Source: Nitrospinales bacterium
GTDB taxonomy: Bacteria > Nitrospinota > Nitrospinia > Nitrospinales > JAJDAT01
Reading direction: 5' to 3'
DNA: 64,000 nt
Assembly (NCBI GenBank): GCA_038154245.1
Contig: JAYOZP010000002.1
Location: forward strand, 50,928 to 114,927
In this document: positions 1-64,000 of the stretch, piece after piece
Position numbering within the stretch: the first letter of the stretch is position 1
How the letters are laid out: every line of letters begins with the position of its first letter
The notes under the pieces: generated by a model
Databases searched by the model: none
Seen by the model: only the letters and a program-made list of their open reading frames with translations
What the model was told of the DNA's origin: nothing
Position numbers and translations under genes: made by a program

Positions 1-1261
1 CCAAGTTAGGAATTTGATTTTTGCTTTGCAAATCGGTGAATAATTCCGAACCAGGATATGGCGAAAAATGAGATATTCTTATGTCGTGAGTTCCCGCCCA
101 GGCCAAATCGATCAGCATGCTGTATGTTCTAAGAACGTCTCCCTTGGTTTCTTCCGGCAATCCCACGATCAAATTTGCCGAAGTGGAGATTTTGCTTTTG
201 ACACATGTGCCGACGGACTCGATTAATTTTTCCGGTTTAATTTTCTTTTTAATTTTTTTGAGCATTTTGGGACTTCCAGATTCTGGAGCGTAGATGATAC
301 TTCGGCAACCAGATTTGTAAAGTAACGGCAAAGCTTCTTCGTCTAAGGCTTCCGAACGAGTTCCGGAAGGTAATTGCCAGGTGATGTCCCAATTCTTTTT
401 GATCAAGAGAGTACAGAAATCAACGATCCATTCTTTTCTGACGATGGCGGTGAGGTCGAAAAAGTCGAAATTTTCGATTTGGTATTTTTCGATATAAGCT
501 TCCATTTCCGCGATCACTTCTTCAGGGTTGCGCGCCACCCATCGCGTGGTCCACATAAAAGGACTTGAGCAGAAGGTGCATTGGTAAGGGCATCCACGCG
601 AGGCCATTATCGGCATGGTGCGCCCTAAGTAAACGCCAAAGCTTAAATCGTTTTCAAAATAATTATTGAGAGGAATTTGGCTCCAATCGGGTTTAGGAAA
701 ACTATCAACGTCCACCGTCCGCTCGCTCAGGCCTGTTTGCACAAAGCGGTCATTGTCCAGGAATGCTATTCCGCCAACATCGGATAGACTTTTTCCTTTT
801 TCTATGGCTTGAATTAAATTAACCGCCGTGACTTCTCCTTCGCCGAGGACGATACAATTTAAATCGGGAGCTTCGCGTAGACTAAACTCCGGCAGAGCGG
901 TTCCGTGTTCGCCGCCTAAAACGATAACAGCGTCTTTAAATTTTTCCCGTATTTTTCCAATAAGGATTTTGACCATTGGCCATTCGCAGGAAAACATACT
1001 GCTGATTCCAATGATAGAAGCGTCTACATCAATTCGAGATACAATTTCTTCTACAGTCAAGCCATGACAAACGATCTGAGGATGCGGAGATGAATACATT
1101 CGCATTGGGTTTTCTCCAGGACCGTCGATTAACTGCACGGCATGACCTGCTTCGCGAAGGCTTGACGCTAAATAGGCCAATCCTAATGGAGGACAAATCC
1201 TTTCCGTTAAGGCGGCCTTATCACGCATATATGGAGGGCGTACTAAGCTAATTTTTGCCAT
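1..1261 (-). CDS. B12-binding-domain radical SAM protein (5' part; gene runs off the left edge)
   Basis: Absent from the ORF track because no stop lies in the window. Reverse-strand translation from ATG at 1261-1259 gives MAKISLVRPPYMRDKAALTERICPPLGLAYLASSLREAGH, which resembles the B12-binding-like N-domain of class B radical SAM enzymes. In the same frame, codons 604-569 read ASRGCPYQCTFC, the CxxxCxxC cluster motif. Confidence 0.8.
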   Translation of the reverse strand, partial: MAKISLVRPPYMRDKAALTERICPPLGLAYLASSLREAGHAVQLIDGPGENPMRMYSSPHPQIVCHGLTVEEIVSRIDVDASIIGISSMFSCEWPMVKILIGKIREKFKDAVIVLGGEHGTALPEFSLREAPDLNCIVLGEGEVTAVNLIQAIEKGKSLSDVGGIAFLDNDRFVQTGLSERTVDVDSFPKPDWSQIPLNNYFENDLSFGVYLGRTMPIMASRGCPYQCTFCSSPFMWTTRWVARNPEEVIAEMEAYIEKYQIENFDFFDLTAIVRKEWIVDFCTLLIKKNWDITWQLPSGTRSEALDEEALPLLYKSGCRSIIYAPESGSPKMLKKIKKKIKPEKLIESVGTCVKSKISTSANLIVGLPEETKGDVLRTYSMLIDLAWAGTHDIRISHFSPYPGSELFTDLQSKNQIPNL

Positions 1262-1439
1262 GTAGTTTTTTAACGAGAGCTTTTCTTAAATTTTTCTGGA
1301 GGAGATCGATTTTTACCGATTTTTCAAAAGCGGTTTTGAACCGAACCACATTATACGCGAAACCATTTATAACATGGTAACGCTTGTTTTTTAAAGGTTA
1401 AATCGACTTTTAATAAATCTGAAGAGTTGAGCTGTTGGT

Positions 1440-3632
1440 TTATTTGGAGAAAGAGGATAGTTGTACTTTTTCGATTCGAATTCCTAATTCTCTTTGATCG
1501 TTAGATTCCGAGATTTCGCTAGGAGTGAAGGTTTTATCAAGACGAATGGATAAAAGGTTTCCATTCTGTTTTAACCTAGAGAGGTCTATCGGATAAGCAT
1601 TTTGAAATTTACCCGATTTACCTCCGAACAACCCTAGTTTTTGATCATTGATGAAGATAGCCGCGCTAAGCCCATTTTTGAATATTTTTGGGATTTCACC
1701 TTGAATGATTAATTTTACGGGGTGGTCCGGCTTATTGAATAAGATCGAGCCGTCTTTTTTCATCCAACGAAAAAGTCCGCCCTGGTCCCTTTCCAGACCA
1801 TGCCATCCGTCGAGCAAAAATAAATCGGGTAAACCACGCGTTAATTTATAGGCTTCGTTTTCGAAAATCGTGTCGCCAAAACGGGTATTTAATATATCCT
1901 CGTTTGCGACGTTATTATTAGATAGGGTGGCGTTTATAGAATCTTTTAATGGATCAAAAAAATAATTTGAATTGGGTTGGCCCGTAAAAGGCGAGAGAAT
2001 CCAGAATCCCCAAGGTTCGATTTTACCGGTTAATTTGATTTTTTTATTTCTCAAAAAATAAGAAAGCCATGCTTCGTCAGTCGGTGTACGAGAGTGAACC
2101 AGAATTTTAGAGTCGGAAGGCAAATCGATTTTTTCCAACGCCATGATGTCGGACCCTATTACTGGGTGTCGCATTGGACTAGAACCTTCAATATATGTTT
2201 TTAGATTCCAAAAAAAGCCGGTTAGTAAAATACCAATTATTACTCCTCGGATAGCGGTATTACCGAGCGATCGGATCGCCCAAATCCCTCCGATAACAAC
2301 AGTCAGAATCAGAGGGAATACAGCTACCACAGAATGTTTATAAAAATGGTATCGATAATCTATGACGAAAAAGTAGCTGGCGAGCAGGGCCATAAAGCCT
2401 ATATCCGCTAAAATAAGCGTTTCTTTTTTCTTAATAGAAACATAGAGACCCGCTAACGCTAAGAGAGACCAAAGCCAACCGGTTACGCGAATGGCTTTGC
2501 CTTCCAGAGACCCATGATTTAAAGAGAAATGCGGGCCAAATCCAAATAGTTCTTCAATGTATGCGACTCTTGGAATATTTTGCGTAAAAGTGGAAGTGAT
2601 TTTAGCGTATTCGCCAGCGTATGCGGCAATCCACCATATGGTTATAGGCGTAATGAAGCAGGCGAAACCAAGAATGATAAGAGAATTTTTAATCGCAAGG
2701 TTCCATTGTTTAAAGTTTGCTCGAAACTTTAATACGCCATAAAACCCAGCCGCTCCCAGAAGGTGAACTAGCATAAAGCCATACATGGTTAAAAAACCGG
2801 CGATGATAAAAGAATAAAACGCCAGGTCCATTTTTTTATCCGTCTCCAAGGCGATTTTTAAAAAACCTAATCCTAGGATATAAAACATCATTCCTAAAAT
2901 TTGCGGAAGTTGGCCAATAAGCGGCCAATTAAAATAAGAAACGTTTATCGCCGTGAGAAATGCGACTAGAAGCGCCGATCTTTTATCGAATTCAAAACCG
3001 ACCCGGCAAGAAGCGTATGCCGCAATAGGAAGGAACGCTCCCAAAACGGCGGAGACTGCGAGATATATTTTAAAAGCTGGAACTCCAAAGATTGCGGAAA
3101 ATGCGGACAGCAGAAAAAAATACGGGAACAATTCGTTGTATTCAAAAATTTGACTCAGCATTTGAGTCATTGGTTTTTCGAAATCCGGAGAAACTTTATC
3201 GTGCCACGAATGATCTAGAAAGTAATCCGCAGGGAAAGAAACAAAAGCGCCGTAGCTTTGATAGGAGGAAGTTATGAAACCGGTTTCGGCCAAAACCCGC
3301 ATAGTGGGAAAAGCCGCCAAAATCCATATCAATATAAGCCACGGAGGACAGTCAGAATCTTTAAACGGATTTACTCTGTTGCGAATAATTTGGAAAGCTG
3401 TAAAAGAAGCGCAGATTAAAAACGCCGCCCATCCTCCAATGGAAACTGGCAACCCAGCGAGACTTGCGTAAAGAGGGATAATCGATAAAGGGATGATTGC
3501 CAGCGCCAGAGCTAGAGCTAAACGATATCGAGCGCAAACACCCTGGCACAAAGAAACCGCCAAACCCCATCCAGAAAGATATAAAACGCTTAGGATGGCT
3601 CCATAAAGAGTTAGATGTTTTAAAACGATCAT
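1440..3632 (-). CDS. large polytopic membrane protein with C-terminal soluble domain (GT-C/PMT-like glycosyltransferase suspected, unproven)
   Basis: 730-aa ORF. The N-terminal ~520 aa are almost all hydrophobic helices. The C-terminal ~200 aa are hydrophilic (WHGLERDQGGLFRWM...). Call rests on architecture only; no catalytic motif recognised. Confidence 0.5.
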   Translation of the reverse strand: MIVLKHLTLYGAILSVLYLSGWGLAVSLCQGVCARYRLALALALAIIPLSIIPLYASLAGLPVSIGGWAAFLICASFTAFQIIRNRVNPFKDSDCPPWLILIWILAAFPTMRVLAETGFITSSYQSYGAFVSFPADYFLDHSWHDKVSPDFEKPMTQMLSQIFEYNELFPYFFLLSAFSAIFGVPAFKIYLAVSAVLGAFLPIAAYASCRVGFEFDKRSALLVAFLTAINVSYFNWPLIGQLPQILGMMFYILGLGFLKIALETDKKMDLAFYSFIIAGFLTMYGFMLVHLLGAAGFYGVLKFRANFKQWNLAIKNSLIILGFACFITPITIWWIAAYAGEYAKITSTFTQNIPRVAYIEELFGFGPHFSLNHGSLEGKAIRVTGWLWSLLALAGLYVSIKKKETLILADIGFMALLASYFFVIDYRYHFYKHSVVAVFPLILTVVIGGIWAIRSLGNTAIRGVIIGILLTGFFWNLKTYIEGSSPMRHPVIGSDIMALEKIDLPSDSKILVHSRTPTDEAWLSYFLRNKKIKLTGKIEPWGFWILSPFTGQPNSNYFFDPLKDSINATLSNNNVANEDILNTRFGDTIFENEAYKLTRGLPDLFLLDGWHGLERDQGGLFRWMKKDGSILFNKPDHPVKLIIQGEIPKIFKNGLSAAIFINDQKLGLFGGKSGKFQNAYPIDLSRLKQNGNLLSIRLDKTFTPSEISESNDQRELGIRIEKVQLSSFSK

Positions 3633-3779
3633 TTAGATTTCGAAATTGAAGAAAAATCGCCATAGGTTAGGTGGCTAACGCCATATAATAACACCTTTAT
3701 GAAACAGTCAAACTTGTTGGAGCGAAATATTCTCACTAATTAATATAGAAAACTTTTTACGATAAAGACGGCTCTTTAT

Positions 3780-3844
3780 ATTTGAAACTTTTCCGTAATA
3801 TTTAGCGGCAGTCGCGGCAACTGCACTTATATTGAATCGCCGAA
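3780..3844 (+). repeat. 65-nt direct repeat, copy 1 (decayed duplicate of the 5' end of the MBL-fold gene)
   Basis: 61/65 identical to 4682-4746. The last 41 nt (3804-3844 vs 4706-4746) are identical. In the MBL frame this copy reads ATT TGA where copy 2 reads ATT TTA. Confidence 0.9.
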
Positions 3845-3865
3845 GGTTTGATTTTTTTCAAAATA

Positions 3866-3897
3866 TTGACGTTAAAAGTGTAGTGTATTAAACTACA
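3866..3897 (+). promoter_or_regulatory. putative sigma70-type promoter plus operator palindrome for higBA
   Basis: TTGACG (3866-3871), 17-nt spacer, TAAACT (3889-3894). Inverted repeat TGTAGT (3879-3884) / ACTACA (3892-3897) overlaps the -10. The higB ATG at 3901 is 7 nt past the -10 and has no Shine-Dalgarno. Confidence 0.4.
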
Positions 3898-3900
3898 ATT

Positions 3901-4182
3901 ATGATAAAGAGTTTTAAAGATAAAAGAACTGAAGATATCTACAACAATATCATTGTCAAAAAAGTTGAATTAAAAATTCTAAAAAAAGCTTTACGTCGTT
4001 TGAAATATATTGATGCTGCAAAAAAAATTGAAGACTTGATGGTTCCTCCTTCAAACAAACTAGAAAAAAAGAAGGGTAAGTTGAAAGATTTTTATGCGAT
4101 TTGGGTAAACGATCAATATAGGATTATTTTTAGATGGAAGGATGGGAACACCTACGATGCACAGTTTGTTGATTATCATTAG
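3901..4182 (+). CDS. higB: HigB toxin (RelE/ParE superfamily, plasmid maintenance killer protein)
   Basis: 93 aa. MIKSFKDKRTEDIY... and the C-terminal ...YRIIFRWKDGNTYDAQFVDYH match the HigB family pattern. Toxin-first gene order with a HigA gene 16 nt downstream. Confidence 0.9.
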   Translation: MIKSFKDKRTEDIYNNIIVKKVELKILKKALRRLKYIDAAKKIEDLMVPPSNKLEKKKGKLKDFYAIWVNDQYRIIFRWKDGNTYDAQFVDYH

Positions 4183-4198
4183 GGAGTGAGAAAAAATT

Positions 4199-4498
4199 AT
4201 GAAGACTATACCAAACGAACATCCCGGCGTAATGCTGAAAGAAGATTTTCTAGACGACTTGGATATCAAGCCGGGTACCTTTGCTAGGGCAATAGGAGTT
4301 GATCGCACGGCTATAAAAAATATTATTGATGGTAAGCGCAGTATTACAGCTGAGATGGCTTTACGCTTTGCTCTTTTTTTTGGAACAAGCGCTGAATTTT
4401 GGTTGAATTTGCAAAAAGATTACGATTTAAGAACCGCTAAAGAGGAAAAGTTGTCCGAATTTAAGAAAATTGTACGGCCTTATGCGATAGATGTTTAA
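4199..4498 (+). CDS. higA: HigA antitoxin (XRE-family HTH)
   Basis: 99 aa. HPGVMLKEDFLDDLDIKPGTFARAIGVDRTAIKNIIDGKRSITAEMALRFALFFGTSAEFWLNLQKDYDLR is the canonical HigA HTH_3 signature. Confidence 0.9.
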   Translation: MKTIPNEHPGVMLKEDFLDDLDIKPGTFARAIGVDRTAIKNIIDGKRSITAEMALRFALFFGTSAEFWLNLQKDYDLRTAKEEKLSEFKKIVRPYAIDV

Positions 4499-4681
4499 GA
4501 AAAATACTGGAATATCTATCCGAACTTCGTTACTTCCATTATAGCTAGATTAAATTTCTTTTTAGATAAGAAATGTGATTTAAAAGTGGTTACAATAGCA
4601 ACGGAATTATTCTTTTCTATGTTTCATATCTTTGAAACGTTTTGATTTTTCAACCAATCCATTTCCTAAAGGAATTAACCC

Positions 4682-4746
4682 ATTTTAAACTTCTCCGTAA
4701 TATCCAGCGGCAGTCGCGGCAACTGCACTTATATTGAATCGCCGAA
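4682..4746 (+). repeat. 65-nt direct repeat, copy 2 (functional 5' end of the MBL-fold gene)
   Basis: See copy 1 at 3780-3844. Translates in frame as ILNFSVISSGSRGNCTYIESPN, continuous with the downstream MBL ORF. Confidence 0.9.
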
Positions 4747-5452
4747 CGCAAAAATTATTATCGATGCGGGTATCAGCCAAAAAGAGCTAGCCGCACGTCT
4801 CAAGTTGATTGATAGATGTCCAGAAAACTTAGACGGCATTTTTATGACTCATGAACATTCGGATCATTTAAAGGGTATTGGTCCCTTGGCGCGAAAATTT
4901 GGAATTCCCGTTTATTCCACCGTGGGCGCTCATGAGGCGGCAAAAAAAGTGGTGGGTAACGTCGATGATTGGCGTTATTTTAAACCTTTAGATCGGATTA
5001 CTATTAAAGATTTAGAAATAGAAGCTTACCCTACTCCTCACGACGCCGCCGACCCGGTTGCTTTTGTGGCGCGTTGCAATGGTTTTACTCTTGGACAAGC
5101 AACCGATTTGGGTTGTTTAACTCCTATGGTGTTAGAAAAAATGACTTTAGCCGACGCTTTGCTATTAGAAGCCAATCACGACGTGGAAATGTTAGAAGTG
5201 GGCCCGTATTCCTGGCCTTTAAAGCAAAGGATTAAGGGCGATAGCGGTCATTTATCAAATAAGGCTTGTGCGGAACTGGTTTCTAAAGTTTCTCATGACG
5301 AATTAAGGATTTTGGTTTTGATGCATTTGAGCGAAAAAAATAACCATCCTGAGATAGCCAAAGTAACCGTGAGTCCTTTTATAAAAAACTCTAAAACTCG
5401 ACTGGTGTTAGCGGAACAGCACCGACCTACCGAACTTTTTAGTTTGTGTTAA
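4682..5452 (+). CDS. MBL-fold metallo-hydrolase (YycJ-like); start codon uncertain, candidate ATT at 4682
   Basis: The track ORF (TTG 4805) begins inside the fold. The frame is open back to TAA at 4676-4678 and encodes the conserved N-terminus (F)SVISSGSRGNCTYIES..KIIIDAGIS before THEHSDH (HxHxDH). No ATG/GTG/TTG precedes this region. AAGGA (4669-4673) lies 8 nt before ATT 4682. Confidence 0.7.
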   Translation: MLNFSVISSGSRGNCTYIESPNAKIIIDAGISQKELAARLKLIDRCPENLDGIFMTHEHSDHLKGIGPLARKFGIPVYSTVGAHEAAKKVVGNVDDWRYFKPLDRITIKDLEIEAYPTPHDAADPVAFVARCNGFTLGQATDLGCLTPMVLEKMTLADALLLEANHDVEMLEVGPYSWPLKQRIKGDSGHLSNKACAELVSKVSHDELRILVLMHLSEKNNHPEIAKVTVSPFIKNSKTRLVLAEQHRPTELFSLC

Positions 5453-5666
5453 GAAGTTTAGGAGAGCAGCTGGTTAAAGTGGAATTTCTAAATTAAACTT
5501 CTTAAAGCTTCGCATTTTAATTAAGGAAAATTTAACCTAGATTCTTCGTCGCCATTTCATGGTTCCTCAAGAATGACGTTTAATTTTACTTTTTAGATAC
5601 GCAATATTTTAACTGACAGATGAAATTAAAAGTAAGTTCGTTTTTCGATTGTGGAATTAAAGCTCA

Positions 5667-6992
5667 ATGAATAAAGATTCCAATAAAATTTTAGGTTGTT
5701 GGTACGGCCTGGTGGTTGGCGAAGCCATGGGTTGCCCTGCACGCGGTTGCAAGCCGGGAGCGGTTGCGCAATTGTTTGGGCAAATGGACGATTATAAGGA
5801 CGTTGCTTCTTTGGTTGGAAAAGGGGTGAAGTGGTACCGAATGAAAGGACTTTATGGAGCCATTTCTCAATGCGCTTTGGTTGTTTGCGATCATTTATTA
5901 CAAACTAAAAAGATTGAATTGCCAACATTAACCGACCGATTTGTCGAATTAAGTCATGCGGGTCCGGAGGAATATTTTGGATGTTATCGAAGACCTGAAG
6001 GGCAAATTAGATACGCAATTTCTAATTTTTCCGAACCTCAAGAAAGTTTAGAAGTAAAAATAAAACCGGCCACTGGGGCGTGTTTAGCTCTAGCAGTTCC
6101 TATTGCGATGTTCAACGCGGGAAATTTGAAAGTGATACGTAAACAAATCGCTAAAACTTCCAAATTGTTTACGAATAACGCGCTGGAGATTACCGGAGCG
6201 TTATTGATTGGTTTTTTGACCGATTATTTTGTTGCCGGACGCCGTTCTTTTTCGCCTTCGCTTATAAATTGGAAAAAATTGATTGAAGAATCGATTCAAT
6301 TTTGTCAAGAAATCGAGACCTGGTTGATAGAGGAACGGTTTTTAATTTCTTTGCAAGGAAACTCCTCCAAAGCCCTAATCGATTCTATGCAGTGTTTGTT
6401 GGATAACTTAGAAAAAGACCTCGATAAAATTTTGGAATCATTATGTAAGATAATTTCTGAAACCACTGAAAATCCGGTTTCTCATTCCTCGCAAGGAAGA
6501 ACGGAGATTTTACTTCCTGCGGCTCTGGCTTTTATCGCTAAGTCTGATAATAAATTCCAACCAGGGTTGACCGCAGCTCTTAACAGAGGAGGAGAGGCGG
6601 ACAAATTGGGATCTTTGGTGGGGGCGTTAGCGGGGGCTGTTTATGGGTATTCGTCTATTCCAGATCCCATAAAAAACGGTTTAGTTAATTTTAAAGAAAT
6701 TAAAGCTCGTGGAGAGGCTTTGGGAGCGCGTCGTCAGAACCCAAACCTGAAGAATCTTTTCGAGATGGAATCCAGTTTAACGCAAAAAGAATATGACCAG
6801 AGACAGCGTTATCTCCAAAAAGAGCCCAAGAAAAAATCAAAATCCGCAAAACCTCAAAATCTTATCGACGCCGCAATACAAGATTTGTCCGCTCCAGAAA
6901 AAGAGAGCAAGGGTAAATGGAGAAAATATCAAAAAGATAAAACCCGTAAAAAACGAGATCGAAGACGTAACTTACCTTCCGCTTCTGATTAG
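5667..6992 (+). CDS. divergent ADP-ribosylglycohydrolase (ARH/DraG)-family protein with Lys/Arg-rich C-terminal tail
   Basis: 441 aa. N-terminal ILGCWYGLVVGEAMGCP resembles the ARH GxxxGDAxGxP motif. C-terminal NRGGEADKLGSLVGALAGAVYGYSSIP resembles GGDTDTxAAxxGAxxGAxYG. The last ~70 aa are highly basic (KKKSKSAKP...KTRKKRDRRRN). Confidence 0.5.
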   Translation: MNKDSNKILGCWYGLVVGEAMGCPARGCKPGAVAQLFGQMDDYKDVASLVGKGVKWYRMKGLYGAISQCALVVCDHLLQTKKIELPTLTDRFVELSHAGPEEYFGCYRRPEGQIRYAISNFSEPQESLEVKIKPATGACLALAVPIAMFNAGNLKVIRKQIAKTSKLFTNNALEITGALLIGFLTDYFVAGRRSFSPSLINWKKLIEESIQFCQEIETWLIEERFLISLQGNSSKALIDSMQCLLDNLEKDLDKILESLCKIISETTENPVSHSSQGRTEILLPAALAFIAKSDNKFQPGLTAALNRGGEADKLGSLVGALAGAVYGYSSIPDPIKNGLVNFKEIKARGEALGARRQNPNLKNLFEMESSLTQKEYDQRQRYLQKEPKKKSKSAKPQNLIDAAIQDLSAPEKESKGKWRKYQKDKTRKKRDRRRNLPSASD

Positions 6993-7101
6993 GATAGATT
7001 TTCCCTTTAAATTCGAGAGGTCGGAGGTTATAATCTTTTCTTCCAAAATTTTTTTACTTTTTTTCTGGTTTATTGAATTGTAAGAAAGGAGTTTATTAAT
7101 T

Positions 7102-7377
7102 ATGTCTAACATCCCTTCGAATTTTTCTTCGGATGAGGAAATTCAAAAAGAACTTGCCGAGATGTTTAAAGAAAAAGAGGCTGATGCGCGGATAAAGTTT
7201 TTACAAGAGCAGCGAGAACTTGAAGTTACTGTGGATAAAGACCCTAACTTGATGCATATTTCGGTTACAATCGCTTCGAAAGATGGGAAAGCCTATAAGG
7301 TAACGGCAAATTCTACTTTGATGGCTTTAAGTACGTGTTATGCAAAGCTTTTAGAGAAAAATAAGCAAACGGTCTGA
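7102..7377 (+). CDS. hypothetical protein
   Basis: 91-aa ORF preceded by AAAGGAG (7085-7091). No recognisable motif. Confidence 0.5.
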   Translation: MSNIPSNFSSDEEIQKELAEMFKEKEADARIKFLQEQRELEVTVDKDPNLMHISVTIASKDGKAYKVTANSTLMALSTCYAKLLEKNKQTV

Positions 7378-7390
7378 TTTGCAGATCTTC

Positions 7391-7897
7391 TTATTTATTT
7401 TTATATAAAAAAGCGAAGGAAAAAATTCCAGAGGCTATAAGAAGCGCCAAAATGGTTAGCAAGTTTTTCCAGTTTGAAATCTCGGAACCCATCCGAGCTA
7501 GAATGGCGCATCTGATGAATGAAGTAAAAAAGCTGATCGTCGCAAATTTTTTTAAATCAATTTTTGCGACTCCCGCCGCGTAGGAAATGATGTCTGAAGG
7601 ATTGTAGGGCAGTATGCGAACCCAAAGGATCCAGCTGTCGTACCTTTCAAAACTGGCAAGAATTTTCCGAACTTTGTCCCGATTAAAAAAGTTGGCGAAT
7701 CTTTGATTTATTTTTCCGCCTATCCAATAGACGCTCAGAGAACCCAGAAACAAGCCGCTTCCTGCGGCAAATGCCGTTTTCCAAGGCCCAAAGCTGTGGC
7801 CCGCTCCCATGGTCAACGCTTCGGCGGGGATGGGGGGCACAATGACCTGGACCACCATCGCAAAAAATAAAGCCCAAAGACTCTCGGTTTCTGTCAT
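7391..7897 (-). CDS. VTT-domain (TVP38/TMEM64/DedA-like) membrane protein
   Basis: 168 aa with 4-5 TM helices. VPPIPAEALTMGAG and RILPYNPSDIISYAAG match the SNARE-associated/VTT pattern. Confidence 0.6.
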   Translation of the reverse strand: MTETESLWALFFAMVVQVIVPPIPAEALTMGAGHSFGPWKTAFAAGSGLFLGSLSVYWIGGKINQRFANFFNRDKVRKILASFERYDSWILWVRILPYNPSDIISYAAGVAKIDLKKFATISFFTSFIRCAILARMGSEISNWKNLLTILALLIASGIFSFAFLYKNK

Positions 7898-7921
7898 TCA
7901 ACGACAAATTTTCAAAAAATT

Positions 7922-8263
7922 TTATTTTTCCCTGCATGGGAAAACGTTGAAAAGAGCTTTGGCTACAATCCATTTGGCGGGAAAATGAAGCTCTTCAGGG
8001 TTGGCTCGCATCCACTTAACGATTACCATGACGATTTGTTTATTGGTGGCTTTCTCAAGGCAGTAAAGGCGAGTGTCGAACGAAATATCCAAAACGCCAA
8101 TCACAAAACCCAAACAGAGGCCGTCGCTATAGTCGTCGCCATTTTCGCAAAGTTCCAACAAATCGCTACCGGTAATTTCAACCCCAAATTTTGCCGCTTC
8201 TGCGGATGTATACCCTGTTAACAGAAGAATCGCCAAAAAAATTGCTCCAATGATCTGCTTCAT
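7922..8263 (-). CDS. secreted Rap1a/Tai4-like immunity-family protein (candidate)
   Basis: 113 aa with a signal peptide (MKQIIGAIFLAILLLTGYTSAEA). The pattern LLELC....D...GLCLGFV.GV.D......YC.....T..Q....V.KWM.ANPE.....A...V..AL...FPC recalls Rap1a/Tai-family periplasmic immunity proteins. Confidence 0.45.
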   Translation of the reverse strand: MKQIIGAIFLAILLLTGYTSAEAAKFGVEITGSDLLELCENGDDYSDGLCLGFVIGVLDISFDTRLYCLEKATNKQIVMVIVKWMRANPEELHFPAKWIVAKALFNVFPCREK

Positions 8264-8373
8264 TAGTTTTGTTGTCCCTTAGAAAAGAGTGGCTTTTATA
8301 CTTAATGAATTTTCATTTTCTAAAATGCTGATTTCATCTTAAAAGGGAATGCGGAAAATGGCAATTCCTTATA

Positions 8374-8480
8374 TTAAGAGAGTCTCTAATAATTCTTGTT
8401 TTTACTAGTTTGCTGTCGCCTAATCCCTTATTTTAAGGGCTAGGCTCTGGGCAATTTTGAATATTTAGAGGTTCCCTTAA
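8374..8480 (+). repeat. ~106-nt inverted-repeat element, copy A (diverged centre)
   Basis: The ends TTAAGAGAGTCTCTAA ... TTAGAGGTTCCCTTAA are mutually complementary. They match the ends of the copies at 23962, 29582 and 45545. Intergenic, 90 nt past the stop of the MerR-B12 gene. Confidence 0.75.
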
Positions 8481-8570
8481 TTTAAAAAATTAAAAGGAAT
8501 TTAAAATAGGGAAGTTTAATAAAAAATAAACTTTTTAGAGATAAGGGAATAGGGCTAGAGGGGTTTCTAA

Positions 8571-9524
8571 TTAAGATTTAGCGAGTTCTTTATTGAGGTC
8601 TAATAAATTTTGAAAAAATTCTTGAAAATTATTGATTCGTGTAACTCCAGGGACTGAATTGGAATATCCTTTTCCGCCAACAATAATTTTAATTTCCTTT
8701 TTGATTCTTTCCCTAAGATTTGAAATTAATTTAGCGGATTTTTGTTTATCGTAATAACAAGAAACGCCTAAACATAAAATATCGCTGTTTGTTTTTAATA
8801 CTGCCGAAATAATTTCCTCGCATGGAGTATCGGACCCTATAAAAATTACTTTGTATTTGCAGATAGCGGCTAAAGTGGCGGCCATTTGCAACCCTAGATT
8901 GTGATCGTCCCCTGGAAGCGATGTTATTAGAATTTTAGCTCCATCGTTTCTTTCATTAAGCTGACGCCATTTCGAGCCTATAAAATCATACAAACGTTCG
9001 GAAGCAAAATGCTCTTGGGAAATAGAAATTTCTCCTGTTTCCCAACCTCTCCCAATTTTATCTAAAAAAGGAACGGCTAATTGAGTGACAAAACTCAAAC
9101 CACCCATTTTTGCCCATTCTTCAAAAAATCCATCGTCTAAGGTTTGATAAGAAAATTTATGGGCGGCTTCAATCCAACCCTCGATAATTAATTCGCGAGA
9201 ATTTTCGATTTGGGTTTCATTAGTTTTAGAATGTGCTGGAGACGAACTAGGTAATAAAGAACTTATATTGAGCAAATTTTCAATTTCGCTGAGAGAGGCT
9301 TTGGCAAGTTTTCCTGGGCGGTGACCTTCTTTTAGAGCCCGCGCGATTGCTCTTAGACGGGGAACCTCTTCCTTAGAATATCTTCTGTGGCCTGAAGGAA
9401 GTCTAAAGGGTACAGGGGTTCCGTAGCGTTTTTCCCAAACTCTAAGAGTATGAGTACTAATTCCAGTTAAACGGGCGAGTTCGCCAATCGGTAAACCATT
9501 ATCATTTAATGGGGTATCTAACAT
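8571..9524 (-). CDS. MerR-family regulator with C-terminal cobalamin (B12)-binding domain (CarH/LitR-like)
   Basis: 317 aa. N-terminal MerR HTH LPIGELARLTGISTHTLRVWEKRYG. C-terminal B12 motifs GDDHNLG (DxHxxG), ILCLGVS and IIVGGKG. Confidence 0.8.
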   Translation of the reverse strand: MLDTPLNDNGLPIGELARLTGISTHTLRVWEKRYGTPVPFRLPSGHRRYSKEEVPRLRAIARALKEGHRPGKLAKASLSEIENLLNISSLLPSSSPAHSKTNETQIENSRELIIEGWIEAAHKFSYQTLDDGFFEEWAKMGGLSFVTQLAVPFLDKIGRGWETGEISISQEHFASERLYDFIGSKWRQLNERNDGAKILITSLPGDDHNLGLQMAATLAAICKYKVIFIGSDTPCEEIISAVLKTNSDILCLGVSCYYDKQKSAKLISNLRERIKKEIKIIVGGKGYSNSVPGVTRINNFQEFFQNLLDLNKELAKS

Positions 9525-9619
9525 AAAGTCTCTTTTCTGGGCTTAATATAGAAAATTTAGAATAAAAAAGCAAAAAAAGATCGATGATTAGACAAACTAT
9601 TTTTTTTTAAAAAAATAAT

Positions 9620-9648
9620 TTGACATAAATAGCTTTTATTTCTAGAAT
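9620..9648 (+). promoter_or_regulatory. near-consensus sigma70 promoter upstream of the CbiX-like gene
   Basis: TTGACA (9620-9625), 17-nt spacer, TAGAAT (9643-9648). It lies 32 nt upstream of GTG 9680, which is preceded by GAGGA (9666-9670). Confidence 0.5.
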
Positions 9649-9679
9649 TAATACATAAACTTAATGAGGATTAAACATA

Positions 9680-10198
9680 GTGTCAAGATTTGAATCGGTT
9701 ATTTTAGTGGGACATGGCGGTTTACCGGCAGATTGTCCACAGGATGTTGTCTCCAGATTAAAACGTCTGGAAATGGAAAGAAGACGTCGCGGCATTCCCG
9801 CGTCTGAGGAGGAAAAAGAATTAGACCGGAAAGTTAGAGATTGGCCCAGAACACCCGAGTCAGATCCTTATAAGGTTGGTCTTGAAAAGCTTGCTCAGCA
9901 TTTGGCGGAAAAGATGCCGGATACAAAAATAGTAGCCGCCTACAATGAATTTTGCGCTCCAAGTATCGAAGAGGCAGTGGATAATTTAGTTGGAGAGGGC
10001 GTTAAAAGTATTTCTTTGATTTCCTCAATGTTTACGCCGGGAGGATCTCATTCTGATAAAGAAATACCGGAAGATGTGGAAGAGTTACGAAAGAAGTATC
10101 CGGATGTGAATTTTCAATACGCATGGCCCTTTGATTTAAACAAAATCGCCGAATTGATGGCTGGCCATCTAGAGAATTTTAATAATTCAAATTCATAG
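9680..10198 (+). CDS. CbiX/SirB-type sirohydrochlorin chelatase-like protein
   Basis: 172 aa. VILVGHGGLP start and the charged insert RLKRLEMERRRRG...DWPRTPESDPYKVGLE are typical of short CbiX/SirB N-domain proteins. Confidence 0.55.
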   Translation: MSRFESVILVGHGGLPADCPQDVVSRLKRLEMERRRRGIPASEEEKELDRKVRDWPRTPESDPYKVGLEKLAQHLAEKMPDTKIVAAYNEFCAPSIEEAVDNLVGEGVKSISLISSMFTPGGSHSDKEIPEDVEELRKKYPDVNFQYAWPFDLNKIAELMAGHLENFNNSNS

Positions 10199-10226
10199 AA
10201 GGTCTTTTAATTTTATCTCAGGACTT

Positions 10227-10724
10227 ATGATGAAAAAATTAAACTCTTTAAAAGCTTCTTCAATTACTGCGGTTTTTATTATTAGCTTATTGTTTTCGAC
10301 AAATGCTTTTAGCCTTGGGTGGGCGGATCGAGAATGGATCTCTTCTGGATGTCCTTCAAAAATATTGGGCGTTTGGAAAGCAAGAAGCAGTCCCGATAAA
10401 GCCGCTCACAAAATGAAAGTCGCAAAAGGAATAATTTCATTAACAACAAAAGAAGGGACTGAGAAAAAGTTTTTTTACAGAGAATCAAGATTCGTTAAAC
10501 AAGCTCGTTTTTTACAAGTTAGTTTGAGAGAAGGGGGTCCAGATTCCACAAACTCTGCCGTGTGGAAAATAAGACCGCATCTAACTTGGAAACCTGCAAT
10601 GGAAAATTCCGAAATGGCTAAAAAATCGAGTTGTTTGATAAAGGTTTTGCGGTTTAAAAATGAAAAACAAGCTCGCTTTGATAAATATCAAACTTGGGAT
10701 ATTTACGAAAAATTTTCAGATTGA
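10227..10724 (+). CDS. secreted hypothetical protein
   Basis: 165 aa. N-terminal signal peptide (ITAVFIISLLFSTNAFS). No motif recognised. Confidence 0.55.
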   Translation: MMKKLNSLKASSITAVFIISLLFSTNAFSLGWADREWISSGCPSKILGVWKARSSPDKAAHKMKVAKGIISLTTKEGTEKKFFYRESRFVKQARFLQVSLREGGPDSTNSAVWKIRPHLTWKPAMENSEMAKKSSCLIKVLRFKNEKQARFDKYQTWDIYEKFSD

Positions 10725-10872
10725 ATTGATCTAATTTAAAAAACTTAAATGCGACCCATGGGGTCCGGTGAAAAGCTCTGGGGAGCCTGCCAGTTGTTTT
10801 GCTTAAAAAAGCTTCAGTCTGACTGCGATTAAACTGGATAGCCGGATTCGAAAAATTAACTTCGGTAATTTA

Positions 10873-11172
10873 ATGGTTTATGAATGCAAAGTTTACGATA
10901 AGAACGGAAAATTAAAAAAAGAGATTACGCCCGAGGAAATAAAAAAAAATACGGACTCGGATTTTAACGATCAAAAATCAACGAGGCTAGCTAAAAAACG
11001 AATCGCTTCATTTAAAGAAAAGTTAGAAATTTCGAAATCGACAAAATTTTATACAAATAAGTGTATTCAGTGCGGTCAGACTTTTTATCCTAGACAGCAT
11101 TCGACAAAATACTGTTCGCATGAATGCCAAAAAAAATATTATTACGATAATAAAAAGAATTCAAAAGCATAA
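10873..11172 (+). CDS. small Lys-rich protein with C-terminal zinc ribbon
   Basis: 99 aa. CIQCGQTFYPRQHSTKYCSHEC is a CxxC-x15-CxxxC motif. A strong terminator lies downstream. Confidence 0.55.
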   Translation: MVYECKVYDKNGKLKKEITPEEIKKNTDSDFNDQKSTRLAKKRIASFKEKLEISKSTKFYTNKCIQCGQTFYPRQHSTKYCSHECQKKYYYDNKKNSKA

Positions 11173-11248
11173 AACATGTTTTTATTTTCAAAAAACCTAA
11201 TTGAGTTTTGGACGCTTGGTCGAAAGGGGGAAGGCCAGGCTGTTCACC

Positions 11249-11280
11249 GGGGGATTCTTATGAATCCCCCAACTTTTTTT
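11249..11280 (+). terminator. rho-independent terminator
   Basis: GGGGGATTC (11249-11257), loop TTAT, GAATCCCCC (11262-11270), then a run of 7 T (11274-11280). Confidence 0.8.
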
Positions 11281-11393
11281 GGACTAATATTAAGTTTTAA
11301 ATTGAAGTGTAAAACCTGGATTATTTTTTTTGATTAGTTTAGCGCATAAGCTATAAAATTAATTTAATCTAAAATTCAGTCAAATATTGATTT

Positions 11394-11888
11394 ATGAAAC
11401 GACGCCAGAATAAAAGTTTGATTAGGGGTTTAACAATTCTAGTTTTATATGGTGTTTTAGCTTTTCCTTCGGTAGCGGTCTGCGAAGATTGGGAAGATGC
11501 GAGAACCATGATCGAATCTGGAAAGGATTTTGAAAAATCGGGGCAATATGACAAAGCGACCGATGTTTACAAAAAAACGGTCGACCAATTCCCAGACTAT
11601 CCGGACGGTTATTTGCAGCTAGGGTTCGGTCTTCAAGCTTTGAAGAAATTTAATTCAGCCATTGACGCTTATAAAAAAGGTTTGAATTTAAGTCCATATC
11701 ATAAATATGCTGCGGAAGCTTATTATAATATGAGCGTTTCGGCAGACAATATTGGAGACGGCTCTGAAGCGATTGTTTACCTTAAGAAAGCTTTACAAGC
11801 CTATACCGATAGAAATGACTACCCTGGTGTGTTTCAAGCAGGGTCGTATTTAGAAGTTTTGTCAAATAAATACCCTTCAGCCAAATAG
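11394..11888 (+). CDS. TPR-repeat secreted protein
   Basis: 164 aa. Signal-like N-terminus, then TPR-like repeats (YDKATDVYKKTVDQFPDY..., AIDAYKKGLNLSPY...). Confidence 0.6.
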   Translation: MKRRQNKSLIRGLTILVLYGVLAFPSVAVCEDWEDARTMIESGKDFEKSGQYDKATDVYKKTVDQFPDYPDGYLQLGFGLQALKKFNSAIDAYKKGLNLSPYHKYAAEAYYNMSVSADNIGDGSEAIVYLKKALQAYTDRNDYPGVFQAGSYLEVLSNKYPSAK

Positions 11889-12135
11889 AAATTTTAATAC
11901 TTACCTAGTTAGAAAAAACTCCTTTTTTACTTCCACAAAGCGGTTCTAAGTTTTTGTCGCTGTTACAAATTAGTAAGCGCTATAATACTAGGCTTATTTT
12001 TTGAACGTACGGCGATGGATTGTACTAAAATCTATTTTCGCCGCGATTTTTAATTTTTTTCTAAATCATTTGTAAATTATTTCCATTTTAAAGGATGATT
12101 TTGGGATTTTTTCTTAGGTTATTCTGCCAGTTATC

Positions 12136-15100
12136 ATGAATCGATCTCCATTAGTTTATTTTTTATTTTTTTTATCGGGTATTTCGGGTCTGATTTACGA
12201 AATTGTTTGGACTCGAATGTTAACGCTTACTTTTGGCCATACAGTTTTTTCGGCTTCGATTGTTTTATGCGCATTTATGGCAGGCCTTGGATTAGGCGGT
12301 TATTTATGGGGACATTGGGCCGATACAGAGCGCGACCCACTGTTGGTTTATGGAAAGATTGAAATTTTAATTGCGCTGATTGGGTCGGTTTTATCGGTTA
12401 TCCTGGCGAATTTTGGGCCGATTTATTCCTGGATACATGTTTTTATTCCTGAAGTTCCATTCTTACAAAATATTGTAAAAGCGGTTTTAGCGTTTGGTAT
12501 GGTTATGTTTCCCGCTATGTTGATGGGAGCTACTTTACCCATTGTTGGAAAATATTACGTATCGGACGATGAGAAAATTGGAACTCAAATTGGTCTTTTG
12601 TATTCAATCAATACTTTTGGCGCGGCTTTAGGATGTATCTTAACTGGTTTTCTTTTAATTCCAATTTTAGGGGTTTTGCAATCGGTTTTATTTGCGGCTT
12701 CTATAAACCTTTTAGTGGGACTTGGGGCCGTCCGGGTTTATCAAGAAACTAATCCGGAAACAAAGATAGACTTTAAATTTCCTTTGCCCTCAATTCCAAA
12801 GCTAGAAACTGATAAAGACGATAATATTTGGTTGGTCGTAAGCTTTATCGCAGGTTTCACAGCTTTGGCGTTTCAAGTTCTTTGGACTCGCTTATTGGTT
12901 TTTAGTATTTCCAGCACTGTTTATTCATTCAGTATGATGCTGGCTGTTTTTTTACTAGGAATTGTTATCGGCAGTTTTCTTGTTATCCCCGTTTTAAAAC
13001 TCTTTTCTTCAACAAGAATTATTTTATCTATCTTGCAAGCTGGAGTTGGAGTTTATGCTATTTCATCTTTGTTTTTGATGGAAGATATTTTATCGGCTCC
13101 TTGGAATAGTTATAACCTACAGAACCCTATTGCGGCATTCACAACCTATTTTAAAGATAGCGCGGCTCTTGTATTTGTTCCCACTCTTTTATTGGGTATG
13201 TGTTTTCCAATTTTGACTAGGAACTTTTCAAAGAATAAAGCTAACGTTGGAAAAGGAACGGGGCAGATATACGCCGCTAATACTCTTGGGGCAATACTTG
13301 GTTCTTTCATTGCAGGTTTTATTTTGTTGCCAATGTTAGGGAGTCAAAAAAGCATAGCTCTGATTGCTTCGATTAATTTATTTTGCGCAGTTTTTCTTAT
13401 CGCTAAAGGAAATGAGATTCAATCTTCCTTTAAAAAACCCTTAATGGCTATTGGAGCGGCGTTAATTGTTGTTTTAAATTTTTCTATCCCTAAAGATCTT
13501 ATTGATAGATTTTTTATGCGAGATAGCGCAGGAAAACGAGACATCACAAAGCTGATTTATTTTGACGAAGGACTTACCGATACGGTTGCTATATTCAAAG
13601 ATAATTATGGAATTTTAGATCCTGAGGCAAAAAGGTTGATAACCAATGGAATTTCAATGTCGGCTTCAAATATGACGGCTACTAAATACATGAAAATGTT
13701 CGCTCATGTACCAATTATTTTGCGCGACGACCCAAAAGACGTATTGGTTATTTGTTTTGGCACTGGCCAAACGGTTGGCGCGACTGGAATCCATCCTACC
13801 GTGGAAAGAGTCGATGCGGTTGATTTGTCTCCCGGGGTGATTTATTCGGGAAAAGTATTTGAAAAAGAAAATCACGACGCTTTAAATAATCCGAAAATCA
13901 ATATTGTTTTTCAAGATGGCCGTAATTTTTTGTTAACCACCAGTAGACAATACGATGTTATTACAGCGGAACCTCCTCCTCCGCGCACGGCTTTTACGGT
14001 TAACTTATATACTCGAGAATATTATGAGTTGACGAAGAAGCGTATTAAGCCGGGAGGTATTGTCGCGCAATGGATTCCTCTACACAGCCAAAGCGAGGAA
14101 GAAGTTTATAGACATTTTAAAACTTTTCGCGATATCTTTCCTCATGTCATGGGTTGGATGTCAGTAGCTAAAGAAATTTTAATTATTGGATCCGATCAAC
14201 CTATAGAACTTGATTTTGAAAAAATAAAAAATCGCCTTTCGGATCCGAAATTAAGTTCCGCGTTTAAAGAACTAGAAATAAGTAACCCGTACGCTTTCCT
14301 TAGTTCGATATGGTTTTTTGAAAAACAAATTGATCGACTATCTTTAGGAAGACCAATTATTAGCGATAACCGACCAAGTATTGAGTTTTATCTAGACTTT
14401 CCAGATGTTATTGGGCCGGAACAGTTAGAAAAAATTATATTTAATAGAGCTGGCTTCGACGAGATTAGCGAAAAAATTAAAAATTTTTCCTCTGAAGATA
14501 GGTCAAAGTTTGAGCCCTATTATCGATCGATGGACTTATATCAAAGAGGCGTTATTTATAGTAACCCTAATTTACTTCTAGAAGCGGCCAACCTAGTTTC
14601 AGAAAATGAATTGTTTAGATTTCATCTTCAGGCGAGTAGAGGTCAAATTCAAAGACTTTTAGATTTGATACAGAAAGAACCAACGAATCCTGAACATTTG
14701 TTGAATCTAGGCCATGCTTATTTTCAGTTGGGCGATTACAAAAACAGTATGGATTTGTTTAGAAAGGCCAAGCGATTAGATTCTAGTCAGCATCTTGCCG
14801 ATTTGTATATGGCTCATAATTTTCTAAAAATCGGAAAATTAAAAAAAGCAAAGATGTTTTTCGACGAAGTCGCAAAAAAAGATCCTCGCTTCATTAGAAA
14901 TATAATGCAAGAAATTGGACTGATTGAACTTCTGACTCAATTAGGAGGAGATGAAAGCAATCAAGGCCTGATGATTTCCGCCGCTCAGTATTACAATCTT
15001 AGGAACGATTTCCGAAGAGCTTTGACCTATTCGCTAAAAGTTTTGGAGAAAAATCCGGATAATGCAAACGCTTTACAAAGCGCAATCATTAGTTACCGAG

Positions 15101-15333
15101 GTTTGGGAGAACCACGGGACGCTCTTGCTCTTGGCTCTCGATACTCTGCGGCCAAGCCAGACGATATTCATGGTTTGTATGTAATTGCAGAACTATATAT
15201 GAAAATTTTGGATTATAAAAAAGCGAGAGTTTACCTGGAAAAAATTCTAAAAAAGGACGATTCTTATCAAAATGCCGAACAGTTATTGGAAGAATGTATT
15301 AAGGTTGAGGGGATGGAAAAAAAGGCGGCTTAG
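12136..15333 (+). CDS. fused polytopic membrane domain / spermidine synthase-like methyltransferase-fold domain / C-terminal TPR protein
   Basis: 1065 aa. About 13 TM helices in the first ~450 aa. SAM/dcSAM-type fold motifs VLVICFGTGQTVGA and YDVITAEPPPP. TPR-like repeats in the last ~300 aa. Confidence 0.7.
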   Translation: MNRSPLVYFLFFLSGISGLIYEIVWTRMLTLTFGHTVFSASIVLCAFMAGLGLGGYLWGHWADTERDPLLVYGKIEILIALIGSVLSVILANFGPIYSWIHVFIPEVPFLQNIVKAVLAFGMVMFPAMLMGATLPIVGKYYVSDDEKIGTQIGLLYSINTFGAALGCILTGFLLIPILGVLQSVLFAASINLLVGLGAVRVYQETNPETKIDFKFPLPSIPKLETDKDDNIWLVVSFIAGFTALAFQVLWTRLLVFSISSTVYSFSMMLAVFLLGIVIGSFLVIPVLKLFSSTRIILSILQAGVGVYAISSLFLMEDILSAPWNSYNLQNPIAAFTTYFKDSAALVFVPTLLLGMCFPILTRNFSKNKANVGKGTGQIYAANTLGAILGSFIAGFILLPMLGSQKSIALIASINLFCAVFLIAKGNEIQSSFKKPLMAIGAALIVVLNFSIPKDLIDRFFMRDSAGKRDITKLIYFDEGLTDTVAIFKDNYGILDPEAKRLITNGISMSASNMTATKYMKMFAHVPIILRDDPKDVLVICFGTGQTVGATGIHPTVERVDAVDLSPGVIYSGKVFEKENHDALNNPKINIVFQDGRNFLLTTSRQYDVITAEPPPPRTAFTVNLYTREYYELTKKRIKPGGIVAQWIPLHSQSEEEVYRHFKTFRDIFPHVMGWMSVAKEILIIGSDQPIELDFEKIKNRLSDPKLSSAFKELEISNPYAFLSSIWFFEKQIDRLSLGRPIISDNRPSIEFYLDFPDVIGPEQLEKIIFNRAGFDEISEKIKNFSSEDRSKFEPYYRSMDLYQRGVIYSNPNLLLEAANLVSENELFRFHLQASRGQIQRLLDLIQKEPTNPEHLLNLGHAYFQLGDYKNSMDLFRKAKRLDSSQHLADLYMAHNFLKIGKLKKAKMFFDEVAKKDPRFIRNIMQEIGLIELLTQLGGDESNQGLMISAAQYYNLRNDFRRALTYSLKVLEKNPDNANALQSAIISYRGLGEPRDALALGSRYSAAKPDDIHGLYVIAELYMKILDYKKARVYLEKILKKDDSYQNAEQLLEECIKVEGMEKKAA

Positions 15334-15345
15334 TTTTAAATATTT

Positions 15346-16404
15346 TCAATCTGTATAAGCGTTGATGATATGGATCATTTCAGCTAAATTTTCTCGGAAT
15401 ACATCCACAAGAACCGGATCAAAATCGATTCCTTTTTTCTCTACTATTAGATCCATAGCTCCATTGCAAGATAACTTTTGAGCGTACGGTCTGTGGTGAA
15501 TAAGAGAGTCGAACGTATCGCATAGAGCGACAATTCTTCCCTCTAAGGGTATTTCTTCGCCTTCTAAACTATTGGGATATCCTGTACCATCCCATCGTTC
15601 TTGATGGGTAAGCGCAATTTTTTCAGCCAACTGAAGTAATTCTGAGCTACTTCCCGAAAGAATTTTTGCGCCTATTTCAGGATGGGATTTCATAATATTC
15701 CACTCTGCAGGTTCTAATTCGCCAGTTTTTAAGAGAATTTCGTCCGGTATCCCAATTTTTCCAACATCGTGTAATGGACTGGCGTTTTCAATAAGGTCGC
15801 ATTCCTTTGGTCTTAAACCATAAGCTTGCGCCAAACGTCTACATAGTTTGCCTATACGAATAGAGTGAAGTCCTGATTTTCTATCGCGATATTCCGAAGC
15901 TCGACCCAGCCGATGGATAATTTCTAATTGTGTTTTTTCGAGGTCTAAAGTTCTTTCTCTTACTACTTTTTCTAAGTTAATATTACTTCCTTTTAACTTC
16001 TTATGTAAAATCCGTACTTCTAAAATATTTCGCGTTCTACACAAAACTTCTAGGTAATCAAAAGGTTTGCCTAAAAAATCTCTAGCCCCGCCTTCTAGGG
16101 CCCTTAGCCGGTTATCGTAATCTGCTTGAGCGGTTAAAACCAAGATAGGCGCGTATGAGTCTTTTTCTATCTCGGTTAATCTATCAATAACCTCGAACCC
16201 ATTAAGGTAAGGCATCATCAAATCAAGAATTACTAGGTCTGGCTGGTGTTTTATATAAAGCTCTTGAGCCATCCTCGAATCTTTAGTTGATATAAGACTC
16301 GAATAACCTTCTTGGGAAAGGATTTGTTCAAGCAGCTCAATATTATTGAGTTCGTCGTCCACAATTAAAACAGTGGATTCGAATATTTCACGATCGGTCA
16401 ACAT
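15346..16404 (-). CDS. response regulator with HD-GYP output domain (c-di-GMP phosphodiesterase type)
   Basis: 352 aa. Canonical REC (LIVDDE, VILDLMMP, LVLTAQ, GKPF). HD-GYP motifs HDVGKIGIP and HQERWDGTGYP. Confidence 0.9.
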   Translation of the reverse strand: MLTDREIFESTVLIVDDELNNIELLEQILSQEGYSSLISTKDSRMAQELYIKHQPDLVILDLMMPYLNGFEVIDRLTEIEKDSYAPILVLTAQADYDNRLRALEGGARDFLGKPFDYLEVLCRTRNILEVRILHKKLKGSNINLEKVVRERTLDLEKTQLEIIHRLGRASEYRDRKSGLHSIRIGKLCRRLAQAYGLRPKECDLIENASPLHDVGKIGIPDEILLKTGELEPAEWNIMKSHPEIGAKILSGSSSELLQLAEKIALTHQERWDGTGYPNSLEGEEIPLEGRIVALCDTFDSLIHHRPYAQKLSCNGAMDLIVEKKGIDFDPVLVDVFRENLAEMIHIINAYTD

Positions 16405-16420
16405 AAATCCAGCCTCTCGT

Positions 16421-16816
16421 TTAAACCGGCTGTAAATAAGGCTCTAAACGTTTTAAAAAATCCTTAACACGAATCGGTTTTGTGATATAAGCGTCAAAAC
16501 CTTCTTGCAAAGCTCTCTGAATATCTGACTCCATAGCGTTAGCGCTAATAGCGATTACTGGTATGTCTTTAGTTTCTTCAAAACTCCTTAAAAACTTAAG
16601 AACTTCTAAACCGCTAATACCTGGAAGATTTATGTCTAAAAGAATCAAATCTGGAATATGCGCTTTTGCTAGATCTAATCCTATTTTTCCATCCGGCGTT
16701 GATAATATTTCAATATGAGCAAATTGGGATAGTATTTGTTTAACCAATTCCAAATTTGCCGAATTATCTTCCACATAGAGAATTGTAAATGATTTTTCTT
16801 TCATTTCAATATCCAA
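16421..16816 (-). CDS. single-domain response regulator (CheY-like)
   Basis: 131 aa. ILYVEDN, LILLDINLPG, AISANA, ITKP. An alternative ATG at 16804 forms an ATGA overlap with the kinase stop, suggesting translational coupling. Confidence 0.85.
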   Translation of the reverse strand: MDIEMKEKSFTILYVEDNSANLELVKQILSQFAHIEILSTPDGKIGLDLAKAHIPDLILLDINLPGISGLEVLKFLRSFEETKDIPVIAISANAMESDIQRALQEGFDAYITKPIRVKDFLKRLEPYLQPV

Positions 16817-18771
16817 AAATTTTTGATTTTTAGGATTAGCTTCATTTGTTGTCGGAATAGGATTGTCTGCAGCTGGAATATTAATAAAAAATTGGCTCCT
16901 TTTCCTAAATCGCTTTCGACTGAAATAGATCCGTTCATTAATTCTACGAGTTTTTTAGTTATAGCGAGACCAATGCCAGTGCCTTCAATTTCAGAACGAT
17001 CTGCCCCAAGACGATTAAATGGTTTAAATAAATCTTCAAAATTTTCATTTGGAATACCTATTCCAGTATCCGAAACTTCAATTAGGACTCTATTGTTTGG
17101 CACTCGAATAACTTTTAAAGAAACTTGACCCGATGGGCGATTATATTTAATTGCGTTAGAAAGTAAATTCAATATTGATTGTTTTAACCGAGTTTTGTCT
17201 CCTAATACAAATATATCTGAGTTAATTTCCGATAAACTTAATTGAACTTTTTCTTTTTCTGCCATCGGATAAACCAAGTTTGATAAATCTTTTATCAATT
17301 GATCCATGTTTATAGGTTCTAAAGAAAGTCTAATTTTTCCGGAATCGATCCTCGACAAATCGAGAATGTCATTGATCAACTCTAATAAATGTTGGCTGGC
17401 TTTTAAAATATGATTTAAATTCTTTTTTTGAGAAGAGCTTAATGGTTCTTTCGCGTTATAAAAAATAACTTCGGAGAAACCAATAATTGCGTTTAGAGGC
17501 GTCCTTAGTTCATGGCTCATTCTAGAAAGGAATTCCGATTTTGCTTGATTTGCCTTTTCGGCTTCCTCAGCTCGTCTATATTGAGTCTGATCTCTTATTA
17601 TTCCAGTAAATATATGTTCGTTATTCAATACTGTTTCGCTAATTGATATATCTATAGGGAAAGTGGAACCATCTTTTTTGATCGCTTCCATTTGCCTTCC
17701 TAAACCGATCATTTTCGGAATTTTGGTCGCTAAATAATTTTTTATGTAATCATCGTGTAAAGATTTATGAGGTTCTGGTGTCAGTATATTTACGTTTTTA
17801 CCCGTAATTTCTTTTCTGGAATATCCAAACATTTTTAGAGCGGCGGAATTGAAGCTTTTAATTATACCGTTTGAATCGATTGTTACTATACCCTCGGTTA
17901 AGTTTTCGACTATAGTTTGCGCTTTAAATTCGGTAATGGATAAAGCTTCTTTTGCTGATTGAGCTTCTTGAAACTTTTTTTGTAGCTGGAGATTTATTCC
18001 AGCGAGTTCGTTTTTTATTTTTATTTGATTGTTTCTATAGTTGAAAGCAATTATTGAAGCAAGAATAAGAAATATAAAAAATAAAAAGAAAATAATTAAA
18101 AGATCTCTTAACAGAGAAAAAGCTTCTTGGTATTCGATTTCTGTTCCAATTCCGAAATCAAATTCTCTAAGCCAAGTCCAGGCTCCAACAACTGAAATGT
18201 TTCTATAATTTATATAACCTTCTATGTTTTCTTCAGTTTCTCCATGAATTGCGTTTTGGGTTAACCGATTAAACCCAACCGGGATTTTTATTTTTATTTT
18301 CAAAATAGATCTACTATTACTATTATCAGGAATGAGCTTTAAGAGCTTTAATTGTTTGTTAAAACGGCTATCGGTGAGCATATCCCCTTTTTGATTGAAT
18401 GCGTAAGTTTCGCCAGTTTTTCCGAAACGGCTAACTTGCATGATCTTTGAAAAGCCTTCTTCCGGGCGCATTCTAAAAGATAAAACACCAGTTATTTTTC
18501 CTGCTGAGTTTTTTATTGGTGTGGAAACAAACATAGTAGGTTGATTAGGAAGCCATTTATTTTTTTTATCAGGCAGGTCAATTGTTGCAATAAAAGGGTG
18601 AGAAATTACTGTTTTGCCTTCTAATGAAAGTTGAAAGGAAGATTGTTCAACCAATCTTTTTTTTCCTATAGGATCTTCAAATAAGGCGGCGATCTGCAAA
18701 CCTTTTTCGTTTAATAGAACAAAACCTAAAAAATTATGCAATTTACAAACGGCGGTTAAACGTTTCCTCAA
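16801..18771 (-). CDS. sensor histidine kinase, C-terminal major fragment (Cache-like periplasmic part, TM2, PAS, HisKA, HATPase)
   Basis: 656 aa from a TTG. H-box SHELRTPLNAI, N/G boxes NAIKYN and DTGIGI, a PAS segment and one TM helix (LLIIFFLFFIFLILASIIAF). In the same frame as 18805-19122, separated by one TAA plus 11 sense codons. Confidence 0.85.
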   Translation of the reverse strand: MRKRLTAVCKLHNFLGFVLLNEKGLQIAALFEDPIGKKRLVEQSSFQLSLEGKTVISHPFIATIDLPDKKNKWLPNQPTMFVSTPIKNSAGKITGVLSFRMRPEEGFSKIMQVSRFGKTGETYAFNQKGDMLTDSRFNKQLKLLKLIPDNSNSRSILKIKIKIPVGFNRLTQNAIHGETEENIEGYINYRNISVVGAWTWLREFDFGIGTEIEYQEAFSLLRDLLIIFFLFFIFLILASIIAFNYRNNQIKIKNELAGINLQLQKKFQEAQSAKEALSITEFKAQTIVENLTEGIVTIDSNGIIKSFNSAALKMFGYSRKEITGKNVNILTPEPHKSLHDDYIKNYLATKIPKMIGLGRQMEAIKKDGSTFPIDISISETVLNNEHIFTGIIRDQTQYRRAEEAEKANQAKSEFLSRMSHELRTPLNAIIGFSEVIFYNAKEPLSSSQKKNLNHILKASQHLLELINDILDLSRIDSGKIRLSLEPINMDQLIKDLSNLVYPMAEKEKVQLSLSEINSDIFVLGDKTRLKQSILNLLSNAIKYNRPSGQVSLKVIRVPNNRVLIEVSDTGIGIPNENFEDLFKPFNRLGADRSEIEGTGIGLAITKKLVELMNGSISVESDLGKGANFLLIFQLQTILFRQQMKLILKIKNFWILK

Positions 18772-18804
18772 TAACTCAAGTTCTCGAGATTCTTTTAATT
18801 TTTT

Positions 18805-19122
18805 TTAAATTTGAATTTTCGATAGATTAGGTAGTTTTGGTATCTCCATAATCGAATGGATTACCTGTAATAGGCCGGGTTCGCTGGCAATTGTTTTTGC
18901 GTCTTGTTTTTTATCGTCAATCCAGGATTTTAAAGCCGTTAAATTTGCCGAGAGATTTAATTGGAGAAGATTTTTAATATCATTTTCTATTTCTTTTTTT
19001 ACTATGTAGTAACCAGTCAAACCTAAAATAATCAAAAAAATTGCAAAAATAGCCGCAAGAGTAGCGTATGGCGATGGCTTTTGATTTGATTTGTTGTTTA
19101 CGGAAGTCATTAATTTTTCCAT
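18805..19122 (-). CDS. N-terminal fragment of the same sensor kinase (TM1 plus start of periplasmic domain)
   Basis: 105 aa with one TM helix (ATLAAIFAIFLIILGLTGYYIV). Ends at TAA (18807-18805), in frame with the downstream kinase ORF. Confidence 0.6.
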   Translation of the reverse strand: MEKLMTSVNNKSNQKPSPYATLAAIFAIFLIILGLTGYYIVKKEIENDIKNLLQLNLSANLTALKSWIDDKKQDAKTIASEPGLLQVIHSIMEIPKLPNLSKIQI

Positions 19123-19222
19123 CCAACTAAAAGCTATTTGTATTTGATGATATTCATTTAACTAATACAGATCTCTACCCTTTTTTTTAAGAGTTTATTT
19201 CAATGTTTAATATGGAATAATT

Positions 19223-20305
19223 TTAAGTTTTATCCGCACGCTCATCCGCAAAATTGCGAATGATATCTACCATATCTGTTAAATTTTCTTTGAAAATATC
19301 CACTAATTTTGGTTCGAAGTCTATTCCTCGATTTTTTTCAATAATTGCCATACTTTCTTCTACGGAGAAAGCTCTTTTATAGGGTCGTTCGCTAGTTAAT
19401 GCGTCGAAAACATCGCATAGAGCGACAACTCTGCCTTCTATAGGGATTTCTTCACCTTTTAATCCTTTAGGATAACCTGAGCCATTCCATCTCTCTTGGT
19501 GGGTTAAGGCTATTGATTCGGCCAACTTTAAGAGCTCTGATTTGCTCCCAGAAAGAATTTCCGCCCCAATGTCTGGATGAGTTTTCATTATTTCCCATTC
19601 TTTTGGGGTTAATTTTCCCGGTTTAAGGAGGATACTATCTGGAATGCCGATTTTACCGACATCATGCATGGGGCTTGCATTAAGAATTAACTCGCATTCT
19701 TTATCGCTCATGCCCATTGTTTTTGCCAGATGGGCCGAAAGGCGACTCATTCGAATTATGTGCATTCCCGTTTCGTTGTCCCTAAACTCAGAAGCTTGTC
19801 CAAGTCGATGGATGACTTCTAAACGACAATCGTGCAGTTGCTTTGTTCTTTCTTCTATATTTTTATTTAATAGATCGTTGCGAAGCCTCATTTCATTGTG
19901 CAATAGCCTTGCTTCAATAATATTTTCAGCTCTTCGTATTAGTTCTATTTCGTTAAATGGTTTGCGTAGCAAATCTCGAGCGCCAGACTTTAAAGCTTTA
20001 AGGCGAAGTTCTCTATCTAAGGAAGTTACAACTAAAATGGGAAGGTAGGAACTGGGTTCTATTTTTCGTAACTCTTCCATTAGCCGGAATCCTTCTGAGT
20101 TTTCACCGACTAAATCTAGAACAACGATTTCAGGATAAATTTGTCCGTAAAGGTTTAAAGTTTGTGAAAAATGGGTAGCGAAAACGATGTTTGAAAATCC
20201 TGAGTCTGAAAACATGCGCTCAAGCGGTTTAATGTTTTTGTTTTCGAGATTAACAATTAGAATTTTTCCATTCTTACATTGCCCATTTTTCATCTCTTTT
20301 TCCAC
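19223..20305 (-). CDS. HD-GYP protein with degenerate receiver domain
   Basis: 360 aa, paralogous to 15346-16404 (HDVGKIGIP, HQERWNGSGYP). The REC beta1 reads ILIVNLENKN instead of the acidic DD/ED pair. The phospho-acceptor-like LDL, T and K positions are retained. Confidence 0.85.
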   Translation of the reverse strand: MEKEMKNGQCKNGKILIVNLENKNIKPLERMFSDSGFSNIVFATHFSQTLNLYGQIYPEIVVLDLVGENSEGFRLMEELRKIEPSSYLPILVVTSLDRELRLKALKSGARDLLRKPFNEIELIRRAENIIEARLLHNEMRLRNDLLNKNIEERTKQLHDCRLEVIHRLGQASEFRDNETGMHIIRMSRLSAHLAKTMGMSDKECELILNASPMHDVGKIGIPDSILLKPGKLTPKEWEIMKTHPDIGAEILSGSKSELLKLAESIALTHQERWNGSGYPKGLKGEEIPIEGRVVALCDVFDALTSERPYKRAFSVEESMAIIEKNRGIDFEPKLVDIFKENLTDMVDIIRNFADERADKT

Positions 20306-20599
20306 TCCTAGGAAATTTCGAGTAACCTATGAGACTCCTCGTAAAATCATCAAAAAATCGCCAAAATTGGTCGTTTTCTCGCGATAGGAAGTTGAATCGA
20401 GAAAACTCAAAATAAGCCCCAAGCCGAACTTTGTTTCGAGTTAGTGAAAATTATTTTTTTCGGAATGACAATTACACCATAAAGATCAGGGTATTTCAAG
20501 GTAAATATCGATAATGCGTATATTTATTTTTCGGAATTTTTATTGTGTGTTTTTGGGATTCAAAAAATGGGAGGGTGTTTGTAGACAAACTTAGGAAGG

Positions 20600-21835
20600 C
20601 TAAATTTTTTTAATTAGAGTTTTGTACACCGTTTTGAAGAATTCATATATAGTTTTTTTGAGATAATCCCATATTCGAAATAGTTCATCGTGAGTTTCGA
20701 AAAGAAGAGTTGGGATTTGAAGATTTTCAGGACACCGTGGCAAACAATCACCGCATTGGGTGCATTTGGAGGCATATGCTCCCGGAAACCAATGACCTTT
20801 TTCCTCCAACATATTGTAACGATATTTCCCATAAGTGCGCATATTGTAGCTCTTTAATAAATTTCTAAATCTCAATACTTCTGGAATGTTAATGTTTTCA
20901 GGGCATGGTAAGCATTGGTCGCATAAAGTGCAGCGTTGCGGTAAGGTTTCTAAAGGAATATCCATTGTTTTTTTCGCGTTTAAGAATTCCTTTTCTTTGA
21001 CATAATTTTTATTAGTTAAAATCGAAAGGTTTTGCTCGAATTGATCGATTTTGTGAATTCCCATACTTAAAGTTGTTACTTGTGGATGGCTGAGACAAAA
21101 TCTACCGTTAAATTGAATGGGAGTTAATGGATTGCAAAGTTCGCGCACTTCTTTTGAAGGATTCCAGAGCATACCTCCTTTTTCATTAGGGGAAATGATA
21201 AAAACTCCAATATCTTTTTCTCCTGCCAACTGTACAGCGGGTAAATGTCTTTGAAAAAAGTAATAAAAATGTAAATTTACAAAACTAAATAAGTCGGTGT
21301 TTAAGGCTTTTTTAATTAAATCTAGGGAACCGTGAGTTGAAAAACCAATGTGGCCTATAATTCCTTCATCTTTTAATTTATGTAATTCTTCGACCGGTCC
21401 TCCTTTTTTAGTAGCGGATTGAAATCGTTCTTCATTGTTAATTCCATGCCAACCGTAAAAATCAATTTTTTCTAATTTCAGCGCGGTAAGTTGTTCCTCC
21501 ACTAATTTTCTAGTTTCATCGCCCGTCATCGGCGCTCCTTTGGTCATCATTTTGTAATTTTTCCGAGGAACGTCAATTTCTTTTAGCGCTTTTCCAAAAA
21601 GGCGCTCGCTTTTTACATAACCGTAAGCTGTTTCGAAATGATTGATTCCCAAATCGACAGCTTTTTGGACAATTTCGATACAGTTTTTTATCGATTCAGC
21701 AGGTAAATGGTTTCGTGGAAGATTCCAGCCATGTTTAAAACGCATTCCACCAAGAGTTATGACCGAAATGTTTTCGTTTGTTTTCCCAAAACGCCGATAT
21801 TCCATTGGAAGTGGAGCTGTGAGCTTGGTCATCAT
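20600..21835 (-). CDS. aldo/keto reductase fused to a C-terminal 2x[4Fe-4S] ferredoxin-like domain
   Basis: 411 aa. AKR-type N-terminus (GINHFETAYGY). Two CxxCxxCxxxCP motifs (CTLCDQCLPCP, CTQCGDCLPRCP). Confidence 0.75.
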   Translation of the reverse strand: MMTKLTAPLPMEYRRFGKTNENISVITLGGMRFKHGWNLPRNHLPAESIKNCIEIVQKAVDLGINHFETAYGYVKSERLFGKALKEIDVPRKNYKMMTKGAPMTGDETRKLVEEQLTALKLEKIDFYGWHGINNEERFQSATKKGGPVEELHKLKDEGIIGHIGFSTHGSLDLIKKALNTDLFSFVNLHFYYFFQRHLPAVQLAGEKDIGVFIISPNEKGGMLWNPSKEVRELCNPLTPIQFNGRFCLSHPQVTTLSMGIHKIDQFEQNLSILTNKNYVKEKEFLNAKKTMDIPLETLPQRCTLCDQCLPCPENINIPEVLRFRNLLKSYNMRTYGKYRYNMLEEKGHWFPGAYASKCTQCGDCLPRCPENLQIPTLLFETHDELFRIWDYLKKTIYEFFKTVYKTLIKKI

Positions 21836-21963
21836 AAAAAGTAAATAATTTGGTTAATGACAATCAATTCTAAAATCGTAAACGAATTAATTTTGAAATT
21901 TTGTATTAAGTCAAATTAGCATAGATTTAGTTACTGAAATGGATCCCATCTTTAGGTCGTTTT

Positions 21964-23739
21964 TTAGTGAGAATCCAAACGTTTGAATGCCTTTATCGCT
22001 TCTATTGAAGGTTTTTTGGTTTTGACCGCCTCTTTTAGCTTTTGGATGTAACCATTGCCTCCATATCTATCTAAAATGAGTAGATCTTGAAATAGTAGCA
22101 CTTCGTTAAAAAGAGAAACTAGTTCTTCTTGCGGCATTAGCTCGAGTGATTTTCTATTTGTGAGATTAGGAAAAGCTGAAGGATTTCTAACAATAATATT
22201 TTTTAGAATTTTGATTATTTCTTGCTGAGAATAGTTTTTGGAAGGCTGGGCTTGCTTCATGAAGATACGTTTTTCTAGAACTTTAGGATCGGGAAATATT
22301 GTCCCTTTCTCAAGTTCAATTACGGTACCTTTAATTTTTTTTTGTTTAAGAACTTTTAAGGGAAAAATTCGGTTTGATTCGGATTTAGAGATCAAACCAT
22401 TAGAAGTCTTTCGAAACTTTTTGGTTTTCAGAAATGTTACGCCGTCTTTTATTTCAAGAGTCTCCATTTCGTTTAAGAACCCAGATTTAGGTTCGTAAAA
22501 GCTTCTTTTTCTTCTTAAAAACTGCCCATTGGGATGTAAGGTTGTTGTGGATGATAATTGGAGTTGTCCCGTTTTGATATCATTAACCTTTATTTCTAAT
22601 ATATAACTATCTTTTTGCTTTGTTAATATCCATTTCTCGTTTTTAAGATTAATTTGAGCGGTAAAAGATTCATTGAAATCATTGGGAATTTGTTTTTCTA
22701 AAGTTTTAAGAAATGAATCGCCGTTTAATAACAAGTTTAAATTTAGCGCTTTACTTAAAAGAGCAAGTTTTGGAAGTTCTTTGAGTGGTTTTAATTTTTG
22801 GTAAAGGGTTTGCGCTACAACTTGGGCGCCTTTTTTATTTAAATGACGATCCCATTCTGAAAAAATGTAATCCTTGTCGTCTAACCCAAAGAAACCTTCT
22901 TTAAAAAGATCAACGCAATTGATTTGTCTTGTTAAACAAAATTTATTTAATTTTTCGAAAGCTGAGTTTAAAGGATAACTTTTATTTAGGGAGGTTATAA
23001 TAGGAATCATTGTCATCATAAATGGGATGCCTTTTAATTGGCTAGACATTATTAATAGATCTAAATAAATTTTTTCCATTTCCCAACCGCGGGATTGAAA
23101 AATTCGATTTATACAATCTGAATAGCTAGGTTTAAATCCTAGCTTTTCTCCGAGACGATTCAAACGAAAATTTAAAAATTGATATAGTTTCAATGATTGG
23201 ATTTGATCTTGAAACTTGCCGAAACTCGGAATTATTTTTCTGTCTTCGCTATTACATTTGAATAAAACAGGTTTTGATATGTCGTTTGGGTAAAAACCAA
23301 GTAAAATTAAATCCGGTTTGTAGCGAAACCCGATTCGAAATAACTCGTTCAACTGAGTGTCTGTATTCCAACCTGGTATAGCCATATTTAAAACTTCAAA
23401 CTTAATGAGAGAAGCGTCTTTATTTAATAGATTTTCTAATTTTTTTGGCCAAGTATCTTTTATTTTTAGGATGCCGTGTCCGAATGTTTGTGAATCTCCC
23501 AAAACCAAAATACGAAAAACTTTAAATGGTTTTTCAAAAATATAATCAAAATCCCGAAACCCTTGTTTGTTAAATTTCACATTTTTTTGAATCCAATCTA
23601 AAGGAATTCCCTTTTTAGATTTTGGATTAATGCTTAGGATTGCCTCTATTGCTAATAAGCAAAGTATTATGGAAATGAAACTTAATAATAATTTGAAAAC
23701 GAATCTAGATCTTATAAAGTTTTTAATAATTATTTCCAT
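21964..23739 (-). CDS. membrane-anchored SGNH/GDSL-hydrolase-like protein with uncharacterised C-terminal half
   Basis: 591 aa with an N-terminal TM anchor. FRILVLGDSQTFGHG matches block I (GDS) of SGNH hydrolases. The C-terminal ~250 aa have no motif. Confidence 0.5.
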   Translation of the reverse strand: MEIIIKNFIRSRFVFKLLLSFISIILCLLAIEAILSINPKSKKGIPLDWIQKNVKFNKQGFRDFDYIFEKPFKVFRILVLGDSQTFGHGILKIKDTWPKKLENLLNKDASLIKFEVLNMAIPGWNTDTQLNELFRIGFRYKPDLILLGFYPNDISKPVLFKCNSEDRKIIPSFGKFQDQIQSLKLYQFLNFRLNRLGEKLGFKPSYSDCINRIFQSRGWEMEKIYLDLLIMSSQLKGIPFMMTMIPIITSLNKSYPLNSAFEKLNKFCLTRQINCVDLFKEGFFGLDDKDYIFSEWDRHLNKKGAQVVAQTLYQKLKPLKELPKLALLSKALNLNLLLNGDSFLKTLEKQIPNDFNESFTAQINLKNEKWILTKQKDSYILEIKVNDIKTGQLQLSSTTTLHPNGQFLRRKRSFYEPKSGFLNEMETLEIKDGVTFLKTKKFRKTSNGLISKSESNRIFPLKVLKQKKIKGTVIELEKGTIFPDPKVLEKRIFMKQAQPSKNYSQQEIIKILKNIIVRNPSAFPNLTNRKSLELMPQEELVSLFNEVLLFQDLLILDRYGGNGYIQKLKEAVKTKKPSIEAIKAFKRLDSH

Positions 23740-23961
23740 TAATTGACGATGGTGGCAGTATGTTAACTAGTTTTAAAACAAAAATAGATCTTCATAAGTA
23801 CTGACGCTGGGGACAAAAATTAAAAGATGTCTCCATATATTGGCAACAAAGATCGTATTTAACTAAAAATGTTTAAGGTTAAATTGTTGATTTGATTTAT
23901 AGTTGACTCTAAAACACGGCCAAAGTAGCATAATCTAGTCCTTATATAGGTGTTTGAAGCA

Positions 23962-24067
23962 TTAAGTGAGTCTCTAATAATTCGAGATTTTAGCTTGAGG
24001 CAACTCGCTTGCCTTTTGTTTGCAAAGGCAGCTCGTGGCCAAATTCAATTCTTAGAGGTTTCCTTAA
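23962..24067 (+). repeat. ~106-nt inverted-repeat element, copy B
   Basis: 100/106 identical to copy C (29582-29687), same orientation. Ends TTAAGTGAGTCTCTAA ... TTAGAGGTTTCCTTAA. Confidence 0.9.
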
Positions 24068-24137
24068 TTAGTTTGCCTTTTTTATAATTATTTTAGATTC
24101 CCTTTTTATCCTCGAAATTTCTAGTTTTTAATTTTTT

Positions 24138-24680
24138 ATGACAAATGAATATAACGTTTGGTTTAGTTTGTTTAAAGGAAACGTTCCATCTCCAGTTAAG
24201 GTTTTTGAGAAAAGAGACTGGGTTTTGGAGTCAGGTGTCGCTCTTACCGCGTGTATAATCGGCAAAAGCCATAGGATTTGCTTTAGATCTGGATCTGATT
24301 ATTTAACCGAATTTATTGCCTATTCTATGGACAGTTTTTCCTTTGAACCCGTAGATCAGAGATCTTTAAAGCTAGGAGATTCTCTTGATCGCGAGTTTAT
24401 TCATGGTTCGTTATATTATAAAGTTAAAATAGAAGTCGTAGAACAGGTCTATTTAAATTTTGACGAATTTTTAAAAACGATTACTGATATTGACATTTAT
24501 GAAACGATGTTTCGAGAATTTAAAAACCCATTATTGAATTCTAGTAGTCAGCCATTTACTGGAATCGTTATTGCTCCAGATAAGAATCGAATATTTACAG
24601 CTCATACTTATCCTGAAGGAAATTATTCAGTCATTAGTGTTGTTGAGGCGAATGTATTGGATCATGAGTTTGCGTCATGA
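24138..24680 (+). CDS. hypothetical protein (first gene of the psp-associated cluster)
   Basis: 180-aa ORF. Its stop overlaps the next start (ATGA at 24677-24680). No motif recognised. Confidence 0.55.
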   Translation: MTNEYNVWFSLFKGNVPSPVKVFEKRDWVLESGVALTACIIGKSHRICFRSGSDYLTEFIAYSMDSFSFEPVDQRSLKLGDSLDREFIHGSLYYKVKIEVVEQVYLNFDEFLKTITDIDIYETMFREFKNPLLNSSSQPFTGIVIAPDKNRIFTAHTYPEGNYSVISVVEANVLDHEFAS

Positions 24681-25039
24681 TAAAAAGGCTTTTTCAGATT
24701 GCACGATCTAATATTGGACATTATTGGGATAGAAAAAGCTCTGATTTTGAAGAGCCTCCAATAATCGATCAGAGTTCAAGTTGGGGTAAAAATAATAATG
24801 AAACACCCTATGAAAGCGTTAGGGATCCATTGGCGAAGTATTTTGCTAATTTAGAATTGCCAACAAATGCGAATAGAGGAGAAGTCAAAGCTTCCTGGAA
24901 GCGACTGATGAAAAAATATCATCCCGATTTACATTCAGCCGATACTGAAAAAAGAAAAATTGCCACTGAGTTATCGCAGGGGTTAACGGAGGCTTATAAG
25001 ATTTTAGACAAAGAGTTAGCCAAAAGGGAAAACTCTTAA
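24677..25039 (+). CDS. small J-domain (DnaJ-like) protein
   Basis: 120 aa. The C-terminal half is a J domain: DPLAKYFANLELPTNANRGEVKASWKRLMKKYHPDLH...LTEAYKIL, with the HPD tripeptide. Confidence 0.8.
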   Translation: MIKRLFQIARSNIGHYWDRKSSDFEEPPIIDQSSSWGKNNNETPYESVRDPLAKYFANLELPTNANRGEVKASWKRLMKKYHPDLHSADTEKRKIATELSQGLTEAYKILDKELAKRENS

Positions 25040-25151
25040 AATGTAATTAAAATAAAATCAATCTGAATAACTTATTTTATCTAAGACAAGAATTCCATTA
25101 TATTGGAGACTTCTTAAATTTAATCGGCCTCGAAGCCGACAAGGAGGCAAA

Positions 25152-25544
25152 ATGTCGAATTTTGAGACAGTTAAAGGATACTTATTGGAAATGGGATTTT
25201 CATTTGAAGTCGAAAATTCTGAAGAAGAACTAGTGGTAGTTAACGATCCTGATAGGGGAATACAAAATTTAGTAATAGACTGTGAAGATCCGATTGTTAT
25301 ATTAGAACAAGTCATTTTAGTTTTAGAAAACGACTCGTTAGAAACCTATAAAAGAATACTGCAAATCAATCGCTCTTTGGTGCATGGCGCATTTTGTTTG
25401 AATGAAGAAGGTAATGTTTTATTGTTTCGAGACACGTTGCAACTAGCTAATCTAGACTTAAATGAATTAGAGGGCAGTATCGATGCGCTTAGCTTGGCGG
25501 TAGCCGAAAATGGAACAGAGCTTTTATCTTTTGTGGGAAAATAA
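25152..25544 (+). CDS. YbjN/YjfI-like small acidic protein (PspA-associated type, tentative)
   Basis: 130 aa, preceded by AAGGAGG. Its size, acidity and position directly upstream of a PspA gene mirror E. coli yjfI-yjfJ. Homology not verified. Confidence 0.4.
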   Translation: MSNFETVKGYLLEMGFSFEVENSEEELVVVNDPDRGIQNLVIDCEDPIVILEQVILVLENDSLETYKRILQINRSLVHGAFCLNEEGNVLLFRDTLQLANLDLNELEGSIDALSLAVAENGTELLSFVGK

Positions 25545-25600
25545 AAATAATAAGTAAAAATGATATTAAAAAATCCTTTTTTTGAGAAAGGAGCTTAGTG

Positions 25601-26311
25601 ATGGCTGGATTATTTTCACGAATATTTCGATTAAGTAAAGCGGAAGCTCATTCAATAGTGGACGCTATAGAAGATCCTATTAAGATGACAGAGCAGGGCA
25701 TTAGAGATTTGAAGAAAGATTTACAAGAATCAATGCAAAGCTTAGCTCAGGTAAAAGGCGTTGTTATGCGCTTGCGCAACGACGCTGAAAACCAAAAGAA
25801 AATGTCTGTTTCAATGGAGCGAAAAGCGATGGCTTTATTGCAAAGCGCTCAGGAAGGGAAAGTAGATCCAGGCGAAGCTGATCGGTTAGCGTCTGAGGCT
25901 TTAACTCGCAAAGAAGACGCCGGTCAAAAAGCTTTAAGCCTTTCTAAAGACTTACAGAGCCAGGAAGAAATGGCAAATCAACTTCAGAAAAATGTTGAGA
26001 AATTGCGTTCTACAATTCAAAGGTATGAAAACGACTTAATTACTCTTCGCGCTCGAGCTAAAACAGCCGCTGCAACTCGTAAATTAAACGAACAGATTGC
26101 AAAAGTAGATTCGGGCGGTACAATCGCTATGCTCGAAAAAATGAAGGCAAAGGTTGAGGAAGACGAGTCGCTTGCAAAAGCCTATGGAGAAATTGCCGAT
26201 ACCGGAGAAGATCTTGACGCAAAAATTGATAAAGCGTTACAAGGCGGTTCTGGTAATCTTCCAAAATCGGACGACCTTGCGGCATTGAAAGCCAAAATGG
26301 GAATTTCTTGA
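25601..26311 (+). CDS. pspA: PspA/IM30 (phage shock protein A / Vipp1 family)
   Basis: MAGLFSRIFRLSKAEAHSIVDAIEDPIKMTEQGIRDLKKDL... is the canonical PspA N-terminus, followed by a long coiled coil. ATG 25601 is preferred over the track's GTG 25598 (AAAGGAG ends 7 nt upstream). Confidence 0.9.
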   Translation: MAGLFSRIFRLSKAEAHSIVDAIEDPIKMTEQGIRDLKKDLQESMQSLAQVKGVVMRLRNDAENQKKMSVSMERKAMALLQSAQEGKVDPGEADRLASEALTRKEDAGQKALSLSKDLQSQEEMANQLQKNVEKLRSTIQRYENDLITLRARAKTAAATRKLNEQIAKVDSGGTIAMLEKMKAKVEEDESLAKAYGEIADTGEDLDAKIDKALQGGSGNLPKSDDLAALKAKMGIS

Positions 26312-26312
26312 T

Positions 26313-26864
26313 ATGGCCTGGAATTTTTTTAAGAAAGATAAAGACAAAGAAGATCCAGAAATGGATCTGAATGATTTAGTTCTTTCTAAAATGAAGCCGG
26401 GGTTTCTTGTTGATTATGATATGAAAACATATCAAGTAATTGGGAAAAATTACTATCAATGGGATGAAGGTGGAAGAACTCTTGAATGGGAACTCAAACA
26501 GGGTAGCGAAGTTCTATATTTAGAAAGAGAAGAAGAAGATGGAGAAGTATCTTGGTCGCTTTCTAAAAAGTTAGCTATTGGTGTACTCGAGGGAAATATT
26601 GCCGATCATATAATTGAAAATGAAGATCCACCAGAAACAGTTATTATGGATGGAGTTTCCTTTTATTTTGAGGAAGATGATATTGGAACCTATCACAAAG
26701 GAGATAGCCCAAGAGGACTTCAATTTGTAGTTTGGGATTACTCCGACGACCGTCAAGAAAAATCTTTGTCAATTGAGCAATGGGGGGAAGCTAAATTCGA
26801 TGTTACAGTTGGATTTGAAGTAGAGGAATATCAATTTTCTAATATTTTACCAGGGGCTAATTAA
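26313..26864 (+). CDS. DUF4178-like protein (tentative)
   Basis: 183 aa, starting 1 nt after the pspA stop. The segment FLVDYDMKTYQVIGKNYYQWDEGGRTLEWELK resembles DUF4178 repeats as I remember them. Confidence 0.45.
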   Translation: MAWNFFKKDKDKEDPEMDLNDLVLSKMKPGFLVDYDMKTYQVIGKNYYQWDEGGRTLEWELKQGSEVLYLEREEEDGEVSWSLSKKLAIGVLEGNIADHIIENEDPPETVIMDGVSFYFEEDDIGTYHKGDSPRGLQFVVWDYSDDRQEKSLSIEQWGEAKFDVTVGFEVEEYQFSNILPGAN

Positions 26865-26926
26865 GGTCTTTAAAAAGAGGATTTCAAAGCTAGAATTGTT
26901 TTAAAAATGGCGATGTATAGGCGGGG

Positions 26927-28978
26927 CTAGTCTTGTTTTTCTCTAGTTTTTTCCAAGTTTTTCATTGCATTTTTTGTACTTGGATGGTCAAGACCTAATG
27001 TATTTTGAAATAAACCAAGAGCTTTCTCTAAGAATGTTTCAGCAAGAGAATAGTTCCCCATCTTTAAATAAAGAATTCCAATGTTGTTTATCGAGGAAGC
27101 TATTATTGGATCTTGTTTGTCGAAAGCTTTTTCTCTAATTTTTAACGCTTCATTTAAAACAAATTCTGCATCTTTAAAACGGCTTTGTTTGAGATAAAGC
27201 TCGGCTAGATTAGTTTTTGCCGAAGCGATTTCAGGATGTTCTTTACCTAAAAGATTTTCATGAATTTCCAAAGCGTCTGTAAAAAGAGATTCTGCCTCCT
27301 CAAAACGTTCTTGAGTTTTATATAGCAGCGCTAAATTATTTAGCGAGTGCACTACATCTAAATGTTCGTCTCCTAAAAACTTCTCAAAAATTTCCAAAGC
27401 CTCTTTGTATGCTTGTTCAGCTTTTTTGTACTGTCCAATTTCCCTATAGAAATTACCTAGATTGTCCAAAGAAATTGCGACATCAGGATGATCGCTAAAA
27501 TAGATTTTTTTCCATAAACTGACAGTTTCTTGATAAATTTTTTCGGCTTTTTCATGTTGTTGCCTTACCTTATTATTCCAGGCAAGGTTGCTTAGGGTTG
27601 ACGCAACCAGAGCATGTTCATCGCCATAGCAATGGCGATGGACGGAATATGCTTTTTGAAAAAAGTTTTCCGCTTCCGCATAGTCCCCTTGATGATTTAG
27701 ATAATAGCCCACATCGTTACATAGACGCGCTGTTTGGGGGATTTGCAATTTAAATTTATTAATCCAATTTAACATGGTGCGAGCGCTAGGAATTAATTCT
27801 TCGCAAATAGACCAGGAGGTAAAATCTGGATCTGGAAACGCAGATTCAAGAGTTTTTAAAGATTTCTCCGCCCAAAACTCTGGCCTTTCTAGTTTATCTC
27901 TTACAGCTTGTTGAATGGGATTACTCATTTTAAAGCTTTGCTCTCCAATGTTTTGACTCAAGAATGAGTATCGACAAACAATATTAATGACCTTATTCCA
28001 ATGTTGGTTCCAATCGGTTTTTTCGTTTTGGTAGTCTTCTGAAAAATCGATTTCCTCGTTTTCAAGAAAAATTTCTTTGGGAATAAAACGAGAATCAAAG
28101 AAAGAACACAACCGAATCAATTCAACCGCTTCGGGACAATCTTGTTGAATATGATTTAGAGATAAATTGACCGCTACAGATAAAAACTTTGGGTAGTTTT
28201 GGTTTGTTTCTAATTGCGGGAGTATCTCTTTATCTTCGGTCTTAAACAGTAATAAATATTCTATCAGCGTAATTTTTGTTTCTCGAATATACGAACCAAC
28301 TATTTCAATTGCCGCATGAGATCCGTTTAGTAAATCGTAAATTTCGCTTGCTATATTGACAACCTCTTTGGAAGCTTTATTTATATCTTCATCATCGTCA
28401 ATAATGTTCGCTTTTTTTAGAAGATATAAAACTCCTTTGTCTTTTACATTTTGAGTTGGATGGATAGATGATAGATCTGAATTTTTAGTTTTATGGGGTG
28501 TTTTTTTATCTATTTGGTTTTTTGGAGGTTTTTGTTTGGTAAGAAAACAATGGAGTTTTTCGTAATCCGACTCTAAAACGAATTGTTTTGATTCTCGAAA
28601 AATTGGAGGAATAAAGTCAGTGTCATTCTTCGAAACCAGTATAAGAGCAAATTTTTTATTTTTTATTTTGCTATGAATATTTTGCCGATTGAGGATTGGG
28701 CCTTTCCAATTTTGATCTAGATCTTTTCCATCATATTTTGCGCTATTAGAAAATTCGCTTAAATAAAATTCTGTGCAAATAATAAGTATAAAATGTGATT
28801 CATCTACTTTTTTTTGCGTCCACTTCGGCCAGCCAATTTTAGGAGCTTCATTTTCAAATTGATCTATCCAACAATCGATTCCATCGTAGCGAAGTTGATC
28901 TGATAAGGCTAGAACGTGGTCCTTATGATCTTTCGAATCATGACTATAGCTGATGAAGACTTTTACCGAATTTGGCAT
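26927..28978 (-). CDS. TIR-like domain / ARC (winged-helix) remnant / TPR-repeat protein lacking a P-loop NTPase core
   Basis: 683 aa. N-terminus VFISYSHDSKDHKDHVLALSDQLRYDGIDCWIDQFE...FILIICTEFY is TIR/SEFIR-like. The middle has NB-ARC C-terminal landmarks (LNGSHAAIEIVGSYI resembling GLPLA, TLIEYLLLF, LSLNHIQQDCPEAVELIRLCSFF). The C-terminus has 5-6 KLC-type TPRs (SLNNLALLYKTQERFEEAESLF...). No GxxxxGK[ST] anywhere. Confidence 0.7.
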   Translation of the reverse strand: MPNSVKVFISYSHDSKDHKDHVLALSDQLRYDGIDCWIDQFENEAPKIGWPKWTQKKVDESHFILIICTEFYLSEFSNSAKYDGKDLDQNWKGPILNRQNIHSKIKNKKFALILVSKNDTDFIPPIFRESKQFVLESDYEKLHCFLTKQKPPKNQIDKKTPHKTKNSDLSSIHPTQNVKDKGVLYLLKKANIIDDDEDINKASKEVVNIASEIYDLLNGSHAAIEIVGSYIRETKITLIEYLLLFKTEDKEILPQLETNQNYPKFLSVAVNLSLNHIQQDCPEAVELIRLCSFFDSRFIPKEIFLENEEIDFSEDYQNEKTDWNQHWNKVINIVCRYSFLSQNIGEQSFKMSNPIQQAVRDKLERPEFWAEKSLKTLESAFPDPDFTSWSICEELIPSARTMLNWINKFKLQIPQTARLCNDVGYYLNHQGDYAEAENFFQKAYSVHRHCYGDEHALVASTLSNLAWNNKVRQQHEKAEKIYQETVSLWKKIYFSDHPDVAISLDNLGNFYREIGQYKKAEQAYKEALEIFEKFLGDEHLDVVHSLNNLALLYKTQERFEEAESLFTDALEIHENLLGKEHPEIASAKTNLAELYLKQSRFKDAEFVLNEALKIREKAFDKQDPIIASSINNIGILYLKMGNYSLAETFLEKALGLFQNTLGLDHPSTKNAMKNLEKTREKQD

Positions 28979-29581
28979 TAGGAGTTAGGAAAGCTTTTTG
29001 AAAAATATTTCCAAGATACGAAAACTCTTTAAATAAATCAACGGCAAATTGTTACTGGCATATGAAATTGGAAAGCCATAAAGTATTTTTTTAATTTGAG
29101 TAGAAAAATTTATTTGAATCGATAAGCTGATCATTTTATGTCTAACAAAGGTATTTATATTTACGAAAATAGCCTTTAAGAAATGGGAGCAGTTTGTTTC
29201 GAAAATTGATTATATAAAATAAAGAATAAATAAGTGTCGAGATTGCCTTTCATATTACAATGTATTAAAGGGTAAAACCAAAGCGCGTTTGGGGGCAGTT
29301 TAGGCACACTTTGGAAAAATGACCAACCCACCAGTTGTATTGAATGATGCGCTGAAATTAATGAGTTCTCTCAAGGGAGGCTAAAAATTAAGGGGGCAAA
29401 TTGCTTTGCGTGTAGGAGGGACAAACGATTGCGAATATTATTTTTCAGCTCATACCGTTATTGGATAAAATGCCAGTCCTAATCAAGAAGAAATTCATAT
29501 GAATCGAAATGGCGAATCATTTGACGAATTCCTTTAGTTTTTTTCGAAAAGTTATTGAAAAAGGGGATGTGTTCTTAATAA

Positions 29582-29687
29582 TTAAGGGGGTCTCTAATAA
29601 TTCGAAATTTTAGCTTGAGGCAACTCGCTTGCCTTTTGTTTGCAAAGGCAGCTCGTAGCCAAATTCAATTTTTAGAGGTTCCCTTAA
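29582..29687 (+). repeat. ~106-nt inverted-repeat element, copy C
   Basis: TTAAGGGGGTCTCTAA (29582-29597) pairs with TTAGAGGTTCCCTTAA (29672-29687): 13 Watson-Crick plus 3 G-T pairs. 20 nt from the integrase stop. Confidence 0.9.
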
Positions 29688-29707
29688 GTTTGATAGAAAA
29701 GAAATTT

Positions 29708-30559
29708 TTATGCAGATTTTTTTGACGCTTCTGAATCGGGATTTGTCATTTTTGCATAGAAGTTGGTGCTCTCGCGCCTTGAGTGTCCCATGAGGTTTTG
29801 AACTGTAGGAACTTTTGCTCCATGTTGTAGTAAAAAAGCGGCAAAAGAGTGACGTAAAGAATGGGGAGTAGCATTTTTCTCTACACCCGATATTTCTAGG
29901 GCCGCTTTAAAATATTTTGCGAAAGCGCGAGTAGTTAATTTGCCCCCTCGTTCGCTAGGAAATAAATAATCCCCGGGTTCTTTTTTACCAATTTGACGGA
30001 GAATCGCGTCGGACAAGCTTCTAGAAAAAATAGTGGTTCTTCCTTTTCGTCGCTCGTTTTGTCCTTTTACGAATAGATTGTTCGTTTTCAAATTTATGTC
30101 TTTTACGAGAACTTCTACAAGCTCAGAAACTCGAAGTCCAGCGCTGTAAGCTAATTCAATCATTAACCTGTGTTTTAAGTTTTCAGCCGATAAAGCTATT
30201 CTGCGGACTTCTTCAAGAGTTAGTAGAACTGGAGTTCTTTCTTTCTTTTGCGGTCGTTCTAATTCATTCAACGGAAATTTTTGCCCAAACACTTCTACCC
30301 ATAGAAAACGTAAAGCGTTAATTGCTTGGTCGATGGTAGATCGGGATTTTTTTGTAGAATTTAGATGCCTTAGATAATCTTCCAAATCGCGATTAGATGC
30401 CTCATGTGGGTCCCGTGGCAAAATAAAAAAGAAAAAATTACGAAGTTGCCCCAAATAAGCTTTAATAGTTTGATCTCGATATTTCCGAATATTTAATCTT
30501 TCTTCAATAACTTCATATGGCTTGGAGGCAAACTGAGGAAAAGGAAGCGATGCGTCCAT
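29708..30559 (-). CDS. tyrosine recombinase / phage-type integrase (XerC/D-like)
   Basis: 283 aa. Catalytic landmarks AGLRVSEL (R), HSLRHSFA (HxxR), LMGHSRRESTNFYAKM (H...Y). SAM-like N-domain. Confidence 0.85.
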   Translation of the reverse strand: MDASLPFPQFASKPYEVIEERLNIRKYRDQTIKAYLGQLRNFFFFILPRDPHEASNRDLEDYLRHLNSTKKSRSTIDQAINALRFLWVEVFGQKFPLNELERPQKKERTPVLLTLEEVRRIALSAENLKHRLMIELAYSAGLRVSELVEVLVKDINLKTNNLFVKGQNERRKGRTTIFSRSLSDAILRQIGKKEPGDYLFPSERGGKLTTRAFAKYFKAALEISGVEKNATPHSLRHSFAAFLLQHGAKVPTVQNLMGHSRRESTNFYAKMTNPDSEASKKSA

Positions 30560-30988
30560 GGAACTCTCCTGGATTAATGGCGAAAAGGATAAATCTTAAA
30601 ACGAGGTGGACCGTAGTTTTTATTTGGAAATACTAAACGGGCCGTTTGAAAAGCGGATATTGAAATGAATTTTGCGTTTACATAATAAGAAATATAAACG
30701 CGGTAATAAAGTCATTAAAATTTTAACAAATTTTATTAAATCGTCAAGAGTATTCATTAGGATTAGTTAAAAAATTCAAGAAATTCCAGTATTAAAATGT
30801 GTTGCTAATGTCGAGAATGCCTTTTTAGGCTTAAACAATCTTATTTATCACGTATTATCTAAATATTGAGAAATAAATGGCAAAAGACTATAATGATCGG
30901 TTTTTTGTTATTAATTCTATTTAAATCTTAGATTTTGAAAATTTGAAGTCTACTTAAGTTATATAAAGACAGCTATCGGAAATCAGAA

Positions 30989-32731
30989 ATGAAAGATTTT
31001 AGCGAAGTCATAAAATACGCTAGGCCATACACAAAAATATTAGTCTTTTCGTTTTTTTGCTTAGCATTAACCTCAATAATAAGTTTAATGCTACCTCTTA
31101 TTGTTAAAAATATGGTCAATGCCGTGTTTATTGAAAAAAATGGAGAAGCGTTAAATAGTTTGACTATCGATTTAGTGATTACCATTTTGTTTCAGGTCAT
31201 TTTCGCTGTTATTCATAATTATGTTTTTGGTTATGTCGCTTATAGAGCGGTAACGGATTTTCGTGCGCAGGTGTTTTCACATATACAAAGTTTATCGATA
31301 AGATTTTTTCAAAATCGCAGAGTTGGCGAAATTTTATCTTGTATGAGTTCGGATATATCGGTTATTCAAAACGCTATGACAAGTATTCCAGTTGCTATAT
31401 TGAGACAGACAATAACGCTTATTGGAGGTTTAGCAATTATTCTGTATTTAAATTGGAAGCTTACCGGTTTGATTATATTAGCTCTTCTTCCATTAATGGC
31501 CTTTGCTAGGTTTTTCGGAAAACGTTTAAGAGGTCTTTCGGAAAATGTTCAAGATAAGCTTGCCGAATCTTTAACAGTTTTGGAAGAATCTGTATCTTCT
31601 ATATTTACTGTTAAATCGTACTGCCGTGAAGATTATGAAAATAGTCGATTTAAGGATCAGATTGAGAAAGCTTTCCATGCTTCAGTGGGAAAAGTTAAAA
31701 TATCGTCTTTTTTCGGTCCATTTATTTTATTTTTGACGTTTTTGGTATCAGGTCTTTTAATTTGGTATGGAGGCCGGCAGGTAATGACCGGTTCTACTAC
31801 ACCTGGCGAGTTAGCGGCCTTTTTTCTTTATGGAATTATCATGGCTGGGCCTATTGGAACTGTAATTAGAATATATGCCCAGTCGCAAGAGGCTGCTGGC
31901 GCAATGAAGCGGGTGAACGAAATATTGAATGAAAAACCAGACGTAAAAATTTCAGAAAACCCTGTTTGCTTAACCGATGCGCGAGGAGAAATAAAGTTTG
32001 AGAATGTCAGCTTTAGTTATGATTCAGGTAAATCGATTTTAAATAATATTAATTTCCAAGTTGCTCCAGGAGAAACTGTTGCTTTAGTGGGACCAAGTGG
32101 AGCCGGAAAATCCACAATTACATATCTTTTACAAAGATTTTTTGACCCAGAGTCTGGGAGGATACTTTTTGACGGTCACAACCTAGTAGAATTAGATCTT
32201 AAGAATTTTTTGAATCATATTGCGTATGTTCCTCAAGATCCTCAATTATTTAGCGGTACGATTCGCGATAATATTTTATATGGCAAACTGGAAGCTACAG
32301 AAAGCGAATTGATGGCGGCATCTAAAGCCGCAAATGCTCATGAATTTATCGTTAAAATGGAAGATGGTTACGATAGTTTGGTTGGGGATAAAGGGATCAA
32401 GCTTTCAGGAGGAGAAAGACAAAGAATTACCATCGCTAGGGCAATGTTGAAAAGCCCAAAAGCTCTTATTTTGGATGAGGCAACATCTTCCCTTGATAGT
32501 CAGTCGGAAAACCTTATTCAAACTGCGCTAGAAACTTTAATGGCTGATCGAACTACTTTAATTATTGCCCATAGATTAAGTACAGTTCATAACGCGGATA
32601 AAATTATCGTTTTAGACAAGGGACGGATAGTCGAAATGGGTAGTCATTCAAGTTTGATGAAAGAAGAAAACCTTTACTATCGATTATATACTATGGGAGT
32701 TTTAGAGGAATCTTCGATATCCGCCGATTAG
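30989..32731 (+). CDS. ABC exporter, fused permease/ATPase (MsbA-like)
   Basis: 580 aa with 6 TM helices. Walker A GPSGAGKST, signature LSGGERQR, Walker B LILDEATS. Confidence 0.9.
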   Translation: MKDFSEVIKYARPYTKILVFSFFCLALTSIISLMLPLIVKNMVNAVFIEKNGEALNSLTIDLVITILFQVIFAVIHNYVFGYVAYRAVTDFRAQVFSHIQSLSIRFFQNRRVGEILSCMSSDISVIQNAMTSIPVAILRQTITLIGGLAIILYLNWKLTGLIILALLPLMAFARFFGKRLRGLSENVQDKLAESLTVLEESVSSIFTVKSYCREDYENSRFKDQIEKAFHASVGKVKISSFFGPFILFLTFLVSGLLIWYGGRQVMTGSTTPGELAAFFLYGIIMAGPIGTVIRIYAQSQEAAGAMKRVNEILNEKPDVKISENPVCLTDARGEIKFENVSFSYDSGKSILNNINFQVAPGETVALVGPSGAGKSTITYLLQRFFDPESGRILFDGHNLVELDLKNFLNHIAYVPQDPQLFSGTIRDNILYGKLEATESELMAASKAANAHEFIVKMEDGYDSLVGDKGIKLSGGERQRITIARAMLKSPKALILDEATSSLDSQSENLIQTALETLMADRTTLIIAHRLSTVHNADKIIVLDKGRIVEMGSHSSLMKEENLYYRLYTMGVLEESSISAD

Positions 32732-32769
32732 GAGTTTGACTGGGAAGGGCTTAGATATTAAATCTAAAT

Positions 32770-33201
32770 TTAATCACCTGGATCTGCTCCCATCAAAAAC
32801 CCTTTTAAATGCGCGACTTTATCTGGGTCTCCGTTATGATAGATTCGAATTAAAGTATCAACCAATTCCTTTAAATGCTGATCTCGAATATTGAATTCTT
32901 TTGTTTGTAATGTTTGGTTATCCTCATATACATAAGAATGGTCCCCACCGCCTGGATATTTTCGTTTGCGCATGGTACCCTTATTTATGAGTAACCAAAT
33001 AATATCAAGATCAGTGTGTCTATAAAGTTTTGCTATGGTGTCTGCAGAAGGCAGTGATTTGTTATTTTCCAAATCGGAAAGGGAGCCTTGGGAAATACTG
33101 ATCAAATCAGCTAATTCGGCGATTTTGTAGTTTGAAGACTTTCTCCATTGCCTTAATCTTCCCCCAAGATTATGGGCTATGCCGATTTTCTTCTCTTGCA
33201 T
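32770..33201 (-). CDS. XRE-family HTH transcriptional regulator
   Basis: HTH_3 core LRQWRKSSNYKIAELADLISISQGSLSDLENNKSLPSADTIAKL. I prefer ATG 33201 (MQEKK...) over the track's TTG at 33219. Confidence 0.7.
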   Translation of the reverse strand: MQEKKIGIAHNLGGRLRQWRKSSNYKIAELADLISISQGSLSDLENNKSLPSADTIAKLYRHTDLDIIWLLINKGTMRKRKYPGGGDHSYVYEDNQTLQTKEFNIRDQHLKELVDTLIRIYHNGDPDKVAHLKGFLMGADPGD

Positions 33202-33633
33202 TGGTAAATCCCCGCACAAGATAAGCCGTCTTAGATAAACAGGCTAGTTATTAAAATGGCCAAAAAGTTGGTATTACCTTCTTTTTGCCATGAAAAATTC
33301 GTTTACAGATTCGACTCTGTTTAACTTTGTTTCGATTTGCCAAACCAACGGCAGTTTATTATGATTTTTATTGACCCGCAAGCAAAAATACCCAATTTTA
33401 GGGTATTTTTTAAACAAGATGAAACTATTAGGTTTTTTATTCACAGTAAATTCGAATGGAATTTTTTGATTTTATCAGATATAGAACCTTATAGACATTA
33501 ATTATTTCCGAGTGGATGATTTTTTGCAAAAATTATCATGAAATTTATAATAAAGTTTGGCCTAAACCGTAAGTTTATTTTCGTTAAAATGAAATTTACT
33601 GATTGCTTCCTATAATTTTTCTTTGTTCGAAAT

Positions 33634-34218
33634 ATGAAACCATTTCAAGTGCAATTTTCGTTACTTTTTTTTATTGGGACCATTTCATTATTTTCCGCAT
33701 GCGGTAAATTGGTCGACGTCAATGTTACCGTAATTGATCAGAAAACAGCCCTAGAAAACCAAATTTTGGGTAGTTATGAAGAATTAGGTAATGAAATGGT
33801 TTTGTTAGCTTCGGTAAGGTCGGTAGACGAAAATGGCAAGCTCAAACCAGTAGTTAAGACACCTCCTGCAAAATTGAAAGCCATTAAGGCCATGCAACGG
33901 ATGGAGTTTAACCGAGACGACATCCAAAGATTTAAGGAGATGGGGATTGTTGGAGAAAAAAACGATGGTTTTTTGAATTTTTTTGAAACAGAAAAAACTC
34001 AAAAAGATCAACAGCTTAAGGTATTCGCTCAAACCATTATCAATGAGGAAAATGAAGATAGAGAAACTATATTAAATAGAGTCATTGCTACAAATATACG
34101 TTTTTCTCCCAAAGACCTACCCAAAGTTAAAAAAGTTTACGCAAACCTCAATAGAGATAATGCTCTTACTGGTGAAAAGATACAGATGGAAGATGGAACT
34201 TGGACATTAAAGAAATAA
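33634..34218 (+). CDS. lipoprotein with DUF1318/YdbL-like C-terminal domain
   Basis: 194 aa with lipobox LFSAC. GIVGEKNDGFL...INEENEDRETILNRVIA resembles the YdbL family pattern. Confidence 0.5.
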   Translation: MKPFQVQFSLLFFIGTISLFSACGKLVDVNVTVIDQKTALENQILGSYEELGNEMVLLASVRSVDENGKLKPVVKTPPAKLKAIKAMQRMEFNRDDIQRFKEMGIVGEKNDGFLNFFETEKTQKDQQLKVFAQTIINEENEDRETILNRVIATNIRFSPKDLPKVKKVYANLNRDNALTGEKIQMEDGTWTLKK

Positions 34219-34231
34219 ACTTTTAAATCCT

Positions 34232-34501
34232 TTAACGATATGGCATTTCGTCGCCTGTAATTGTTTTTTGATAGTCAATTTCTTCTTGATTCATTTCACT
34301 TACAAACTTTTTTAATTCTTGAGGAGTATTAAAAAAATAAGGACGATTTTCTTTTTGGCCGCAGATCTCATCTTCGCGTTCAACCACTAATTTACCTTCT
34401 GCAGTAATTTCTTTTAGAATAAATTTTTTCCTAGTTCTAAGCATGCTAAAAATATCTCTAAAAGATTTTTCTAATTCTTCAGACATAGTTTCCTCCATCA
34501 A
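34232..34501 (-). CDS. hypothetical protein
   Basis: 89-aa acidic ORF with no motif. Confidence 0.4.
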   Translation of the reverse strand: MMEETMSEELEKSFRDIFSMLRTRKKFILKEITAEGKLVVEREDEICGQKENRPYFFNTPQELKKFVSEMNQEEIDYQKTITGDEMPYR

Positions 34502-34792
34502 CTTTTATAGATTGAAGCTAATATAATAAAACCACCTATCTCTGATTTCAATATTTTACAAATTTAATTTGATTTTCAAGTATAGAGATTATTTATATTT
34601 TCTATTAAAAACTTTTGAAAATCTAAATTGGAAAGTATTTAGGCAGTGATATCTAGGTTAATTAAGACTTGGAATAAGCATTTTAACCCAAATCCATATT
34701 ATGTTATAGTTTTACGGAGTTTAAAGGGTTTTGAACATATTGTTTTAATAAGCAATTAACTTTGAATTATTTAAAAAAAATCAATTTAATAA

Positions 34793-36241
34793 ATGGCTGG
34801 AAGGTTAACTCTTAAAAAACTGGCAGATAATCTTATTAAAGAGGCTCGAGCGCCCTTTTCTGCAGATGATTTTTCTCGCATGATAAGAGACCATTGGCGA
34901 AGAAAAATTTCCTCTACTACTTTAGAAAGACTTACCGGTAAGTTAGCCGAACATAAACATATCATTGGGCTAGAATCAAACGATTTTTTACCCTATCGGG
35001 CGGTATTGGATAAAATCGTTCATATTCCAATGGAAATTCCTATATCTTCCATTGAATTGAGTGAGAAAATTTTAATTCCAGGTTATAGATTAATACCTGT
35101 TATTTCCACAGACCTTGACGAAGAAAATATTACTCTATTAGACGCCAAGGGTAATGAGATCCCTAAAAAAAAGAAAAAGTTTTTATTAGAAGAGATAATT
35201 GAATTTTACCAGTATTCGAATGCGGGTCATTTTCCGGATCATATTAATATCAACGAACAAATTCCTGGCAAAAGCTCTCTTTCAGTTACAGTTTGGCAAA
35301 TGGAAGAAGTTTTTAAAAGCTTCTCCACCAAACCTTGTAAAAGTTTATTAATTAAATTAATTGATTACGATAAAGGAATAATGCAGGTCCATCCGCATTG
35401 TAATATATCCCAAAATAAAAATAAGCTAAAAGCCCGGAGCCTAAATATAGCGTTGGAACAATCTTTATTAGAACATCTGAATCACCGAGTATCTCCTTCT
35501 GAAGATTTAGAAAAACAATTGTTACGCGCGTTTTATAGTATTGAGTCGAAGTTCTTGAACGTTCCATCTTTTTCGGTTAAGCATTTTTTGGAAAATTCTC
35601 AGAAAGTTTCGGTTGTTGGTTGTGAATGTGGTCAGCCTAGATTTGTGTCTTCAACTAACTCTAACGATTTAGCTTTTCGTTTAGAGATCAGCCCTAAAAA
35701 ATCATTAGGCCGCTCAGGTTCGCTTGACGAAATTTTTGAAGATTTGGGGCTTCCGTTTAATTCAGTTGAGTTTACCGCTATTCTAAGGGCTGTCTTAACC
35801 AGAAAAACATGTAGCTTAGAAGTTTTAGTCGATATGCTTTTTAGTGGCAAAGGCGATTTATTCCATAATGCAAAGCAAGAGGACCGTTTTTATCAGTTGT
35901 TACGAGATATGATGATTCCGCTTTATAAAGAAATGGAAGAACCAGAGCCAAAAACGATTGCGGAACTGAGGGAACAAGCCGTATCTGTGAAGTTACGTTT
36001 GATAAAAGCGTTAAAATTTTTGGAATGTAGGGAAATTGGTTTGGCTGACTTGCCTTTTGAAATTTTGGATCAGATCATTGAGATGGATCAGTTTTGCGCT
36101 GAGTCGCTTATTTTTTTCGAAGAGTCGCAACACCCTATTCCTATTCAAAGAATTAAAGATATTCAACTAGCTTTGAAAATAGTTAGTCCAAAACTTTCTA
36201 CCTTGGAAGAAGAAATTTATAACGACTTAAGCGTTTTTTAG
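34793..36241 (+). CDS. hypothetical protein (482 aa, no recognisable domain)
   Basis: Long uninterrupted ORF in an otherwise AT-rich, stop-rich context. Soluble, with no motif I can name. Confidence 0.6.
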   Translation: MAGRLTLKKLADNLIKEARAPFSADDFSRMIRDHWRRKISSTTLERLTGKLAEHKHIIGLESNDFLPYRAVLDKIVHIPMEIPISSIELSEKILIPGYRLIPVISTDLDEENITLLDAKGNEIPKKKKKFLLEEIIEFYQYSNAGHFPDHININEQIPGKSSLSVTVWQMEEVFKSFSTKPCKSLLIKLIDYDKGIMQVHPHCNISQNKNKLKARSLNIALEQSLLEHLNHRVSPSEDLEKQLLRAFYSIESKFLNVPSFSVKHFLENSQKVSVVGCECGQPRFVSSTNSNDLAFRLEISPKKSLGRSGSLDEIFEDLGLPFNSVEFTAILRAVLTRKTCSLEVLVDMLFSGKGDLFHNAKQEDRFYQLLRDMMIPLYKEMEEPEPKTIAELREQAVSVKLRLIKALKFLECREIGLADLPFEILDQIIEMDQFCAESLIFFEESQHPIPIQRIKDIQLALKIVSPKLSTLEEEIYNDLSVF

Positions 36242-36264
36242 GTTAATTTTAGTTTGTTGTTTTT

Positions 36265-37098
36265 TTAAAGAAATAATTGAGCCGCTTCGTCGAAATCATT
36301 TAATACCTTTTTCTTAACATCTTCTAAGTGTTCTTTCCCAAACCCTATTTTCTTAGGTGTTTGAATGTCAAGTCTAGGGATGACGCTTTCGCCGCTATTT
36401 CCTAAATCCCATTCGTGCGCTAGAATATCTGCCATATGTACAATTCGAGTTTCGTCAGTGTGTTTTTTAGCTCGTTTAGGTTCATGGTGATATGCTGCCG
36501 TTACAACTAAACTTTCTGGTAAATTCCAAGATTTTAAAAGATGGCTCCCTACTTCCATATGGTTGAAGCCCAAGATTTTATTTTCCATTTTGTAAAGATA
36601 TTCTTTTTTCGTTTCGCATAATTCTACAGCTTCCATAGCCGTTTCAGGTATTTTATTGAATATAACTAGACTGCCAATATCGTGCAACATCCCTGCTATA
36701 TAGTATTTTTCTGGATTTTCCATTCCAGTTAAAACCGCAATTTCCTTTGCAATCAATCCACAACCAACACAATGTCTCCAAAAAGATTTGCGGTTGACTG
36801 TTTTTACCATTCCTCCTTCAAATGAATTCATAATGGTAGTTGCTAAAGCTAATAGTTGTAACTCTTTGGTGCCTACTATTGAAAGAGCGTGGCTAATTGT
36901 CTCAATTTTCTGAGGAAAGCCATAGAAAGGACTATTAACTATTTTAAGTAATCTGGCAGTTAATGAAGCGTCGGCGCTAATAATCGATGCGATTTCTTCG
37001 AATAAAACATCTTCTTCAAGGGCTTGATTGATTTGAAAGTAAATTGTGGGAAGCGAGGCGACATAATCTTCTATCAAATCGAAAAACTTAGGTTCCAT
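36265..37098 (-). CDS. HDOD-domain signalling protein
   Basis: 277 aa. IASIISADASLTARLLKIVNSPFYGFPQKIETISHALSIVGTKEL is the HDOD signature. Also contains HD-like GMLHDIG. Confidence 0.8.
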   Translation of the reverse strand: MEPKFFDLIEDYVASLPTIYFQINQALEEDVLFEEIASIISADASLTARLLKIVNSPFYGFPQKIETISHALSIVGTKELQLLALATTIMNSFEGGMVKTVNRKSFWRHCVGCGLIAKEIAVLTGMENPEKYYIAGMLHDIGSLVIFNKIPETAMEAVELCETKKEYLYKMENKILGFNHMEVGSHLLKSWNLPESLVVTAAYHHEPKRAKKHTDETRIVHMADILAHEWDLGNSGESVIPRLDIQTPKKIGFGKEHLEDVKKKVLNDFDEAAQLFL

Positions 37099-37178
37099 TT
37101 AATAAAAGCTTATTAGAATTGATAAAGAAAAGAAATTTGTAGTATTTAGAGAAAGTAAGCATTTGGTAAAATTGACGA

Positions 37179-37973
37179 CTATGAAACTATTTCGCCAATT
37201 CCATATTGAACAGGAGCGGCTTTATATTTTTCTAGCGCGTTTGGTAGTAATTCAGATAGGCGTCCTATTCTTGTTTCATCTGAAGGGTGGGTTGACATAA
37301 ATTCTGGAGGCTGACTTCCTTTAGCATTTTGAAATCGAGTCCAAAAATTAACCGCTATACTAGGATCATATCCCGCTTTAGCCATATAAACTATACCAAT
37401 CTCGTCAGCCTCAGATTCATTTGCCCGACTGAATGGAAGTTGAAGGCCATATTGAGTGCCAATTCCTAAAGCTCCCAAAATAAGAGGTTTATATTTGTTA
37501 TCACTATAGGTTAGCGAAGCGAAAGATAAAGCTCCTGTTATAAGCATTTGTTGGGTCATCCGTTGCGCGCCATGTCGAGCAATAGCATGGGCGATTTCAT
37601 GGCCCATAACTGTGGCAACTCCCGCTTCATTTTTGCATATTTGCAAAATACCTGTATAAAATGCTACTTTTCCACCCGGTAGAGCAAAAGCGTTTTGTTG
37701 TGGGGATTCGATGACTTTAAATTCCCAATCTAAATCTGGCATATCGCTAACCGCTGCTAATCGCTTTCCAACCCGCAGGATCATATTGTTTAATTTAGCG
37801 TTCTGGGAAACTTTTTCTTTAGAAAGAATTTCACTATAAGATTGAGCTCCTAATGAAAGTTCTTGTGAAAAAGGGATCAATATTAATGCGGATTTTTCGC
37901 TAACAGGCGTAGTTACGCATGCTGTAATCGCAACTAGTAATACAACTAGTATGAATTTTGATTTTTTCTGCAT
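37179..37973 (-). CDS. M48-family zinc metallopeptidase lipoprotein
   Basis: 264 aa with lipobox AITAC. HEIAHAIARHG (HExxH) and downstream ESEAD. Confidence 0.85.
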   Translation of the reverse strand: MQKKSKFILVVLLVAITACVTTPVSEKSALILIPFSQELSLGAQSYSEILSKEKVSQNAKLNNMILRVGKRLAAVSDMPDLDWEFKVIESPQQNAFALPGGKVAFYTGILQICKNEAGVATVMGHEIAHAIARHGAQRMTQQMLITGALSFASLTYSDNKYKPLILGALGIGTQYGLQLPFSRANESEADEIGIVYMAKAGYDPSIAVNFWTRFQNAKGSQPPEFMSTHPSDETRIGRLSELLPNALEKYKAAPVQYGIGEIVS

Positions 37974-38072
37974 GTACCGATTATAGGAACTGGTCTCCCT
38001 TTTTTCAATATTTTTATTACTCTATTTAAAACATATATTTTGTATTCTCATAATTCTGAGTTTTGAAAATTC

Positions 38073-38669
38073 ATGTTTAAATTTGAAAAAGAAGCTCAAA
38101 TCAAGGGTTTTGATTTTATTGCGGGGGTCGACGAAGCTGGAAGAGGGCCACTGGCTGGTCCCGTCGTGGCCGCCGCCGTGATTTTAAAAGATTTTGAAAC
38201 AATTCCAGAGCTTCGCGATTCTAAGCAAATGTCTCCAAATCAAAGAGATAGAGTATTTGATACGATCAAAAAATCTGCTTTAGGTTTTGGTATTGGAGTT
38301 ATCGATGTATCCGTAATTGACAAAATTAATATTTTACAAGCCGCATTGCTAGCTATGAAAATAGCTACGGAAAAACTTCCCATGCCGCCCGACTTTATCC
38401 TTGTAGACGGTAATCGCACCTTTGATTTTCCAAAAGAACAAAAAGCGGTAATTAAAGGAGATCAGTTAAGTCAATCGATCGCAGCCGCCTCTGTGTTGGC
38501 TAAAGTAACGAGAGATCGTATCATGGTCGAGTACCATAAAAAATATCCACAGTATGGTTTTGACAAACACAAAGGATATGGGACTAAATTACATAAGGAA
38601 AAGATTCAAGAGTTTAAACCTTGTCCAATTCATCGAAAAACGTTTAAAGGAGTTCGAGAATTTTTGTAG
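38073..38669 (+). CDS. rnhB: ribonuclease HII
   Basis: 198 aa. GVDEAGRGPLAGPVVAAAV and ASVLAKVTRD motifs. Confidence 0.9.
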   Translation: MFKFEKEAQIKGFDFIAGVDEAGRGPLAGPVVAAAVILKDFETIPELRDSKQMSPNQRDRVFDTIKKSALGFGIGVIDVSVIDKINILQAALLAMKIATEKLPMPPDFILVDGNRTFDFPKEQKAVIKGDQLSQSIAAASVLAKVTRDRIMVEYHKKYPQYGFDKHKGYGTKLHKEKIQEFKPCPIHRKTFKGVREFL

Positions 38670-38786
38670 CCTAATCCGATTAGATTTTTAAATACTTAAT
38701 TAGGTTGTTTGAGCGCTTTAGTTTAGGATGTAGATTAGCGACGCCGTTTAAGATAAAATTTCATTGTCTTACGCGAATAAAAAAAT

Positions 38787-40523
38787 ATGCTTTCTCTAAA
38801 CAAAAAAAAATGGATTTTGGCGAACCCTTCTCCGGACGATTGCCTTAGACTGAGGGAAGAAGCGTGTGTTTCTCCTTTAGTCGCTAAATTATTAGTCAAT
38901 CGTCAAGTGGTTACTGGCGAGGACGCAAAATATATTGTTGACGGTGATTTATCAAGTCTACACGATCCTTTTCTTATGAAGGGGATGAATATAGCTGTAG
39001 ATAGAATCATTAAGGCTATCGAAGGTAACGAAACTTTAACTGTATTTGCAGACTATGATGTCGATGGCGTTTCATCCGCTGCTTTTTTAATACATTTTTT
39101 TCGAGACCTTGGCATACCAATAAAATATTATCTTCCGAATAGAATGGTTGAAGGCTATGGATTGACTGTAGACGCCTTAAATTCTATTAAAGAGACAGGA
39201 AGTTCTTTAGTTATTACGGCAGATTGTGGAATTACAGCAGTTAAAGAAGTTTCTGTAGCAAAAGAAATGGGATTGGATGTTATTATTACCGATCATCATC
39301 AAGTCAGTGCAGAAGGTTTACCGCAAGCATTAGCGGTTTTAAATCCCCACCAACCCGATTGTCCTTATCCTTTTAGGTTTTTATGTGGAGTTGGAATTGT
39401 TATGAAGTTGTCGACCGCAATTCGAACAGCCCTTTATCGAGCTGGTTGGGAAAAAAGTAGATTGCCTAATTTAAGACAGTATCTTGATCTTTTTGCTTTA
39501 GGAACCATTGCGGACGTTGCTCCTTTAACTGGGGAAAATCATGTGTTGACTCGACATGGTTTAGAGGAACTTACCACGACTCAAAAACCAGGTTTGATCG
39601 CATTAAAATCGGTCGCCGGCTTAAATGGCGCTGTCGACTCTCAATCGATTGGTTTTGGATTGGGGCCTAGGCTTAATGCCGCTGGCAGGTTAGGAAAAGC
39701 CGATTCTGGTTTACATTTGCTTCTTTCTCAAGATCTTTCACAGGCCACTGATTTAGCTAATGGGCTTGAGACTGTGAACCGTGAGAGACAGGATGTTCAA
39801 AAATGGACCCAAAAGGAAGCGGAGTATTTAATTTCTAAAGAAATTGATTTAGAAAACGATCGAGTTATTGTATTAGCTTCAGAAAATTTCCATCGAGGCG
39901 TTGTTGGGATTGTGGCTTCCCGTATTGTCGAAAGATTTTATAGGCCAGCTGTACTAATCGCCATAAAAGATGGTTTAGGCAACGGTTCGGGTCGGAGTAT
40001 TCCTAAGTTTAATTTATTTAAAGGGCTGCAAGATTGCTCAGATTATTTTCAGCAATTTGGAGGTCATGCGTTTGCGGCTGGTCTTACTTTAGAAGCCTCA
40101 AAAATTGATGAGTTTAAGAGGACTTTTAAAGAAATTGGGCACAAGTTTTTAAGTCCAGAAGATTTGATTCCTGAAGTTAAGATAGATTGCGAGATAAAAC
40201 TCTCGGATGTTACTTTTGAATTAATTGACGAAATTAACAAGCTCAGTCCTTTCGGAGCGGTAAATCCGATTCCTGTTTTTGCAAGCCGAAACGTTATTTT
40301 ACGTAATATTAAATTTCTTGGAAAAGAGGCAAATCACGTTCGTTTTAAGGTTTTGCAAAAGAATGCATTAAAAGACGTTATCGCTTTTAATATGAGATCG
40401 GCTTTTGAGAATAAATTAAAAGATGGAGATCAAGTAGATATTGTTTATGAAGCGACAGTTAATGAGTGGCATGGAAATGAAAATCTTCAACTAAATCTGA
40501 CGGATATAGCGTTTCCCGCTTAG
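38787..40523 (+). CDS. recJ: single-stranded-DNA-specific exonuclease RecJ
   Basis: 578 aa. DHH motifs VFADYDVDGVSS, ITADCG, ITDHH. DHHA1 GGHAFAAG. Confidence 0.9.
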   Translation: MLSLNKKKWILANPSPDDCLRLREEACVSPLVAKLLVNRQVVTGEDAKYIVDGDLSSLHDPFLMKGMNIAVDRIIKAIEGNETLTVFADYDVDGVSSAAFLIHFFRDLGIPIKYYLPNRMVEGYGLTVDALNSIKETGSSLVITADCGITAVKEVSVAKEMGLDVIITDHHQVSAEGLPQALAVLNPHQPDCPYPFRFLCGVGIVMKLSTAIRTALYRAGWEKSRLPNLRQYLDLFALGTIADVAPLTGENHVLTRHGLEELTTTQKPGLIALKSVAGLNGAVDSQSIGFGLGPRLNAAGRLGKADSGLHLLLSQDLSQATDLANGLETVNRERQDVQKWTQKEAEYLISKEIDLENDRVIVLASENFHRGVVGIVASRIVERFYRPAVLIAIKDGLGNGSGRSIPKFNLFKGLQDCSDYFQQFGGHAFAAGLTLEASKIDEFKRTFKEIGHKFLSPEDLIPEVKIDCEIKLSDVTFELIDEINKLSPFGAVNPIPVFASRNVILRNIKFLGKEANHVRFKVLQKNALKDVIAFNMRSAFENKLKDGDQVDIVYEATVNEWHGNENLQLNLTDIAFPA

Positions 40524-40565
40524 TCGAAAAAAACTGAAAATAAATCTCCAACAGTTTTTTGCTAG

Positions 40566-43136
40566 TTATTCTGTTCTGACTGCATTCATAGCGTTTAAAT
40601 TGGCGGCGGTTCTAGATGGATACCAGCCCGCAATTACCGAAGCGGACCAAAAAGATATTAGCATTACAAAAATAAAGGAAATTGGAAAATGGACTTGAAT
40701 AGTCCATCCAAATGATTGTTTATTAATTACATAAATGAGTAAATAGGAAACCACAATTCCCGCCCCTAACCCTATCGCAGAACCAATAAAACCTAAAATT
40801 CCCGCCTCGATCAAAACAATTTTTTTTACTTGCTGTTTAAACGCTCCAATAAATCTTAGAATACCTATTTCTCTCTGCCTTTCAAGCACAAGCGATAATA
40901 AGGTATTAAACAAACCCAAGACAGCCACAAAAATGGCAACAATTTCCAAAGAATATGTTATAGCGAATGTATTGTCGAATATTCGCAATACTTCTTTTTT
41001 GAGTTCGCCATTAGTCCGAACTATGACGTTTTGATCCTGTGCAATTCGTTTTACAATTTCTTTTCGGATATTTGGAAGTTCTTTTTTGTTTTCTAAATAT
41101 ACGACAATACTGTTAATCAAAGAATCTTCGTAATAATTTAAAAACGTTGTTCGGTCTATGACAATGTATCCTCTTTCTTGGGAGTAATCATAATAGACCG
41201 CAACGATTTCTAAGTTGAGAGGTCCTTTAGGAGTATTTAAATTAATAGTATCTCCCGCTTGAATTTCATGTTTTAAAGAAAACGCTTCCGAAACGATAGC
41301 CCGATTTTGATTAACCATAGCGGCGCCTAAATTTTTAGACTTCATTCCAGATTTAATGACCAAATTTCCAAAACGAGATACTATTGAGAAATCTCCCGAC
41401 GCTATTATGATAGGAAGATTGTTATATGAGTGGTTAATGGCGCGAAATAAATCAACCGCCGCAATTCCCGGAATAGGTTTTAATTTCTCAGCTTTTTTAG
41501 GTGAAAATGTATTTTGGTAATCAATATTTCTGCCAGATGCTGGACGGATAAATAAATCTGCTTTCAAAGTTTGACCAATCCATACGACCACAGTTTGTCT
41601 AAAGCTATGAACCATGATTGACATGCTAATGATCATCATGAATGCGATGGCGAGAGAGGAAACGGCAATTGAATTTCTTCCAACATTTTGCGTTAGATTT
41701 AGGCAAGCAAGCAAGCCTTCGCCCCCAAAATAACGTTGGAGTTGAGTTCGGAGTTTATTTCTGGCTATCAGCAATAACGACGGAGAAAATAAAGAGCATC
41801 CAAGGATTAAGAGAAAAACCGAAAAAAATCCAAAAAACGGAAATTGATCTATAGGAGGTAAAAAAGCAAAAAGTACCGCGCAAATTAATATTACCGTAGC
41901 CGCATAGTTCAGACTTTTATTTCCACGAAATATTTTTAAGTCGTAACTCCCGCGCCGCATAACTTGAGTCGGCGAAGCCATTGCAGCTTCAATTGCAGGA
42001 AGTAAAGCGGAAAAAAAAGATAATCCCACTCCAAGAAAAAAATAAGGAATTGCCTCAGAAAATAGAAACTTCGCTTCTCCAGCATTATTAGACACATAAA
42101 GCGCGTTTATAGTCATCGAAACGGCATTCAAAGAAAATTCGGCAAGATAATAACCAAGCACTATTCCTAAAACAGAGCCAATTGCTCCGATGATTCCTGC
42201 TTCTAGGAAAAAGATAGCCGCAATTGAAAAAGGGGAGGAGCCTAACGCCCGCAAAGTTCCAATTTCAACTCTCCTTCGAACTACTGAAAGAGCTACCATA
42301 TTATAAATTAAATAAAGGGCAACCAATAAAGCGACAAAACTTAAAGCGGATAAGTTGTACTGAAAAGCTCTAAGCATTTTTTCTACTTGCTGATTTTTTC
42401 TTTCAGGTCGATCTACCCTTAAATAATTTGGGAGAATTGCCGAGATTTTATCCCGATAAAATTCGAAACTTTTATCCTCAAGAAATTCAATGTCTATCCG
42501 ATCTAGTTTGCCAATTTTTTCAAATACATTTTGAGCTGCGGCAATATCCATCAGAGCAAAATTACCGTTTAACGCTTTAGCAATGCCTTTATTTTCAAGA
42601 ACTGCCGTTACGTTTAATAAAGTTTTTTTACCGTTGATTGTGAATGAGATTTTGTCTCCAGGTTCAAACGACGTTTCGGGAATAAACTTTTCAGGTAAGA
42701 TGATTCCGGTTGGATCTAAAATTAACGGAACAAGTCCATTGAGATTTTTTTGAGTCGTTTTAAGAGAAAAATCTCGAACTCCGCTATCTTGCAAAAGATC
42801 GGTCCCCAAAATTTCCACTATTTCTCCCGACTTGGTTTCTACGGCTTTGGCTTCTATAACGGGATATGGTTTTATTAGTTTTCTTAAAGAATTTAAAGAC
42901 TTGAATGTCATTTCGTCGAAGGGCATTCCGTCGGCGTGTACTGTTGCGTCGGCTCGCCCAAGAACAAGATCAATACTTTCTTTAAAGGAATTTAAAGTTT
43001 GCCGATTGGCTAATTGGACGCTTAGAAATACGGATACTCCAATGGCTACGCCTAAAATTGTTACGGCGGTTCGGAATGGATCTTTATAAAGGGGCCGTAT
43101 GACTAACGCTATAAATAAGTTTAAAAATGAATACAA
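40566..43136 (-). CDS. ABC-transporter permease with two FtsX-like modules (MacB/LolE type)
   Basis: 856 aa. Two 4-TM FtsX-type modules, each preceded by a large extracytoplasmic loop. Confidence 0.8.
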   Translation of the reverse strand: MYSFLNLFIALVIRPLYKDPFRTAVTILGVAIGVSVFLSVQLANRQTLNSFKESIDLVLGRADATVHADGMPFDEMTFKSLNSLRKLIKPYPVIEAKAVETKSGEIVEILGTDLLQDSGVRDFSLKTTQKNLNGLVPLILDPTGIILPEKFIPETSFEPGDKISFTINGKKTLLNVTAVLENKGIAKALNGNFALMDIAAAQNVFEKIGKLDRIDIEFLEDKSFEFYRDKISAILPNYLRVDRPERKNQQVEKMLRAFQYNLSALSFVALLVALYLIYNMVALSVVRRRVEIGTLRALGSSPFSIAAIFFLEAGIIGAIGSVLGIVLGYYLAEFSLNAVSMTINALYVSNNAGEAKFLFSEAIPYFFLGVGLSFFSALLPAIEAAMASPTQVMRRGSYDLKIFRGNKSLNYAATVILICAVLFAFLPPIDQFPFFGFFSVFLLILGCSLFSPSLLLIARNKLRTQLQRYFGGEGLLACLNLTQNVGRNSIAVSSLAIAFMMIISMSIMVHSFRQTVVVWIGQTLKADLFIRPASGRNIDYQNTFSPKKAEKLKPIPGIAAVDLFRAINHSYNNLPIIIASGDFSIVSRFGNLVIKSGMKSKNLGAAMVNQNRAIVSEAFSLKHEIQAGDTINLNTPKGPLNLEIVAVYYDYSQERGYIVIDRTTFLNYYEDSLINSIVVYLENKKELPNIRKEIVKRIAQDQNVIVRTNGELKKEVLRIFDNTFAITYSLEIVAIFVAVLGLFNTLLSLVLERQREIGILRFIGAFKQQVKKIVLIEAGILGFIGSAIGLGAGIVVSYLLIYVINKQSFGWTIQVHFPISFIFVMLISFWSASVIAGWYPSRTAANLNAMNAVRTE

Positions 43137-43162
43137 TTTATTATAAATTTTTTGGTCGGAGT

Positions 43163-45007
43163 TTAGATTTTAATTTGGACTGCTTCTAGTATATTTTTTG
43201 CTAGAGATTTAGTTATTCCCGGAAGTTGGACTAGCTCGTCGGGCGATGCGTTTCGAATATTTTCCAAGCTTCCAAACTTTTTTAGCAAAGCTAATCTACG
43301 TTTTTTACCTATTCCAGAGATAGACTCAAGAGGAGAAGTTAGTGTTTTCGTTCCTCTTAATTTTCGGTGATAAGTTATGGCAAATCTGTGCGATTCATCG
43401 CGAACTCTTTGCAAAAGTAGTCGAGCGGGCGAATGTTCTTTAAAAAAAATAGATTGTTTTTTTTGAGGTGAAAAAACTTCATCAGTTCTTAAATCGTTGC
43501 GATTTTTTCCTTTAGCGATGCACGCTAGATCAACTTTATCCTCTAAACTTAAGTCGCGTAGTACTTGCAATCCGGCATTCAGATGTCCTTTACCACCGTC
43601 TATTAAGATTAAGTCTGGAAAAGGCTTTTCTTCTGCTATTAAACGCCCGTATCTTCTAATTAAAACTTCGCGTAGCATTGCGTAATCGTCAATTCCTTCT
43701 ACCTCTTTAATCTTAAATCGACGATAATTTGCTTTGTCGGCTTTTCCTTCATTGAAACAAACCATTGAACCAACGGCGTATGTTCCGGAAATATTTGAAA
43801 TATCAAAACTTTCAATAATTTGGGGTAAACTTTTTAAAGAAAGTTGGGTTTGAAGCTCTTCAAGCATTAAAACTCGGGAGTTGTCGTCATCTAACTCGTT
43901 TTTTAGAGCTAATTTGGCGTTTGAAGCGGCCATTACGACTAAGTTCCGTTTTTTTCCTATCGTAGGAGATTCCAAAATAACTCGACTGCTTTTTTTTTCT
44001 GATAACCAATCGCTTAATAGACTTTGGTCTTCTACAGGATGGGGCAATAGAATTTCTCTGGGAAGTATAGGTTCGTCTGCATAGTATTGTTTCAGAAACG
44101 AGGTTAAGATTTCATTATCTTCAAATTCACTTTGGCTTTTTAAGCGTACGTTTTTTTCTCCAATTAATTTACCCTCTCGAATGATTAATACTTGAACCAG
44201 GGCGCAATCACCCTCTCTGTAGTATGCGATAGCGTCGTGGTTTTCCTGAGAGGTGGATACAACTTTTTGTTTATCAAAAATGGTTTTAACGGCTGCAATC
44301 TTGTCTCTATATACGGCGGCTTTCTCGTATTCTGTAGCTTCTGAAGCGAAATGCATTTTTGTTTTTAGGCTTTCGATTAATTCTCCATTTTTTCCTTTAA
44401 GAAATAATTGAACGTCTTTAACAATTTTAGAATAATCTTCCGGGGTTACTTTTGCCGAACAGGGAGCGAGACAACGTCCAATTTGATAATTTAGGCACGG
44501 ACGGCGTTTTTCTGTTCCGTCCAAGTCGTCTTTACTTTGCCGTAGAGGAAAAATTTTATAAATTAATCTAATGGTCTCCCGTACTTCCTTGACCATTGTG
44601 TATGGACCAAAATATGCAGAAGAATCTTTTTTGATTTTCCGGACTATTTCTAATCGTGGGTAGGTTTCTCCTAATGTTAAACGTATATAAGGGTAATGTT
44701 TATCGTCCTTTAATAGAACGTTGTAACGTGGTTGGTATTTTTTAACAAAATTACTCTCGAGGATTAGAGCTTCGCGCTCGGATTCAGTTGTTAATACTTT
44801 TATATCTTTGATTTTTGAAATCATTGCCCTGGAACGGGGCATAAAGTTTCGAGAATCTTGAAAGTATGAGCGAACTCGAGAAAACAAAGATTTTGCTTTT
44901 CCAATATAAAGAACTTCTCCCTTCCCATCCTTCATCATATAAATGCCGGGCAGTTTAGGAAGCGTATCAAGAATTTCGTTGATGCGGTCGGCCATTGCTT
45001 TGCGCAT
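43163..45007 (-). CDS. uvrC: excinuclease ABC subunit C
   Basis: 614 aa. GIY-YIG N-terminus (PGIYMMKD...VLYIGKAKSL), UvrBC domain, C-terminal HhH2. Confidence 0.95.
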   Translation of the reverse strand: MRKAMADRINEILDTLPKLPGIYMMKDGKGEVLYIGKAKSLFSRVRSYFQDSRNFMPRSRAMISKIKDIKVLTTESEREALILESNFVKKYQPRYNVLLKDDKHYPYIRLTLGETYPRLEIVRKIKKDSSAYFGPYTMVKEVRETIRLIYKIFPLRQSKDDLDGTEKRRPCLNYQIGRCLAPCSAKVTPEDYSKIVKDVQLFLKGKNGELIESLKTKMHFASEATEYEKAAVYRDKIAAVKTIFDKQKVVSTSQENHDAIAYYREGDCALVQVLIIREGKLIGEKNVRLKSQSEFEDNEILTSFLKQYYADEPILPREILLPHPVEDQSLLSDWLSEKKSSRVILESPTIGKKRNLVVMAASNAKLALKNELDDDNSRVLMLEELQTQLSLKSLPQIIESFDISNISGTYAVGSMVCFNEGKADKANYRRFKIKEVEGIDDYAMLREVLIRRYGRLIAEEKPFPDLILIDGGKGHLNAGLQVLRDLSLEDKVDLACIAKGKNRNDLRTDEVFSPQKKQSIFFKEHSPARLLLQRVRDESHRFAITYHRKLRGTKTLTSPLESISGIGKKRRLALLKKFGSLENIRNASPDELVQLPGITKSLAKNILEAVQIKI

Positions 45008-45100
45008 TGCCTCAAATGAGTTTTTGTAACTATGTTAAAAACTAAAGATCAGATTTTTTGGGATGCCTATTGGTTCTTGCAAATACTTTTTAAATCGTAT

Positions 45101-45418
45101 TTAGGAAAATGATTTTTTAGGACTCCAGCCTCTGTATCTCATGCAACCTAGAAAGGGAGCATGCTCGCCTCTAAACCCGTATTCTCTACCTTGGATAATG
45201 CTGCTGTATTTAACTTTCTCCTTTAAGCAAGTCTCTAAATTTTTTTCAAACGTTTCTTTTGGCTTAGAGCCTTCAACGCTTTTAAAGTCTGAATAATTCC
45301 AACTTGGGCCGCATCCTGAAAAAACGATTAAAGAAAGAAATAATAATGAGATTTTTTTGAAATTAATAAACTTATGAAAGTGAAATAAGAAATGTTTAGA
45401 GTTTTTTTGAAGGCGCAT
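45101..45418 (-). CDS. small lipoprotein, hypothetical
   Basis: 105 aa with lipobox IVFSGC. Confidence 0.55.
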   Translation of the reverse strand: MRLQKNSKHFLFHFHKFINFKKISLLFLSLIVFSGCGPSWNYSDFKSVEGSKPKETFEKNLETCLKEKVKYSSIIQGREYGFRGEHAPFLGCMRYRGWSPKKSFS

Positions 45419-45544
45419 CTTTTTTACCGATTAAAGTTCGTGAAAAGTTATTGAATATTATAATCTAAATTGGGTTTTATGAGTTTGCCTGGAAAAAGAA
45501 ATGGCAATCAAGATTAATGGTTTGGCATAAATAGATTTTATTAA

Positions 45545-45651
45545 ATAAAGGGTATCTCTAAGAATTCGATATTTTTACTTTAGGCAACTCGCAGTCCCCC
45601 ATTTTATAAGGTTTGCTCGCGGGCATAAACAATTTTTAGAGGTCCCCTTAA
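45545..45651 (+). repeat. ~106-nt inverted-repeat element, copy D (diverged)
   Basis: TAAAGGGTATCTCTAAGAATTCGA...AGGCAACTCGC...GCTCGCGGGC...TTTTTAGAGGTCCCCTTAA shares its ends and inner boxes with copies B and C. Same orientation. Confidence 0.7.
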
Positions 45652-45813
45652 TTGAATTTAAATTTTAAATACGAACTTTCACCTATTTTTATATAGATTC
45701 TAATTCAGAAAAAATAGGGAAAAATTTAATTTTTTTGTATCAAAACAAATTTAAGAAATAGTTCCTTCCCTTTCTCATCTCGCTTATAATGATGAAGAAA
45801 TGGAGATTCATTC

Positions 45814-48165
45814 GTGGCATTTGACAAAGCAAAATACGCTAAAAAGTTTGCGTCGGGCGAGGCAAAAGACCATATAATTGGTTTAAGTCAAGGTATTTTA
45901 GACTTAGAAAAAAATCCTGAGCATACGGATACGCTTAAGCAAATTTTTCGCATTGCCCATACCTTAAAGGGTTCTTCTAAAATGTTTGGTTTAACAGAGA
46001 TGAGCGAAGTTGCCCATCGTTTAGAAGACGCCTTAGAAGCTTTTTCAGAAAAACGCATTTCTCCCTCTAAAGTTCTTTTTAACTTATTATTACAATCCGT
46101 TGATTTTTTAACCGACATTTCTGAAGCCGCTGCAAAAGGGGAAGTATTCGAAGGCGACTTGAAGCCATTATTTAAACGCTTAGAGGGTGCGGCAAAGGGG
46201 CAACTAGAAGAACCCTCTCCTGGTATAAACAAACCTGAGATAGAAACTTTTCCAGTCGAGCCTCAAGAAGAGGTTCCCGAAATTACCCCGGAAGTAGTTA
46301 TTACCGAAAAGGATGAAACCTTAGAATCTCCTCTTATAGCTCATGAAACGGAAAAAATTGAAGACCCTCCTGAAACCTCTTTCCTCAAAGAAACTACAGA
46401 GATAGCTAAAAAATCTGAAGATGGGTCTAACTCACGTCTAAAGGAAAAAGAAAATGAGACTATTAGAATTCCCGCTAAAAAACTCGATGTGGCTATAAAA
46501 CTAATGGGTGAAGTTTTATCCAATCAAGGACAAATGAGACAGGATTTAGAGCTGCTTGACGAATTAGAAACTCCAAATAGAAAACAAAAAGAAGTTATTT
46601 CTAAATTACAAGGTCTTAGTAATGGTATAGATCCTCAATTCAAAGCAGATATTCTTACTATATTGCGAGATTATCGAAGTAAGACTAGAAGTTTTATGGA
46701 ACGAGCTAGAGATAACCTTAGCGTTCAAGGGTTGCTGACTGACGATTTGCGAGATTATGTCTTAAGAATGGGAATGCTTCCCATTTCAACGGTTTTCGAT
46801 AGTTTTCCTAGATTAGTAAGAGATATTTCTCATTCACTGAATAAAGAAGTTGAATTAGTTTTAAAAGGAGGAGACACCGAACTTGATAATAAGATTATTG
46901 AGCAAATTGGGCCTTCACTCGTTCATTTGATACGCAATAGCCTTGATCATGGGATAGAGTCCCCAGAAGAAAGAGTTCGAGCGGGTAAATCTCTAAAAGG
47001 AACCATAACAATTGAAGCTCGTTACGAAGGTGGAAATGTTGTCGTTGAAATTGAAGACGATGGTCGTGGCATCCAAGTTGAGAAAATAAAAGAAAAAGCG
47101 CTTAAGCAAAAAATAATGGATAAGGAAACACTGCTTAGTATTTCGCGATCCGAAATAATTGATTTGATTTTTACTCCAAACTTTAGCACCAGTTCTTTCA
47201 TTACCGATGTTTCTGGAAGAGGAGTAGGAATGGATGTCGTTAAAGAAAACATTGTGGAGCGATTTAACGGTTTAATCGCTATTGAAACTTTAGAAGGGAA
47301 AGGGACTAGGTTCGTTGTTAAATTACCTTTAACTCTAGCCATAGTGAGAGCTCTAGTATTTTCAGGTTTTTCAGGCTTAAGATTAGCCGTTCCTGTTACC
47401 TCAATAGACGAAATTATCCGATTACCTCAAGATCAAATTTTGGAAGTTGTTAATAAACGAGCGGTTCGATTGCGCGAACAGCTTATTCCAATTTATTATT
47501 TAGAAAATTTTATTGGACTTCCAGAAGTTGAAGCGTCGGAATCTTCCGAGCCAGTAGTGCTTATTCTTTCGATGGGAAACGATAAGTTAGGATTAATGGT
47601 TGAGTCAATAATTACGGAGGAAGATTTAGAAACTAAAATATTACCGGTTCATCTGCGCGATGTTGATTTTATAGCTGGAGCCGCAGCCATTGGCAGGGAC
47701 GATATTATTTCTCTAATTCACGTTCCAACTTTATTTGAATTGCGAAAAGAAATTAAATATGGAAAATCCAGCGGTAAAGCCGAAGATGAATCGAAAAAAG
47801 ACTTACACATTTTAGTGGTGGACGATTCTCCTAGTACCCGAGAGATTGAAAAAAGTATTCTAGAATCGTATGGATACAGAGTTGACGTTGCTTCTGATGT
47901 AATGGAAGGTTTGGAAAAAGCAAAAAACTTTCAATATAATTTAGTCGTCACCGATATTGAGATGCCAAAACTAGACGGTTTCTCGCTAACAGAAGCGCTA
48001 AGGAAAGAGGAAAAACATTTTTTTACGCCGATTATTATTGTAAGTTCGAGAGATAGAGAAGAAGACAAAAAAAAGGGGATGCAAGTTGGCGCCGACGCAT
48101 ATATTATTAAAGGCGACTTTGAACAATCTAACCTTTTGAGCACCATAAAAAGCCTTATAAGATAA
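45814..48165 (+). CDS. cheA: CheA-type histidine kinase with C-terminal receiver (Hpt-dimerisation-HATPase-CheW-REC)
   Basis: 783 aa from GTG (GGAG 8 nt upstream). Hpt AHTLKGSSKMFG, HATPase HLIRNSLDHGIE/DDGRGI, P5 CheW-like region, REC ILVVDDS...VVTDIEMPKLDG. Confidence 0.85.
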   Translation: MAFDKAKYAKKFASGEAKDHIIGLSQGILDLEKNPEHTDTLKQIFRIAHTLKGSSKMFGLTEMSEVAHRLEDALEAFSEKRISPSKVLFNLLLQSVDFLTDISEAAAKGEVFEGDLKPLFKRLEGAAKGQLEEPSPGINKPEIETFPVEPQEEVPEITPEVVITEKDETLESPLIAHETEKIEDPPETSFLKETTEIAKKSEDGSNSRLKEKENETIRIPAKKLDVAIKLMGEVLSNQGQMRQDLELLDELETPNRKQKEVISKLQGLSNGIDPQFKADILTILRDYRSKTRSFMERARDNLSVQGLLTDDLRDYVLRMGMLPISTVFDSFPRLVRDISHSLNKEVELVLKGGDTELDNKIIEQIGPSLVHLIRNSLDHGIESPEERVRAGKSLKGTITIEARYEGGNVVVEIEDDGRGIQVEKIKEKALKQKIMDKETLLSISRSEIIDLIFTPNFSTSSFITDVSGRGVGMDVVKENIVERFNGLIAIETLEGKGTRFVVKLPLTLAIVRALVFSGFSGLRLAVPVTSIDEIIRLPQDQILEVVNKRAVRLREQLIPIYYLENFIGLPEVEASESSEPVVLILSMGNDKLGLMVESIITEEDLETKILPVHLRDVDFIAGAAAIGRDDIISLIHVPTLFELRKEIKYGKSSGKAEDESKKDLHILVVDDSPSTREIEKSILESYGYRVDVASDVMEGLEKAKNFQYNLVVTDIEMPKLDGFSLTEALRKEEKHFFTPIIIVSSRDREEDKKKGMQVGADAYIIKGDFEQSNLLSTIKSLIR

Positions 48166-48189
48166 ACTTTTTTACTAAAAATTATATAT

Positions 48190-50157
48190 ATGAAAAAAAG
48201 CAAATTATTAATCGTCGACGACGAGTTCGGTATTCGCGAAATGTTATCCGATATTATGGTTGCTGGAGATTTTGAGGTTGAAACAGCGGAGAATGGTTCG
48301 AATGCTCTTGAAAAGTTGGTTGAACATCCCGAAATAGATCTTATTGTTTCTGATATGGATATGCCAAAGATGACTGGCGTCGAAATGATTCAGCATATTA
48401 GAGCCGCTGGAAACGATATTCCGGTTGTAATCCTAACTGCCAACAGTCAAATTCAGATCGCATTAAATGCGTTAGAGCAAGGCGCGAGCGACTATTTGTT
48501 AAAAGACGAGAATATAGAAGATACGTTGATAATTGCGGTAAATAAAGTGTTGGAGAAAAAAAGAATTATCCAACAAAACCAAAAATTAATGGAAGATATT
48601 ACCGCAGTAAATACAGAGTTAGAAAAAATAGTAAAAAATATGACTGAAATTGGCACCGCTCTTTCAGCCGAAAGAAATAGAAATGCCTTATTAGAACTTG
48701 TCATTTCGCATGTTAGGCAACTAACAAAAGCCGATGCGGGAACTCTATATATTTTTGAGTCAAATCGTCTTCATTTTCAAATAGTACAAAACGGAAGCTT
48801 AGGGATTACGATGGGAGGGGTGTCGGGAAAACCTATTACATTTCCCCCTGTAGAATTAACAGAATCCAATGTATCCGCTTATGCCGCAATTAAAGGTGTT
48901 CCTATTAATATTCCCGATGTTTATAATTCCGACTTATTCGATTTTACAGGTCCCAAAAAGTTTGACGCTTCAACTGGTTATAGATCTAAATCTATGCTTG
49001 TTGTTCCTATGAAAAATCATGAAGATGAAGTGGTCGGAGTTTTACAACTCTTAAATTCAATAGATTCAATAACTGGCGAAATAGTTCCTTTTTCAGACGC
49101 GACTCAAGATTTAGCCGTTTCTGTGGCTTCGCAAGCCGCTGTTGCCATTTCAAATATGAATTTAGTGAAAAGCCTTGAAGGTTTATTTGAAGCGTTTGTT
49201 GATGTTATGGCCACAGCGATTGACGAAAAATCCCCAGTAACTGGCGGACATATTAGGCGTGTCGCCCAAATGACCATGGAAATGGCTCAAGTGATTAATG
49301 AGCAAAAAGAAGGCAAGTTTAAAGATAATTTCTTCAATGAAGAACAAATGTATGAACTAAAGCTTGCAGGTTATATGCATGATTTAGGTAAGGTTACGAC
49401 ACCGGTTGAAATAGTGGAAAAAGGAAAAAAACTTGAAGCAATTTTTGACCGTATTCAATTTATTGATTTAAGATTGGCGCATGTAGTTCAGGGGTTAAAA
49501 TTAAGCGCTCTTGAAAAAGAAAATGAATTGCTTTCCCAAAACGCGTCGGGTGACGCTATACAAGATTTAAAAAGCGAAACAGAGAAAAAAGTAGAACAAT
49601 TTATCGAAATTCGGAGTTTTATTAATCGATGTAATGAGCCTGGAGAGTTTTTAGAAGATGAGAAAGTTGATCGACTCCAGGAAATTGCCAAAATGACCTA
49701 TACTGATGAAAATGGTAATGAACAAAATCTTTTAACTGAAAATGAGCTTTTAAATTTGTCTATAAGAAGAGGAAGTATTACTGAAGCAGAAAGAAAGCAA
49801 ATGCAAAACCATGCTGCTGTGACTATAAAAATGTTAAATCAAATTCCTTTTACTAACAAATTATCGCGAATTCCTACTTTCGCTGGAGCTCATCATGAAT
49901 GTATAAATGGAAAAGGTTATCCATTAGGGTTAAAAGGGGATGAAATTCCTTTTGAAGGGAAACTAATGGCCGTTACAGATATTGCGGAAGCTTTGACAGC
50001 TGCTGATAGGCCTTATAAAAAAGCAATGCCTCTTTCTGTTGTAAATAAGATTTTACGTTCAATGGCCGAAAATAATGAATTAGATAAGGATATGGTGGAG
50101 CTATTTATTAATGAAAATGTATATGGTCGATATAAAGAAAAATATGAAAATCAGTAA
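48190..50157 (+). CDS. response regulator REC-GAF-HD-GYP
   Basis: 655 aa. REC LLIVDDE...IVSDMDMPKMTG, a central GAF-like region, HD-GYP motifs YMHDLGKV and HHECINGKGYP. Confidence 0.8.
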   Translation: MKKSKLLIVDDEFGIREMLSDIMVAGDFEVETAENGSNALEKLVEHPEIDLIVSDMDMPKMTGVEMIQHIRAAGNDIPVVILTANSQIQIALNALEQGASDYLLKDENIEDTLIIAVNKVLEKKRIIQQNQKLMEDITAVNTELEKIVKNMTEIGTALSAERNRNALLELVISHVRQLTKADAGTLYIFESNRLHFQIVQNGSLGITMGGVSGKPITFPPVELTESNVSAYAAIKGVPINIPDVYNSDLFDFTGPKKFDASTGYRSKSMLVVPMKNHEDEVVGVLQLLNSIDSITGEIVPFSDATQDLAVSVASQAAVAISNMNLVKSLEGLFEAFVDVMATAIDEKSPVTGGHIRRVAQMTMEMAQVINEQKEGKFKDNFFNEEQMYELKLAGYMHDLGKVTTPVEIVEKGKKLEAIFDRIQFIDLRLAHVVQGLKLSALEKENELLSQNASGDAIQDLKSETEKKVEQFIEIRSFINRCNEPGEFLEDEKVDRLQEIAKMTYTDENGNEQNLLTENELLNLSIRRGSITEAERKQMQNHAAVTIKMLNQIPFTNKLSRIPTFAGAHHECINGKGYPLGLKGDEIPFEGKLMAVTDIAEALTAADRPYKKAMPLSVVNKILRSMAENNELDKDMVELFINENVYGRYKEKYENQ

Positions 50158-50243
50158 TAAGTTTTAACGTTTTTTGAAATCCACAAAATTTAAAAATACC
50201 CTCCTTTTTTAACTATTAAGATTTTTCTCTCATAGATTAAATT

Positions 50244-51086
50244 ATGGCGTTAATTCCTCCTCATTTTTTTGACTGCGTCATCGCTATTGGAGTTCGTGAA
50301 AATAAAGATCGCATTAAATGGATCGGCACAGGTTCTTTAATAGGTAGATTATTTCGTAAAGTTTCCGAAGGTAAGAGCGAATACTATATTTATATAGTAA
50401 CCAACCGACATGTCTTGAAAGACCATAAGACGGTTGTTGTTAGGTTTAATCCAATGGGATCAGAACCGGCTAAGGATTTTGATATTCCTCTATTTGATTC
50501 TAAAGGAATTTCTTATTGGTATGCGCATCCTAAGGCTGATATAGCGGCGATAGGAATCGACGCTGATTTTCTTAAACATGAAAAGATTTCTTATAGTTTT
50601 TTTAAGTCGGATTCTAATAGTATGGTCTTATCCGAGATGTATAAAAACGGGGTTTCGGAAGGAGATTTTATTTACGTATTAGGTTTTCCAATGGGAATTG
50701 TCGACTTAGATCGCCAATATGTAATCGCGAGGTCGGGGATCATTGCTAGATTAAGAGATGCCCAGGAAAAGCAGGGGAAAGAGTATTTGGTAGACGCTTT
50801 TGTGTTTCCTGGAAATAGCGGAGGTCCTGTAATTTATAAGCCGGAAATAATTAGCGTTGAGGGAACGCAATCGGTTGCAAAACCTTCGTTGATCGGTATT
50901 GTTTCAGGGTATTTATCTTTTAAAGACAATGCAGTGAGTCAACAAACTGGAAAAACTAGAGTTGTTTTTGAAGAAAATTCGGGCCTGGCTACTGTTATAC
51001 CCGTTGATTATGTATTAGAAACCATCGATTTATGTTTTCAAGCTAGGAATGCTAAGGACTTTACCGCTTCTTTCAGATTACCTTAA
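50244..51086 (+). CDS. trypsin-like (S1/chymotrypsin fold) serine protease without signal peptide
   Basis: 280 aa. Triad candidates TNRHV (His), ADIAAI (Asp), GNSGGPV (Ser). No N-terminal hydrophobic leader and no PDZ domain. Confidence 0.65.
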   Translation: MALIPPHFFDCVIAIGVRENKDRIKWIGTGSLIGRLFRKVSEGKSEYYIYIVTNRHVLKDHKTVVVRFNPMGSEPAKDFDIPLFDSKGISYWYAHPKADIAAIGIDADFLKHEKISYSFFKSDSNSMVLSEMYKNGVSEGDFIYVLGFPMGIVDLDRQYVIARSGIIARLRDAQEKQGKEYLVDAFVFPGNSGGPVIYKPEIISVEGTQSVAKPSLIGIVSGYLSFKDNAVSQQTGKTRVVFEENSGLATVIPVDYVLETIDLCFQARNAKDFTASFRLP

Positions 51087-51094
51087 ATAAAGAA

Positions 51095-51967
51095 CTATGA
51101 CGCATAAAAACCTATGATTTTTTTTACCGATGATAAATAGGAGCCGCCAAATAAATTAAGGTGATTTAATAAGTGATAAAGGTTAAATAGATCTCGTCTT
51201 TCGTTATATCCAGGGTTTAATGGAAAAACCTCAACATAAGAATCAAAAAAAGATTTTGGAGGACTTCCAAAAAGTTCCATCATTGCTAAATCCGCTTCTC
51301 TAAACCCAAAATAGACGGCAGGATCAAACAGACAAGGTTCTCCATTAGGTCCTCCAAAATAGTTTCCCGACCATAAATCCCCATGTAACAGAGCTGGTTT
51401 TTCATTTTCTAGATTAAGCCAGCCGTCTAATTTTTTTTTGATCTTATCTATTTTGTGATCGAGATCGGTTGGAAGCAATCCGTTCTTGCGTGCGAGATTT
51501 TGTTGAAACTCAATACGATGGTCTCTGAAAAAAACGACGCCATTAGATTCTTGGGTGTTAATTTGAGGCGTTTTTCCTATGAAATTGTCGTGATCTAAAC
51601 CGAAAAATTCATTTGAAACGCTATGAAGAACGGCAAGCTTTTTCCCAAAACTTGGGAAATAATCTGTTGGAGTTTCTTCTATAAACTCTAACAAAATGAA
51701 TTTTGGATTTTTTTCGGTATCTAAGCCCAATACTTTAGGAATTCTTGGTCCTGCCGATGCCGAACTTAGTATTTTAAGTCCTTGGGCTTCTTTGTTAAAA
51801 AAATATAAGGGGGGAGAAGAGTGAGATTTTAAAAAAACTTTTTCTTGGTTCGATAATAGAAGAATTTGAGCTTCATTAATTGAACCGCCACCACAATGAG
51901 TGGAACTTTCAATTGAAGTTTTTGTTCCATAGATCTTTGATAAAACTTCTAAAACTTTTGATTTCAT
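51095..51967 (-). CDS. fructosamine/ketosamine-3-kinase family protein
   Basis: 290 aa. LLHGDLWSGNY and the FDPAVYFGFREADLAM pattern. Confidence 0.8.
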   Translation of the reverse strand: MKSKVLEVLSKIYGTKTSIESSTHCGGGSINEAQILLLSNQEKVFLKSHSSPPLYFFNKEAQGLKILSSASAGPRIPKVLGLDTEKNPKFILLEFIEETPTDYFPSFGKKLAVLHSVSNEFFGLDHDNFIGKTPQINTQESNGVVFFRDHRIEFQQNLARKNGLLPTDLDHKIDKIKKKLDGWLNLENEKPALLHGDLWSGNYFGGPNGEPCLFDPAVYFGFREADLAMMELFGSPPKSFFDSYVEVFPLNPGYNERRDLFNLYHLLNHLNLFGGSYLSSVKKIIGFYAS

Positions 51968-52470
51968 TAACGATTGAAAAAATTTGTTTTTATAAACTCA
52001 AGAATTTTAGGCGAGGTTCTATGAACGATATTAAAAACATTGTCGAAACCCTCGTCGCCTCCGTAATATGGATCGGGAACATCTAAAGGTTGTGTTGAAA
52101 TACGTTCTGGATCAAAAGACCGGAATAATTGTAGTTTTGTTTTTGCTGTAGAGGGGGAGCAAAGTGCTGATAAATCCATTAAATTTGACTGATCCATAGC
52201 GAAAACTAAGTCAAATCGATCAAAATCTTCAGATTGAAATTGACGGGCTAGCGAATTCAAGGCAACGCCATTTTTGCGAGCTGTTGCCTGCATCCTCTTG
52301 TCGGGAGGATTCCCTACATGCCAATTTCCTGTTCCGGCAGATTCGATATGAATCAGATCCTGACAATTCTCTTTTTCGATTAAAGTTTCAAAAACACCTT
52401 GCGCAAGAGGCGATCTGCAAATATTCCCTAAGCATACAAAACAAATTTTTACTGAATTAGCTGAAGGCAT
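51967..52470 (-). CDS. low-molecular-weight protein tyrosine phosphatase
   Basis: 167 aa. P-loop CLGNICRS (CX5R) and DP motif. Its stop overlaps the next start (TAATG). Confidence 0.9.
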   Translation of the reverse strand: MPSANSVKICFVCLGNICRSPLAQGVFETLIEKENCQDLIHIESAGTGNWHVGNPPDKRMQATARKNGVALNSLARQFQSEDFDRFDLVFAMDQSNLMDLSALCSPSTAKTKLQLFRSFDPERISTQPLDVPDPYYGGDEGFDNVFNIVHRTSPKILEFIKTNFFNR

Positions 52471-52828
52471 AATGGTTAATTTGAGGGTTGAATTGGATTA
52501 AAAGTTTTAACTTAATAGAGTTTGATTCTTTTACTTATAAAAAAGAACTTATAAGGTTAGTTCCTTCGTTGATTTCAAGGAATTTTCCGTTTAATATGGC
52601 TTTTTGCAAAATTTATGAAGCATATCAGGGCGTTATTTTATCTTTTTTAATTATAGCCCGCAATCCATAAAGAGTTTTCCTAACAAGTTGTTGTAAGAGA
52701 TTTTCTTTTATATTTCTATCTTAATTAAACTTCATTTAAAAATATTAAATTACAGTCCTTTCTAATTGCGGAGGGAATTTTTGATAATTTTAAGTTCTAT
52801 TCATTAATTCAAACTAGGAGGTTGGGTT

Positions 52829-54118
52829 TTGATTTCCCGTTACACTCTTCCTGAAATGGGAGCCATTTGGGAACCTAAAAATAAGTTCGATATTTGGCTT
52901 AAAATTGAAATTGCGGCTTGCGAAGCGTGGGCTGATTTGGGAGAGATCCCTAAAAAGGCTCTTGAAGAAATTCAAAAAAAAGCCGATTTCAACATTCAAC
53001 GAATTGATGAAATTGAAAAAGAAACAAGACATGATGTTATTGCATTTACTACTTGTGTATCAGAGTATGTTGGTCCAGCCTCGCGTTATATTCATTTAGG
53101 GCTGACCTCTTCGGATGTAGTTGACACAGCTTTTGGAGTTCAATTAAAACAAGCTTCTAAATTAATAATTAAAAAATTAGAAGGTTTTCGCGATGTTCTA
53201 AAAAAACAGGCTCACCATTATAAAAATACGGTAACAATTGGACGGTCGCATGGAATCCATGGAGAACCGACAACCTTTGGATTAAAACTAGCGAATTGGT
53301 ATTCGGAAGTATGTCGTAATTTACAAAGAATGAAACGAGCTCGAGATACTATTTCTACTGGACAAATTTCAGGAGCGGTTGGAACATTCGCTAATATTCC
53401 TCCAATAGTTGAAGAATACGTTTGTAAAAAATTGGGATTAAAGCCAGCGGCGATTTCAAGCCAAATTATTCAAAGAGATCGTCACGCAGAGTTTTTTTCC
53501 ACTCTTGCAGTTATTGCTAGTTCTTTAGATAAGTTTGCAGTTGAAATTAGGCATTTACAAAGGACAGAAGTTTTAGAGGCGGAAGAATATTTTTCTGCCG
53601 GGCAAAAAGGTTCTTCTGCAATGCCCCATAAAAGAAACCCCGTTGTTTCGGAACAAATGAGCGGTTTAGCCCGTATCATTAGAGGAAACGCATCGGCGGC
53701 ATTAGAAAATGTTCCGCTTTGGCACGAACGCGATATTAGTCATTCTTCAGTAGAAAGAGTCATTGGGCCAGATAGCTGTATTTTATTGCATTATATGCTG
53801 ACAAAAATGACTCAACTAATGGACAGGTTAATTGTGTACCCCGAAAATATGCGAAAAAATCTTGAAAAAACTGGAGGTTTAATATTTTCTCAATATATAT
53901 TACTTTCCTTAACCCGCAAGGGAGTCTCTAGAGAGGAAGCCTACAAAATTGTACAAAAAAATGCTATGGCTACATGGGAAAAAGGCGGTAGTTTTTTATC
54001 CCGATTAAAGAAAGATCGAGATATAAAGAAGTATTTGACAGTAAAAGAATTAGAAAAATCTTTTGATTTGAATTATCACTTAAAAAATGTAGACACAATT
54101 TTTCAACGCGTTTTCTAA
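52829..54118 (+). CDS. purB: adenylosuccinate lyase
   Basis: 429 aa. TTG start 7 nt after AGGAGG. The signature GSSAMPHKRNP is present. Confidence 0.9.
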   Translation: MISRYTLPEMGAIWEPKNKFDIWLKIEIAACEAWADLGEIPKKALEEIQKKADFNIQRIDEIEKETRHDVIAFTTCVSEYVGPASRYIHLGLTSSDVVDTAFGVQLKQASKLIIKKLEGFRDVLKKQAHHYKNTVTIGRSHGIHGEPTTFGLKLANWYSEVCRNLQRMKRARDTISTGQISGAVGTFANIPPIVEEYVCKKLGLKPAAISSQIIQRDRHAEFFSTLAVIASSLDKFAVEIRHLQRTEVLEAEEYFSAGQKGSSAMPHKRNPVVSEQMSGLARIIRGNASAALENVPLWHERDISHSSVERVIGPDSCILLHYMLTKMTQLMDRLIVYPENMRKNLEKTGGLIFSQYILLSLTRKGVSREEAYKIVQKNAMATWEKGGSFLSRLKKDRDIKKYLTVKELEKSFDLNYHLKNVDTIFQRVF

Positions 54119-54179
54119 AAACTCAAAAGAAAATTTATTGCGTTTTGCTAGTGTCAAAGCCCAAACTAATGGAGGAAAG

Positions 54180-55082
54180 GTGAACAAAACACTAATTTAT
54201 TCGGGTTCCGTAAAAGATGTTTACAAAGTTGAGGATGGAGTTTGCGAATTTGATTTTACTGATAAGGTTTCAGTTTTTGACAAACCCATTGGAAATGTAA
54301 TTCCCGGGAAAGGCGAAACGCTTTGTGATTTAGCGTGCTTTTGGTTTGATGTATTAAAGGATTTAGATATTGGCTGTCATTTTATTGAACGCACAGGACC
54401 AAAAACAATGCGAGTCAAAGAGGTTCAAATTATTCGCGATTATTCAAAAATCATTGATGGTAAGACTAATCACTTAGTTCCATTAGAGTTTATTCTTAGA
54501 CATTATGTTGCGGGTAGTTTTCATGATCGCTTAGTTAAAGGAAAAATAAAACCTGAAAGCTTGGGAGTTTCCGAGGTTCCATATGGAATGGAGTTGCCAG
54601 AACCTTATTTTGAAACTAGCACTAAATTAGAATCTCACGATAGACTGCTTTCGACCGATGAAGCCTTAGAAATCGCTAGGATGGAAAAAGAGCGATTGGA
54701 TGAAATTGAAGATATCTGTATTCGAATAGACGACGCGATGGAAGAACGATTGGAATCTTCTAATTTAATTCATGTGGATGGAAAAAAAGAGTTCGGGTAC
54801 GACAGAGAAGGGAAATTGATGCTGGTTGATGTTTTTGGAACTCCCGATGAAGATAGATATTGGGACAAGAAACGTCGTTTGGAAAATGGAGAGCATATCG
54901 AGTTAAGCAAAGAAGCGGTAAGAACGCATTATCGTAAAAATGGTTATAAAGAAGAGTTAGACGCTGCACGCCAAGCAAAATCAGAAGAACCTCCGATCCC
55001 TGATATGCCCGATAACCTAGTCAATGAAGTTTCAGAGATTTACAAATCTATAGCTGGAGAGATTTTAAAATCTAAAAATTAA
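54180..55082 (+). CDS. purC: SAICAR synthetase (phosphoribosylaminoimidazole-succinocarboxamide synthase)
   Basis: LIYSGSVKDVY start region and the LIHVDGKKEFG pattern. I prefer GTG 54180 (directly after GGAGGAAAG) over the track's TTG 54138. Confidence 0.85.
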   Translation: MNKTLIYSGSVKDVYKVEDGVCEFDFTDKVSVFDKPIGNVIPGKGETLCDLACFWFDVLKDLDIGCHFIERTGPKTMRVKEVQIIRDYSKIIDGKTNHLVPLEFILRHYVAGSFHDRLVKGKIKPESLGVSEVPYGMELPEPYFETSTKLESHDRLLSTDEALEIARMEKERLDEIEDICIRIDDAMEERLESSNLIHVDGKKEFGYDREGKLMLVDVFGTPDEDRYWDKKRRLENGEHIELSKEAVRTHYRKNGYKEELDAARQAKSEEPPIPDMPDNLVNEVSEIYKSIAGEILKSKN

Positions 55083-55095
55083 ATTTATTTACTTA

Positions 55096-55135
55096 GAAAA
55101 CTGGGTTTTACAAGCGGTCGTTCGTAAAACCCAGT
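55096..55135 (-). terminator. rho-independent terminator for the minus-strand kinase operon (hairpin also faces purC)
   Basis: Perfect 12-bp stem ACTGGGTTTTAC (55100-55111) / GTAAAACCCAGT (55124-55135). On the minus strand it is followed by TTTT (complement of 55096-55099). Confidence 0.6.
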
Positions 55136-55200
55136 AAATACATCGGTTTAAGATTGTCTTTTTAATGTATTAAAATGGGTAAATCTCATCGGTAATTTTG

Positions 55201-56688
55201 CTAATCTTTTATAAATAAAGGAAGCCAAAGCTTTACGGTTGAACCTTCGTTTTCTTTACTTGAAATTTCCACCCCGCCTTGATGCTGATTCATTATTTCT
55301 TTTACTATCGGCAAACCCAAGCCAACCCCAAAACTTTTAGTGCTATACAGCGGAGTAAAAATATTCTTAAACTCTTCTTCCGGAATTCCTAACGCGGTAT
55401 CTATAAAAAAGATTTCTAATACATTGGAATTTAAAACGGTATTTATATTAAAGTTTAAACCGCTAATCGTTTCGCCCTTTTTATCGGTTTGAGATTTTTT
55501 TTCAGAAAGAGCTTGAAGAGCGTTTTCTATAACGTTGATGATAGCTCTTCGAAGCCTTTCTTTATAGATTAAAACAGAAACCTTTGAATTAAAGTCTTCC
55601 CGAACGGAAAAATCATTATCAAGTTTTTGTTCATTAAGAATTTCACTTAAAAATTTATCGATTTGAACCCATTCTTTTTTGGGAGAATGAGGCCTGGCAA
55701 AGTCGAGTAATTCTTCTATTATGCTGTTGCAACGAACGATATTTCGTTCAACCATTTCTAAAAGGTTGTGGCTATTTTCGTCGTTTTTAGGCACTGAATA
55801 AGATATTGAAAAGATAACGTTTCGAATGGTTCCTAAAGGATTTCTAAGTTCATGAGCAACTTTTGCGGATAGTTCGCCTAACAAAGCTAATCGTTCTTTT
55901 TGAACAAGTTCTTTTTGCGCAGTTTTTAATTTATCGGTTCGTTCTTCTACAAGTTGTTCTAAGTTATCTCGATACTGCCTAAGTTCTAAGTTTCCTTTTT
56001 GAATTTGAGAGAGCATATCGTTAAAACCATCAAATAGAGTGCCCAATTCGTCTTTGCTATCCCGGTGAACTCGAATTGCGTAGTCTGATTTTGTTGCAAC
56101 CAATTTTGCCGTATTAGTTAGTGAAATAATGGGATCTGAAATAACTCTTTGCACTCTTATGGAAAAAAAGAATGAAAACAGCAAAGCGATAAACATGACC
56201 AAGCCAACAAAGACTAAATATTTATCTCTTTGCACCTGAAGATTTTTTAAATGGGAATAAAGATAGATACTGCCGATTTTCTCGCCTTTTAAAGTAATTG
56301 GGCGAAATATTTCAACATGATCGTCGGCAACAATATGACCAACTTTTATTAATTCTAGGCTTGGAGATGGTTCTTTTTTTATTCGAGAGTAAGAGGCGAA
56401 AGGAGCTCCGTTTTCATCATAAAGCGCAACGAAAAGAATTTGCGGTTCTTCTTTGACATAGGATAGCGTATTTTTTGCCGTAATTGGATCTCCAAACTCT
56501 AGCGCCGATCTGCTATTAGCGCCTACGACTCCAGCTAATGTGCTAAGGTTGTTTACTAAATTTGTTTTGAATGTCTGAGTATCTTTTATAATGAAGAAAA
56601 AACTTGAGAACAGTAAAGTTAAGAAAGTTGTTCCCAAGAGAATTATTGTGAGCTTGGCCCTAATTCGGAGATCTTTTAAAATTTGCAT
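55201..56688 (-). CDS. sensor histidine kinase (2 TM, HAMP, HisKA, HATPase)
   Basis: 495 aa. HAMP region, H-box AHELRNPLGTI, G-box GVGLGLPIV. Confidence 0.8.
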   Translation of the reverse strand: MQILKDLRIRAKLTIILLGTTFLTLLFSSFFFIIKDTQTFKTNLVNNLSTLAGVVGANSRSALEFGDPITAKNTLSYVKEEPQILFVALYDENGAPFASYSRIKKEPSPSLELIKVGHIVADDHVEIFRPITLKGEKIGSIYLYSHLKNLQVQRDKYLVFVGLVMFIALLFSFFFSIRVQRVISDPIISLTNTAKLVATKSDYAIRVHRDSKDELGTLFDGFNDMLSQIQKGNLELRQYRDNLEQLVEERTDKLKTAQKELVQKERLALLGELSAKVAHELRNPLGTIRNVIFSISYSVPKNDENSHNLLEMVERNIVRCNSIIEELLDFARPHSPKKEWVQIDKFLSEILNEQKLDNDFSVREDFNSKVSVLIYKERLRRAIINVIENALQALSEKKSQTDKKGETISGLNFNINTVLNSNVLEIFFIDTALGIPEEEFKNIFTPLYSTKSFGVGLGLPIVKEIMNQHQGGVEISSKENEGSTVKLWLPLFIKD

Positions 56689-56698
56689 ATTAATCTCC

Positions 56699-57292
56699 TC
56701 AATTGGGAAGTCCCAATTTTAAAAGTTCAGAACTAATCCATAATCCACCCTGTTCAACGGCTTTTCGATTGATTTGGAAACGGATTTTATTTTTTTTTCC
56801 TCCTTTAATTACAAAATTAATGCCAGCCCCTTGGTAGGTTAATCCATTTTCTTCTGTAACGACTAGAACAGGGGCTCTACCTATAATTTTTAATAGAGAC
56901 TTAAGAAAACTTCCGTATGGTTTTGGTATGAATAAAATGTGGCATTTCTTAAGATTATCGCTAGGGGGATTTTCTTTTATGATTAAATCTCCTCCCTTAA
57001 ACTTTCTTTTTTGGGCTAAGTTATTAAGAATATTACCAAAAGGATTTTCTCCAAAAAGGCATAGATTGAATCTCCCTTTATCCTTAATTTTTGATTTTTC
57101 TTCTGGCCAGTCGATAAACTTTGTAAAACTATAAAGAAAACCTGCTTTAACCACGTATTCGCTAAAGTCTTCGTTTTCAGCTAGAGCTGAAACTGGGACA
57201 ATTAGGAATAATACGGTTGTTAATACCGCAACAAATACTTTTTTGACTTTAGCGCCGTAAAGAAAACGTATATTTATTGGGTTTTGATCCAT
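56699..57292 (-). CDS. YfiR/DUF4154-family periplasmic protein
   Basis: 197 aa with a signal peptide. VKAGFLYSFTKFIDWPE is the DUF4154 hallmark. Ends 10 nt upstream of the kinase. Confidence 0.7.
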   Translation of the reverse strand: MDQNPINIRFLYGAKVKKVFVAVLTTVLFLIVPVSALAENEDFSEYVVKAGFLYSFTKFIDWPEEKSKIKDKGRFNLCLFGENPFGNILNNLAQKRKFKGGDLIIKENPPSDNLKKCHILFIPKPYGSFLKSLLKIIGRAPVLVVTEENGLTYQGAGINFVIKGGKKNKIRFQINRKAVEQGGLWISSELLKLGLPN

Positions 57293-57998
57293 TGAGAAAA
57301 TTACGAAGATCCACGAGAGTTAATTTTGTGTTTTTAAAGCGCTTCTCAGATCTTGCATAGGAAAATTAACAAGAACTCCGTTTACTTCAGGCGTTAAAAT
57401 TATTTGCGTCAACCAAGGTATTTATTGATACCGTATTTTGTAAGATAAAAATTTCTGGTTACAGATAAATTTTAGAATGGTAACCTTGATAAAATATTCT
57501 TTAACCGATTAATAGTTTAGTCTAATTTGAGCAAATTCTTTAATAAATCAAGCAAGCTAATGAAGCTTATTTTTAAGCTTTTAGCGATTATTTTTAATAG
57601 TTACTTTTTAGTTAATTTAAAAAAATTCTCACTAAATTTTGTTTTTACTAACTTTGCGCAAAGTCTTTCAAATTGACGTTTCACAGGCAGAAGCTTTTTA
57701 GCCTCCGAATTGCCAACGAAAACCAGAAAGTCAAAAAGCTTTAACTTGTTAATAAAAAAAGATTTATTTTTTGAAAAACTAAAAAGTCTAGATTTTGTGA
57801 AGATTCTCCAAAATAAAATATGAAGTTTACAAATGGCAAAATTTGAGCTCAGTTCTTCACAGTAATGTAAAGGTTTTAAAATTAAATGAATAAAAATTAT
57901 TGTGAAATTGCTAACAAATTGATTTCGTTACAGTAAAATTTTTTTTGAAGAACTGATAGTTTTAAAAGCTATAAAATATCGGAGAGAGAGTTTTTTTG

Positions 57999-60146
57999 TT
58001 ATTCTCTTCGGATGACCAAACCTTCTAAGCAAAGAGAAAACGCAGCCATTAATAAAAGCGGAATAGTTAAAGGAGTAGCGGTCGGATTGGTAGGTCTTTC
58101 TAGATCATTGTAATTTTTGATTAACGATAGATTTGTCGAGGGTAGTAATGTTTTGATTTCATTTTCGGTAATATTTTTCGATTGTGATTCTCGCGAATCG
58201 ATATTAACTGAAAAAGTTCCGACCAACTCTGCCTCAGGCGGCAGACTGGGATAGTTTGTGGAAGTTTGCTGAGGCGAATCATCCGTAGATTGTGGATTTG
58301 AAAAAATTCGATAAACTCCAGGCCGAAAAGTATTCAAAAATTTGTTTTCAGAGTTTTTAAAATAGTGTGTTTTGTTATCAGGAGATTTTATCCAGTAGTT
58401 TTGATCTAGGTTACCTTTCCAAGAAAAAGGAGCTCCTGGTAATAAGTTCCCTTGAGAAAATGTATTAAGACCATGTGCGGCATATTTAACCCACCTTTGA
58501 ATCCAAGGCAAAAAAGTGGGCTGAATTGGAAAATCATTCCAATCGCGGTCTGTCGTCGAAACAAATAAAATAACTTTTCCTTTCCCGAATTGAGTTTCAA
58601 CTACGGCAATTGTTCCATCAGAAAACCGAAGTGGAATGTTGAAATCTGCATCAACGCGCGGTTCCACCTTGAAGAATGAATTAAATCTAATGGTTTCCAT
58701 TTCTTGTATTATTTTTTCTTCAAATCCATCAAATACGGGGTGGTCTGAAGTTTTAAAAGATAGTTTAAACTCGTCTGTTGGGGCAATAGCTTGATTGATA
58801 TTTTGTATAACGACCGGAATTAGATTTCCTAATTTTTCATTGTAGAATTTGGGGTCTACTTGATCTCCAAGAGAAATAAATAGGGAGCCACCTGCGTTTA
58901 CAAATCGTTCTAACTCGTATTCGTAACCAGGAGGTAATTCTCGAACGTTACATAAAAAAATAACCGAGAAATTTTGTAATTCCCTTGAAGGTAATTCTTC
59001 TAAAGTGGAAACTGCGGGTTCGATATCGGAGTGCGATCCATAAAATGGATTTAAAGCGCGTTCCAAGTAAAATGTTTCACTTTGAGTTGCGACAGTTTTA
59101 GGGTCTCCATCTACTGCTAATACAGGGATTTTTCGATTTGGTCTATATGCGAAAAAGCTTCTGTTATCGGCTGTTAAAGCGTCGTCTTCTAGTTCAACAA
59201 AACCAATGGCGGGTTCGATTCCGAATTGTGGAAATGAGAATTCTTTAATTGCGGTTGAATTTGAGTCAATATGAACGGTACTTTCCGATATAACTTTTTC
59301 GTTAACATGTAATCCTACCGAAAGTTTTTCAACCGATTTTTTTTCAGAAAGATTGGCGATTTCTGCTTTTACTCTCACAAATTTAGAATTTGTTAAATAT
59401 TCTTGTCGGGTTTCTAAATTGTTGATAGCGGCTTGGTTAATGCCTTTTCTTAAAGAATTTAAATCAAATACTGTGGTCAATACAGAATTTAACCTGTCGC
59501 CGACATCAGAAAATTTAGAATCTTCCCAAGCGTTTTTATCGCCATCTGTAATAACGTATATTCGCTTTTCTTTAAATTTAGAAGATTCTAGAGCCTCTAT
59601 GGCTGTGGAAAAGGACGAACCAATGTCTGCGTTTAAAAATGAAGGTTCCGTGAATTTTAATTTTTTTAAAAGGTTTTTGGGATTGTCTCCGCTTCCTTCG
59701 ACAAGTTTATTAGGAGCTGAAGTAAGTATGAGATAAACAGAGCTTCCGTCTGCGAGTTCATTAATGGTTCGAGAGGCTAAGGTTTTAGCGTTATTAAATA
59801 TGTTAGCGTTCGCTGATTTCCATCCCATACTATAAGAGTCGTCCAAAATTATTGCGTTAGCTGAAGGAGTAATAGATAAAGAAGGATTTGAGGTTCCTAA
59901 AGAATATAATGGATGGGCTAAACCTAAGCTGAGGAAAGCGATAGCTAAACAACGCAATAGCAGAAGAAGAAATTTATTGGGTTGCGATCTTTTGATTGAA
60001 CGCTTTTGCGATTGCATTAATAAATAAACGGCTGAAAATTTGATATGCGTTTGCTGACGTCTCGTTAGCAGATGGATTAATACCGGTATAGAAATGCCAA
60101 GTAATCCAAACAAAAAAACTGGAGACGAAAAATTAAGAGCCATCAA
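57999..60146 (-). CDS. BatA-type membrane protein (N-terminal double-TM domain plus vWA-like domain)
   Basis: 715 aa. PVFLFGLLGISIPVLIHLLTRRQ matches the BatA N-terminal double-TM signature. AIILDDSYSMG is a MIDAS-like DxSxS. A C-terminal TM helix is present. Confidence 0.6.
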   Translation of the reverse strand: MMALNFSSPVFLFGLLGISIPVLIHLLTRRQQTHIKFSAVYLLMQSQKRSIKRSQPNKFLLLLLRCLAIAFLSLGLAHPLYSLGTSNPSLSITPSANAIILDDSYSMGWKSANANIFNNAKTLASRTINELADGSSVYLILTSAPNKLVEGSGDNPKNLLKKLKFTEPSFLNADIGSSFSTAIEALESSKFKEKRIYVITDGDKNAWEDSKFSDVGDRLNSVLTTVFDLNSLRKGINQAAINNLETRQEYLTNSKFVRVKAEIANLSEKKSVEKLSVGLHVNEKVISESTVHIDSNSTAIKEFSFPQFGIEPAIGFVELEDDALTADNRSFFAYRPNRKIPVLAVDGDPKTVATQSETFYLERALNPFYGSHSDIEPAVSTLEELPSRELQNFSVIFLCNVRELPPGYEYELERFVNAGGSLFISLGDQVDPKFYNEKLGNLIPVVIQNINQAIAPTDEFKLSFKTSDHPVFDGFEEKIIQEMETIRFNSFFKVEPRVDADFNIPLRFSDGTIAVVETQFGKGKVILFVSTTDRDWNDFPIQPTFLPWIQRWVKYAAHGLNTFSQGNLLPGAPFSWKGNLDQNYWIKSPDNKTHYFKNSENKFLNTFRPGVYRIFSNPQSTDDSPQQTSTNYPSLPPEAELVGTFSVNIDSRESQSKNITENEIKTLLPSTNLSLIKNYNDLERPTNPTATPLTIPLLLMAAFSLCLEGLVIRRE

Positions 60147-60179
60147 TTAGCCTCAAAAAGATTAGGATAAAGCTTGTTT

Positions 60180-61100
60180 TTAAGATCGCCATTTTTGGAG
60201 ACTTTTTCTTTTCAGTAAATAGTAATTTAAGCCTTGGTCTAAGGATTGGGAAGTATCCAAAAAAACGTAATCTATACCTAACGATTGAAAGCTATTTTTG
60301 TAGAAATCAATTTTTTCCATTAATAGAGTCTGATAGGCATCGCGAATATCATATGGATCTAAACCTACTGCAAGGTCGTCTTCTAAAGATTCGAATACGA
60401 CATCGCCTTCAAATGGTAGATTTAATTCGTCGGGATGTAGAATATGAAATATGATTGTTTCCAATCCGCGAGATGATAGCAACTTTAAACTTTTAATTAA
60501 ATCGTCGTCTCTGGCAAAAAAATCTGAAATTACGATAGCCATCCCACGCCCAGGGATTCTCTCTGAAAGCGAATCAATTACTTCGCCAAAACGAGTAATA
60601 CCGGAAGGAGCCAGGTTTTCTAAGTCATGAATGATATGTTGAAAATGCGAAGGTTTTGATCGCGGAGGGATGTGAGATATTGTTTTATCGTTAAATGTTG
60701 TTAATCCGACCGCGTCAAATTGGTTCAAAATTAAATATGATAAAGCTCCTGCCAAGGTTCGAGCGTATTCTATTTTATTGAGCGCCGACTCTTTTTTATT
60801 GGGCGACTCATAGGCCATAGAACCGCTACCGTCTAATAAAATTGTACATTTTAAGTTAGTCGATTGTTCGAATTGTTTAACGTGGTATTTATCTGTTTTA
60901 CCGACAGCTTTCCAATCTATATGCCGGATATCGTCGCCTGGCGAGTAAGTTTTATATTCCGCAAATTCTACGCTTGAACCTTTATGTGGACTTTTGTGTT
61001 GTCCTGATAGAAACCCTTCCACCAAGGTTCTTGCCCTAATTTTGAGAGAAGATGTTTTAGATAAGATTTCAGGGTCTATACTGGAACTTGCTTTAGCCAT
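60180..61100 (-). CDS. DUF58 (vWA-like) protein
   Basis: 306 aa. EFAEYKTYSPGDDIRHIDWKAVGKTDKYHVKQFE is the DUF58 hallmark. Confidence 0.85.
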   Translation of the reverse strand: MAKASSSIDPEILSKTSSLKIRARTLVEGFLSGQHKSPHKGSSVEFAEYKTYSPGDDIRHIDWKAVGKTDKYHVKQFEQSTNLKCTILLDGSGSMAYESPNKKESALNKIEYARTLAGALSYLILNQFDAVGLTTFNDKTISHIPPRSKPSHFQHIIHDLENLAPSGITRFGEVIDSLSERIPGRGMAIVISDFFARDDDLIKSLKLLSSRGLETIIFHILHPDELNLPFEGDVVFESLEDDLAVGLDPYDIRDAYQTLLMEKIDFYKNSFQSLGIDYVFLDTSQSLDQGLNYYLLKRKSLQKWRS

Positions 61101-61253
61101 TAAAAAATTACTCGTAGGTTTTTTAAATTTGTGAAGTAATGTTTAATTATATCAAAAACTTTAACGGAGTTTTTTCTTTAGGGATAGAAATTTAAGAAGC
61201 TAAGCGTTTTTGAAAAATCTAACGGATATAAGGAAAGATTTAATAAAATAAAA

Positions 61254-62183
61254 TCATCGTTTCCGAGCGATAGTATTTTTTGTTTCAATAGCCTGGATCG
61301 ACTCTTTTTCGCGTTTGCTTAGTTTTTGATAAATTTCTAAGAGAGCTCTATGAATGGCGGGATTGTTTTGATCTAAATCTAGAGCTGTCCAAAATCTAAT
61401 AGCGGCTTTATTGAAATAGCCATTTTGTTTATATAAATCTCCCAGTTGGACCCAAATTTCAGGTCGATCTGGTTGTAATAAGGAAATCCTTTCGTATAAA
61501 GCGATTGCTTCCATAGCGTTTTCGCGTCGTTTTTCTTCTTTTGCGAGTTCTTCTAAGTAGGTTGGTTCTTTTGGGTTTAATTCAGCCGCTCGTTTTAAAT
61601 GAATTTGGGCTTTATCAAAGGCATTTTGTTTAATAAAGAATTTTCCTAATCGATAATGAGTTGGTTCATGTTTTTCATCAATATTTAAAGCTTTTTTATA
61701 GAATTTTTCGGACTCTGCGGTTTTGCCTAAGCGTTCTAAATATTCTCCTAAAACGCTTGCTGGGTTTGGGTTATCGTTATCGGCCTCAACAGCAATTCGC
61801 AATTGGCTTAATGCTTCTTCAGTTTTTCCCTGTTCCATGTATATAGCGGCAAGATTAATTCTACTGGCTGCGTCTTCACGCGTCGCTAAAACTTTTTTAT
61901 ACAACTCTTCTGCCTTAAGCGTTTTTCCTTGGTCTTGGTAAGCGACCGCAAGGTTATACGATGCAAAATGATCTTCGGGGTGAGATATTAGCGCTAGCTT
62001 ATACTGTTCTATTGCCTTGCTATATTCTCCTTGGTCATAGTAATCAACGCCGCGATTGAAATGGCTCTCAATTGGAGCCGGAATAACAACGCATGCGGAA
62101 AATAATAAAGATATCAAAAATATTAATAAAAACCGTAAGGCGTATAAGAAACTTATTTTTTGAAATTTTTTAAGCGTGTGCAT
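61254..62183 (-). CDS. TPR-repeat lipoprotein
   Basis: 309 aa with lipobox LFSAC and 6-7 TPR units. Its start overlaps the mlaD stop (TAATG). Confidence 0.7.
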   Translation of the reverse strand: MHTLKKFQKISFLYALRFLLIFLISLLFSACVVIPAPIESHFNRGVDYYDQGEYSKAIEQYKLALISHPEDHFASYNLAVAYQDQGKTLKAEELYKKVLATREDAASRINLAAIYMEQGKTEEALSQLRIAVEADNDNPNPASVLGEYLERLGKTAESEKFYKKALNIDEKHEPTHYRLGKFFIKQNAFDKAQIHLKRAAELNPKEPTYLEELAKEEKRRENAMEAIALYERISLLQPDRPEIWVQLGDLYKQNGYFNKAAIRFWTALDLDQNNPAIHRALLEIYQKLSKREKESIQAIETKNTIARKR

Positions 62184-63307
62184 TAAGGTTCAGGAGTTTT
62201 ATCTAATCTTTTCATTCGTAAATTTTTTGTCAAAGATGCGGTATGAGCTTCGTTTTCTTTTGTGACTGGAGCTTCATCAGATTTTCTAACTAGTTTCCAA
62301 GGATTGCGTTCCAAGTCTGCAGATAAGTCTTTTAAGTTTTCGGAAGTTTCTCGCAAGTTGCGAACTAATAAAAGTAGATTACGCCGATTTTCTACTATAA
62401 CGGAGTTTCCTTGCCGCAATGTATCGTCCATTTCTCCTGCAACTAAATCGATGGAGGAAGTCACTTTTCTTGCCCCTTCGTCCATATTATTTACTAAAGA
62501 TCTTAAACCGGGTTTAACCTCGGTTACTAAAACTTCCATGTCTCTAGAAAGGTGTTGCATTTGATCAATTATATCAACAATTGACGCAGATTTTTCTGTC
62601 AATAGTCTATCGGCTTCTGCTGTTACAGACGAGAAGTGGTACATCCCACTATCAATATTTTTCCTGTTTTCTGATATTATTTCATTTATTTCATTTGAAA
62701 TACGCGATAGGTTCGTTAGATTTGTCGCAAGGCCGCTTTTGTTTTCAGAAATAAGTTGGTCGAAGTTTTTTAGAGAAGCTTGAGCTGTTTGTAGCGTATT
62801 TTTTGTTGCGTCAACCAAGCTTTCAGTAAGATCGGTAAATCTATGTACTTCCCGTACGATATCCGAGACCATATCGCCGACTTTGGCAAACTCAAAAGAC
62901 TCCTGACCCATAAGGTGGTCGCTAGGTTTTAATATTGGAGCCTCTTTGGAACCAGGTCTTATATCTATATAAAATCCGCCCATTAAACCAGACGTTTTGA
63001 TGGATGCGGAGGAATCGGTTTTTACGGTTATATTAGGAGTTATTTCTGTCAAAACCGAAACACGTTCTTGACCGCCATCTGGCGCCTCTAGGAGTTTAAT
63101 GTGTTTTACTCTTCCAATTTCCAATCCAGCATAGGTAACGGGAGCGCCAAGATCTAGCCCGCCGGCAAATCCGAAAAATATTTTTAGCTCTTTTTTAGGT
63201 TGAAAATAATCTTTAATGTCTCCGAGAACAAAAATAGAGGCAAACAACCCTAGAAAGCCAAAGAAGATAAACATCCCTGCTTTTATTTCTGAAGATTTAT
63301 ATTCCAT
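62183..63307 (-). CDS. mlaD: MCE-domain protein (MlaD-like) with long coiled-coil C-terminus
   Basis: 374 aa with an N-terminal TM helix. MCE core GAPVTYAGLEIGRVKHIKL. Confidence 0.75.
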   Translation of the reverse strand: MEYKSSEIKAGMFIFFGFLGLFASIFVLGDIKDYFQPKKELKIFFGFAGGLDLGAPVTYAGLEIGRVKHIKLLEAPDGGQERVSVLTEITPNITVKTDSSASIKTSGLMGGFYIDIRPGSKEAPILKPSDHLMGQESFEFAKVGDMVSDIVREVHRFTDLTESLVDATKNTLQTAQASLKNFDQLISENKSGLATNLTNLSRISNEINEIISENRKNIDSGMYHFSSVTAEADRLLTEKSASIVDIIDQMQHLSRDMEVLVTEVKPGLRSLVNNMDEGARKVTSSIDLVAGEMDDTLRQGNSVIVENRRNLLLLVRNLRETSENLKDLSADLERNPWKLVRKSDEAPVTKENEAHTASLTKNLRMKRLDKTPEP

Positions 63308-63368
63308 ATAAAATTAAAATATTTGAATCGGAAAATTCCTCAACTATAAGGGATAATTATTATAAGAA

Positions 63369-64000
63369 TTAATTGTAAAAAGTCATTTCTTTTAATTCCT
63401 CTCCATAATCTCTTTGAGATTTACTAAAAGGAATCGGGCCGTCTGGGAGTCCGTTAATAAATTGAACGACCCGCGGGTCGTCGCTATTTTTTATTTCTTC
63501 AGGAGTGCCTGAAGAAATAATTTCGCCTTTAAATAACATGATTATTTTGTCCGCAATTCGAAAAGCGCTTGCTAATTCATGGGTTACTACGATAGAGGTG
63601 ATTCCCATCTTATTACTAAGATCCTTTATTAGTTGATCAATGACTCCTATTGAAATTGGATCTAGTCCAGCGGACGGCTCGTCGTAAAATACGATTTTAG
63701 GATCAAGAGAAATGGCCCTGGCTAGAGAAATCCGTTTAAGCATACCTCCGCTAATTTGAGACGGTCTTAAATGTTCGGCTCCCCGTAAACCTACCATTTC
63801 TAGTTTCATTTTTACCATTATTTTTATGGTACTTTCATTCAAACCTGTATGTTCTCGCAATGGTAGCGCGACATTTTCTTCGACGGTCATCGAATTAAAA
63901 AGAGCGCCGCTCTGAAACATGATTCCGTATTTTTTACGAACCTTATTCATTTGCTCGCGGTTCATACCGACGATGTTTTCACCATCGACTTCAATTTCGC
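63369..64000 (-). CDS. mlaF: ABC transporter ATP-binding protein (MlaF-like), 3' part; gene runs off the right edge
   Basis: Signature ISGGMLKR, Walker B VFYDEPSAGLD. The frame stays open upstream of the track's Met to position 64000 (...EIEVDGENIVGMNREQ...). Confidence 0.8.
   Translation of the reverse strand, partial: EIEVDGENIVGMNREQMNKVRKKYGIMFQSGALFNSMTVEENVALPLREHTGLNESTIKIMVKMKLEMVGLRGAEHLRPSQISGGMLKRISLARAISLDPKIVFYDEPSAGLDPISIGVIDQLIKDLSNKMGITSIVVTHELASAFRIADKIIMLFKGEIISSGTPEEIKNSDDPRVVQFINGLPDGPIPFSKSQRDYGEELKEMTFYN

What the first reader, a model, noticed from the sequence alone, without database searches (positions are those of the whole stretch)
3780..4746. higBA cassette bounded by 65-bp direct repeats that duplicate the 5' end of the neighbouring MBL-fold gene
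3780-3844 and 4682-4746 are direct repeats with 61/65 identity. All four mismatches fall in the first 24 nt, and the last 41 nt are identical. Similarity stops abruptly on both sides. The 837 bp between them hold only a promoter-like element, higB, higA and a short tail. Copy 2 is the real 5' coding end of the MBL hydrolase (SVISSGSRGNCTYIES). Copy 1 is the same sequence with a TGA in that frame. A repeat this long with an identical core looks like attL/attR of a site-specific insertion into a gene 5' end, or a recombination scar. It does not look like a transposase target duplication. It suggests the TA pair arrived as a minimal mobile cassette, or is the last remnant of a larger integrated element.
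Basis: seen in the sequence. Interest (0 to 1): 0.6.

Follow-up and report, generated by a model that had tools for sequence, protein, structure and literature searches.

The report
Stray gene-start copy beside higBA
The 65-base repeat is real, but it does not border a mobile toxin-antitoxin cassette; one copy is the true start of a hydrolase gene and the other is a young, dead duplicate dropped nearby, most likely an ordinary DNA-repair scar.

Summary
The repeat (3780-3844 / 4682-4746, 61/65, last 41 nt identical) is real. It occurs only twice in the genome and is reproduced in contigs from two sequencing runs.

The attL/attR reading fails the empty-site test:
- All four congeners (Nitrospinota) have one copy.
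- Their ~125 nt upstream of it match the sequence upstream of copy 2 (the "tail", 4556-4681). This is the native MBL promoter/leader.
- None match the sequence upstream of copy 1.
- The higBA module shared with G003 is only 3861-4502.
- The 16 nt between copy 1 and higBA continue the left flank seen in sister genome G001. Removing 3757-3847 makes the two genomes collinear.

Copy 1 is therefore a ~91-nt lineage-specific patch. It is about five times younger than the G000-G001 split. higBA is as diverged from its G003 copy as core genes are.

No recombinase lies within 25 kb, and no other cassette carries the core.

The space between the membrane gene and the MBL leader is a variable slot: higBA here, parDE in G001, other cargo elsewhere.

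As a positive control, a tRNA-Glu-linked TA cassette on contig C46 passes the same test. This scan has noted that kind of cassette before on other DNA.

Verdict: an ordinary recombination or repair scar, of low interest.

The parts
1440..3632 (-). 730-aa polytopic membrane protein gene, the conserved left flank of the variable slot
   Evidence: ORF list. No Pfam hit. Orthologous DNA in G001, G002 and G004 at 71-76% nt identity.
3633..3756 (.). Left-flank intergenic DNA (promoter side of the membrane gene), collinear with G001
   Evidence: blastn collinearity with G001 to 3758 and with G004 to 3716. Alignment.
3757..3779 (+). 23 nt of junction DNA left of copy 1. Possibly a badly degraded copy of the leader end (TAAAG...CTC), or filler
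   Evidence: Absent from G001. No source elsewhere in the genome. nhmmer extends homology only weakly to 3771.
3780..3844 (+). Copy 1: dead duplicate of the MBL start codon plus the first 65 nt of its CDS (ATT then TGA). Specific to this genome
   Evidence: Reproduced in Logan contigs of two runs. No fold signal, z = -0.25.
3845..3860 (.). Continuation of the native left flank (GGTTTGATTTTTTTCA). It matches G001 directly after the point where collinearity was interrupted
   Evidence: Alignment after removing 3757-3847. 16 of 17 positions match with one gap at the expected place. Chance is about 8e-4 per AT-rich 45-nt window.
3861..4502 (+). higBA module proper. Promoter TTGACG (3866-3871), 17-nt spacer, TAAACT (3889-3894). 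Palindrome TGTAGT/ACTACA (3879-3884 / 3892-3897). higB 3901-4182, higA 4199-4498
   Evidence: 84% nt identity to G003 8523-9160 with sharp ends. HigB PF05015, 71 bits. HigA TIGR02607, 99.5 bits. Promoter scan.
4503..4555 (.). 53 nt of unknown origin between higA and the native leader
   Evidence: No homologue in the four relatives or elsewhere in the genome.
4556..4681 (+). Native MBL promoter/leader. Contains a TACAAT box, an 8-bp hairpin (4619-4626 / 4633-4640) and a Shine-Dalgarno sequence (AAGGA)
   Evidence: Conserved directly upstream of the single MBL gene in G001-G004 at 80-90%. Hairpin with 3 compensatory pairs. Fold z = -2.98. No Rfam match.
4682..4746 (+). Copy 2: the genuine first 65 nt of the MBL CDS, beginning at a conserved ATT start codon
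   Evidence: The first 35 nt are invariant in all five genomes. ATT at this codon in 9 of 15 outgroup loci.
4682..5452 (+). MBL-fold hydrolase gene (256 aa), syntenic with the downstream ARH-like gene across the order
   Evidence: Pfam Lactamase_B_2 and Lactamase_B. Orthologue found in 39 of 40 related genomes. ARH gene downstream in all 15 outgroup loci.

Best explanation
Copy 2 and the ~125 nt before it are the ancestral promoter, leader, AUU start and first 21 codons of the MBL gene. Copy 1 is a young, non-functional ectopic duplicate of the start region (about -10 to +65). It sits in a ~91-nt patch (3757-3847) inserted into the left-flank intergenic DNA, 16 nt before the higBA promoter module. 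The most likely origin is a single illegitimate copy-and-paste event. A break or stalled fork in the T-rich flank primed on the MBL start region 0.9 kb downstream on the same strand. It copied ~70-90 nt and then rejoined through the TTT microhomology present at both junctions. Afterwards the patch picked up four point changes, including the TGA. higBA did not arrive with the repeat. It occupies a long-standing variable slot between the membrane gene and the MBL leader, and modules in that slot are exchanged through the conserved flanks (higBA here and in G003, parDE in G001). Shown: repeat anatomy, uniqueness, native status of the leader and of 3845-3860, lineage specificity, relative age, absence of a recombinase. 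Inferred: the molecular pathway (one step or two), neutrality of copy 1, vertical descent of higBA.
For: There is a single copy of leader plus 5' end in each of four congeners, and only G000 has a second copy. The relatives' upstream 125 nt match window 4556-4681, not the DNA left of copy 1. The leader profile hits only 3771-3851 and nothing else in any variable segment or flank. With 3757-3847 removed, G000 and G001 are collinear across the site. The 16/17 match of 3847-3862 to G001 has a chance probability of about 1e-3. higBA homology with G003 covers only 3861-4502. Four-fold degenerate sites are 57% identical between G000 and G001 and 44% identical for higBA between G000 and G003. Copy 1 differs from copy 2 at only 4/65 sites. 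P(<=4/65) is 5e-5 if copy 1 dated to the G000-G001 split, giving a relative age of about 0.2. All four changes lie in copy 1, because copy 2's first 35 nt are invariant in five species. The nearest PF00589 hit is ~25 kb away and Xer-sized. No other copy of the core was found in the genome, the genus, metagenome contigs or viral contigs. Copy 1 has no fold, promoter or terminator signal beyond what copy 2 also has. The junctions are reproduced in contigs of two runs. The same empty-site test succeeds on a real att-bounded TA cassette in this genome.
Against: All four mismatches fall in the first 24 nt (P 0.016 one-sided, 0.03 for either end). This is what an att arm or crossover structure, or partial gene conversion, would also give. 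The pathway is inferred from a single end product. The microhomology is only TTT in T-rich DNA. The 23 nt left of copy 1 are unexplained. Only one sister genome (G001) informs the collinearity argument. The age estimate assumes neutrality and no gene conversion.
Confidence: 0.6

Rival explanations
1. Two-step scar. A tandem duplication of the 902-bp unit 3845-4746 (flank end, higBA, leader, first 65 nt of MBL) created the junction CGCCGAA|GGTTTGA. An internal deletion then removed almost the whole left unit and left only its last ~86 nt.
For: The junction at 3844|3845 joins MBL +65 to native left-flank sequence, exactly as the novel joint of a tandem duplication would. Tandem duplications are common in bacteria and are often remodelled (general knowledge).
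Against: The later deletion would have to start within ~3 nt of the duplication's own left end to leave G000 collinear with G001. That is a coincidence of roughly a few in 900. The model needs two events where one is enough.
Confidence: 0.2
2. The repeats are attL/attR, or a long target duplication, of a minimal integrase-less higBA cassette (CIME-like) that integrated into the MBL 5' end. Alternatively they are the remnant of a larger element.
For: The repeat is 65 nt, duplicates a gene end and has a perfect 41-nt core with divergent outer part. The same genome has genuine att-bounded TA mini-cassettes at tRNA-Glu. The scan has seen such cassettes elsewhere.
Against: The empty-site test fails. 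In all four relatives the single copy is preceded by the leader, which lies inside the repeats in G000. 16 nt at the left inner end and 126 nt at the right inner end are native DNA. G003's higBA has no such repeat at its borders. Copy 1 is much younger than the higBA divergence. No recombinase is nearby, and there is no second site with the core.
Confidence: 0.07
3. Copy 1 is kept because it does something. It could be a mimic of the MBL AUU initiation region that titrates a regulator, a start-stop (AUU-UGA) mini-cistron, or a partner for RecA-mediated excision that would silence MBL and remove higBA together.
For: The 41-nt core is perfectly conserved between the copies while the rest has drifted. 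Copy 1 begins exactly at an unusual, conserved AUU start codon.
Against: It is present in one genome only. It has no structural or promoter signal of its own. No plus-strand promoter is evident upstream of it. Four changes in 65 nt fit neutral drift. The clustering is only marginally significant.
Confidence: 0.05

Closest known systems
Integration into the 5' end of a protein gene with replacement of its start (SXT/R391 elements in prfC; Hochhut and Waldor 1999, cited from my own knowledge)
   Same: Direct repeats that duplicate the 5' coding end of a conserved gene, with accessory DNA between them.
   Different: There the element brings the new promoter and 5' end, and the native ones stay outside attL. 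Here the promoter/leader inside the repeats is the native one, as shown by four congeners. There is also no integrase and no empty site.
CIMEs, cis-mobilizable elements: decayed integrative elements that keep attL and attR but have lost integration and transfer genes (PMC5704250)
   Same: Small integrase-less cargo between direct repeats of a target gene end.
   Different: The defining att borders are not met at the MBL locus. They are met by the tRNA-Glu-linked TA cassette on contig C46 of the same genome.
Insertion with long target duplication, and allelic substitution of restriction-modification units (Furuta, Abe and Kobayashi 2010, PMC2853133)
   Same: A duplication longer than 30 bp next to an addiction-type gene pair with no mobility gene. 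The higBA versus parDE alternation at one slot in G000 and G001 matches their 'substitution' class.
   Different: Their criterion is that the repeat aligns once in the comparison genome with the same outer flanks. That criterion is not met here. The duplicated segment is itself the only inserted DNA.
Short dispersed duplications or templated insertions from microhomology-mediated repair or template switching (reviewed in PMC12426944; a bacterial MMEJ example in preprint 10.1101/2022.03.14.484287; both seen only as abstracts)
   Same: A ~70-90-nt copy of nearby same-strand sequence inserted between two positions that are adjacent in the sister genome, with 3-nt microhomology.
   Different: The pathway is not demonstrated in this phylum. 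The patch is longer than typical templated fillers, and its left 23 nt are unexplained.
HigB/HigA type II toxin-antitoxin modules
   Same: Toxin-first order. HigB-like RelE-fold toxin (PF05015) and HigA HTH antitoxin (TIGR02607 equivalog). Palindrome over the -10 box.
   Different: Nothing unusual. The nearest HigB outside the genus is <=69% identical and sits in unrelated marine phyla.

Membership tests
Site-specific integrative element borders (attL/attR), including CIME | [quoted passage not shown] | tested here: met
   65 nt, 61/65 identical, equal to the first 65 nt of the MBL CDS.
Site-specific integrative element borders (attL/attR), including CIME | Empty site in relatives: one repeat copy, with the outer flanks of both copies contiguous | tested here: not met
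   Relatives have one copy, but its left neighbour is the leader, which is inner DNA in G000. The DNA left of copy 1 is 0.7-3.2 kb away. The same test is passed by the C46 tRNA-Glu cassette.
Site-specific integrative element borders (attL/attR), including CIME | All DNA between the repeats is element DNA | tested here: not met
   3845-3860 match G001's left flank. 4556-4681 are the conserved native leader. Only 3861-4502 are higBA-specific.
Site-specific integrative element borders (attL/attR), including CIME | A recombinase in cis, or sister elements using the same att core elsewhere | tested here: not met
   The nearest PF00589 hit is ~25 kb away and 295 aa. The core occurs nowhere else in the genome, the genus, metagenome contigs or viral contigs. 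Serine recombinases and transposases were not searched by profile. No long ORF other than those named lies within 9 kb.
Site-specific integrative element borders (attL/attR), including CIME | Excision to a circle and a repaired site | not testable with these tools
Logan k=31 contigs break inside the 41-nt core and cannot phase it.
Insertion with long target duplication (PMC2853133) | A duplication longer than 30 bp flanking an insert without mobility genes | tested here: met
   65-nt repeat, with only higBA between the copies.
Insertion with long target duplication (PMC2853133) | The comparison genome shows the target once, between the same outer flanks | tested here: not met
   as above.
HigBA type II toxin-antitoxin | HigB-like toxin and HigA antitoxin domains above curated cut-offs, toxin gene first | tested here: met
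   PF05015 at 71 bits (cut-off 27). TIGR02607 at 99.5 bits (cut-off 47.7). higB 3901-4182 precedes higA 4199-4498.
HigBA type II toxin-antitoxin | Toxicity of HigB and its neutralisation by HigA | not testable with these tools
   Needs expression in a laboratory strain.
Short dispersed duplication / templated repair patch | The inserted DNA is a copy of nearby sequence, and the two insertion flanks are adjacent in a sister genome | tested here: met
   Profile hit at 3771-3851 only. G000 without 3757-3847 is collinear with G001.
Short dispersed duplication / templated repair patch | Microhomology at both junctions | tested here: inconclusive
   Only TTT on each side, in T-rich DNA.

The most novel reading that the evidence does not exclude
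Copy 1 is not a passive scar. Together with copy 2 it would form a recombination switch or a regulatory mimic. Recombination across the 41-nt core would excise a 902-bp circle carrying higBA and the MBL promoter/leader. It would also fuse the promoterless, TGA-bearing copy 1 to the MBL gene. Loss of the toxin-antitoxin pair and silencing of a conserved AUU-initiated gene would then be coupled. Alternatively, copy 1 titrates whatever factor reads the unusual AUU start region.
Probability: 0.04. Interest if true: 0.55.

Novelty: new member of a known kind. Interest (0 to 1): 0.2.

Why it matters
It is mainly a cautionary result. A long direct repeat that duplicates a gene end next to a toxin-antitoxin pair looks like an att scar, and in this same genome one such case (tRNA-Glu, contig C46) really is one. 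Here the repeat is only a stray copy. What separates the two cases is whether the DNA just inside the repeats is foreign, and whether relatives join the outer flanks around a single copy. The locus also gives a clean example of a fixed intergenic slot where addiction modules are swapped between species (higBA or parDE). It also confirms that the neighbouring MBL gene uses a conserved AUU start codon.

Tried and rejected
1. Extended degenerate second leader left of copy 1. By eye, 3712-3756 resembled the leader. nhmmer with all filters off found nothing beyond 3771-3851 in G000, and nothing in G001's flank. Rejected.
2. Assembly artefact. Rejected: Logan contigs of two runs reproduce both junctions and the variant bases.
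3. Dispersed repeat family. Rejected: there are two copies only.
4. Terminator or insulator role for copy 1 plus the T-run. The only 'terminator-like' hit is the 5-bp GCAGT/ACTGC stem present in both copies, and the fold z-score is -0.25.
5. Known RNA family in the leader or tail. No Rfam match at E<=1.
6. Diversity-generating retroelement-type repeat pair. The mismatch pattern is not adenine-specific on either strand, the repeat is short, and no reverse transcriptase ORF is in the first 9 kb. This rests on reasoning, not a dedicated search.
7. Integron cassette. There is no integrase and no recurring attC-like repeat.
8. Source of the 23-nt (3757-3779) and 53-nt (4503-4555) junction pieces elsewhere in the genome. 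None found.
9. More relatives from metagenomes. The exact junction gave 0 hits. The degenerate 35-mer gave one contig of the G003 type, cut by its own end 177 nt upstream of the gene.
10. Read mapping for excision products.

Full report
OBSERVATION. The repeat is as described. Positions 3780-3844 and 4682-4746 share 61 of 65 bases. The mismatches are at 3784, 3791 and 3802-3803, and the last 41 nt are identical. Copy 2 is the beginning of the MBL-fold ORF. After a TAA at 4676-4678 the frame reads CCC ATT TTA AAC..., giving ILNFSVISSGSRGNCTYIES. Copy 1 has TGA as its second codon in that frame. The 65-mer occurs exactly twice in the 4.77-Mb genome.

However, Logan contigs from two runs (SRR26337550, SRR26337551) end at window 3833 and contain the left junction and all four variant bases. 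A 921-nt contig equals window 3815-4735. These contigs break 30 nt into the 41-nt core, as expected for k=31, so the sequence is real.

WHAT THE GENES ARE. higB (3901-4182) matches PF05015 at 71 bits. higA (4199-4498) matches the HigA equivalog TIGR02607 at 99.5 bits. The 256-aa protein from 4682 is an MBL-fold hydrolase. The gene on the left (1440-3632, minus strand) encodes a 730-aa membrane protein without a Pfam match. The gene on the right encodes an ADP-ribosylglycohydrolase-like protein. The record title of one congener places the genus in Nitrospinota.

EMPTY-SITE TEST. Four genomes of the same genus (G001-G004) carry the MBL orthologue at 85-96% aa identity. Each has the leader plus 5' end exactly once genome-wide, and only the window's genome has a second copy.

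The decisive point is what lies next to that single copy. That stretch contains a TACAAT box, an 8-bp hairpin with three compensatory pairs, and a Shine-Dalgarno sequence 7-10 nt before a conserved ATT. It is therefore the native promoter/leader of the MBL gene.

An insertion into the 5' end of the gene would leave the native leader outside, to the left of copy 1. This holds for site-specific integration and equally for insertion with long target duplication. The native leader is not there. A profile built from the five leaders, run with all filters off, hits only 3771-3851 (E 1.9e-22). It hits nothing else in any flank or variable segment.

WHERE THE higBA DNA BEGINS AND ENDS. G003 carries the same higBA at 84% nt identity. 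Homology runs only from 3861 to 4502, from a few bases before the -35 box to four bases past the higA stop. G003 has no MBL-like repeat at either end.

On the left, G000 and its closest relative G001 are collinear from the membrane gene to about 3756. After copy 1, the sequence GGTTTGATTTTTTTCAAA (3845-3862) matches what follows immediately in G001 (TTTGTATTTTTTTCAAAG). That is 16 of 17 positions with one gap, at the expected place. A match of this quality occurs in about 8 per 10,000 AT-rich windows. Deleting 3757-3847 from the window makes the two genomes collinear.

So copy 1 lies within a ~91-nt patch inserted into native flank DNA, 16 nt to the left of the higBA module. The repeats do not bound the cassette.

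THE SLOT. A variable segment lies between the membrane gene's promoter region and the MBL leader:
- G000: higBA.
- G001: ParD plus a truncated ParE, at the same two boundaries.
- G004: a coiled-coil gene and a YnfA gene.
- G002: ParE with a partner, YnfA, the coiled-coil gene and more.
- G003: a methylase/ParB-like island, higBA, the coiled-coil gene and YnfA.

This matches the 'allelic substitution' class described for restriction-modification units (PMC2853133).

TIMING. Four-fold degenerate sites are only 57% identical between G000 and G001 (147/256). For higBA between G000 and G003 they are 44% identical (21/48), at least as diverged as the flanking core genes (130/234). higBA has therefore been diverging in these two lineages for as long as the species have.

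Copy 1 differs from copy 2 at 4/65 sites. All four changes are in copy 1, since copy 2's first 35 nt are invariant in five species. If copy 1 were neutral and as old as the G000-G001 split, about 26% of its sites should differ. The probability of seeing four or fewer differences is 5e-5, and the relative age is about 0.2. The patch is recent and specific to this lineage. It is not coeval with higBA.

OTHER att CRITERIA. The nearest tyrosine-recombinase match is ~25 kb away and Xer-sized. The 41-nt core is absent from viral contigs. A degenerate 35-mer covering both copy types found one metagenome contig, of the native G003 type.

POSITIVE CONTROL. A census of local repeats in the genome turned up two ParE-type TA pairs on contig C46, bracketed by copies of a tRNA-Glu gene end. 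For the 759-nt one I ran the same comparison. In G001 and G003 the left-flank and right-flank matches overlap by exactly the 41-nt repeat, with no TA pair between them. This is a clean empty site. G004 has the cassette at 90% identity, above the core-gene level, beside tRNA-Glu fragments at another place.

Genuine integrase-less, att-bounded TA mini-cassettes therefore exist in this genus. They correspond to CIMEs (PMC5704250) and to cassettes this scan has reported before on other DNA. The MBL locus fails the test they pass.

MECHANISM. The end product is a dispersed direct duplication. A segment from about -10 (perhaps -21) to +65 of the MBL gene has been copied 0.9 kb upstream, between two positions that are adjacent in the sister genome. 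TTT is present at both joints.

I favour a single illegitimate copy-and-paste event, meaning template switching or break repair primed on the nearby sequence. The alternative is a tandem duplication of 3845-4746 followed by an internal deletion. That would require the deletion to begin within about 3 nt of the duplication's own left end.

The clustering of the four mismatches in the first 24 nt is only marginally significant (P 0.016-0.03). It could reflect chance, error-prone synthesis at the start of the patch, or partial gene conversion. Copy 1 shows no fold, promoter or terminator signal of its own, so I regard it as non-functional. The pathway itself is inferred, not shown.

VERDICT. The feature is an ordinary scar next to an ordinary higBA module in a variable slot. 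Interest is low.

Noticed in passing
own genome, contig C46:23063-23893 (outside the window; locus L109 1564-2394): A 759-nt ParE-like toxin-antitoxin pair sits exactly between a tRNA-Glu(CUC) gene and a perfect 41-nt copy of that gene's 3' half. G001 and G003 show the empty site, with flank matches overlapping by exactly 41 nt. G004 has the same cassette at 90% nt identity, beside tRNA-Glu fragments elsewhere (C25:~429.5-432.4 kb). There is no intact tRNA or obvious integrase within 17 kb there. This is a real integrase-less, att-bounded TA mini-cassette of the kind the scan has reported in other genomes.
   Followed up: partly
own genome, contig C46:17514-18655 (locus L110): A second tRNA-Glu(CUC) gene is aberrant: 87 nt, with a 19-nt palindromic insert (CCCAGTCACACACGTGTGG) in the T-arm. 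A partial copy carrying the same insert lies 1.09 kb away, with a ParD/ParE pair between them. The partial copy lies on the 5' side of the tRNA, the reverse of the usual order.
   Followed up: no
window 4682-4684 and loci L004-L022: The MBL gene starts at ATT in all five genomes of the genus and in 9 of 15 outgroup loci across the order. The rest have ATA (one locus) or TTG or CTG one codon further on (most others). Each has a Shine-Dalgarno sequence 6-10 nt upstream.
   Followed up: partly
window 4590-4700: The conserved ~95-nt 5' leader of the MBL gene has an 8-bp hairpin (4619-4626 / 4633-4640) with compensatory changes at 3 pairs across five genomes. Fold z = -2.98. No Rfam family matches.
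   Followed up: partly
G001 (locus L023, reverse-complemented, 8840-9400): At the position of higBA, G001 has parD (88 aa) and a parE that matches only the first 52 of 89 profile positions in one frame. The C-terminal part (...IEIVRVLNGSMD...) is readable in another frame. parE is probably frameshifted.
   Followed up: no
G003 (locus L024, 4356-8475): Upstream of its higBA, G003 has an island with a 408-aa methylase-like ORF, a 321-aa ParB-like ORF and a 279-aa ORF. No orthologue of the 730-aa membrane gene lies within 8.5 kb. The slot has been much enlarged or rearranged in that species.
   Followed up: no
window 4555-4574 and 5586-5605: The motif TTTCTTTTTAGATAAGAAAT at the start of the MBL promoter region recurs at 85% identity (TTACTTTTTAGATACGCAAT) about 60 nt upstream of the ARH-like gene. 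It may be a shared promoter or operator element.
   Followed up: no
locus L028 (metagenome contig Ga0209992_10000002, 584 kb): This large contig of the G003-type organism starts 177 nt upstream of the MBL gene, right at the edge of the variable slot. That is consistent with strain heterogeneity breaking assemblies there.
   Followed up: no

Follow-up and report, generated by a model that had tools for sequence, protein, structure and literature searches.

Within the 64,000-nt stretch of Nitrospinales DNA analyzed here (the window), four copies of a short inverted repeat lie between genes on the same strand, raising the question of whether they are small structured RNAs, as a preliminary description proposed, or copies of a mobile element. 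All four were found at the coordinates, and in the single orientation, that had been described (SF1, SF2 and SF3 denote subfamilies):

8374-8480, plus strand: MITE copy A, SF3-like; TTAA target duplication at 8374-8377 and 8477-8480; element proper 8378-8476, with ends GAGAGTCTCTAA...TTAGAGGTTCCC; flanked by minus-strand ORFs 7922-8263 and 8571-9524.
23962-24067, plus strand: MITE copy B, SF1; TTAA target duplication at 23962-23965 and 24064-24067; element proper 23966-24063; in the divergent spacer between ORF 21964-23739 (minus) and ORF 24138-24680 (plus).
29582-29687, plus strand: MITE copy C, SF1; TTAA target duplication at 29582-29585 and 29684-29687; element proper 29586-29683; 20 nt past the stop of minus-strand ORF 29708-30559 and adjoining a decayed AhpD/CMD-like gene remnant.
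45546-45651, plus strand: MITE copy D, SF2; flanks TAAA at 45546-45549 and TTAA at 45648-45651; element proper 45550-45647; in the divergent spacer between ORF 45101-45418 (minus) and ORF 45814-48165 (plus).

Allowing up to three mismatches, we observed nine matches of the 16-nt terminus in the window versus 1.58 ± 1.24 in shuffled sequence, and eight of the nine are ends of copies A to D. The common inner boxes and hairpin-forming centers reported for the copies are present, and the TTAA reported at both borders of three of them holds for A, B and C, with D bordered by TAAA on its left side and by TTAA on its right. No ORF of at least 90 aa overlaps the window copies, and the reported lack of a transposase gene in the window was borne out.

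Collectively, our data indicate that these repeats are very probably members of a non-autonomous MITE family of ~98 bp that uses the ends of an IS5-type insertion sequence (IS) and inserts at TTAA-like sites. A genome-wide count, which the preliminary description had proposed, returned at least 117 complete copies in the genome under study (G000), distributed over the three subfamilies, with further copies truncated at contig ends. The element measures 98 bp plus a 4-bp target duplication, usually TTAA, and carries imperfect terminal inverted repeats (TIRs) of 16-17 nt, with the family ends GGGNNYCTCTAAWAAT ... ATTTTTAGAGRTYCCC. SF3, to which copy A belongs, is the largest subfamily, and 16 copies in G000 share at least 92% identity with copy C, an indication of a recent burst. 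We used 109 copies for the counts of target duplications, end pairing and placement. TIR positions 1-3, 7-12 and 14-17 are paired in 61-95% of these, and 108 of them are intergenic, compared with only 24% of TTAA sites (p ~ 1e-65); the types of spacer are occupied in proportion to their summed length. Among the features listed for MITEs (PMC10969869, section 2.1), short size (<500 bp) without transposase coding, TIRs, target duplications that decay with age and dispersed polymorphic copies are found in this family.

The suggestion of a MITE with TTAA target duplication gained support from the flanks and from comparison of spacers with congeners (G001, G003 and G004), in addition to the copy number and the IS5-family termini described below. 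Identical 4-mers flank 70 of the 109 copies, while the next-outer 4-mers, taken as a control, are identical in only one. Where the identical flanks are not TTAA (nine cases: TTTA three times, TAAA and TTAT twice each, TCAA and TATC once each), all are direct and none is inverted. The orthologous spacers of G001 and G003 lack copies A and D, and those of G001 and G004 lack copy B; at the site of copy A, G001 has 10 nt in place of the 106 nt of G000. The congeners are only ~80% identical to G000, so absence was judged per spacer and not base for base. Each of the four congeners nevertheless carries the family elsewhere in its genome.

Closer inspection of the contig ends of G000 revealed that 56 of them (26 + 30) run into two related termini of an IS, TTAA|GAGGACCTCTAAAAATC and TTAA|AGGAATCTCTAAAAACA, so that the IS interior is unassembled. 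A complete IS of 1.3 kb is present in G003 (CAZMZH010000043.1, 'uncultured Nitrospinota bacterium', L025:991-2284). Its left inverted repeat (IRL), GGGAACCTCTAAAAAT, is identical at 16 of 16 positions to the right end of SF1, and its subterminal sequences are homologous to the contig-end termini of G000. The 346-aa ORF of this IS reaches 278 bits on NF033581, against a cut-off of 140, and matches Pfam DUF772 (PF05598) and DDE_Tnp_1 (PF01609). Relatives of the IS occur across many phyla, with GGGCAYCTCTAAAAA as their common terminus; their target duplications are 4 bp long and A/T-rich, often TTAA (TTAA, TTAT, TAGT, AAAA and TTTA were observed), and the flanks of the IS ends in G000 are TTAA-like. 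A match to a known IS family, which the preliminary description had named beforehand as speaking against its RNA reading, was thus found in these IS5-family termini.

The difference between the left and right ends of the MITE mirrors that between IRL and IRR of the parent IS. MITE and IS are alike over only about 16 bases at their ends, and subterminal homology beyond the 16-nt TIR was not significant (1 of 24 comparisons at p = 0.008), which argues that the MITE is not a simple internal-deletion derivative. Searches of the assembled G000 with PF01609 and NF033581 gave no match and the IS interior is missing from the assembly, so that an intact co-resident transposase gene is something we infer rather than see. 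A search of G000 for MITE-like end pairs 300-4000 bp apart, as expected of a full IS, gave noise only; a pattern search of 120 Nitrospinota genomes with IS end 1 returned G000 only, and an exact-pattern scan of metagenome contigs with the IS end sequence gave no match.

Judging from the shared termini and the shared length of the target duplication, the mobilizing enzyme is presumably the transposase of the IS that carries them, and the IS copies in G000 are presumably intact. In the mechanism that we propose, the MITE termini would be bound and cleaved in the manner of the ends of an IS5-family IS of the DUF772 and DDE_Tnp_1, NF033581 type, with about 28 copies of this parent IS predicted in G000, and transposase supplied in trans would most likely excise or copy the MITE. 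Insertion would occur at A/T-rich tetranucleotides, preferably TTAA, with duplication of those 4 bp. Copies are kept almost only in intergenic DNA and undergo near-neutral decay. The long hairpin follows from the palindromic layout of the DNA and forms equally well on either strand, and the terminal G-T wobbles probably represent inherited differences between the two IS ends as opposed to an adaptation at the RNA level.

Stem statistics were drawn from consensus MFE structures with cell counts instead of RNAalifold, which returned almost no structure on the whole-family and subfamily alignments. The ratio of transitions to transversions is 2.08 at paired sites versus 1.24 at unpaired sites; this difference, which resembled a tolerance of wobble pairs, disappeared at G/C sites once sites were split by base (~2.7 both paired and unpaired). 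At A/T sites transversions are about half as frequent when paired, which fits a mild stem constraint. As a separate observation, the oldest subfamily exhibits 19 compensated double stem substitutions versus 10.5 expected, a hint at some constraint on the hairpin.

Given that host roles have been reported for other MITEs (PMC10969869, PMC2229807), some copies may have been co-opted as terminators, insulators or mRNA-stabilizing hairpins, with the hairpin under selection, a reading that is compatible with a MITE origin but that we consider unlikely. SF1 copies contain a match to a terminator-like consensus on their plus strand, the stems of SF3 change at a lower rate than its loops (0.121 vs 0.180 substitutions per site), and compensated changes are in excess in SF3. 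However, the terminator match is a consensus match with a weak T-tract, SF1 and SF2 display no stem constraint, and the copies have no preference for gene orientation or spacer type. The absence of window copies A, B and D from the congeners further argues that no conserved function is tied to their sites.

Under the preliminary proposal, the family would consist of small structured RNA genes, or of RNA elements specific to one strand, with a plus-strand transcript that folds by means of G-U pairs; this reading is highly improbable in light of the following observations. The 16-nt ends of copy C do pair as claimed, with 13 Watson-Crick and three G-T pairs, so that pairing of its plus strand is complete once G-U is allowed; the same claim for the terminal stem in general stands for copy C alone, since the other copies have A.C at position 2 (A), T.C at position 2 (B) and T.C at position 4 (D), and position 13, which falls just within the stretch that had been chosen, is a T.T mismatch in nearly every copy. 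Folding is stronger than in shuffled controls (about -21 to -26 versus -15 to -17 kcal/mol), the subfamily centers differ in sequence and yet all form hairpins, and compensated double changes are slightly in excess (37 observed versus 25.4 expected), all of which is in keeping with an RNA. However, the predicted fold energies of the plus and minus strands are about equal (SF1 -24.5 vs -24.9, SF2 -20.9 vs -24.7 and SF3 -26.0 vs -24.7 kcal/mol), and private one-sided changes are symmetric, producing G.U on the plus strand in 137 cases and on the minus strand in 133. The strand-specific G-U signal that had been claimed likewise vanishes in SF3, where 78 wobbles are of the minus-strand-only kind versus 73 of the plus-strand kind, and the SF3 ends carry A.C oppositions on the plus strand.

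Substitution density in SF1 and SF2 is about equal at paired and unpaired sites. Orientation relative to genes had been named beforehand as a test of the RNA reading, and both orientations occur: next to co-directional flanking genes, 25 copies are sense and 30 antisense. No family matched in the Rfam search that had also been suggested, whether the Rfam 15 covariance models were run on the whole window at gathering thresholds, or in an E-value scan of copy C only (window positions 29540-29730), where the sole match was U11 at E = 0.37, a chance hit. With both gene orientations, equal strand stability, symmetric wobbles and no Rfam match, the claim of a transcribed, structured, strand-specific RNA was not supported, and the ends and flanks of the repeats are IS termini and target duplications. 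The MITE family is ordinary selfish DNA, not a structured RNA gene.

Hardly tenable at all is an assignment to the REP/REPIN elements, which a RAYT (Y1/HUH) transposase mobilizes, or to a Correia-like type that duplicates TA. The repeats do resemble such elements in their intergenic location, palindromic form, high copy number and capacity for hairpins; however, their 4-bp direct flanks (TATC/TATC, TCAA/TCAA) fit neither a TA duplication nor duplication-free REP insertion, their ends coincide with the termini of a DDE element of the IS5 family, and the assembled genome (91.7% complete) has no Y1_Tnp (PF01797) match.

One observation stands against a simple MITE model, namely the co-orientation of neighboring copies, which the model does not predict. 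Among pairs of adjacent copies separated by less than 60 kb, 50 of 69 across three genomes have the same orientation, above chance (46 of 65 with the window excluded), while pairs at least 60 kb apart look random (5 of 13). Co-oriented neighbors often belong to different subfamilies. Unbiased scans of congener contigs gave 15 of 23 co-oriented pairs for G004 and 7 of 13 for G003, and replaced counts from match lists, which had overstated co-orientation in the congeners (12 of 13 for G003). The single orientation noted for the four window copies points to a real but modest regional co-orientation, unrelated to the direction of transcription.

Several candidate causes of co-orientation were rejected. 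The direction of flanking genes and the orientation of the nearest IS are unrelated to it, and GC skew, AT skew, coding strand and k-mer polarity were likewise dismissed. Local hopping was discarded, as adjacent copies are no more alike than pairs drawn at random, and co-orientation is just as frequent in pairs that join two subfamilies. A tentative explanation, about which we remain rather doubtful, is that a polarity of the chromosome, acting regionally over ~60 kb or less and independent of gene direction, replication-associated GC skew and the orientation of the nearest IS, determines the orientation in which MITEs insert or are retained. If true, this would imply either that IS5-type transposition includes an undescribed step that fixes orientation or that the chromosome has a polar feature so far unrecognized, and regional co-orientation is the sole part of these results that could matter beyond bookkeeping.

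The MITE family accounts for more than 100 intergenic repeats in G000 and, together with the parent IS, explains at least 62 of the 298 contig ends of the assembly (56 in IS termini and at least six inside MITE copies). It should be masked before these Nitrospinota genomes are searched for small RNAs or regulatory motifs. As the searchable literature yielded no account of MITEs from Nitrospina or Nitrospinota, the family appears to be a familiar kind of element that is itself undescribed.

Among known systems, IS5-family elements of the NF033581 type, the nearest being the 1.3-kb IS of G003, resemble the MITE in the terminal 16 bases and in a 4-bp A/T-rich duplication with preference for TTAA, and occur in the same genus; the two MITE ends differ from each other the way the two IS ends do. 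The MITE differs from the G003 IS in its size of 98 bp and its lack of a gene, with the likeness ending after ~16 bases. The family prototype, IS5 of E. coli, generates a 4-bp duplication at YTAR. Eukaryotic, TTAA-specific piggyBac-type transposons also insert at TTAA and duplicate it, but this is a resemblance only, as the matching autonomous element here is the IS5-family IS; a PF13843 search of the genome for a piggyBac-like origin gave no match, with a control that was uninformative for this search.

The Correia/NEMIS elements of Neisseria, RUP of S. pneumoniae and ERIC of enterobacteria (PMC2229807, PMC10969869) are similarly ~100-150 bp long, form a stem-loop over the whole element, and are intergenic, high-copy and divided into subfamilies. 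Unlike the 4-bp duplication here, Correia and RUP duplicate TA, and their parent transposases are either different or unknown; for these families there are published records of transcription, of processing by RNase and of promoter activity (PMC2229807, PMC10969869). MITEAba12 of Acinetobacter baumannii (PMC6382973) differs in its 9-bp target duplication, its parent IS and its phylum, and its transposition was seen experimentally whereas that of the Nitrospinota MITE is deduced. As here, however, MITEAba12 is AT-rich and ~100 bp long, has imperfect TIRs of 16 bp and is identical to the co-resident IS (ISAba12) within the TIRs only, its target duplication has the length of that of the IS and is intact in some copies only, and the parent IS was assigned by the same logic (PMC6382973).

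The preliminary description placed four ~106-nt repeats in the window, and we confirmed all of them at their coordinates and on the + strand:

8374-8480, + strand: copy A, subfamily SF3, bounded by TTAA on both sides
23962-24067, + strand: copy B, subfamily SF1, bounded by TTAA on both sides
29582-29687, + strand: copy C, subfamily SF1, bounded by TTAA on both sides
45545/6-45651, + strand: copy D, subfamily SF2, bounded by TAAA and TTAA

When the 16-nt terminus was searched with up to 3 mismatches, the window yielded 9 matches versus 1.58 +/- 1.24 in shuffled sequence; all but one of the nine are ends of copies A-D. An nhmmer profile built from the four copies then identified 124 non-overlapping matches, 117 of them complete, in the genome's own assembly (G000; 4.77 Mb, 149 contigs, 38% G+C), in which the window corresponds to C2:50928-114927 and several contigs stop within copies. 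Three subfamilies can be told apart. Copies B and C belong to SF1, which has 16 members at least 92% identical to copy C; copy D belongs to SF2, with ~35-40 members, and copy A to the more diverged SF3, with ~40-50. Each of the other four species in the genus has many copies; beyond the genus, only weak matches were observed, in 3 of the 115 other Nitrospinota genomes searched. Outside the window, nested and tandem insertions occur: at C25:3899-4096 an SF3 copy has an SF2 copy inserted at its internal TTAA, one junction showing a small deletion, and at C2:25168-25387 two like-oriented copies from different subfamilies are separated by 12 nt. The SF1 copies carry a + strand terminator-like sequence at window 23997-24025 and 29617-29645, GAGGCAA-CTCGC-TTGCCTT followed by TTGTTTGC, which is a consensus match only and would fold as an alternative to the central hairpin.

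Inspection of the 4-mers flanking the GGG...CCC core showed that 70 of the 109 copies have identical pairs (TTAA in 61), compared to 1 of 109 for the next-outer 4-mers used as a control. The nine identical non-TTAA pairs (TTTA, TAAA, TTAT, TCAA, TATC) are all direct repeats and never inverted, indicating that TTAA is the duplicated target rather than part of the inverted repeat. In orthologous congener spacers, whose flanks are ~80% identical, copy A is absent from G001 and G003, copy B from G001 and G004, and copy D from G001 and G003. These direct 4-bp duplications and empty sites bear out the suggestion, also offered in the preliminary description, of a MITE with a TTAA target duplication. 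All but one of the 109 copies are intergenic, versus only 24% of TTAA sites, and the numbers of copies in co-directional, convergent and divergent spacers follow the total length of each spacer type.

Where copy C lies, the congeners carry an intact AhpD/carboxymuconolactone-decarboxylase-like ORF (~180 aa, same place in G001, G003 and G004). In G000 no more than a stop-riddled remnant of it is left (window 29230-29581; ...GTNDCEYYFSAHTVIG*...), which has lost the 3' part of the gene and has copy C at the break point. We rejected the possibility that copies B and C border a mobile island: the 5.6-kb segment between them (window 23962-29687) keeps its position and order in G001, G003 and G004 at ~80% identity, B is absent in G001 and G004 and none of the three has a MITE at the C site, so the two copies do not delimit such an island.

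The terminal motif also recurs outside MITE copies at G000 contig ends, 26 of which run into TTAA followed by GAGGACCTCTAAAAATCGGAATAAATTTTT... and 30 into TTAA followed by AGGAATCTCTAAAAACAGGTTAAAAAG... These termini are the two ends of one insertion sequence (IS) of ~28 copies that short-read assembly did not cross. The 56 ends, of 298 in total, stop 45-55 nt inside the IS terminus (75 nt at the right end of C26), for example at C26:43207-43281, C11:65071-65124 and C5:1-52, all outside the window; at least six more stop inside MITE copies, and the IS/MITE system thus accounts for at least 62 of the 298. The IS interior is absent from the G000 assembly and was not recovered from other Nitrospinota genomes or from metagenome contigs. 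A complete 1.3-kb homologue was found in congener G003 (locus L025:991-2284), with ends GGGAACCTCTAAAAAT ... ATTTTTAGAGGTCACC, flanks TTAC and TTAA that differ by one base, and subterminal sequences that align with both G000 contig-end termini. The 346-aa ORF of this homologue reaches 278 bits against NCBIfam NF033581 'IS5 family transposase' (cut-off 140), and Pfam recognises DUF772 and DDE_Tnp_1 in it. The left end of this IS is identical to the SF1 right end at 16/16 positions, other MITE-end/IS-end pairs have 10-15 of 16 bases in common, and no similarity extends further inward. The left end of the G003 IS provides the last ~20 codons and the stop of a 310-aa ORF (L025:120-1052), at whose 3' end the IS is located. 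Related transposases (45-75% identity) are found across Nitrospinales, Nitrospirales, cyanobacteria, Bacteroidota, Clostridia and further groups, with Nitrospirales, Pseudanabaena, Ekhidna, Chlorobiaceae, Ruminococcaceae and others among loci L031-L108. Their IS5-type elements terminate in the same sequence, GGGCAYCTCTAAAAA, and are flanked by 4-bp duplications that are A/T-rich and in many cases TTAA; they thus form a single, widespread clade of ISs whose ends are very conserved. Collectively, the target duplications, the IS termini at contig ends and the complete element in G003 identify the repeats as an IS5-type MITE family of an ordinary kind that duplicates TTAA. The family itself is apparently undescribed so far, and we found no paper linking Nitrospina with MITEs.

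The preliminary description had preferred a transcribed, strand-specific structured RNA, an interpretation that our analyses did not support. Its claim of fully paired ends holds for copy C, with 13 Watson-Crick and 3 G-T pairs in the 16-nt ends; copies A, B and D each have one non-wobble opposition on the + strand (A.C in A; T.C in B and D), and a T.T mismatch at element position 13 is found in nearly all copies. Rfam returned no match in the whole window at gathering thresholds and a single chance match (E = 0.37) in an E-value scan of the copy C region. Folded as RNA, SF1 averages -24.5 kcal/mol on the + strand and -24.9 on the - strand, SF2 -20.9 and -24.7, and SF3 -26.0 and -24.7; either strand is well below its shuffled controls, as a DNA palindrome should be. 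The terminal stem contains two + strand wobbles in SF1, one wobble and one mismatch in SF2, and one + strand and two - strand wobbles in SF3 (73 and 78, respectively, counted over SF3 cells). The left and right MITE ends differ in the way that the two IS ends do (C/T at position 6, A/G at position 2), so the apparent G-U compatibility is inherited. Private departures from Watson-Crick consensus pairs gave 137 + strand and 133 - strand wobbles (p = 0.86), and copies between co-directional genes comprise 25 in sense and 30 in antisense orientation, no subfamily being biased. In SF1 and SF2, paired and unpaired sites have the same substitution density; stems of SF3 have a somewhat lower one. Compensated double changes are in excess (37 observed versus 25.4 expected under within-stem shuffling, reached in 7 of 1000 shuffles), and SF3 alone contributes significantly (19 versus 10.5). 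This weak, strand-symmetric signal agrees better with selection acting on master copies, or with correction templated by the palindrome, than with a one-strand RNA. No RAYT gene is present in the G000 assembly.

The shared orientation of the window copies proved to be more than a 1-in-8 coincidence, as adjacent copies on the same G000 contig agree in 33 of 46 pairs and contig-level orientation imbalance is 46 versus 27.8 +/- 5.3 (P = 0.0006). Family-profile scans of G004 (1.17 Mb of sequence) and G003 (1.2 Mb) gave 15/23 and 7/13 co-oriented pairs, making 55/82 for the three genomes pooled (p = 0.003): 50/69 for pairs less than 60 kb apart (p = 0.0002) and 5/13 for pairs at 60 kb or more. With the four window copies left out, the pooled values are 51/78 overall and 46/65 below 60 kb. 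The effect is weak in G003 and is carried by a few dense clusters (G000:C1 7-57 kb, C2 25-96 kb, C14 19-27 kb; G004:C14 265-395 kb); co-oriented neighbours within 60 kb, often across subfamilies, were also noted on G000 C8 and G003:C10. Regional co-orientation is an observation of moderate strength. Flanking gene direction, AT skew, regional coding strand, k-mer polarity and orientation of the nearest IS showed no link to it. GC skew was likewise rejected: the element + strand falls on the G-rich strand 47 versus 54 times in G000 and 8 versus 18 in G004 after gene-strand correction, and 5 versus 10 in G003 (raw contig skew, hand tally), and orientation flips on G004:C14 without a skew flip. 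Local hopping was rejected because cross-subfamily neighbours are as often co-oriented (17/24) as same-subfamily ones (16/22) and adjacent copies resemble each other no more than randomly chosen pairs do.

The features of the G000 family agree with those described for prokaryotic MITEs in general (PMC10969869). In MITEAba12 and ISAba12, identity is confined to the 16-bp terminal inverted repeats and the target duplications match in length (PMC6382973); here too, MITE-IS identity is limited to the 16-nt ends and the duplications are of the same length.

Follow-up and report, generated by a model that had tools for sequence, protein, structure and literature searches.

The gene at 26927-28978 lies on the reverse strand of the window (the whole stretch of DNA analyzed, 64 kb in length) and belongs to a marine Nitrospinota bacterium. 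The open reading frame begins with ATG and encodes a protein of 683 aa, to which P0001 is identical. Its sub-feature coordinates were checked by translation and are as follows.

26927..28978, minus strand: complete CDS of 683 aa plus stop, in the order SEFIR, linker, HD1 (ARC1), WHD (ARC2), connector, TPR (ORF list; P0001 and six orthologs)
28538..28963, minus strand: SEFIR domain, aa 6-147, five-stranded alpha/beta fold (Pfam, PADLOC, PDB, AF2, omega)
28703..28729, minus strand: degenerate version of the SEFIR signature loop, GKDLDQNWK at aa 84-92, in place of canonical G-x-G-V-x-[WYF]-E (homolog alignment)
28454..28537, minus strand: disordered Lys/Pro/Asn-rich linker, aa 148-175, where the P-loop NBD was lost (alignment gap, tblastn breakpoints, pLDDT)
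28214..28453, minus strand: HD1/ARC1 helical domain, aa 176-255, including the acidic loop IIDDDEDI (alignment, AF2, Foldseek)
28289..28324, minus strand: GLPL-motif relic GSHAAIEIVGSY, aa 219-230 (comparison with 156 canonical relatives)
27884..28213, minus strand: winged-helix domain WHD/ARC2, aa 256-365, Pfam DUF7779 (PF25000, AF2, Foldseek)
27911..27931, minus strand: relic of the MHD-type motif, KMSNPIQ at aa 350-356, in place of canonical [IL]HRLVQ (comparison with 156 relatives)
27749..27883, minus strand: helical WHD-TPR connector, aa 366-410 (conserved residues, pLDDT>90)
26930..27748, minus strand: TPR array of the kinesin-light-chain type (TPR_12/TPR_10), aa 411-683 (Pfam, Foldseek, omega)
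28979..29058, minus strand: upstream block of 80 nt, near-invariant across four genomes (DNA alignment)

The locus is part of the core genome, being collinear at ~80% nucleotide identity in four Nitrospinota genomes over a region of ~25 kb. The neighbors (PspA, DUF4178, YbjN, DnaJ, a tyrosine recombinase, and an ABC exporter) are housekeeping genes, and neither a defense island nor a mobile context was detected around the gene. Likewise, no phage homologs were found, and plasmid matches were partial and restricted to SEFIR, none being full length. Within the upstream block, the hexamers TTGATT (29041-29036) and TATCTT (29018-29013), 17 nt apart, agree with the sigma-70 consensus at 8 of 12 positions, which is below the scan threshold; they are promoter-like and may function as a promoter. 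Scans for promoters and terminators gave results no better than those for shuffled sequences, and an Rfam scan of the window returned nothing.

The N-terminal domain, which a preliminary description of the sequence had called TIR/SEFIR-type, is specifically a SEFIR domain rather than a generic TIR domain. It matches Pfam SEFIR (PF08357, residues 6-145) with an E value of 1.1e-16, compared with a weaker 4.8e-10 for TIR_2 (the Pfam STIR clan includes both SEFIR and TIR). Residues 5-323 match the PADLOC bSEFIR model PDLC03957 (E=1.1e-22), and a PDB search matched the N-terminal domain to the Bacillus SEFIR crystal structures 5y8e/5y8f (E about 5e-6). In the AF2 model of the full 683-aa protein (pLDDT 86.7), the SEFIR strands lie at residues 6-10, 35-38, 63-68, 110-114, and 131-134.

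The preliminary description had also reported that the region from Walker A to RNBS-B is absent and that a Lys/Pro linker stands in its place, and profile HMM, regular expression, alignment gap, and tblastn results all bear this out. The Walker A pattern GxxxxGK[ST] is absent from the protein and from its six orthologs, no Pfam NB-ARC or AAA match was found in the protein, and an NBD HMM matched 0 of the 7 family members, while 122 of 149 relatives have a full NBD. Canonical SEFIR-NB-ARC-TPR relatives carry ~155-170 extra residues with Walker A, Walker B, and RNBS-B, seen as ~200 extra alignment columns (GLGGIGKT, LLILDN, LLTSR/ITTR) located exactly between the end of SEFIR and 'GVLYLLKK'. In tblastn searches with the canonical protein P0008, residues 1-145 and 314-660 mapped onto the gene, and residues 146-313 had no counterpart. 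Six-frame searches detected no NBD-coding sequence in the 64-kb window or, with a positive control included, in three 22-kb orthologous loci. In the AF2 model, residues 148 to 400 form no alpha/beta fold, and linker residues 151-175 have pLDDT<50. The whole alpha/beta P-loop NTPase core was thus removed by a single ancestral in-frame deletion, leaving a linker of ~30 aa in its place. Of the hallmarks of STAND proteins, HD1 and WHD are present, as is a C-terminal repeat sensor domain (TPR, 411-683). Sequence, profile, and structure support an NLR/STAND-like effector-ARC-TPR protein that lacks the P-loop NTPase core, for which ATP-gated switching would be impossible. Neither an intact P-loop NTPase domain nor an N terminus unlike TIR was found.

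The ARC and winged-helix landmarks named in the preliminary description all align to canonical motifs: NGSHAAIEIVGSYI to GLPLALDQAGAYI, LIEYLLLF to L..YL.LY, and P.A..LIRLCSFF..IP to P.AA.LLRLCAFL.PD.IP. HD1/ARC1 as a whole aligns to 'EGILFLLRRSG...GLPLALEQAGAYI...YL.LY' of canonical NB-ARC proteins and is modeled as four helices with pLDDT>90. The acidic stretch IIDDDEDI, previously suggested to be a Walker B relic, instead falls, in the alignment, on the loop that follows the first ARC1 helix of canonical proteins ('AITKKQTIEEA'); their true Walker B lies inside the deleted block. Residues 278-367 match DUF7779 (PF25000, E=7e-7), which accompanies NB-ARC (PF00931) in canonical relatives, and the modeled WHD consists of helices and a beta-hairpin (341-350). 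Full-length Foldseek searches against the PDB returned TPR proteins only and were uninformative on the middle module, which was resolved by modeling residues 170-410 separately (pLDDT 90.4). With this model, the HD1-WHD module (176-365) matched only NB-ARC STAND proteins over ~200-230 columns, namely, Apaf-1 (3sfz/1z6t; probability 1.00, TMq 0.53-0.59), CED-4, plant NRC1/2 and RPP1, and MalT. As phmmer searches with just the ARC-WH segment yield 2,418 relatives at E<=1e-3 (627 at E<=1e-10), the likeness of the middle module is far beyond chance. Connector residues W369, F381-P382, W389, and C392, modeled with pLDDT>90, are conserved across family members and canonical relatives alike.

The C-terminal repeats are of the kinesin-light-chain type, as first described. 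Pfam TPR_12/TPR_10 matches extend from about residue 400 to 680 (TPR_12, E=2e-68), and the top Foldseek matches are the TPR domains of KLC1/KLC2 at 33-37% identity (KLC1 7ai4, E=2.8e-12, 36%). The TPR protein of the FxSxx-COOH system (NF040586) scored 205.7 bits, below the NCBIfam cut-off of 300, and this similarity was restricted to the TPRs (residues 414-679).

Orthologs lacking the NBD form a distinct family. The six orthologs (679-683 aa) share 62-69% identity over residues 1-400, and the seven intact ORFs fall into seven clusters at 90% identity, drawn from NCBI, JGI, ENA, and Logan assemblies that are independent of each other. The family was monophyletic in 100 of 100 bootstraps and nested among canonical SEFIR-NB-ARC-TPR proteins, of which P0104 is the nearest relative; this monophyly points to one origin of the switch-less family. 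Whole-gene omega was 0.12-0.17 at a saturating dS of about 1. The folded domains ranged from 0.07 to 0.27 (SEFIR, 0.17-0.19; HD1/ARC1, 0.09-0.24; WHD, 0.10-0.27), with the TPR array being the most constrained part of the protein (0.07-0.11), and only the linker drifts, with near-neutral values of 0.36-1.16 (analyzed segment, aa 149-181).

Although the folds are conserved, the motifs that contact nucleotide in STAND/NB-ARC proteins have degenerated. In the GLPL motif, L220, P221, L222, and Q226 are present in 144, 153, 152, and 151 of 156 canonical relatives, respectively, and all four are replaced in every one of the seven family members (P221 by H/Q/Y), while G219, A223, and Y230 of this region are kept. 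In the MHD-type motif, His352 (153 of 156 relatives) is S/N in 7/7 members and Arg353 (142 of 156) is N/G/S, with Q356 kept. The nucleotide-contacting GLPL Pro and MHD-type His are therefore missing throughout the family.

The SEFIR signature G-x-G-V-x-[WYF]-E, a feature of bSEFIR, is likewise not present in the protein. Position 92 is Glu in 100/100 other bacterial homologs, in which it is the sole invariant residue beyond the N-terminal motifs, and the Bacillus structure 5y8e retains Glu at this column. In the family it is Lys in six members and Leu in one. The flanking glycines are also gone: G88 (98/100 homologs) is D/N and G86 (76/100) is D/N/S. Loop 80-94 is predicted to be disordered (pLDDT<50), and no substitute acidic residue is conserved in it, as positions 86 and 88 vary between D, N, and S across the family. 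Human Act1 has Ile instead of the Glu and His instead of the second Gly at the same columns. From its invariance and its loss in Act1, the E92-equivalent Glu is probably the catalytic residue of SEFIR NADases, and the 26927-28978 protein is most probably not an NADase. In profile-to-PDB alignments, the SEFIR Glu could not be matched to the catalytic Glu of TIR domains, since the TIR matches break off around profile position 72-77 and do not reach the column of the Glu. SEFIR is reported to act in defense by depleting NAD+ (10.1101/2024.02.11.579819; 10.64898/2026.09.04.749371). None of the papers that we found on SEFIR NADase activity names the catalytic residue. The remaining invariant SEFIR residues are kept in the family, among them Asp39, which is probably equivalent to D40 of bSEFIR. 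The bSEFIR D40A substitution, predicted to break SEFIR-SEFIR contacts, abolishes defense (10.1101/2022.05.11.491447).

Several known systems resemble parts of this protein. The canonical SEFIR-NB-ARC-TPR proteins (P0008 and its tandem neighbor, P0102-P0106) have the same domain order and homologous parts at 35-40% identity, but they possess the NBD (GLGGIGKT, LLILDN, RNBS-B), the GLPL motif, [IL]HRLVQ, and the SEFIR Glu, all four of which the family lacks. The defense protein bSEFIR (Millman et al.; PADLOC PDLC03957) shares an N-terminal SEFIR domain scoring above TIR and the invariant Asp. However, bSEFIR depletes NAD+ (10.1101/2024.02.11.579819) and is enriched in defense islands, whereas the gene studied here has lost the Glu/Gly loop and sits at a core locus. 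Apaf-1, CED-4, and plant NLRs superpose on HD1 and WHD (TMq up to 0.59 for Apaf-1; also NRC1/2, RPP1, and MalT) but contain a P-loop NBD and are activated by nucleotide exchange or hydrolysis. Act1/TRAF3IP2 and the IL-17 receptors use the SEFIR fold for nonenzymatic homotypic scaffolding, and Act1 also lacks the bacterial Glu; these proteins have other partners, carry SEFIR in other domain contexts (U-box/TRAF-binding regions or receptor tails), and have no ARC-TPR module, and direct descent is not indicated.

The closest precedent is plant NRG1C, which retains only WHD and LRR and inhibits NRG1A/B through sequestration (PMC12177489). Arabidopsis NRG1C and Nicotiana benthamiana NRG2 lack the NBD, are conserved, do not oligomerize, and act as competitive inhibitors of full-length paralogs (PMC12177489; 10.1101/2021.01.27.428547). 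As in NRG1C, the NBD is gone here and a WHD and repeat domain are kept under selection; an inhibitory role would follow by analogy. NRG1C differs in being an N-terminal truncation that lost both effector and NB regions and ends in LRRs, whereas the bacterial protein arose by an internal deletion, keeps a Glu-less SEFIR domain and HD1, and ends in TPRs.

The best explanation, to which we give an even chance, is that the protein is a domesticated, switch-less, nonenzymatic SEFIR-TPR scaffold that most likely tunes or dampens canonical SEFIR-NLR NADases. Its ancestor would have been an anti-phage SEFIR-NB-ARC-TPR protein of the NLR/STAND type, and the observed loss of the GLPL Pro, the MHD-type His, and the SEFIR Glu and Gly loop would have followed deletion of the NBD, while purifying selection continued to act on the SEFIR, HD1, WHD, and TPR folds and on D39 of the SEFIR surface. 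Because the nucleotide-sensing and presumed catalytic elements are lost, the protein would have no ATP-gated switch and most probably no NADase activity, and most likely it would work as a constitutive scaffold. The conserved TPR solenoid may have a stable ligand, either a protein or a peptide, HD1-WHD could serve as a rigid spacer, and the catalytically silent SEFIR domain would engage other SEFIR domains by homotypic contacts. Canonical SEFIR-NLR NADases, such as two tandem paralogs in a sister genome, could then be damped by capping of SEFIR assemblies or by competition for ligand. Simple competition for the same ligand is argued against by the TPRs, as these are only ~37-41% identical to those of the canonical paralogs. 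Of the options left by the preliminary description (another activation mechanism, a decoy, an adaptor, or a decaying gene), decoy or adaptor is thus the best supported, an active NADase is disfavored, and decay is contradicted by selection, synteny, and the orthologs.

The two paralogs (P0008 and its neighbor) were found in OFTM166, a Nitrospinia MAG that also carries an NBD-less ortholog. Among the three species-representative genomes with the NBD-less gene, this is the only one in which canonical paralogs were detected; one other has a 92-codon remnant (L016, initially taken for a canonical-type paralog), and none was detected in the third or in the 64-kb window. Co-occurrence thus does not support a dedicated regulator of the paralogs, with the count limited by MAG incompleteness.

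A nucleotide switch is the defining feature of NLR/STAND proteins, as NAD+ cleavage is of bacterial SEFIR/TIR domains; this clade has lost the former and probably the latter, yet it is under purifying selection across species. It offers a natural experiment on what an HD1-WHD-TPR chassis can do without its NBD, on whether NAD+ cleavage is catalyzed by the invariant SEFIR Glu, and on the conversion of enzymatic immune domains into nonenzymatic adaptors or inhibitors, for which the only other documented cases are eukaryotic (Act1/IL-17R SEFIR, plant NRG1C). We tentatively raise the possibility, which we consider less probable than its opposite, that the protein is the first prokaryotic regulatory truncated NLR, a nucleotide-independent, catalytically silent adaptor or inhibitor of canonical SEFIR-NLR NADase immunity. 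In that case, NRG1C-type inhibitor logic and Act1-like nonenzymatic use of SEFIR would have arisen independently in bacteria, and the family would be a living model for the transition of enzymatic bacterial TIR/SEFIR effectors to pure signaling adaptors. Modulation of canonical SEFIR-NLRs would add negative regulation by truncated paralogs to the bacterial immunity repertoire.

As the gene sits at a core-genome locus among housekeeping neighbors and outside any defense island, its function may no longer be immune. Under this somewhat unlikely alternative, it is a repurposed housekeeping scaffold whose TPRs, and perhaps SEFIR, act as interaction modules in a core process. The stable collinear position in four species without defense genes nearby, the lack of phage or plasmid occurrence, and the canonical paralogs being dispensable or absent in some genomes are consistent with such a role, and the strong constraint on the TPRs is what a host ligand that stays fixed would impose, as opposed to a fast-evolving phage ligand. 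However, the gene's omega is 3 to 5 times higher than the 0.02-0.07 of most flanking core genes, and the kept D39 and entire SEFIR fold suggest that SEFIR-SEFIR engagement still matters. One possible version would tie the protein to the adjacent convergent PspA/IM30-DUF4178-YbjN-DnaJ envelope-stress cluster, but this synteny is uninformative, as collinearity extends over all of the ~25 kb and the genes converge rather than being co-transcribed.

The reading as a regulatory scaffold must also be weighed against an abortive-infection NADase, in which TPR-ligand binding would drive nucleotide-independent SEFIR oligomerization and NAD+ would be depleted by a different catalytic arrangement. The PADLOC bSEFIR model matches the protein, which keeps the SEFIR fold and the majority of the invariant residues. 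[quoted passage not shown] We consider this alternative improbable because the Glu invariant in 100/100 bacterial SEFIRs and the Gly-rich loop are replaced, leaving a loop that is predicted to be disordered and has no conserved acidic substitute. Furthermore, a defense-island context is absent, and in NLRs the HD1/WHD surfaces used for oligomerization ordinarily require the NBD.

Split and paired NLRs occur in other lineages, and the retained, constrained HD1 and WHD could in principle receive a separately encoded NBD protein in trans. This is very improbable here, since NBD sequence is absent from the window and the three orthologous loci, and loss of the GLPL Pro and MHD His in all members would be unexpected if a nucleotide-bound NBD still docked.

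A pseudogenized NLR or a chimeric contig would fit the large internal deletion, the degenerate motifs, and the truncated paralog remnant in a related MAG, but this is scarcely credible given purifying selection at dS about 1 that acts on each domain to its own degree and leaves the linker neutral, conserved synteny, seven intact orthologs from independent assemblies, the conserved upstream block, and a confident AF2 fold. Among the 150 best cluster representatives, 19 other relatives were NBD-less. All but one of these begin no earlier than the RNBS-B/ARC1 boundary and resemble truncated gene calls; the exception is P0185, a TIR stub fused to ARC1.

An open reading frame encoding a 683-aa protein was confirmed where the preliminary description had placed it:

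26927-28978, minus strand: coding sequence in the ORF list, 683 aa

Pfam assigned SEFIR (PF08357) to aa 6-145 (E=1.1e-16) with TIR_2 scoring weaker, so that the proposed TIR/SEFIR-type N-terminus is specifically SEFIR. DUF7779 (PF25000) was matched at aa 278-367 (E=7e-7), TPR_12/TPR_10 repeats gave a strong array reaching from aa ~400 to the C-terminal end, and no NB-ARC or AAA family matched the protein. The PADLOC bSEFIR model covered aa 5-323 (E=1.1e-22), and the Bacillus SEFIR domains 5y8e and 5y8f were the only solved structures reached by sequence search.

The full-length AlphaFold2 model, built on a 55-sequence alignment (mean pLDDT of 86.7), comprised a five-stranded alpha/beta SEFIR domain with a low-confidence loop (80-94), a disordered linker (151-175), four helices (174-252), a helical domain with a beta-hairpin (264-361), and TPR helices to the end, and contained no second alpha/beta domain. 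It matched kinesin light chain TPRs (33-37% identity), as the first reading of the C-terminus had anticipated. When aa 170-410 were modeled separately (pLDDT 90.4, pTM 0.87), PDB matches were confined to NB-ARC-class STAND proteins: Apaf-1 (3sfz and 1z6t; prob 1.00, TMq 0.53-0.59, ~210-230 columns), CED-4, NRC2, NRC1 NB-ARC, RPP1, and MalT. Because of this restriction, the predicted middle module, described earlier as ARC/winged-helix, is a genuine HD1(ARC1)+WHD(ARC2).

The HD1-WHD arrangement in the aa 170-410 model fitted inactive or closed states in the PDB (ADP-bound Apaf-1 1z6t, TMq 0.57-0.58; resting NRC2 8rfh, 0.52) more closely than oligomers in the active state (apoptosome 5juy, 0.35; CED-4 apoptosome, ~0.35), a preference that may come from bias in the model or from a geometry frozen in a "closed-like" state.

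Searching with aa 1-400 returned the identical protein and six orthologues that share its Pfam content (679-683 aa; 62-69% identical across the query), and more distant matches added PF00931 NB-ARC (P0008-P0011, P0017, and P0020). In a joint alignment, the SEFIR domains of both groups aligned along their whole length, after which the NB-ARC-bearing proteins held ~200 extra columns containing FTGR..., Walker A GLGG[IV]GKT, Walker B LL[IV]LDN, and RNBS-B [IL]TTR/LTSR. Alignment resumed at EGILFLLRRSG of the canonical proteins (KGVLYLLKKAN here) and continued in all sequences through GLPLALEQAGAYI, the DUF7779 winged helix, and the TPRs. The same breakpoints were recovered at the DNA level by tblastn: aa 1-145 and 314-660 of P0008, a canonical SEFIR-NB-ARC-TPR protein, mapped to the gene and aa 146-313 had no counterpart. 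In the 822-aa neighbor of P0008, aa 1-141 and aa 296-815 matched contiguous stretches of the window DNA. The NBD columns were made into an HMM, and both this HMM and a Walker A regular expression were negative in 7/7 family members. When the ARC-WH segment was searched exhaustively with phmmer (2,418 matches at E<=1e-3), 122 of the other 149 best representatives were positive for the HMM over its full length. Among the best 150 50%-identity cluster representatives, only the family's cluster combined an intact N-terminal domain with an excised NBD. Six-frame translations of the 64-kb window and of three orthologous 22-kb loci gave no match to the HMM, which did detect both NBDs of a positive-control locus (E ~1e-62 to 1e-66). 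The NTPase core reported missing from Walker A to RNBS-B has thus been lost internally, and the folds of the remaining domains are preserved. IIDDDEDI, suggested earlier as a Walker B relic, aligned to the loop following the first ARC1 helix and was ruled out as such.

The protein clearly descends from SEFIR-NB-ARC-TPR proteins. In a neighbor-joining tree on SEFIR+ARC-WH columns, the family formed a single clade in 100/100 bootstraps; its long stem arises among the canonical proteins, with no sister group singled out, and this monophyly supports one ancestral deletion of the NBD.

Nucleotide-contact motifs were compared between the ARC-WH modules of 156 canonical relatives and the seven family members. 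The GLPL motif is degenerate in the family, with L220 (144/156 relatives), P221 (153/156), L222 (152/156), and Q226 (151/156) all replaced. In the MHD-type motif [IL]HRLVQ, His352 (153/156) has become S/N and Arg353 (142/156) N/G/S. The structural positions Y241, C291, F293, I299-P300, W369, F381-P382, W389, and C392 are kept, and it appears from these columns that everything contacting a nucleotide was lost in a coordinated fashion.

SEFIR has been described as an NAD+-cleaving defense domain (10.1101/2024.02.11.579819; 10.64898/2026.09.04.749371). In 100/100 other SEFIR homologues, residue 92 is a Glu that belongs to the motif G-x-G-V-x-[WYF]-E (G88 in 98/100); family members carry Lys (6/7) or Leu (1/7) instead, with other residues in place of both loop glycines. 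In a profile of canonical domains, the crystallized Bacillus SEFIR retains the Glu (GVGTE), and the nonenzymatic human adaptor Act1/TRAF3IP2 has Ile at this column and His at the second Gly. As the literature searched names no SEFIR catalytic residue and TIR alignments to the profile end before the Glu column, E92 is a presumed catalytic residue. Residues F8, S10, Y11, H13, D14, S15, H18, D39, C68, T69, Y72, and P124 are kept. Defense by bSEFIR is reported to be lost on D40A, a change predicted to break contacts between SEFIR domains (10.1101/2022.05.11.491447); D39, the sole invariant Asp in its region, is probably the equivalent residue.

A species-representative genome scan located the orthologues in Nitrospinota/Nitrospinia MAGs, and the family occurs only within a small clade of marine bacteria that have not been cultured. 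Three of those MAGs are collinear with the ~25 kb surrounding the gene, at ~80% DNA identity. Nei-Gojobori estimates across four orthologues gave a whole-gene omega of 0.12-0.17 (dS ~0.9-1.5), distributed as follows:

SEFIR: omega 0.17-0.19
Linker: omega 0.36-1.16
ARC1: omega 0.09-0.24
WHD: omega 0.10-0.27
TPR: omega 0.07-0.11, most constrained

This purifying selection and the collinearity argue against the decaying gene considered in the preliminary description. As flanking core genes mostly had omega values of 0.02-0.07, the gene is constrained, yet among the region's faster-evolving genes, like the GDSL and DnaJ-domain genes. Its surroundings include the following:

24138-26864, plus strand: conserved envelope-stress-like cluster, downstream of and convergent to the gene
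28979-29058, minus strand: 80-nt block directly 5' of the ATG, nearly invariant in four Nitrospinota genomes
29708-30559, minus strand: tyrosine recombinase (Phage_integrase + SAM_4), upstream

The upstream block contains TTGATT-17 nt-TATCTT and is a putative promoter; no obvious Shine-Dalgarno sequence precedes the start codon (CTAACTCCTAATG). The remainder of the 730-bp ORF-free spacer (28979-29707), up to the recombinase gene, is poorly conserved. The downstream cluster encodes a hypothetical 180-aa protein, a DnaJ-domain protein, a YbjN/CesT_Tir_1 chaperone-like protein, PspA/IM30, and DUF4178, with very low omega (0.01-0.04) for the PspA, YbjN, and DUF4178 genes. Because it shows 92-96% identity between species and an omega of 0.02-0.04, the recombinase behaves like a housekeeping Xer-type enzyme, not like a mobile-element integrase; an ABC exporter and an HTH protein lie beyond it. 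No Rfam families were found in the window, the protein's architecture was absent from phage records, and plasmids gave only SEFIR-only partial matches. A second TPR-coding region (~61395-62072, minus strand) is weakly similar (28-33% identity) to canonical SEFIR-NLR TPRs.

Canonical genes, or a remnant of one, were found in two of the related MAGs:

L001 10001-11986 and 12369-14837 (JAJDAT010000048.1, MAG OFTM166): tandem canonical SEFIR-NB-ARC-TPR genes, 661 and 822 aa
L016 226-501 (MAG binchicken_co46_550): canonical-gene remnant, 92 codons of a P0008-type SEFIR

OFTM166 carries its NBD-less orthologue on a separate contig (L002), and its tandem proteins, with Walker A and SEFIR Glu intact, are candidate partners or targets of the NBD-less protein. 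The remnant stops just ahead of the Gly-loop/Glu region and is the sole trace of such a gene in its MAG, which also holds the orthologue on L004. The genome of L003 yielded no such gene. It appears that canonical paralogues come and go while the NBD-less gene is retained.

Lacking P-loop, GLPL, and MHD, the protein falls outside STAND as defined and would be unable to act as an ATP-gated switch; it also departs from bSEFIR in conserved signature and context, and is probably not an NADase. It most likely works like a truncated NLR or adaptor SEFIR, as a constitutive scaffold whose TPRs would bind a stable ligand and whose SEFIR would engage other SEFIR domains. Its most likely role would be modulating canonical SEFIR-NLR NADases, by capping their SEFIR assemblies or competing for ligand, a logic that would follow the plant WHD-LRR-only inhibitor NRG1C (PMC12177489). 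A nonimmune scaffold remains a serious rival because co-occurrence with canonical paralogues is patchy and the context is core genome. A nucleotide-independent NADase is less likely; a split NLR with its NBD in trans is less likely again, no partner NTPase lying near the gene, and a pseudogene is the least likely. No account of a bacterial NLR relative lacking its NBD turned up in the literature searched, whose coverage was incomplete. The family would be a natural "switch-off, catalysis-off" derivative of an NLR, clean and stable in evolution, and it yields hypotheses open to direct testing.

Two further proteins have unusual arrangements. P0107 (712 aa) carries ARC1-WHD, then directly a second, complete NB-ARC (FTDRE...GLGGVGKTQ...) and another ARC-WHD; it looks like a tandem-NOD arrangement with a seemingly truncated N-terminus. 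In P0185 (480 aa), a TIR N-terminal stub (KLFYSYAPSDENLRKELEDHL) is joined straight to ARC1-WHD-TPR with no NBD. Here the NBD may have been deleted independently, in an unrelated lineage of TIR-NB-ARC-TPR proteins, or the gene call may be an artifact.
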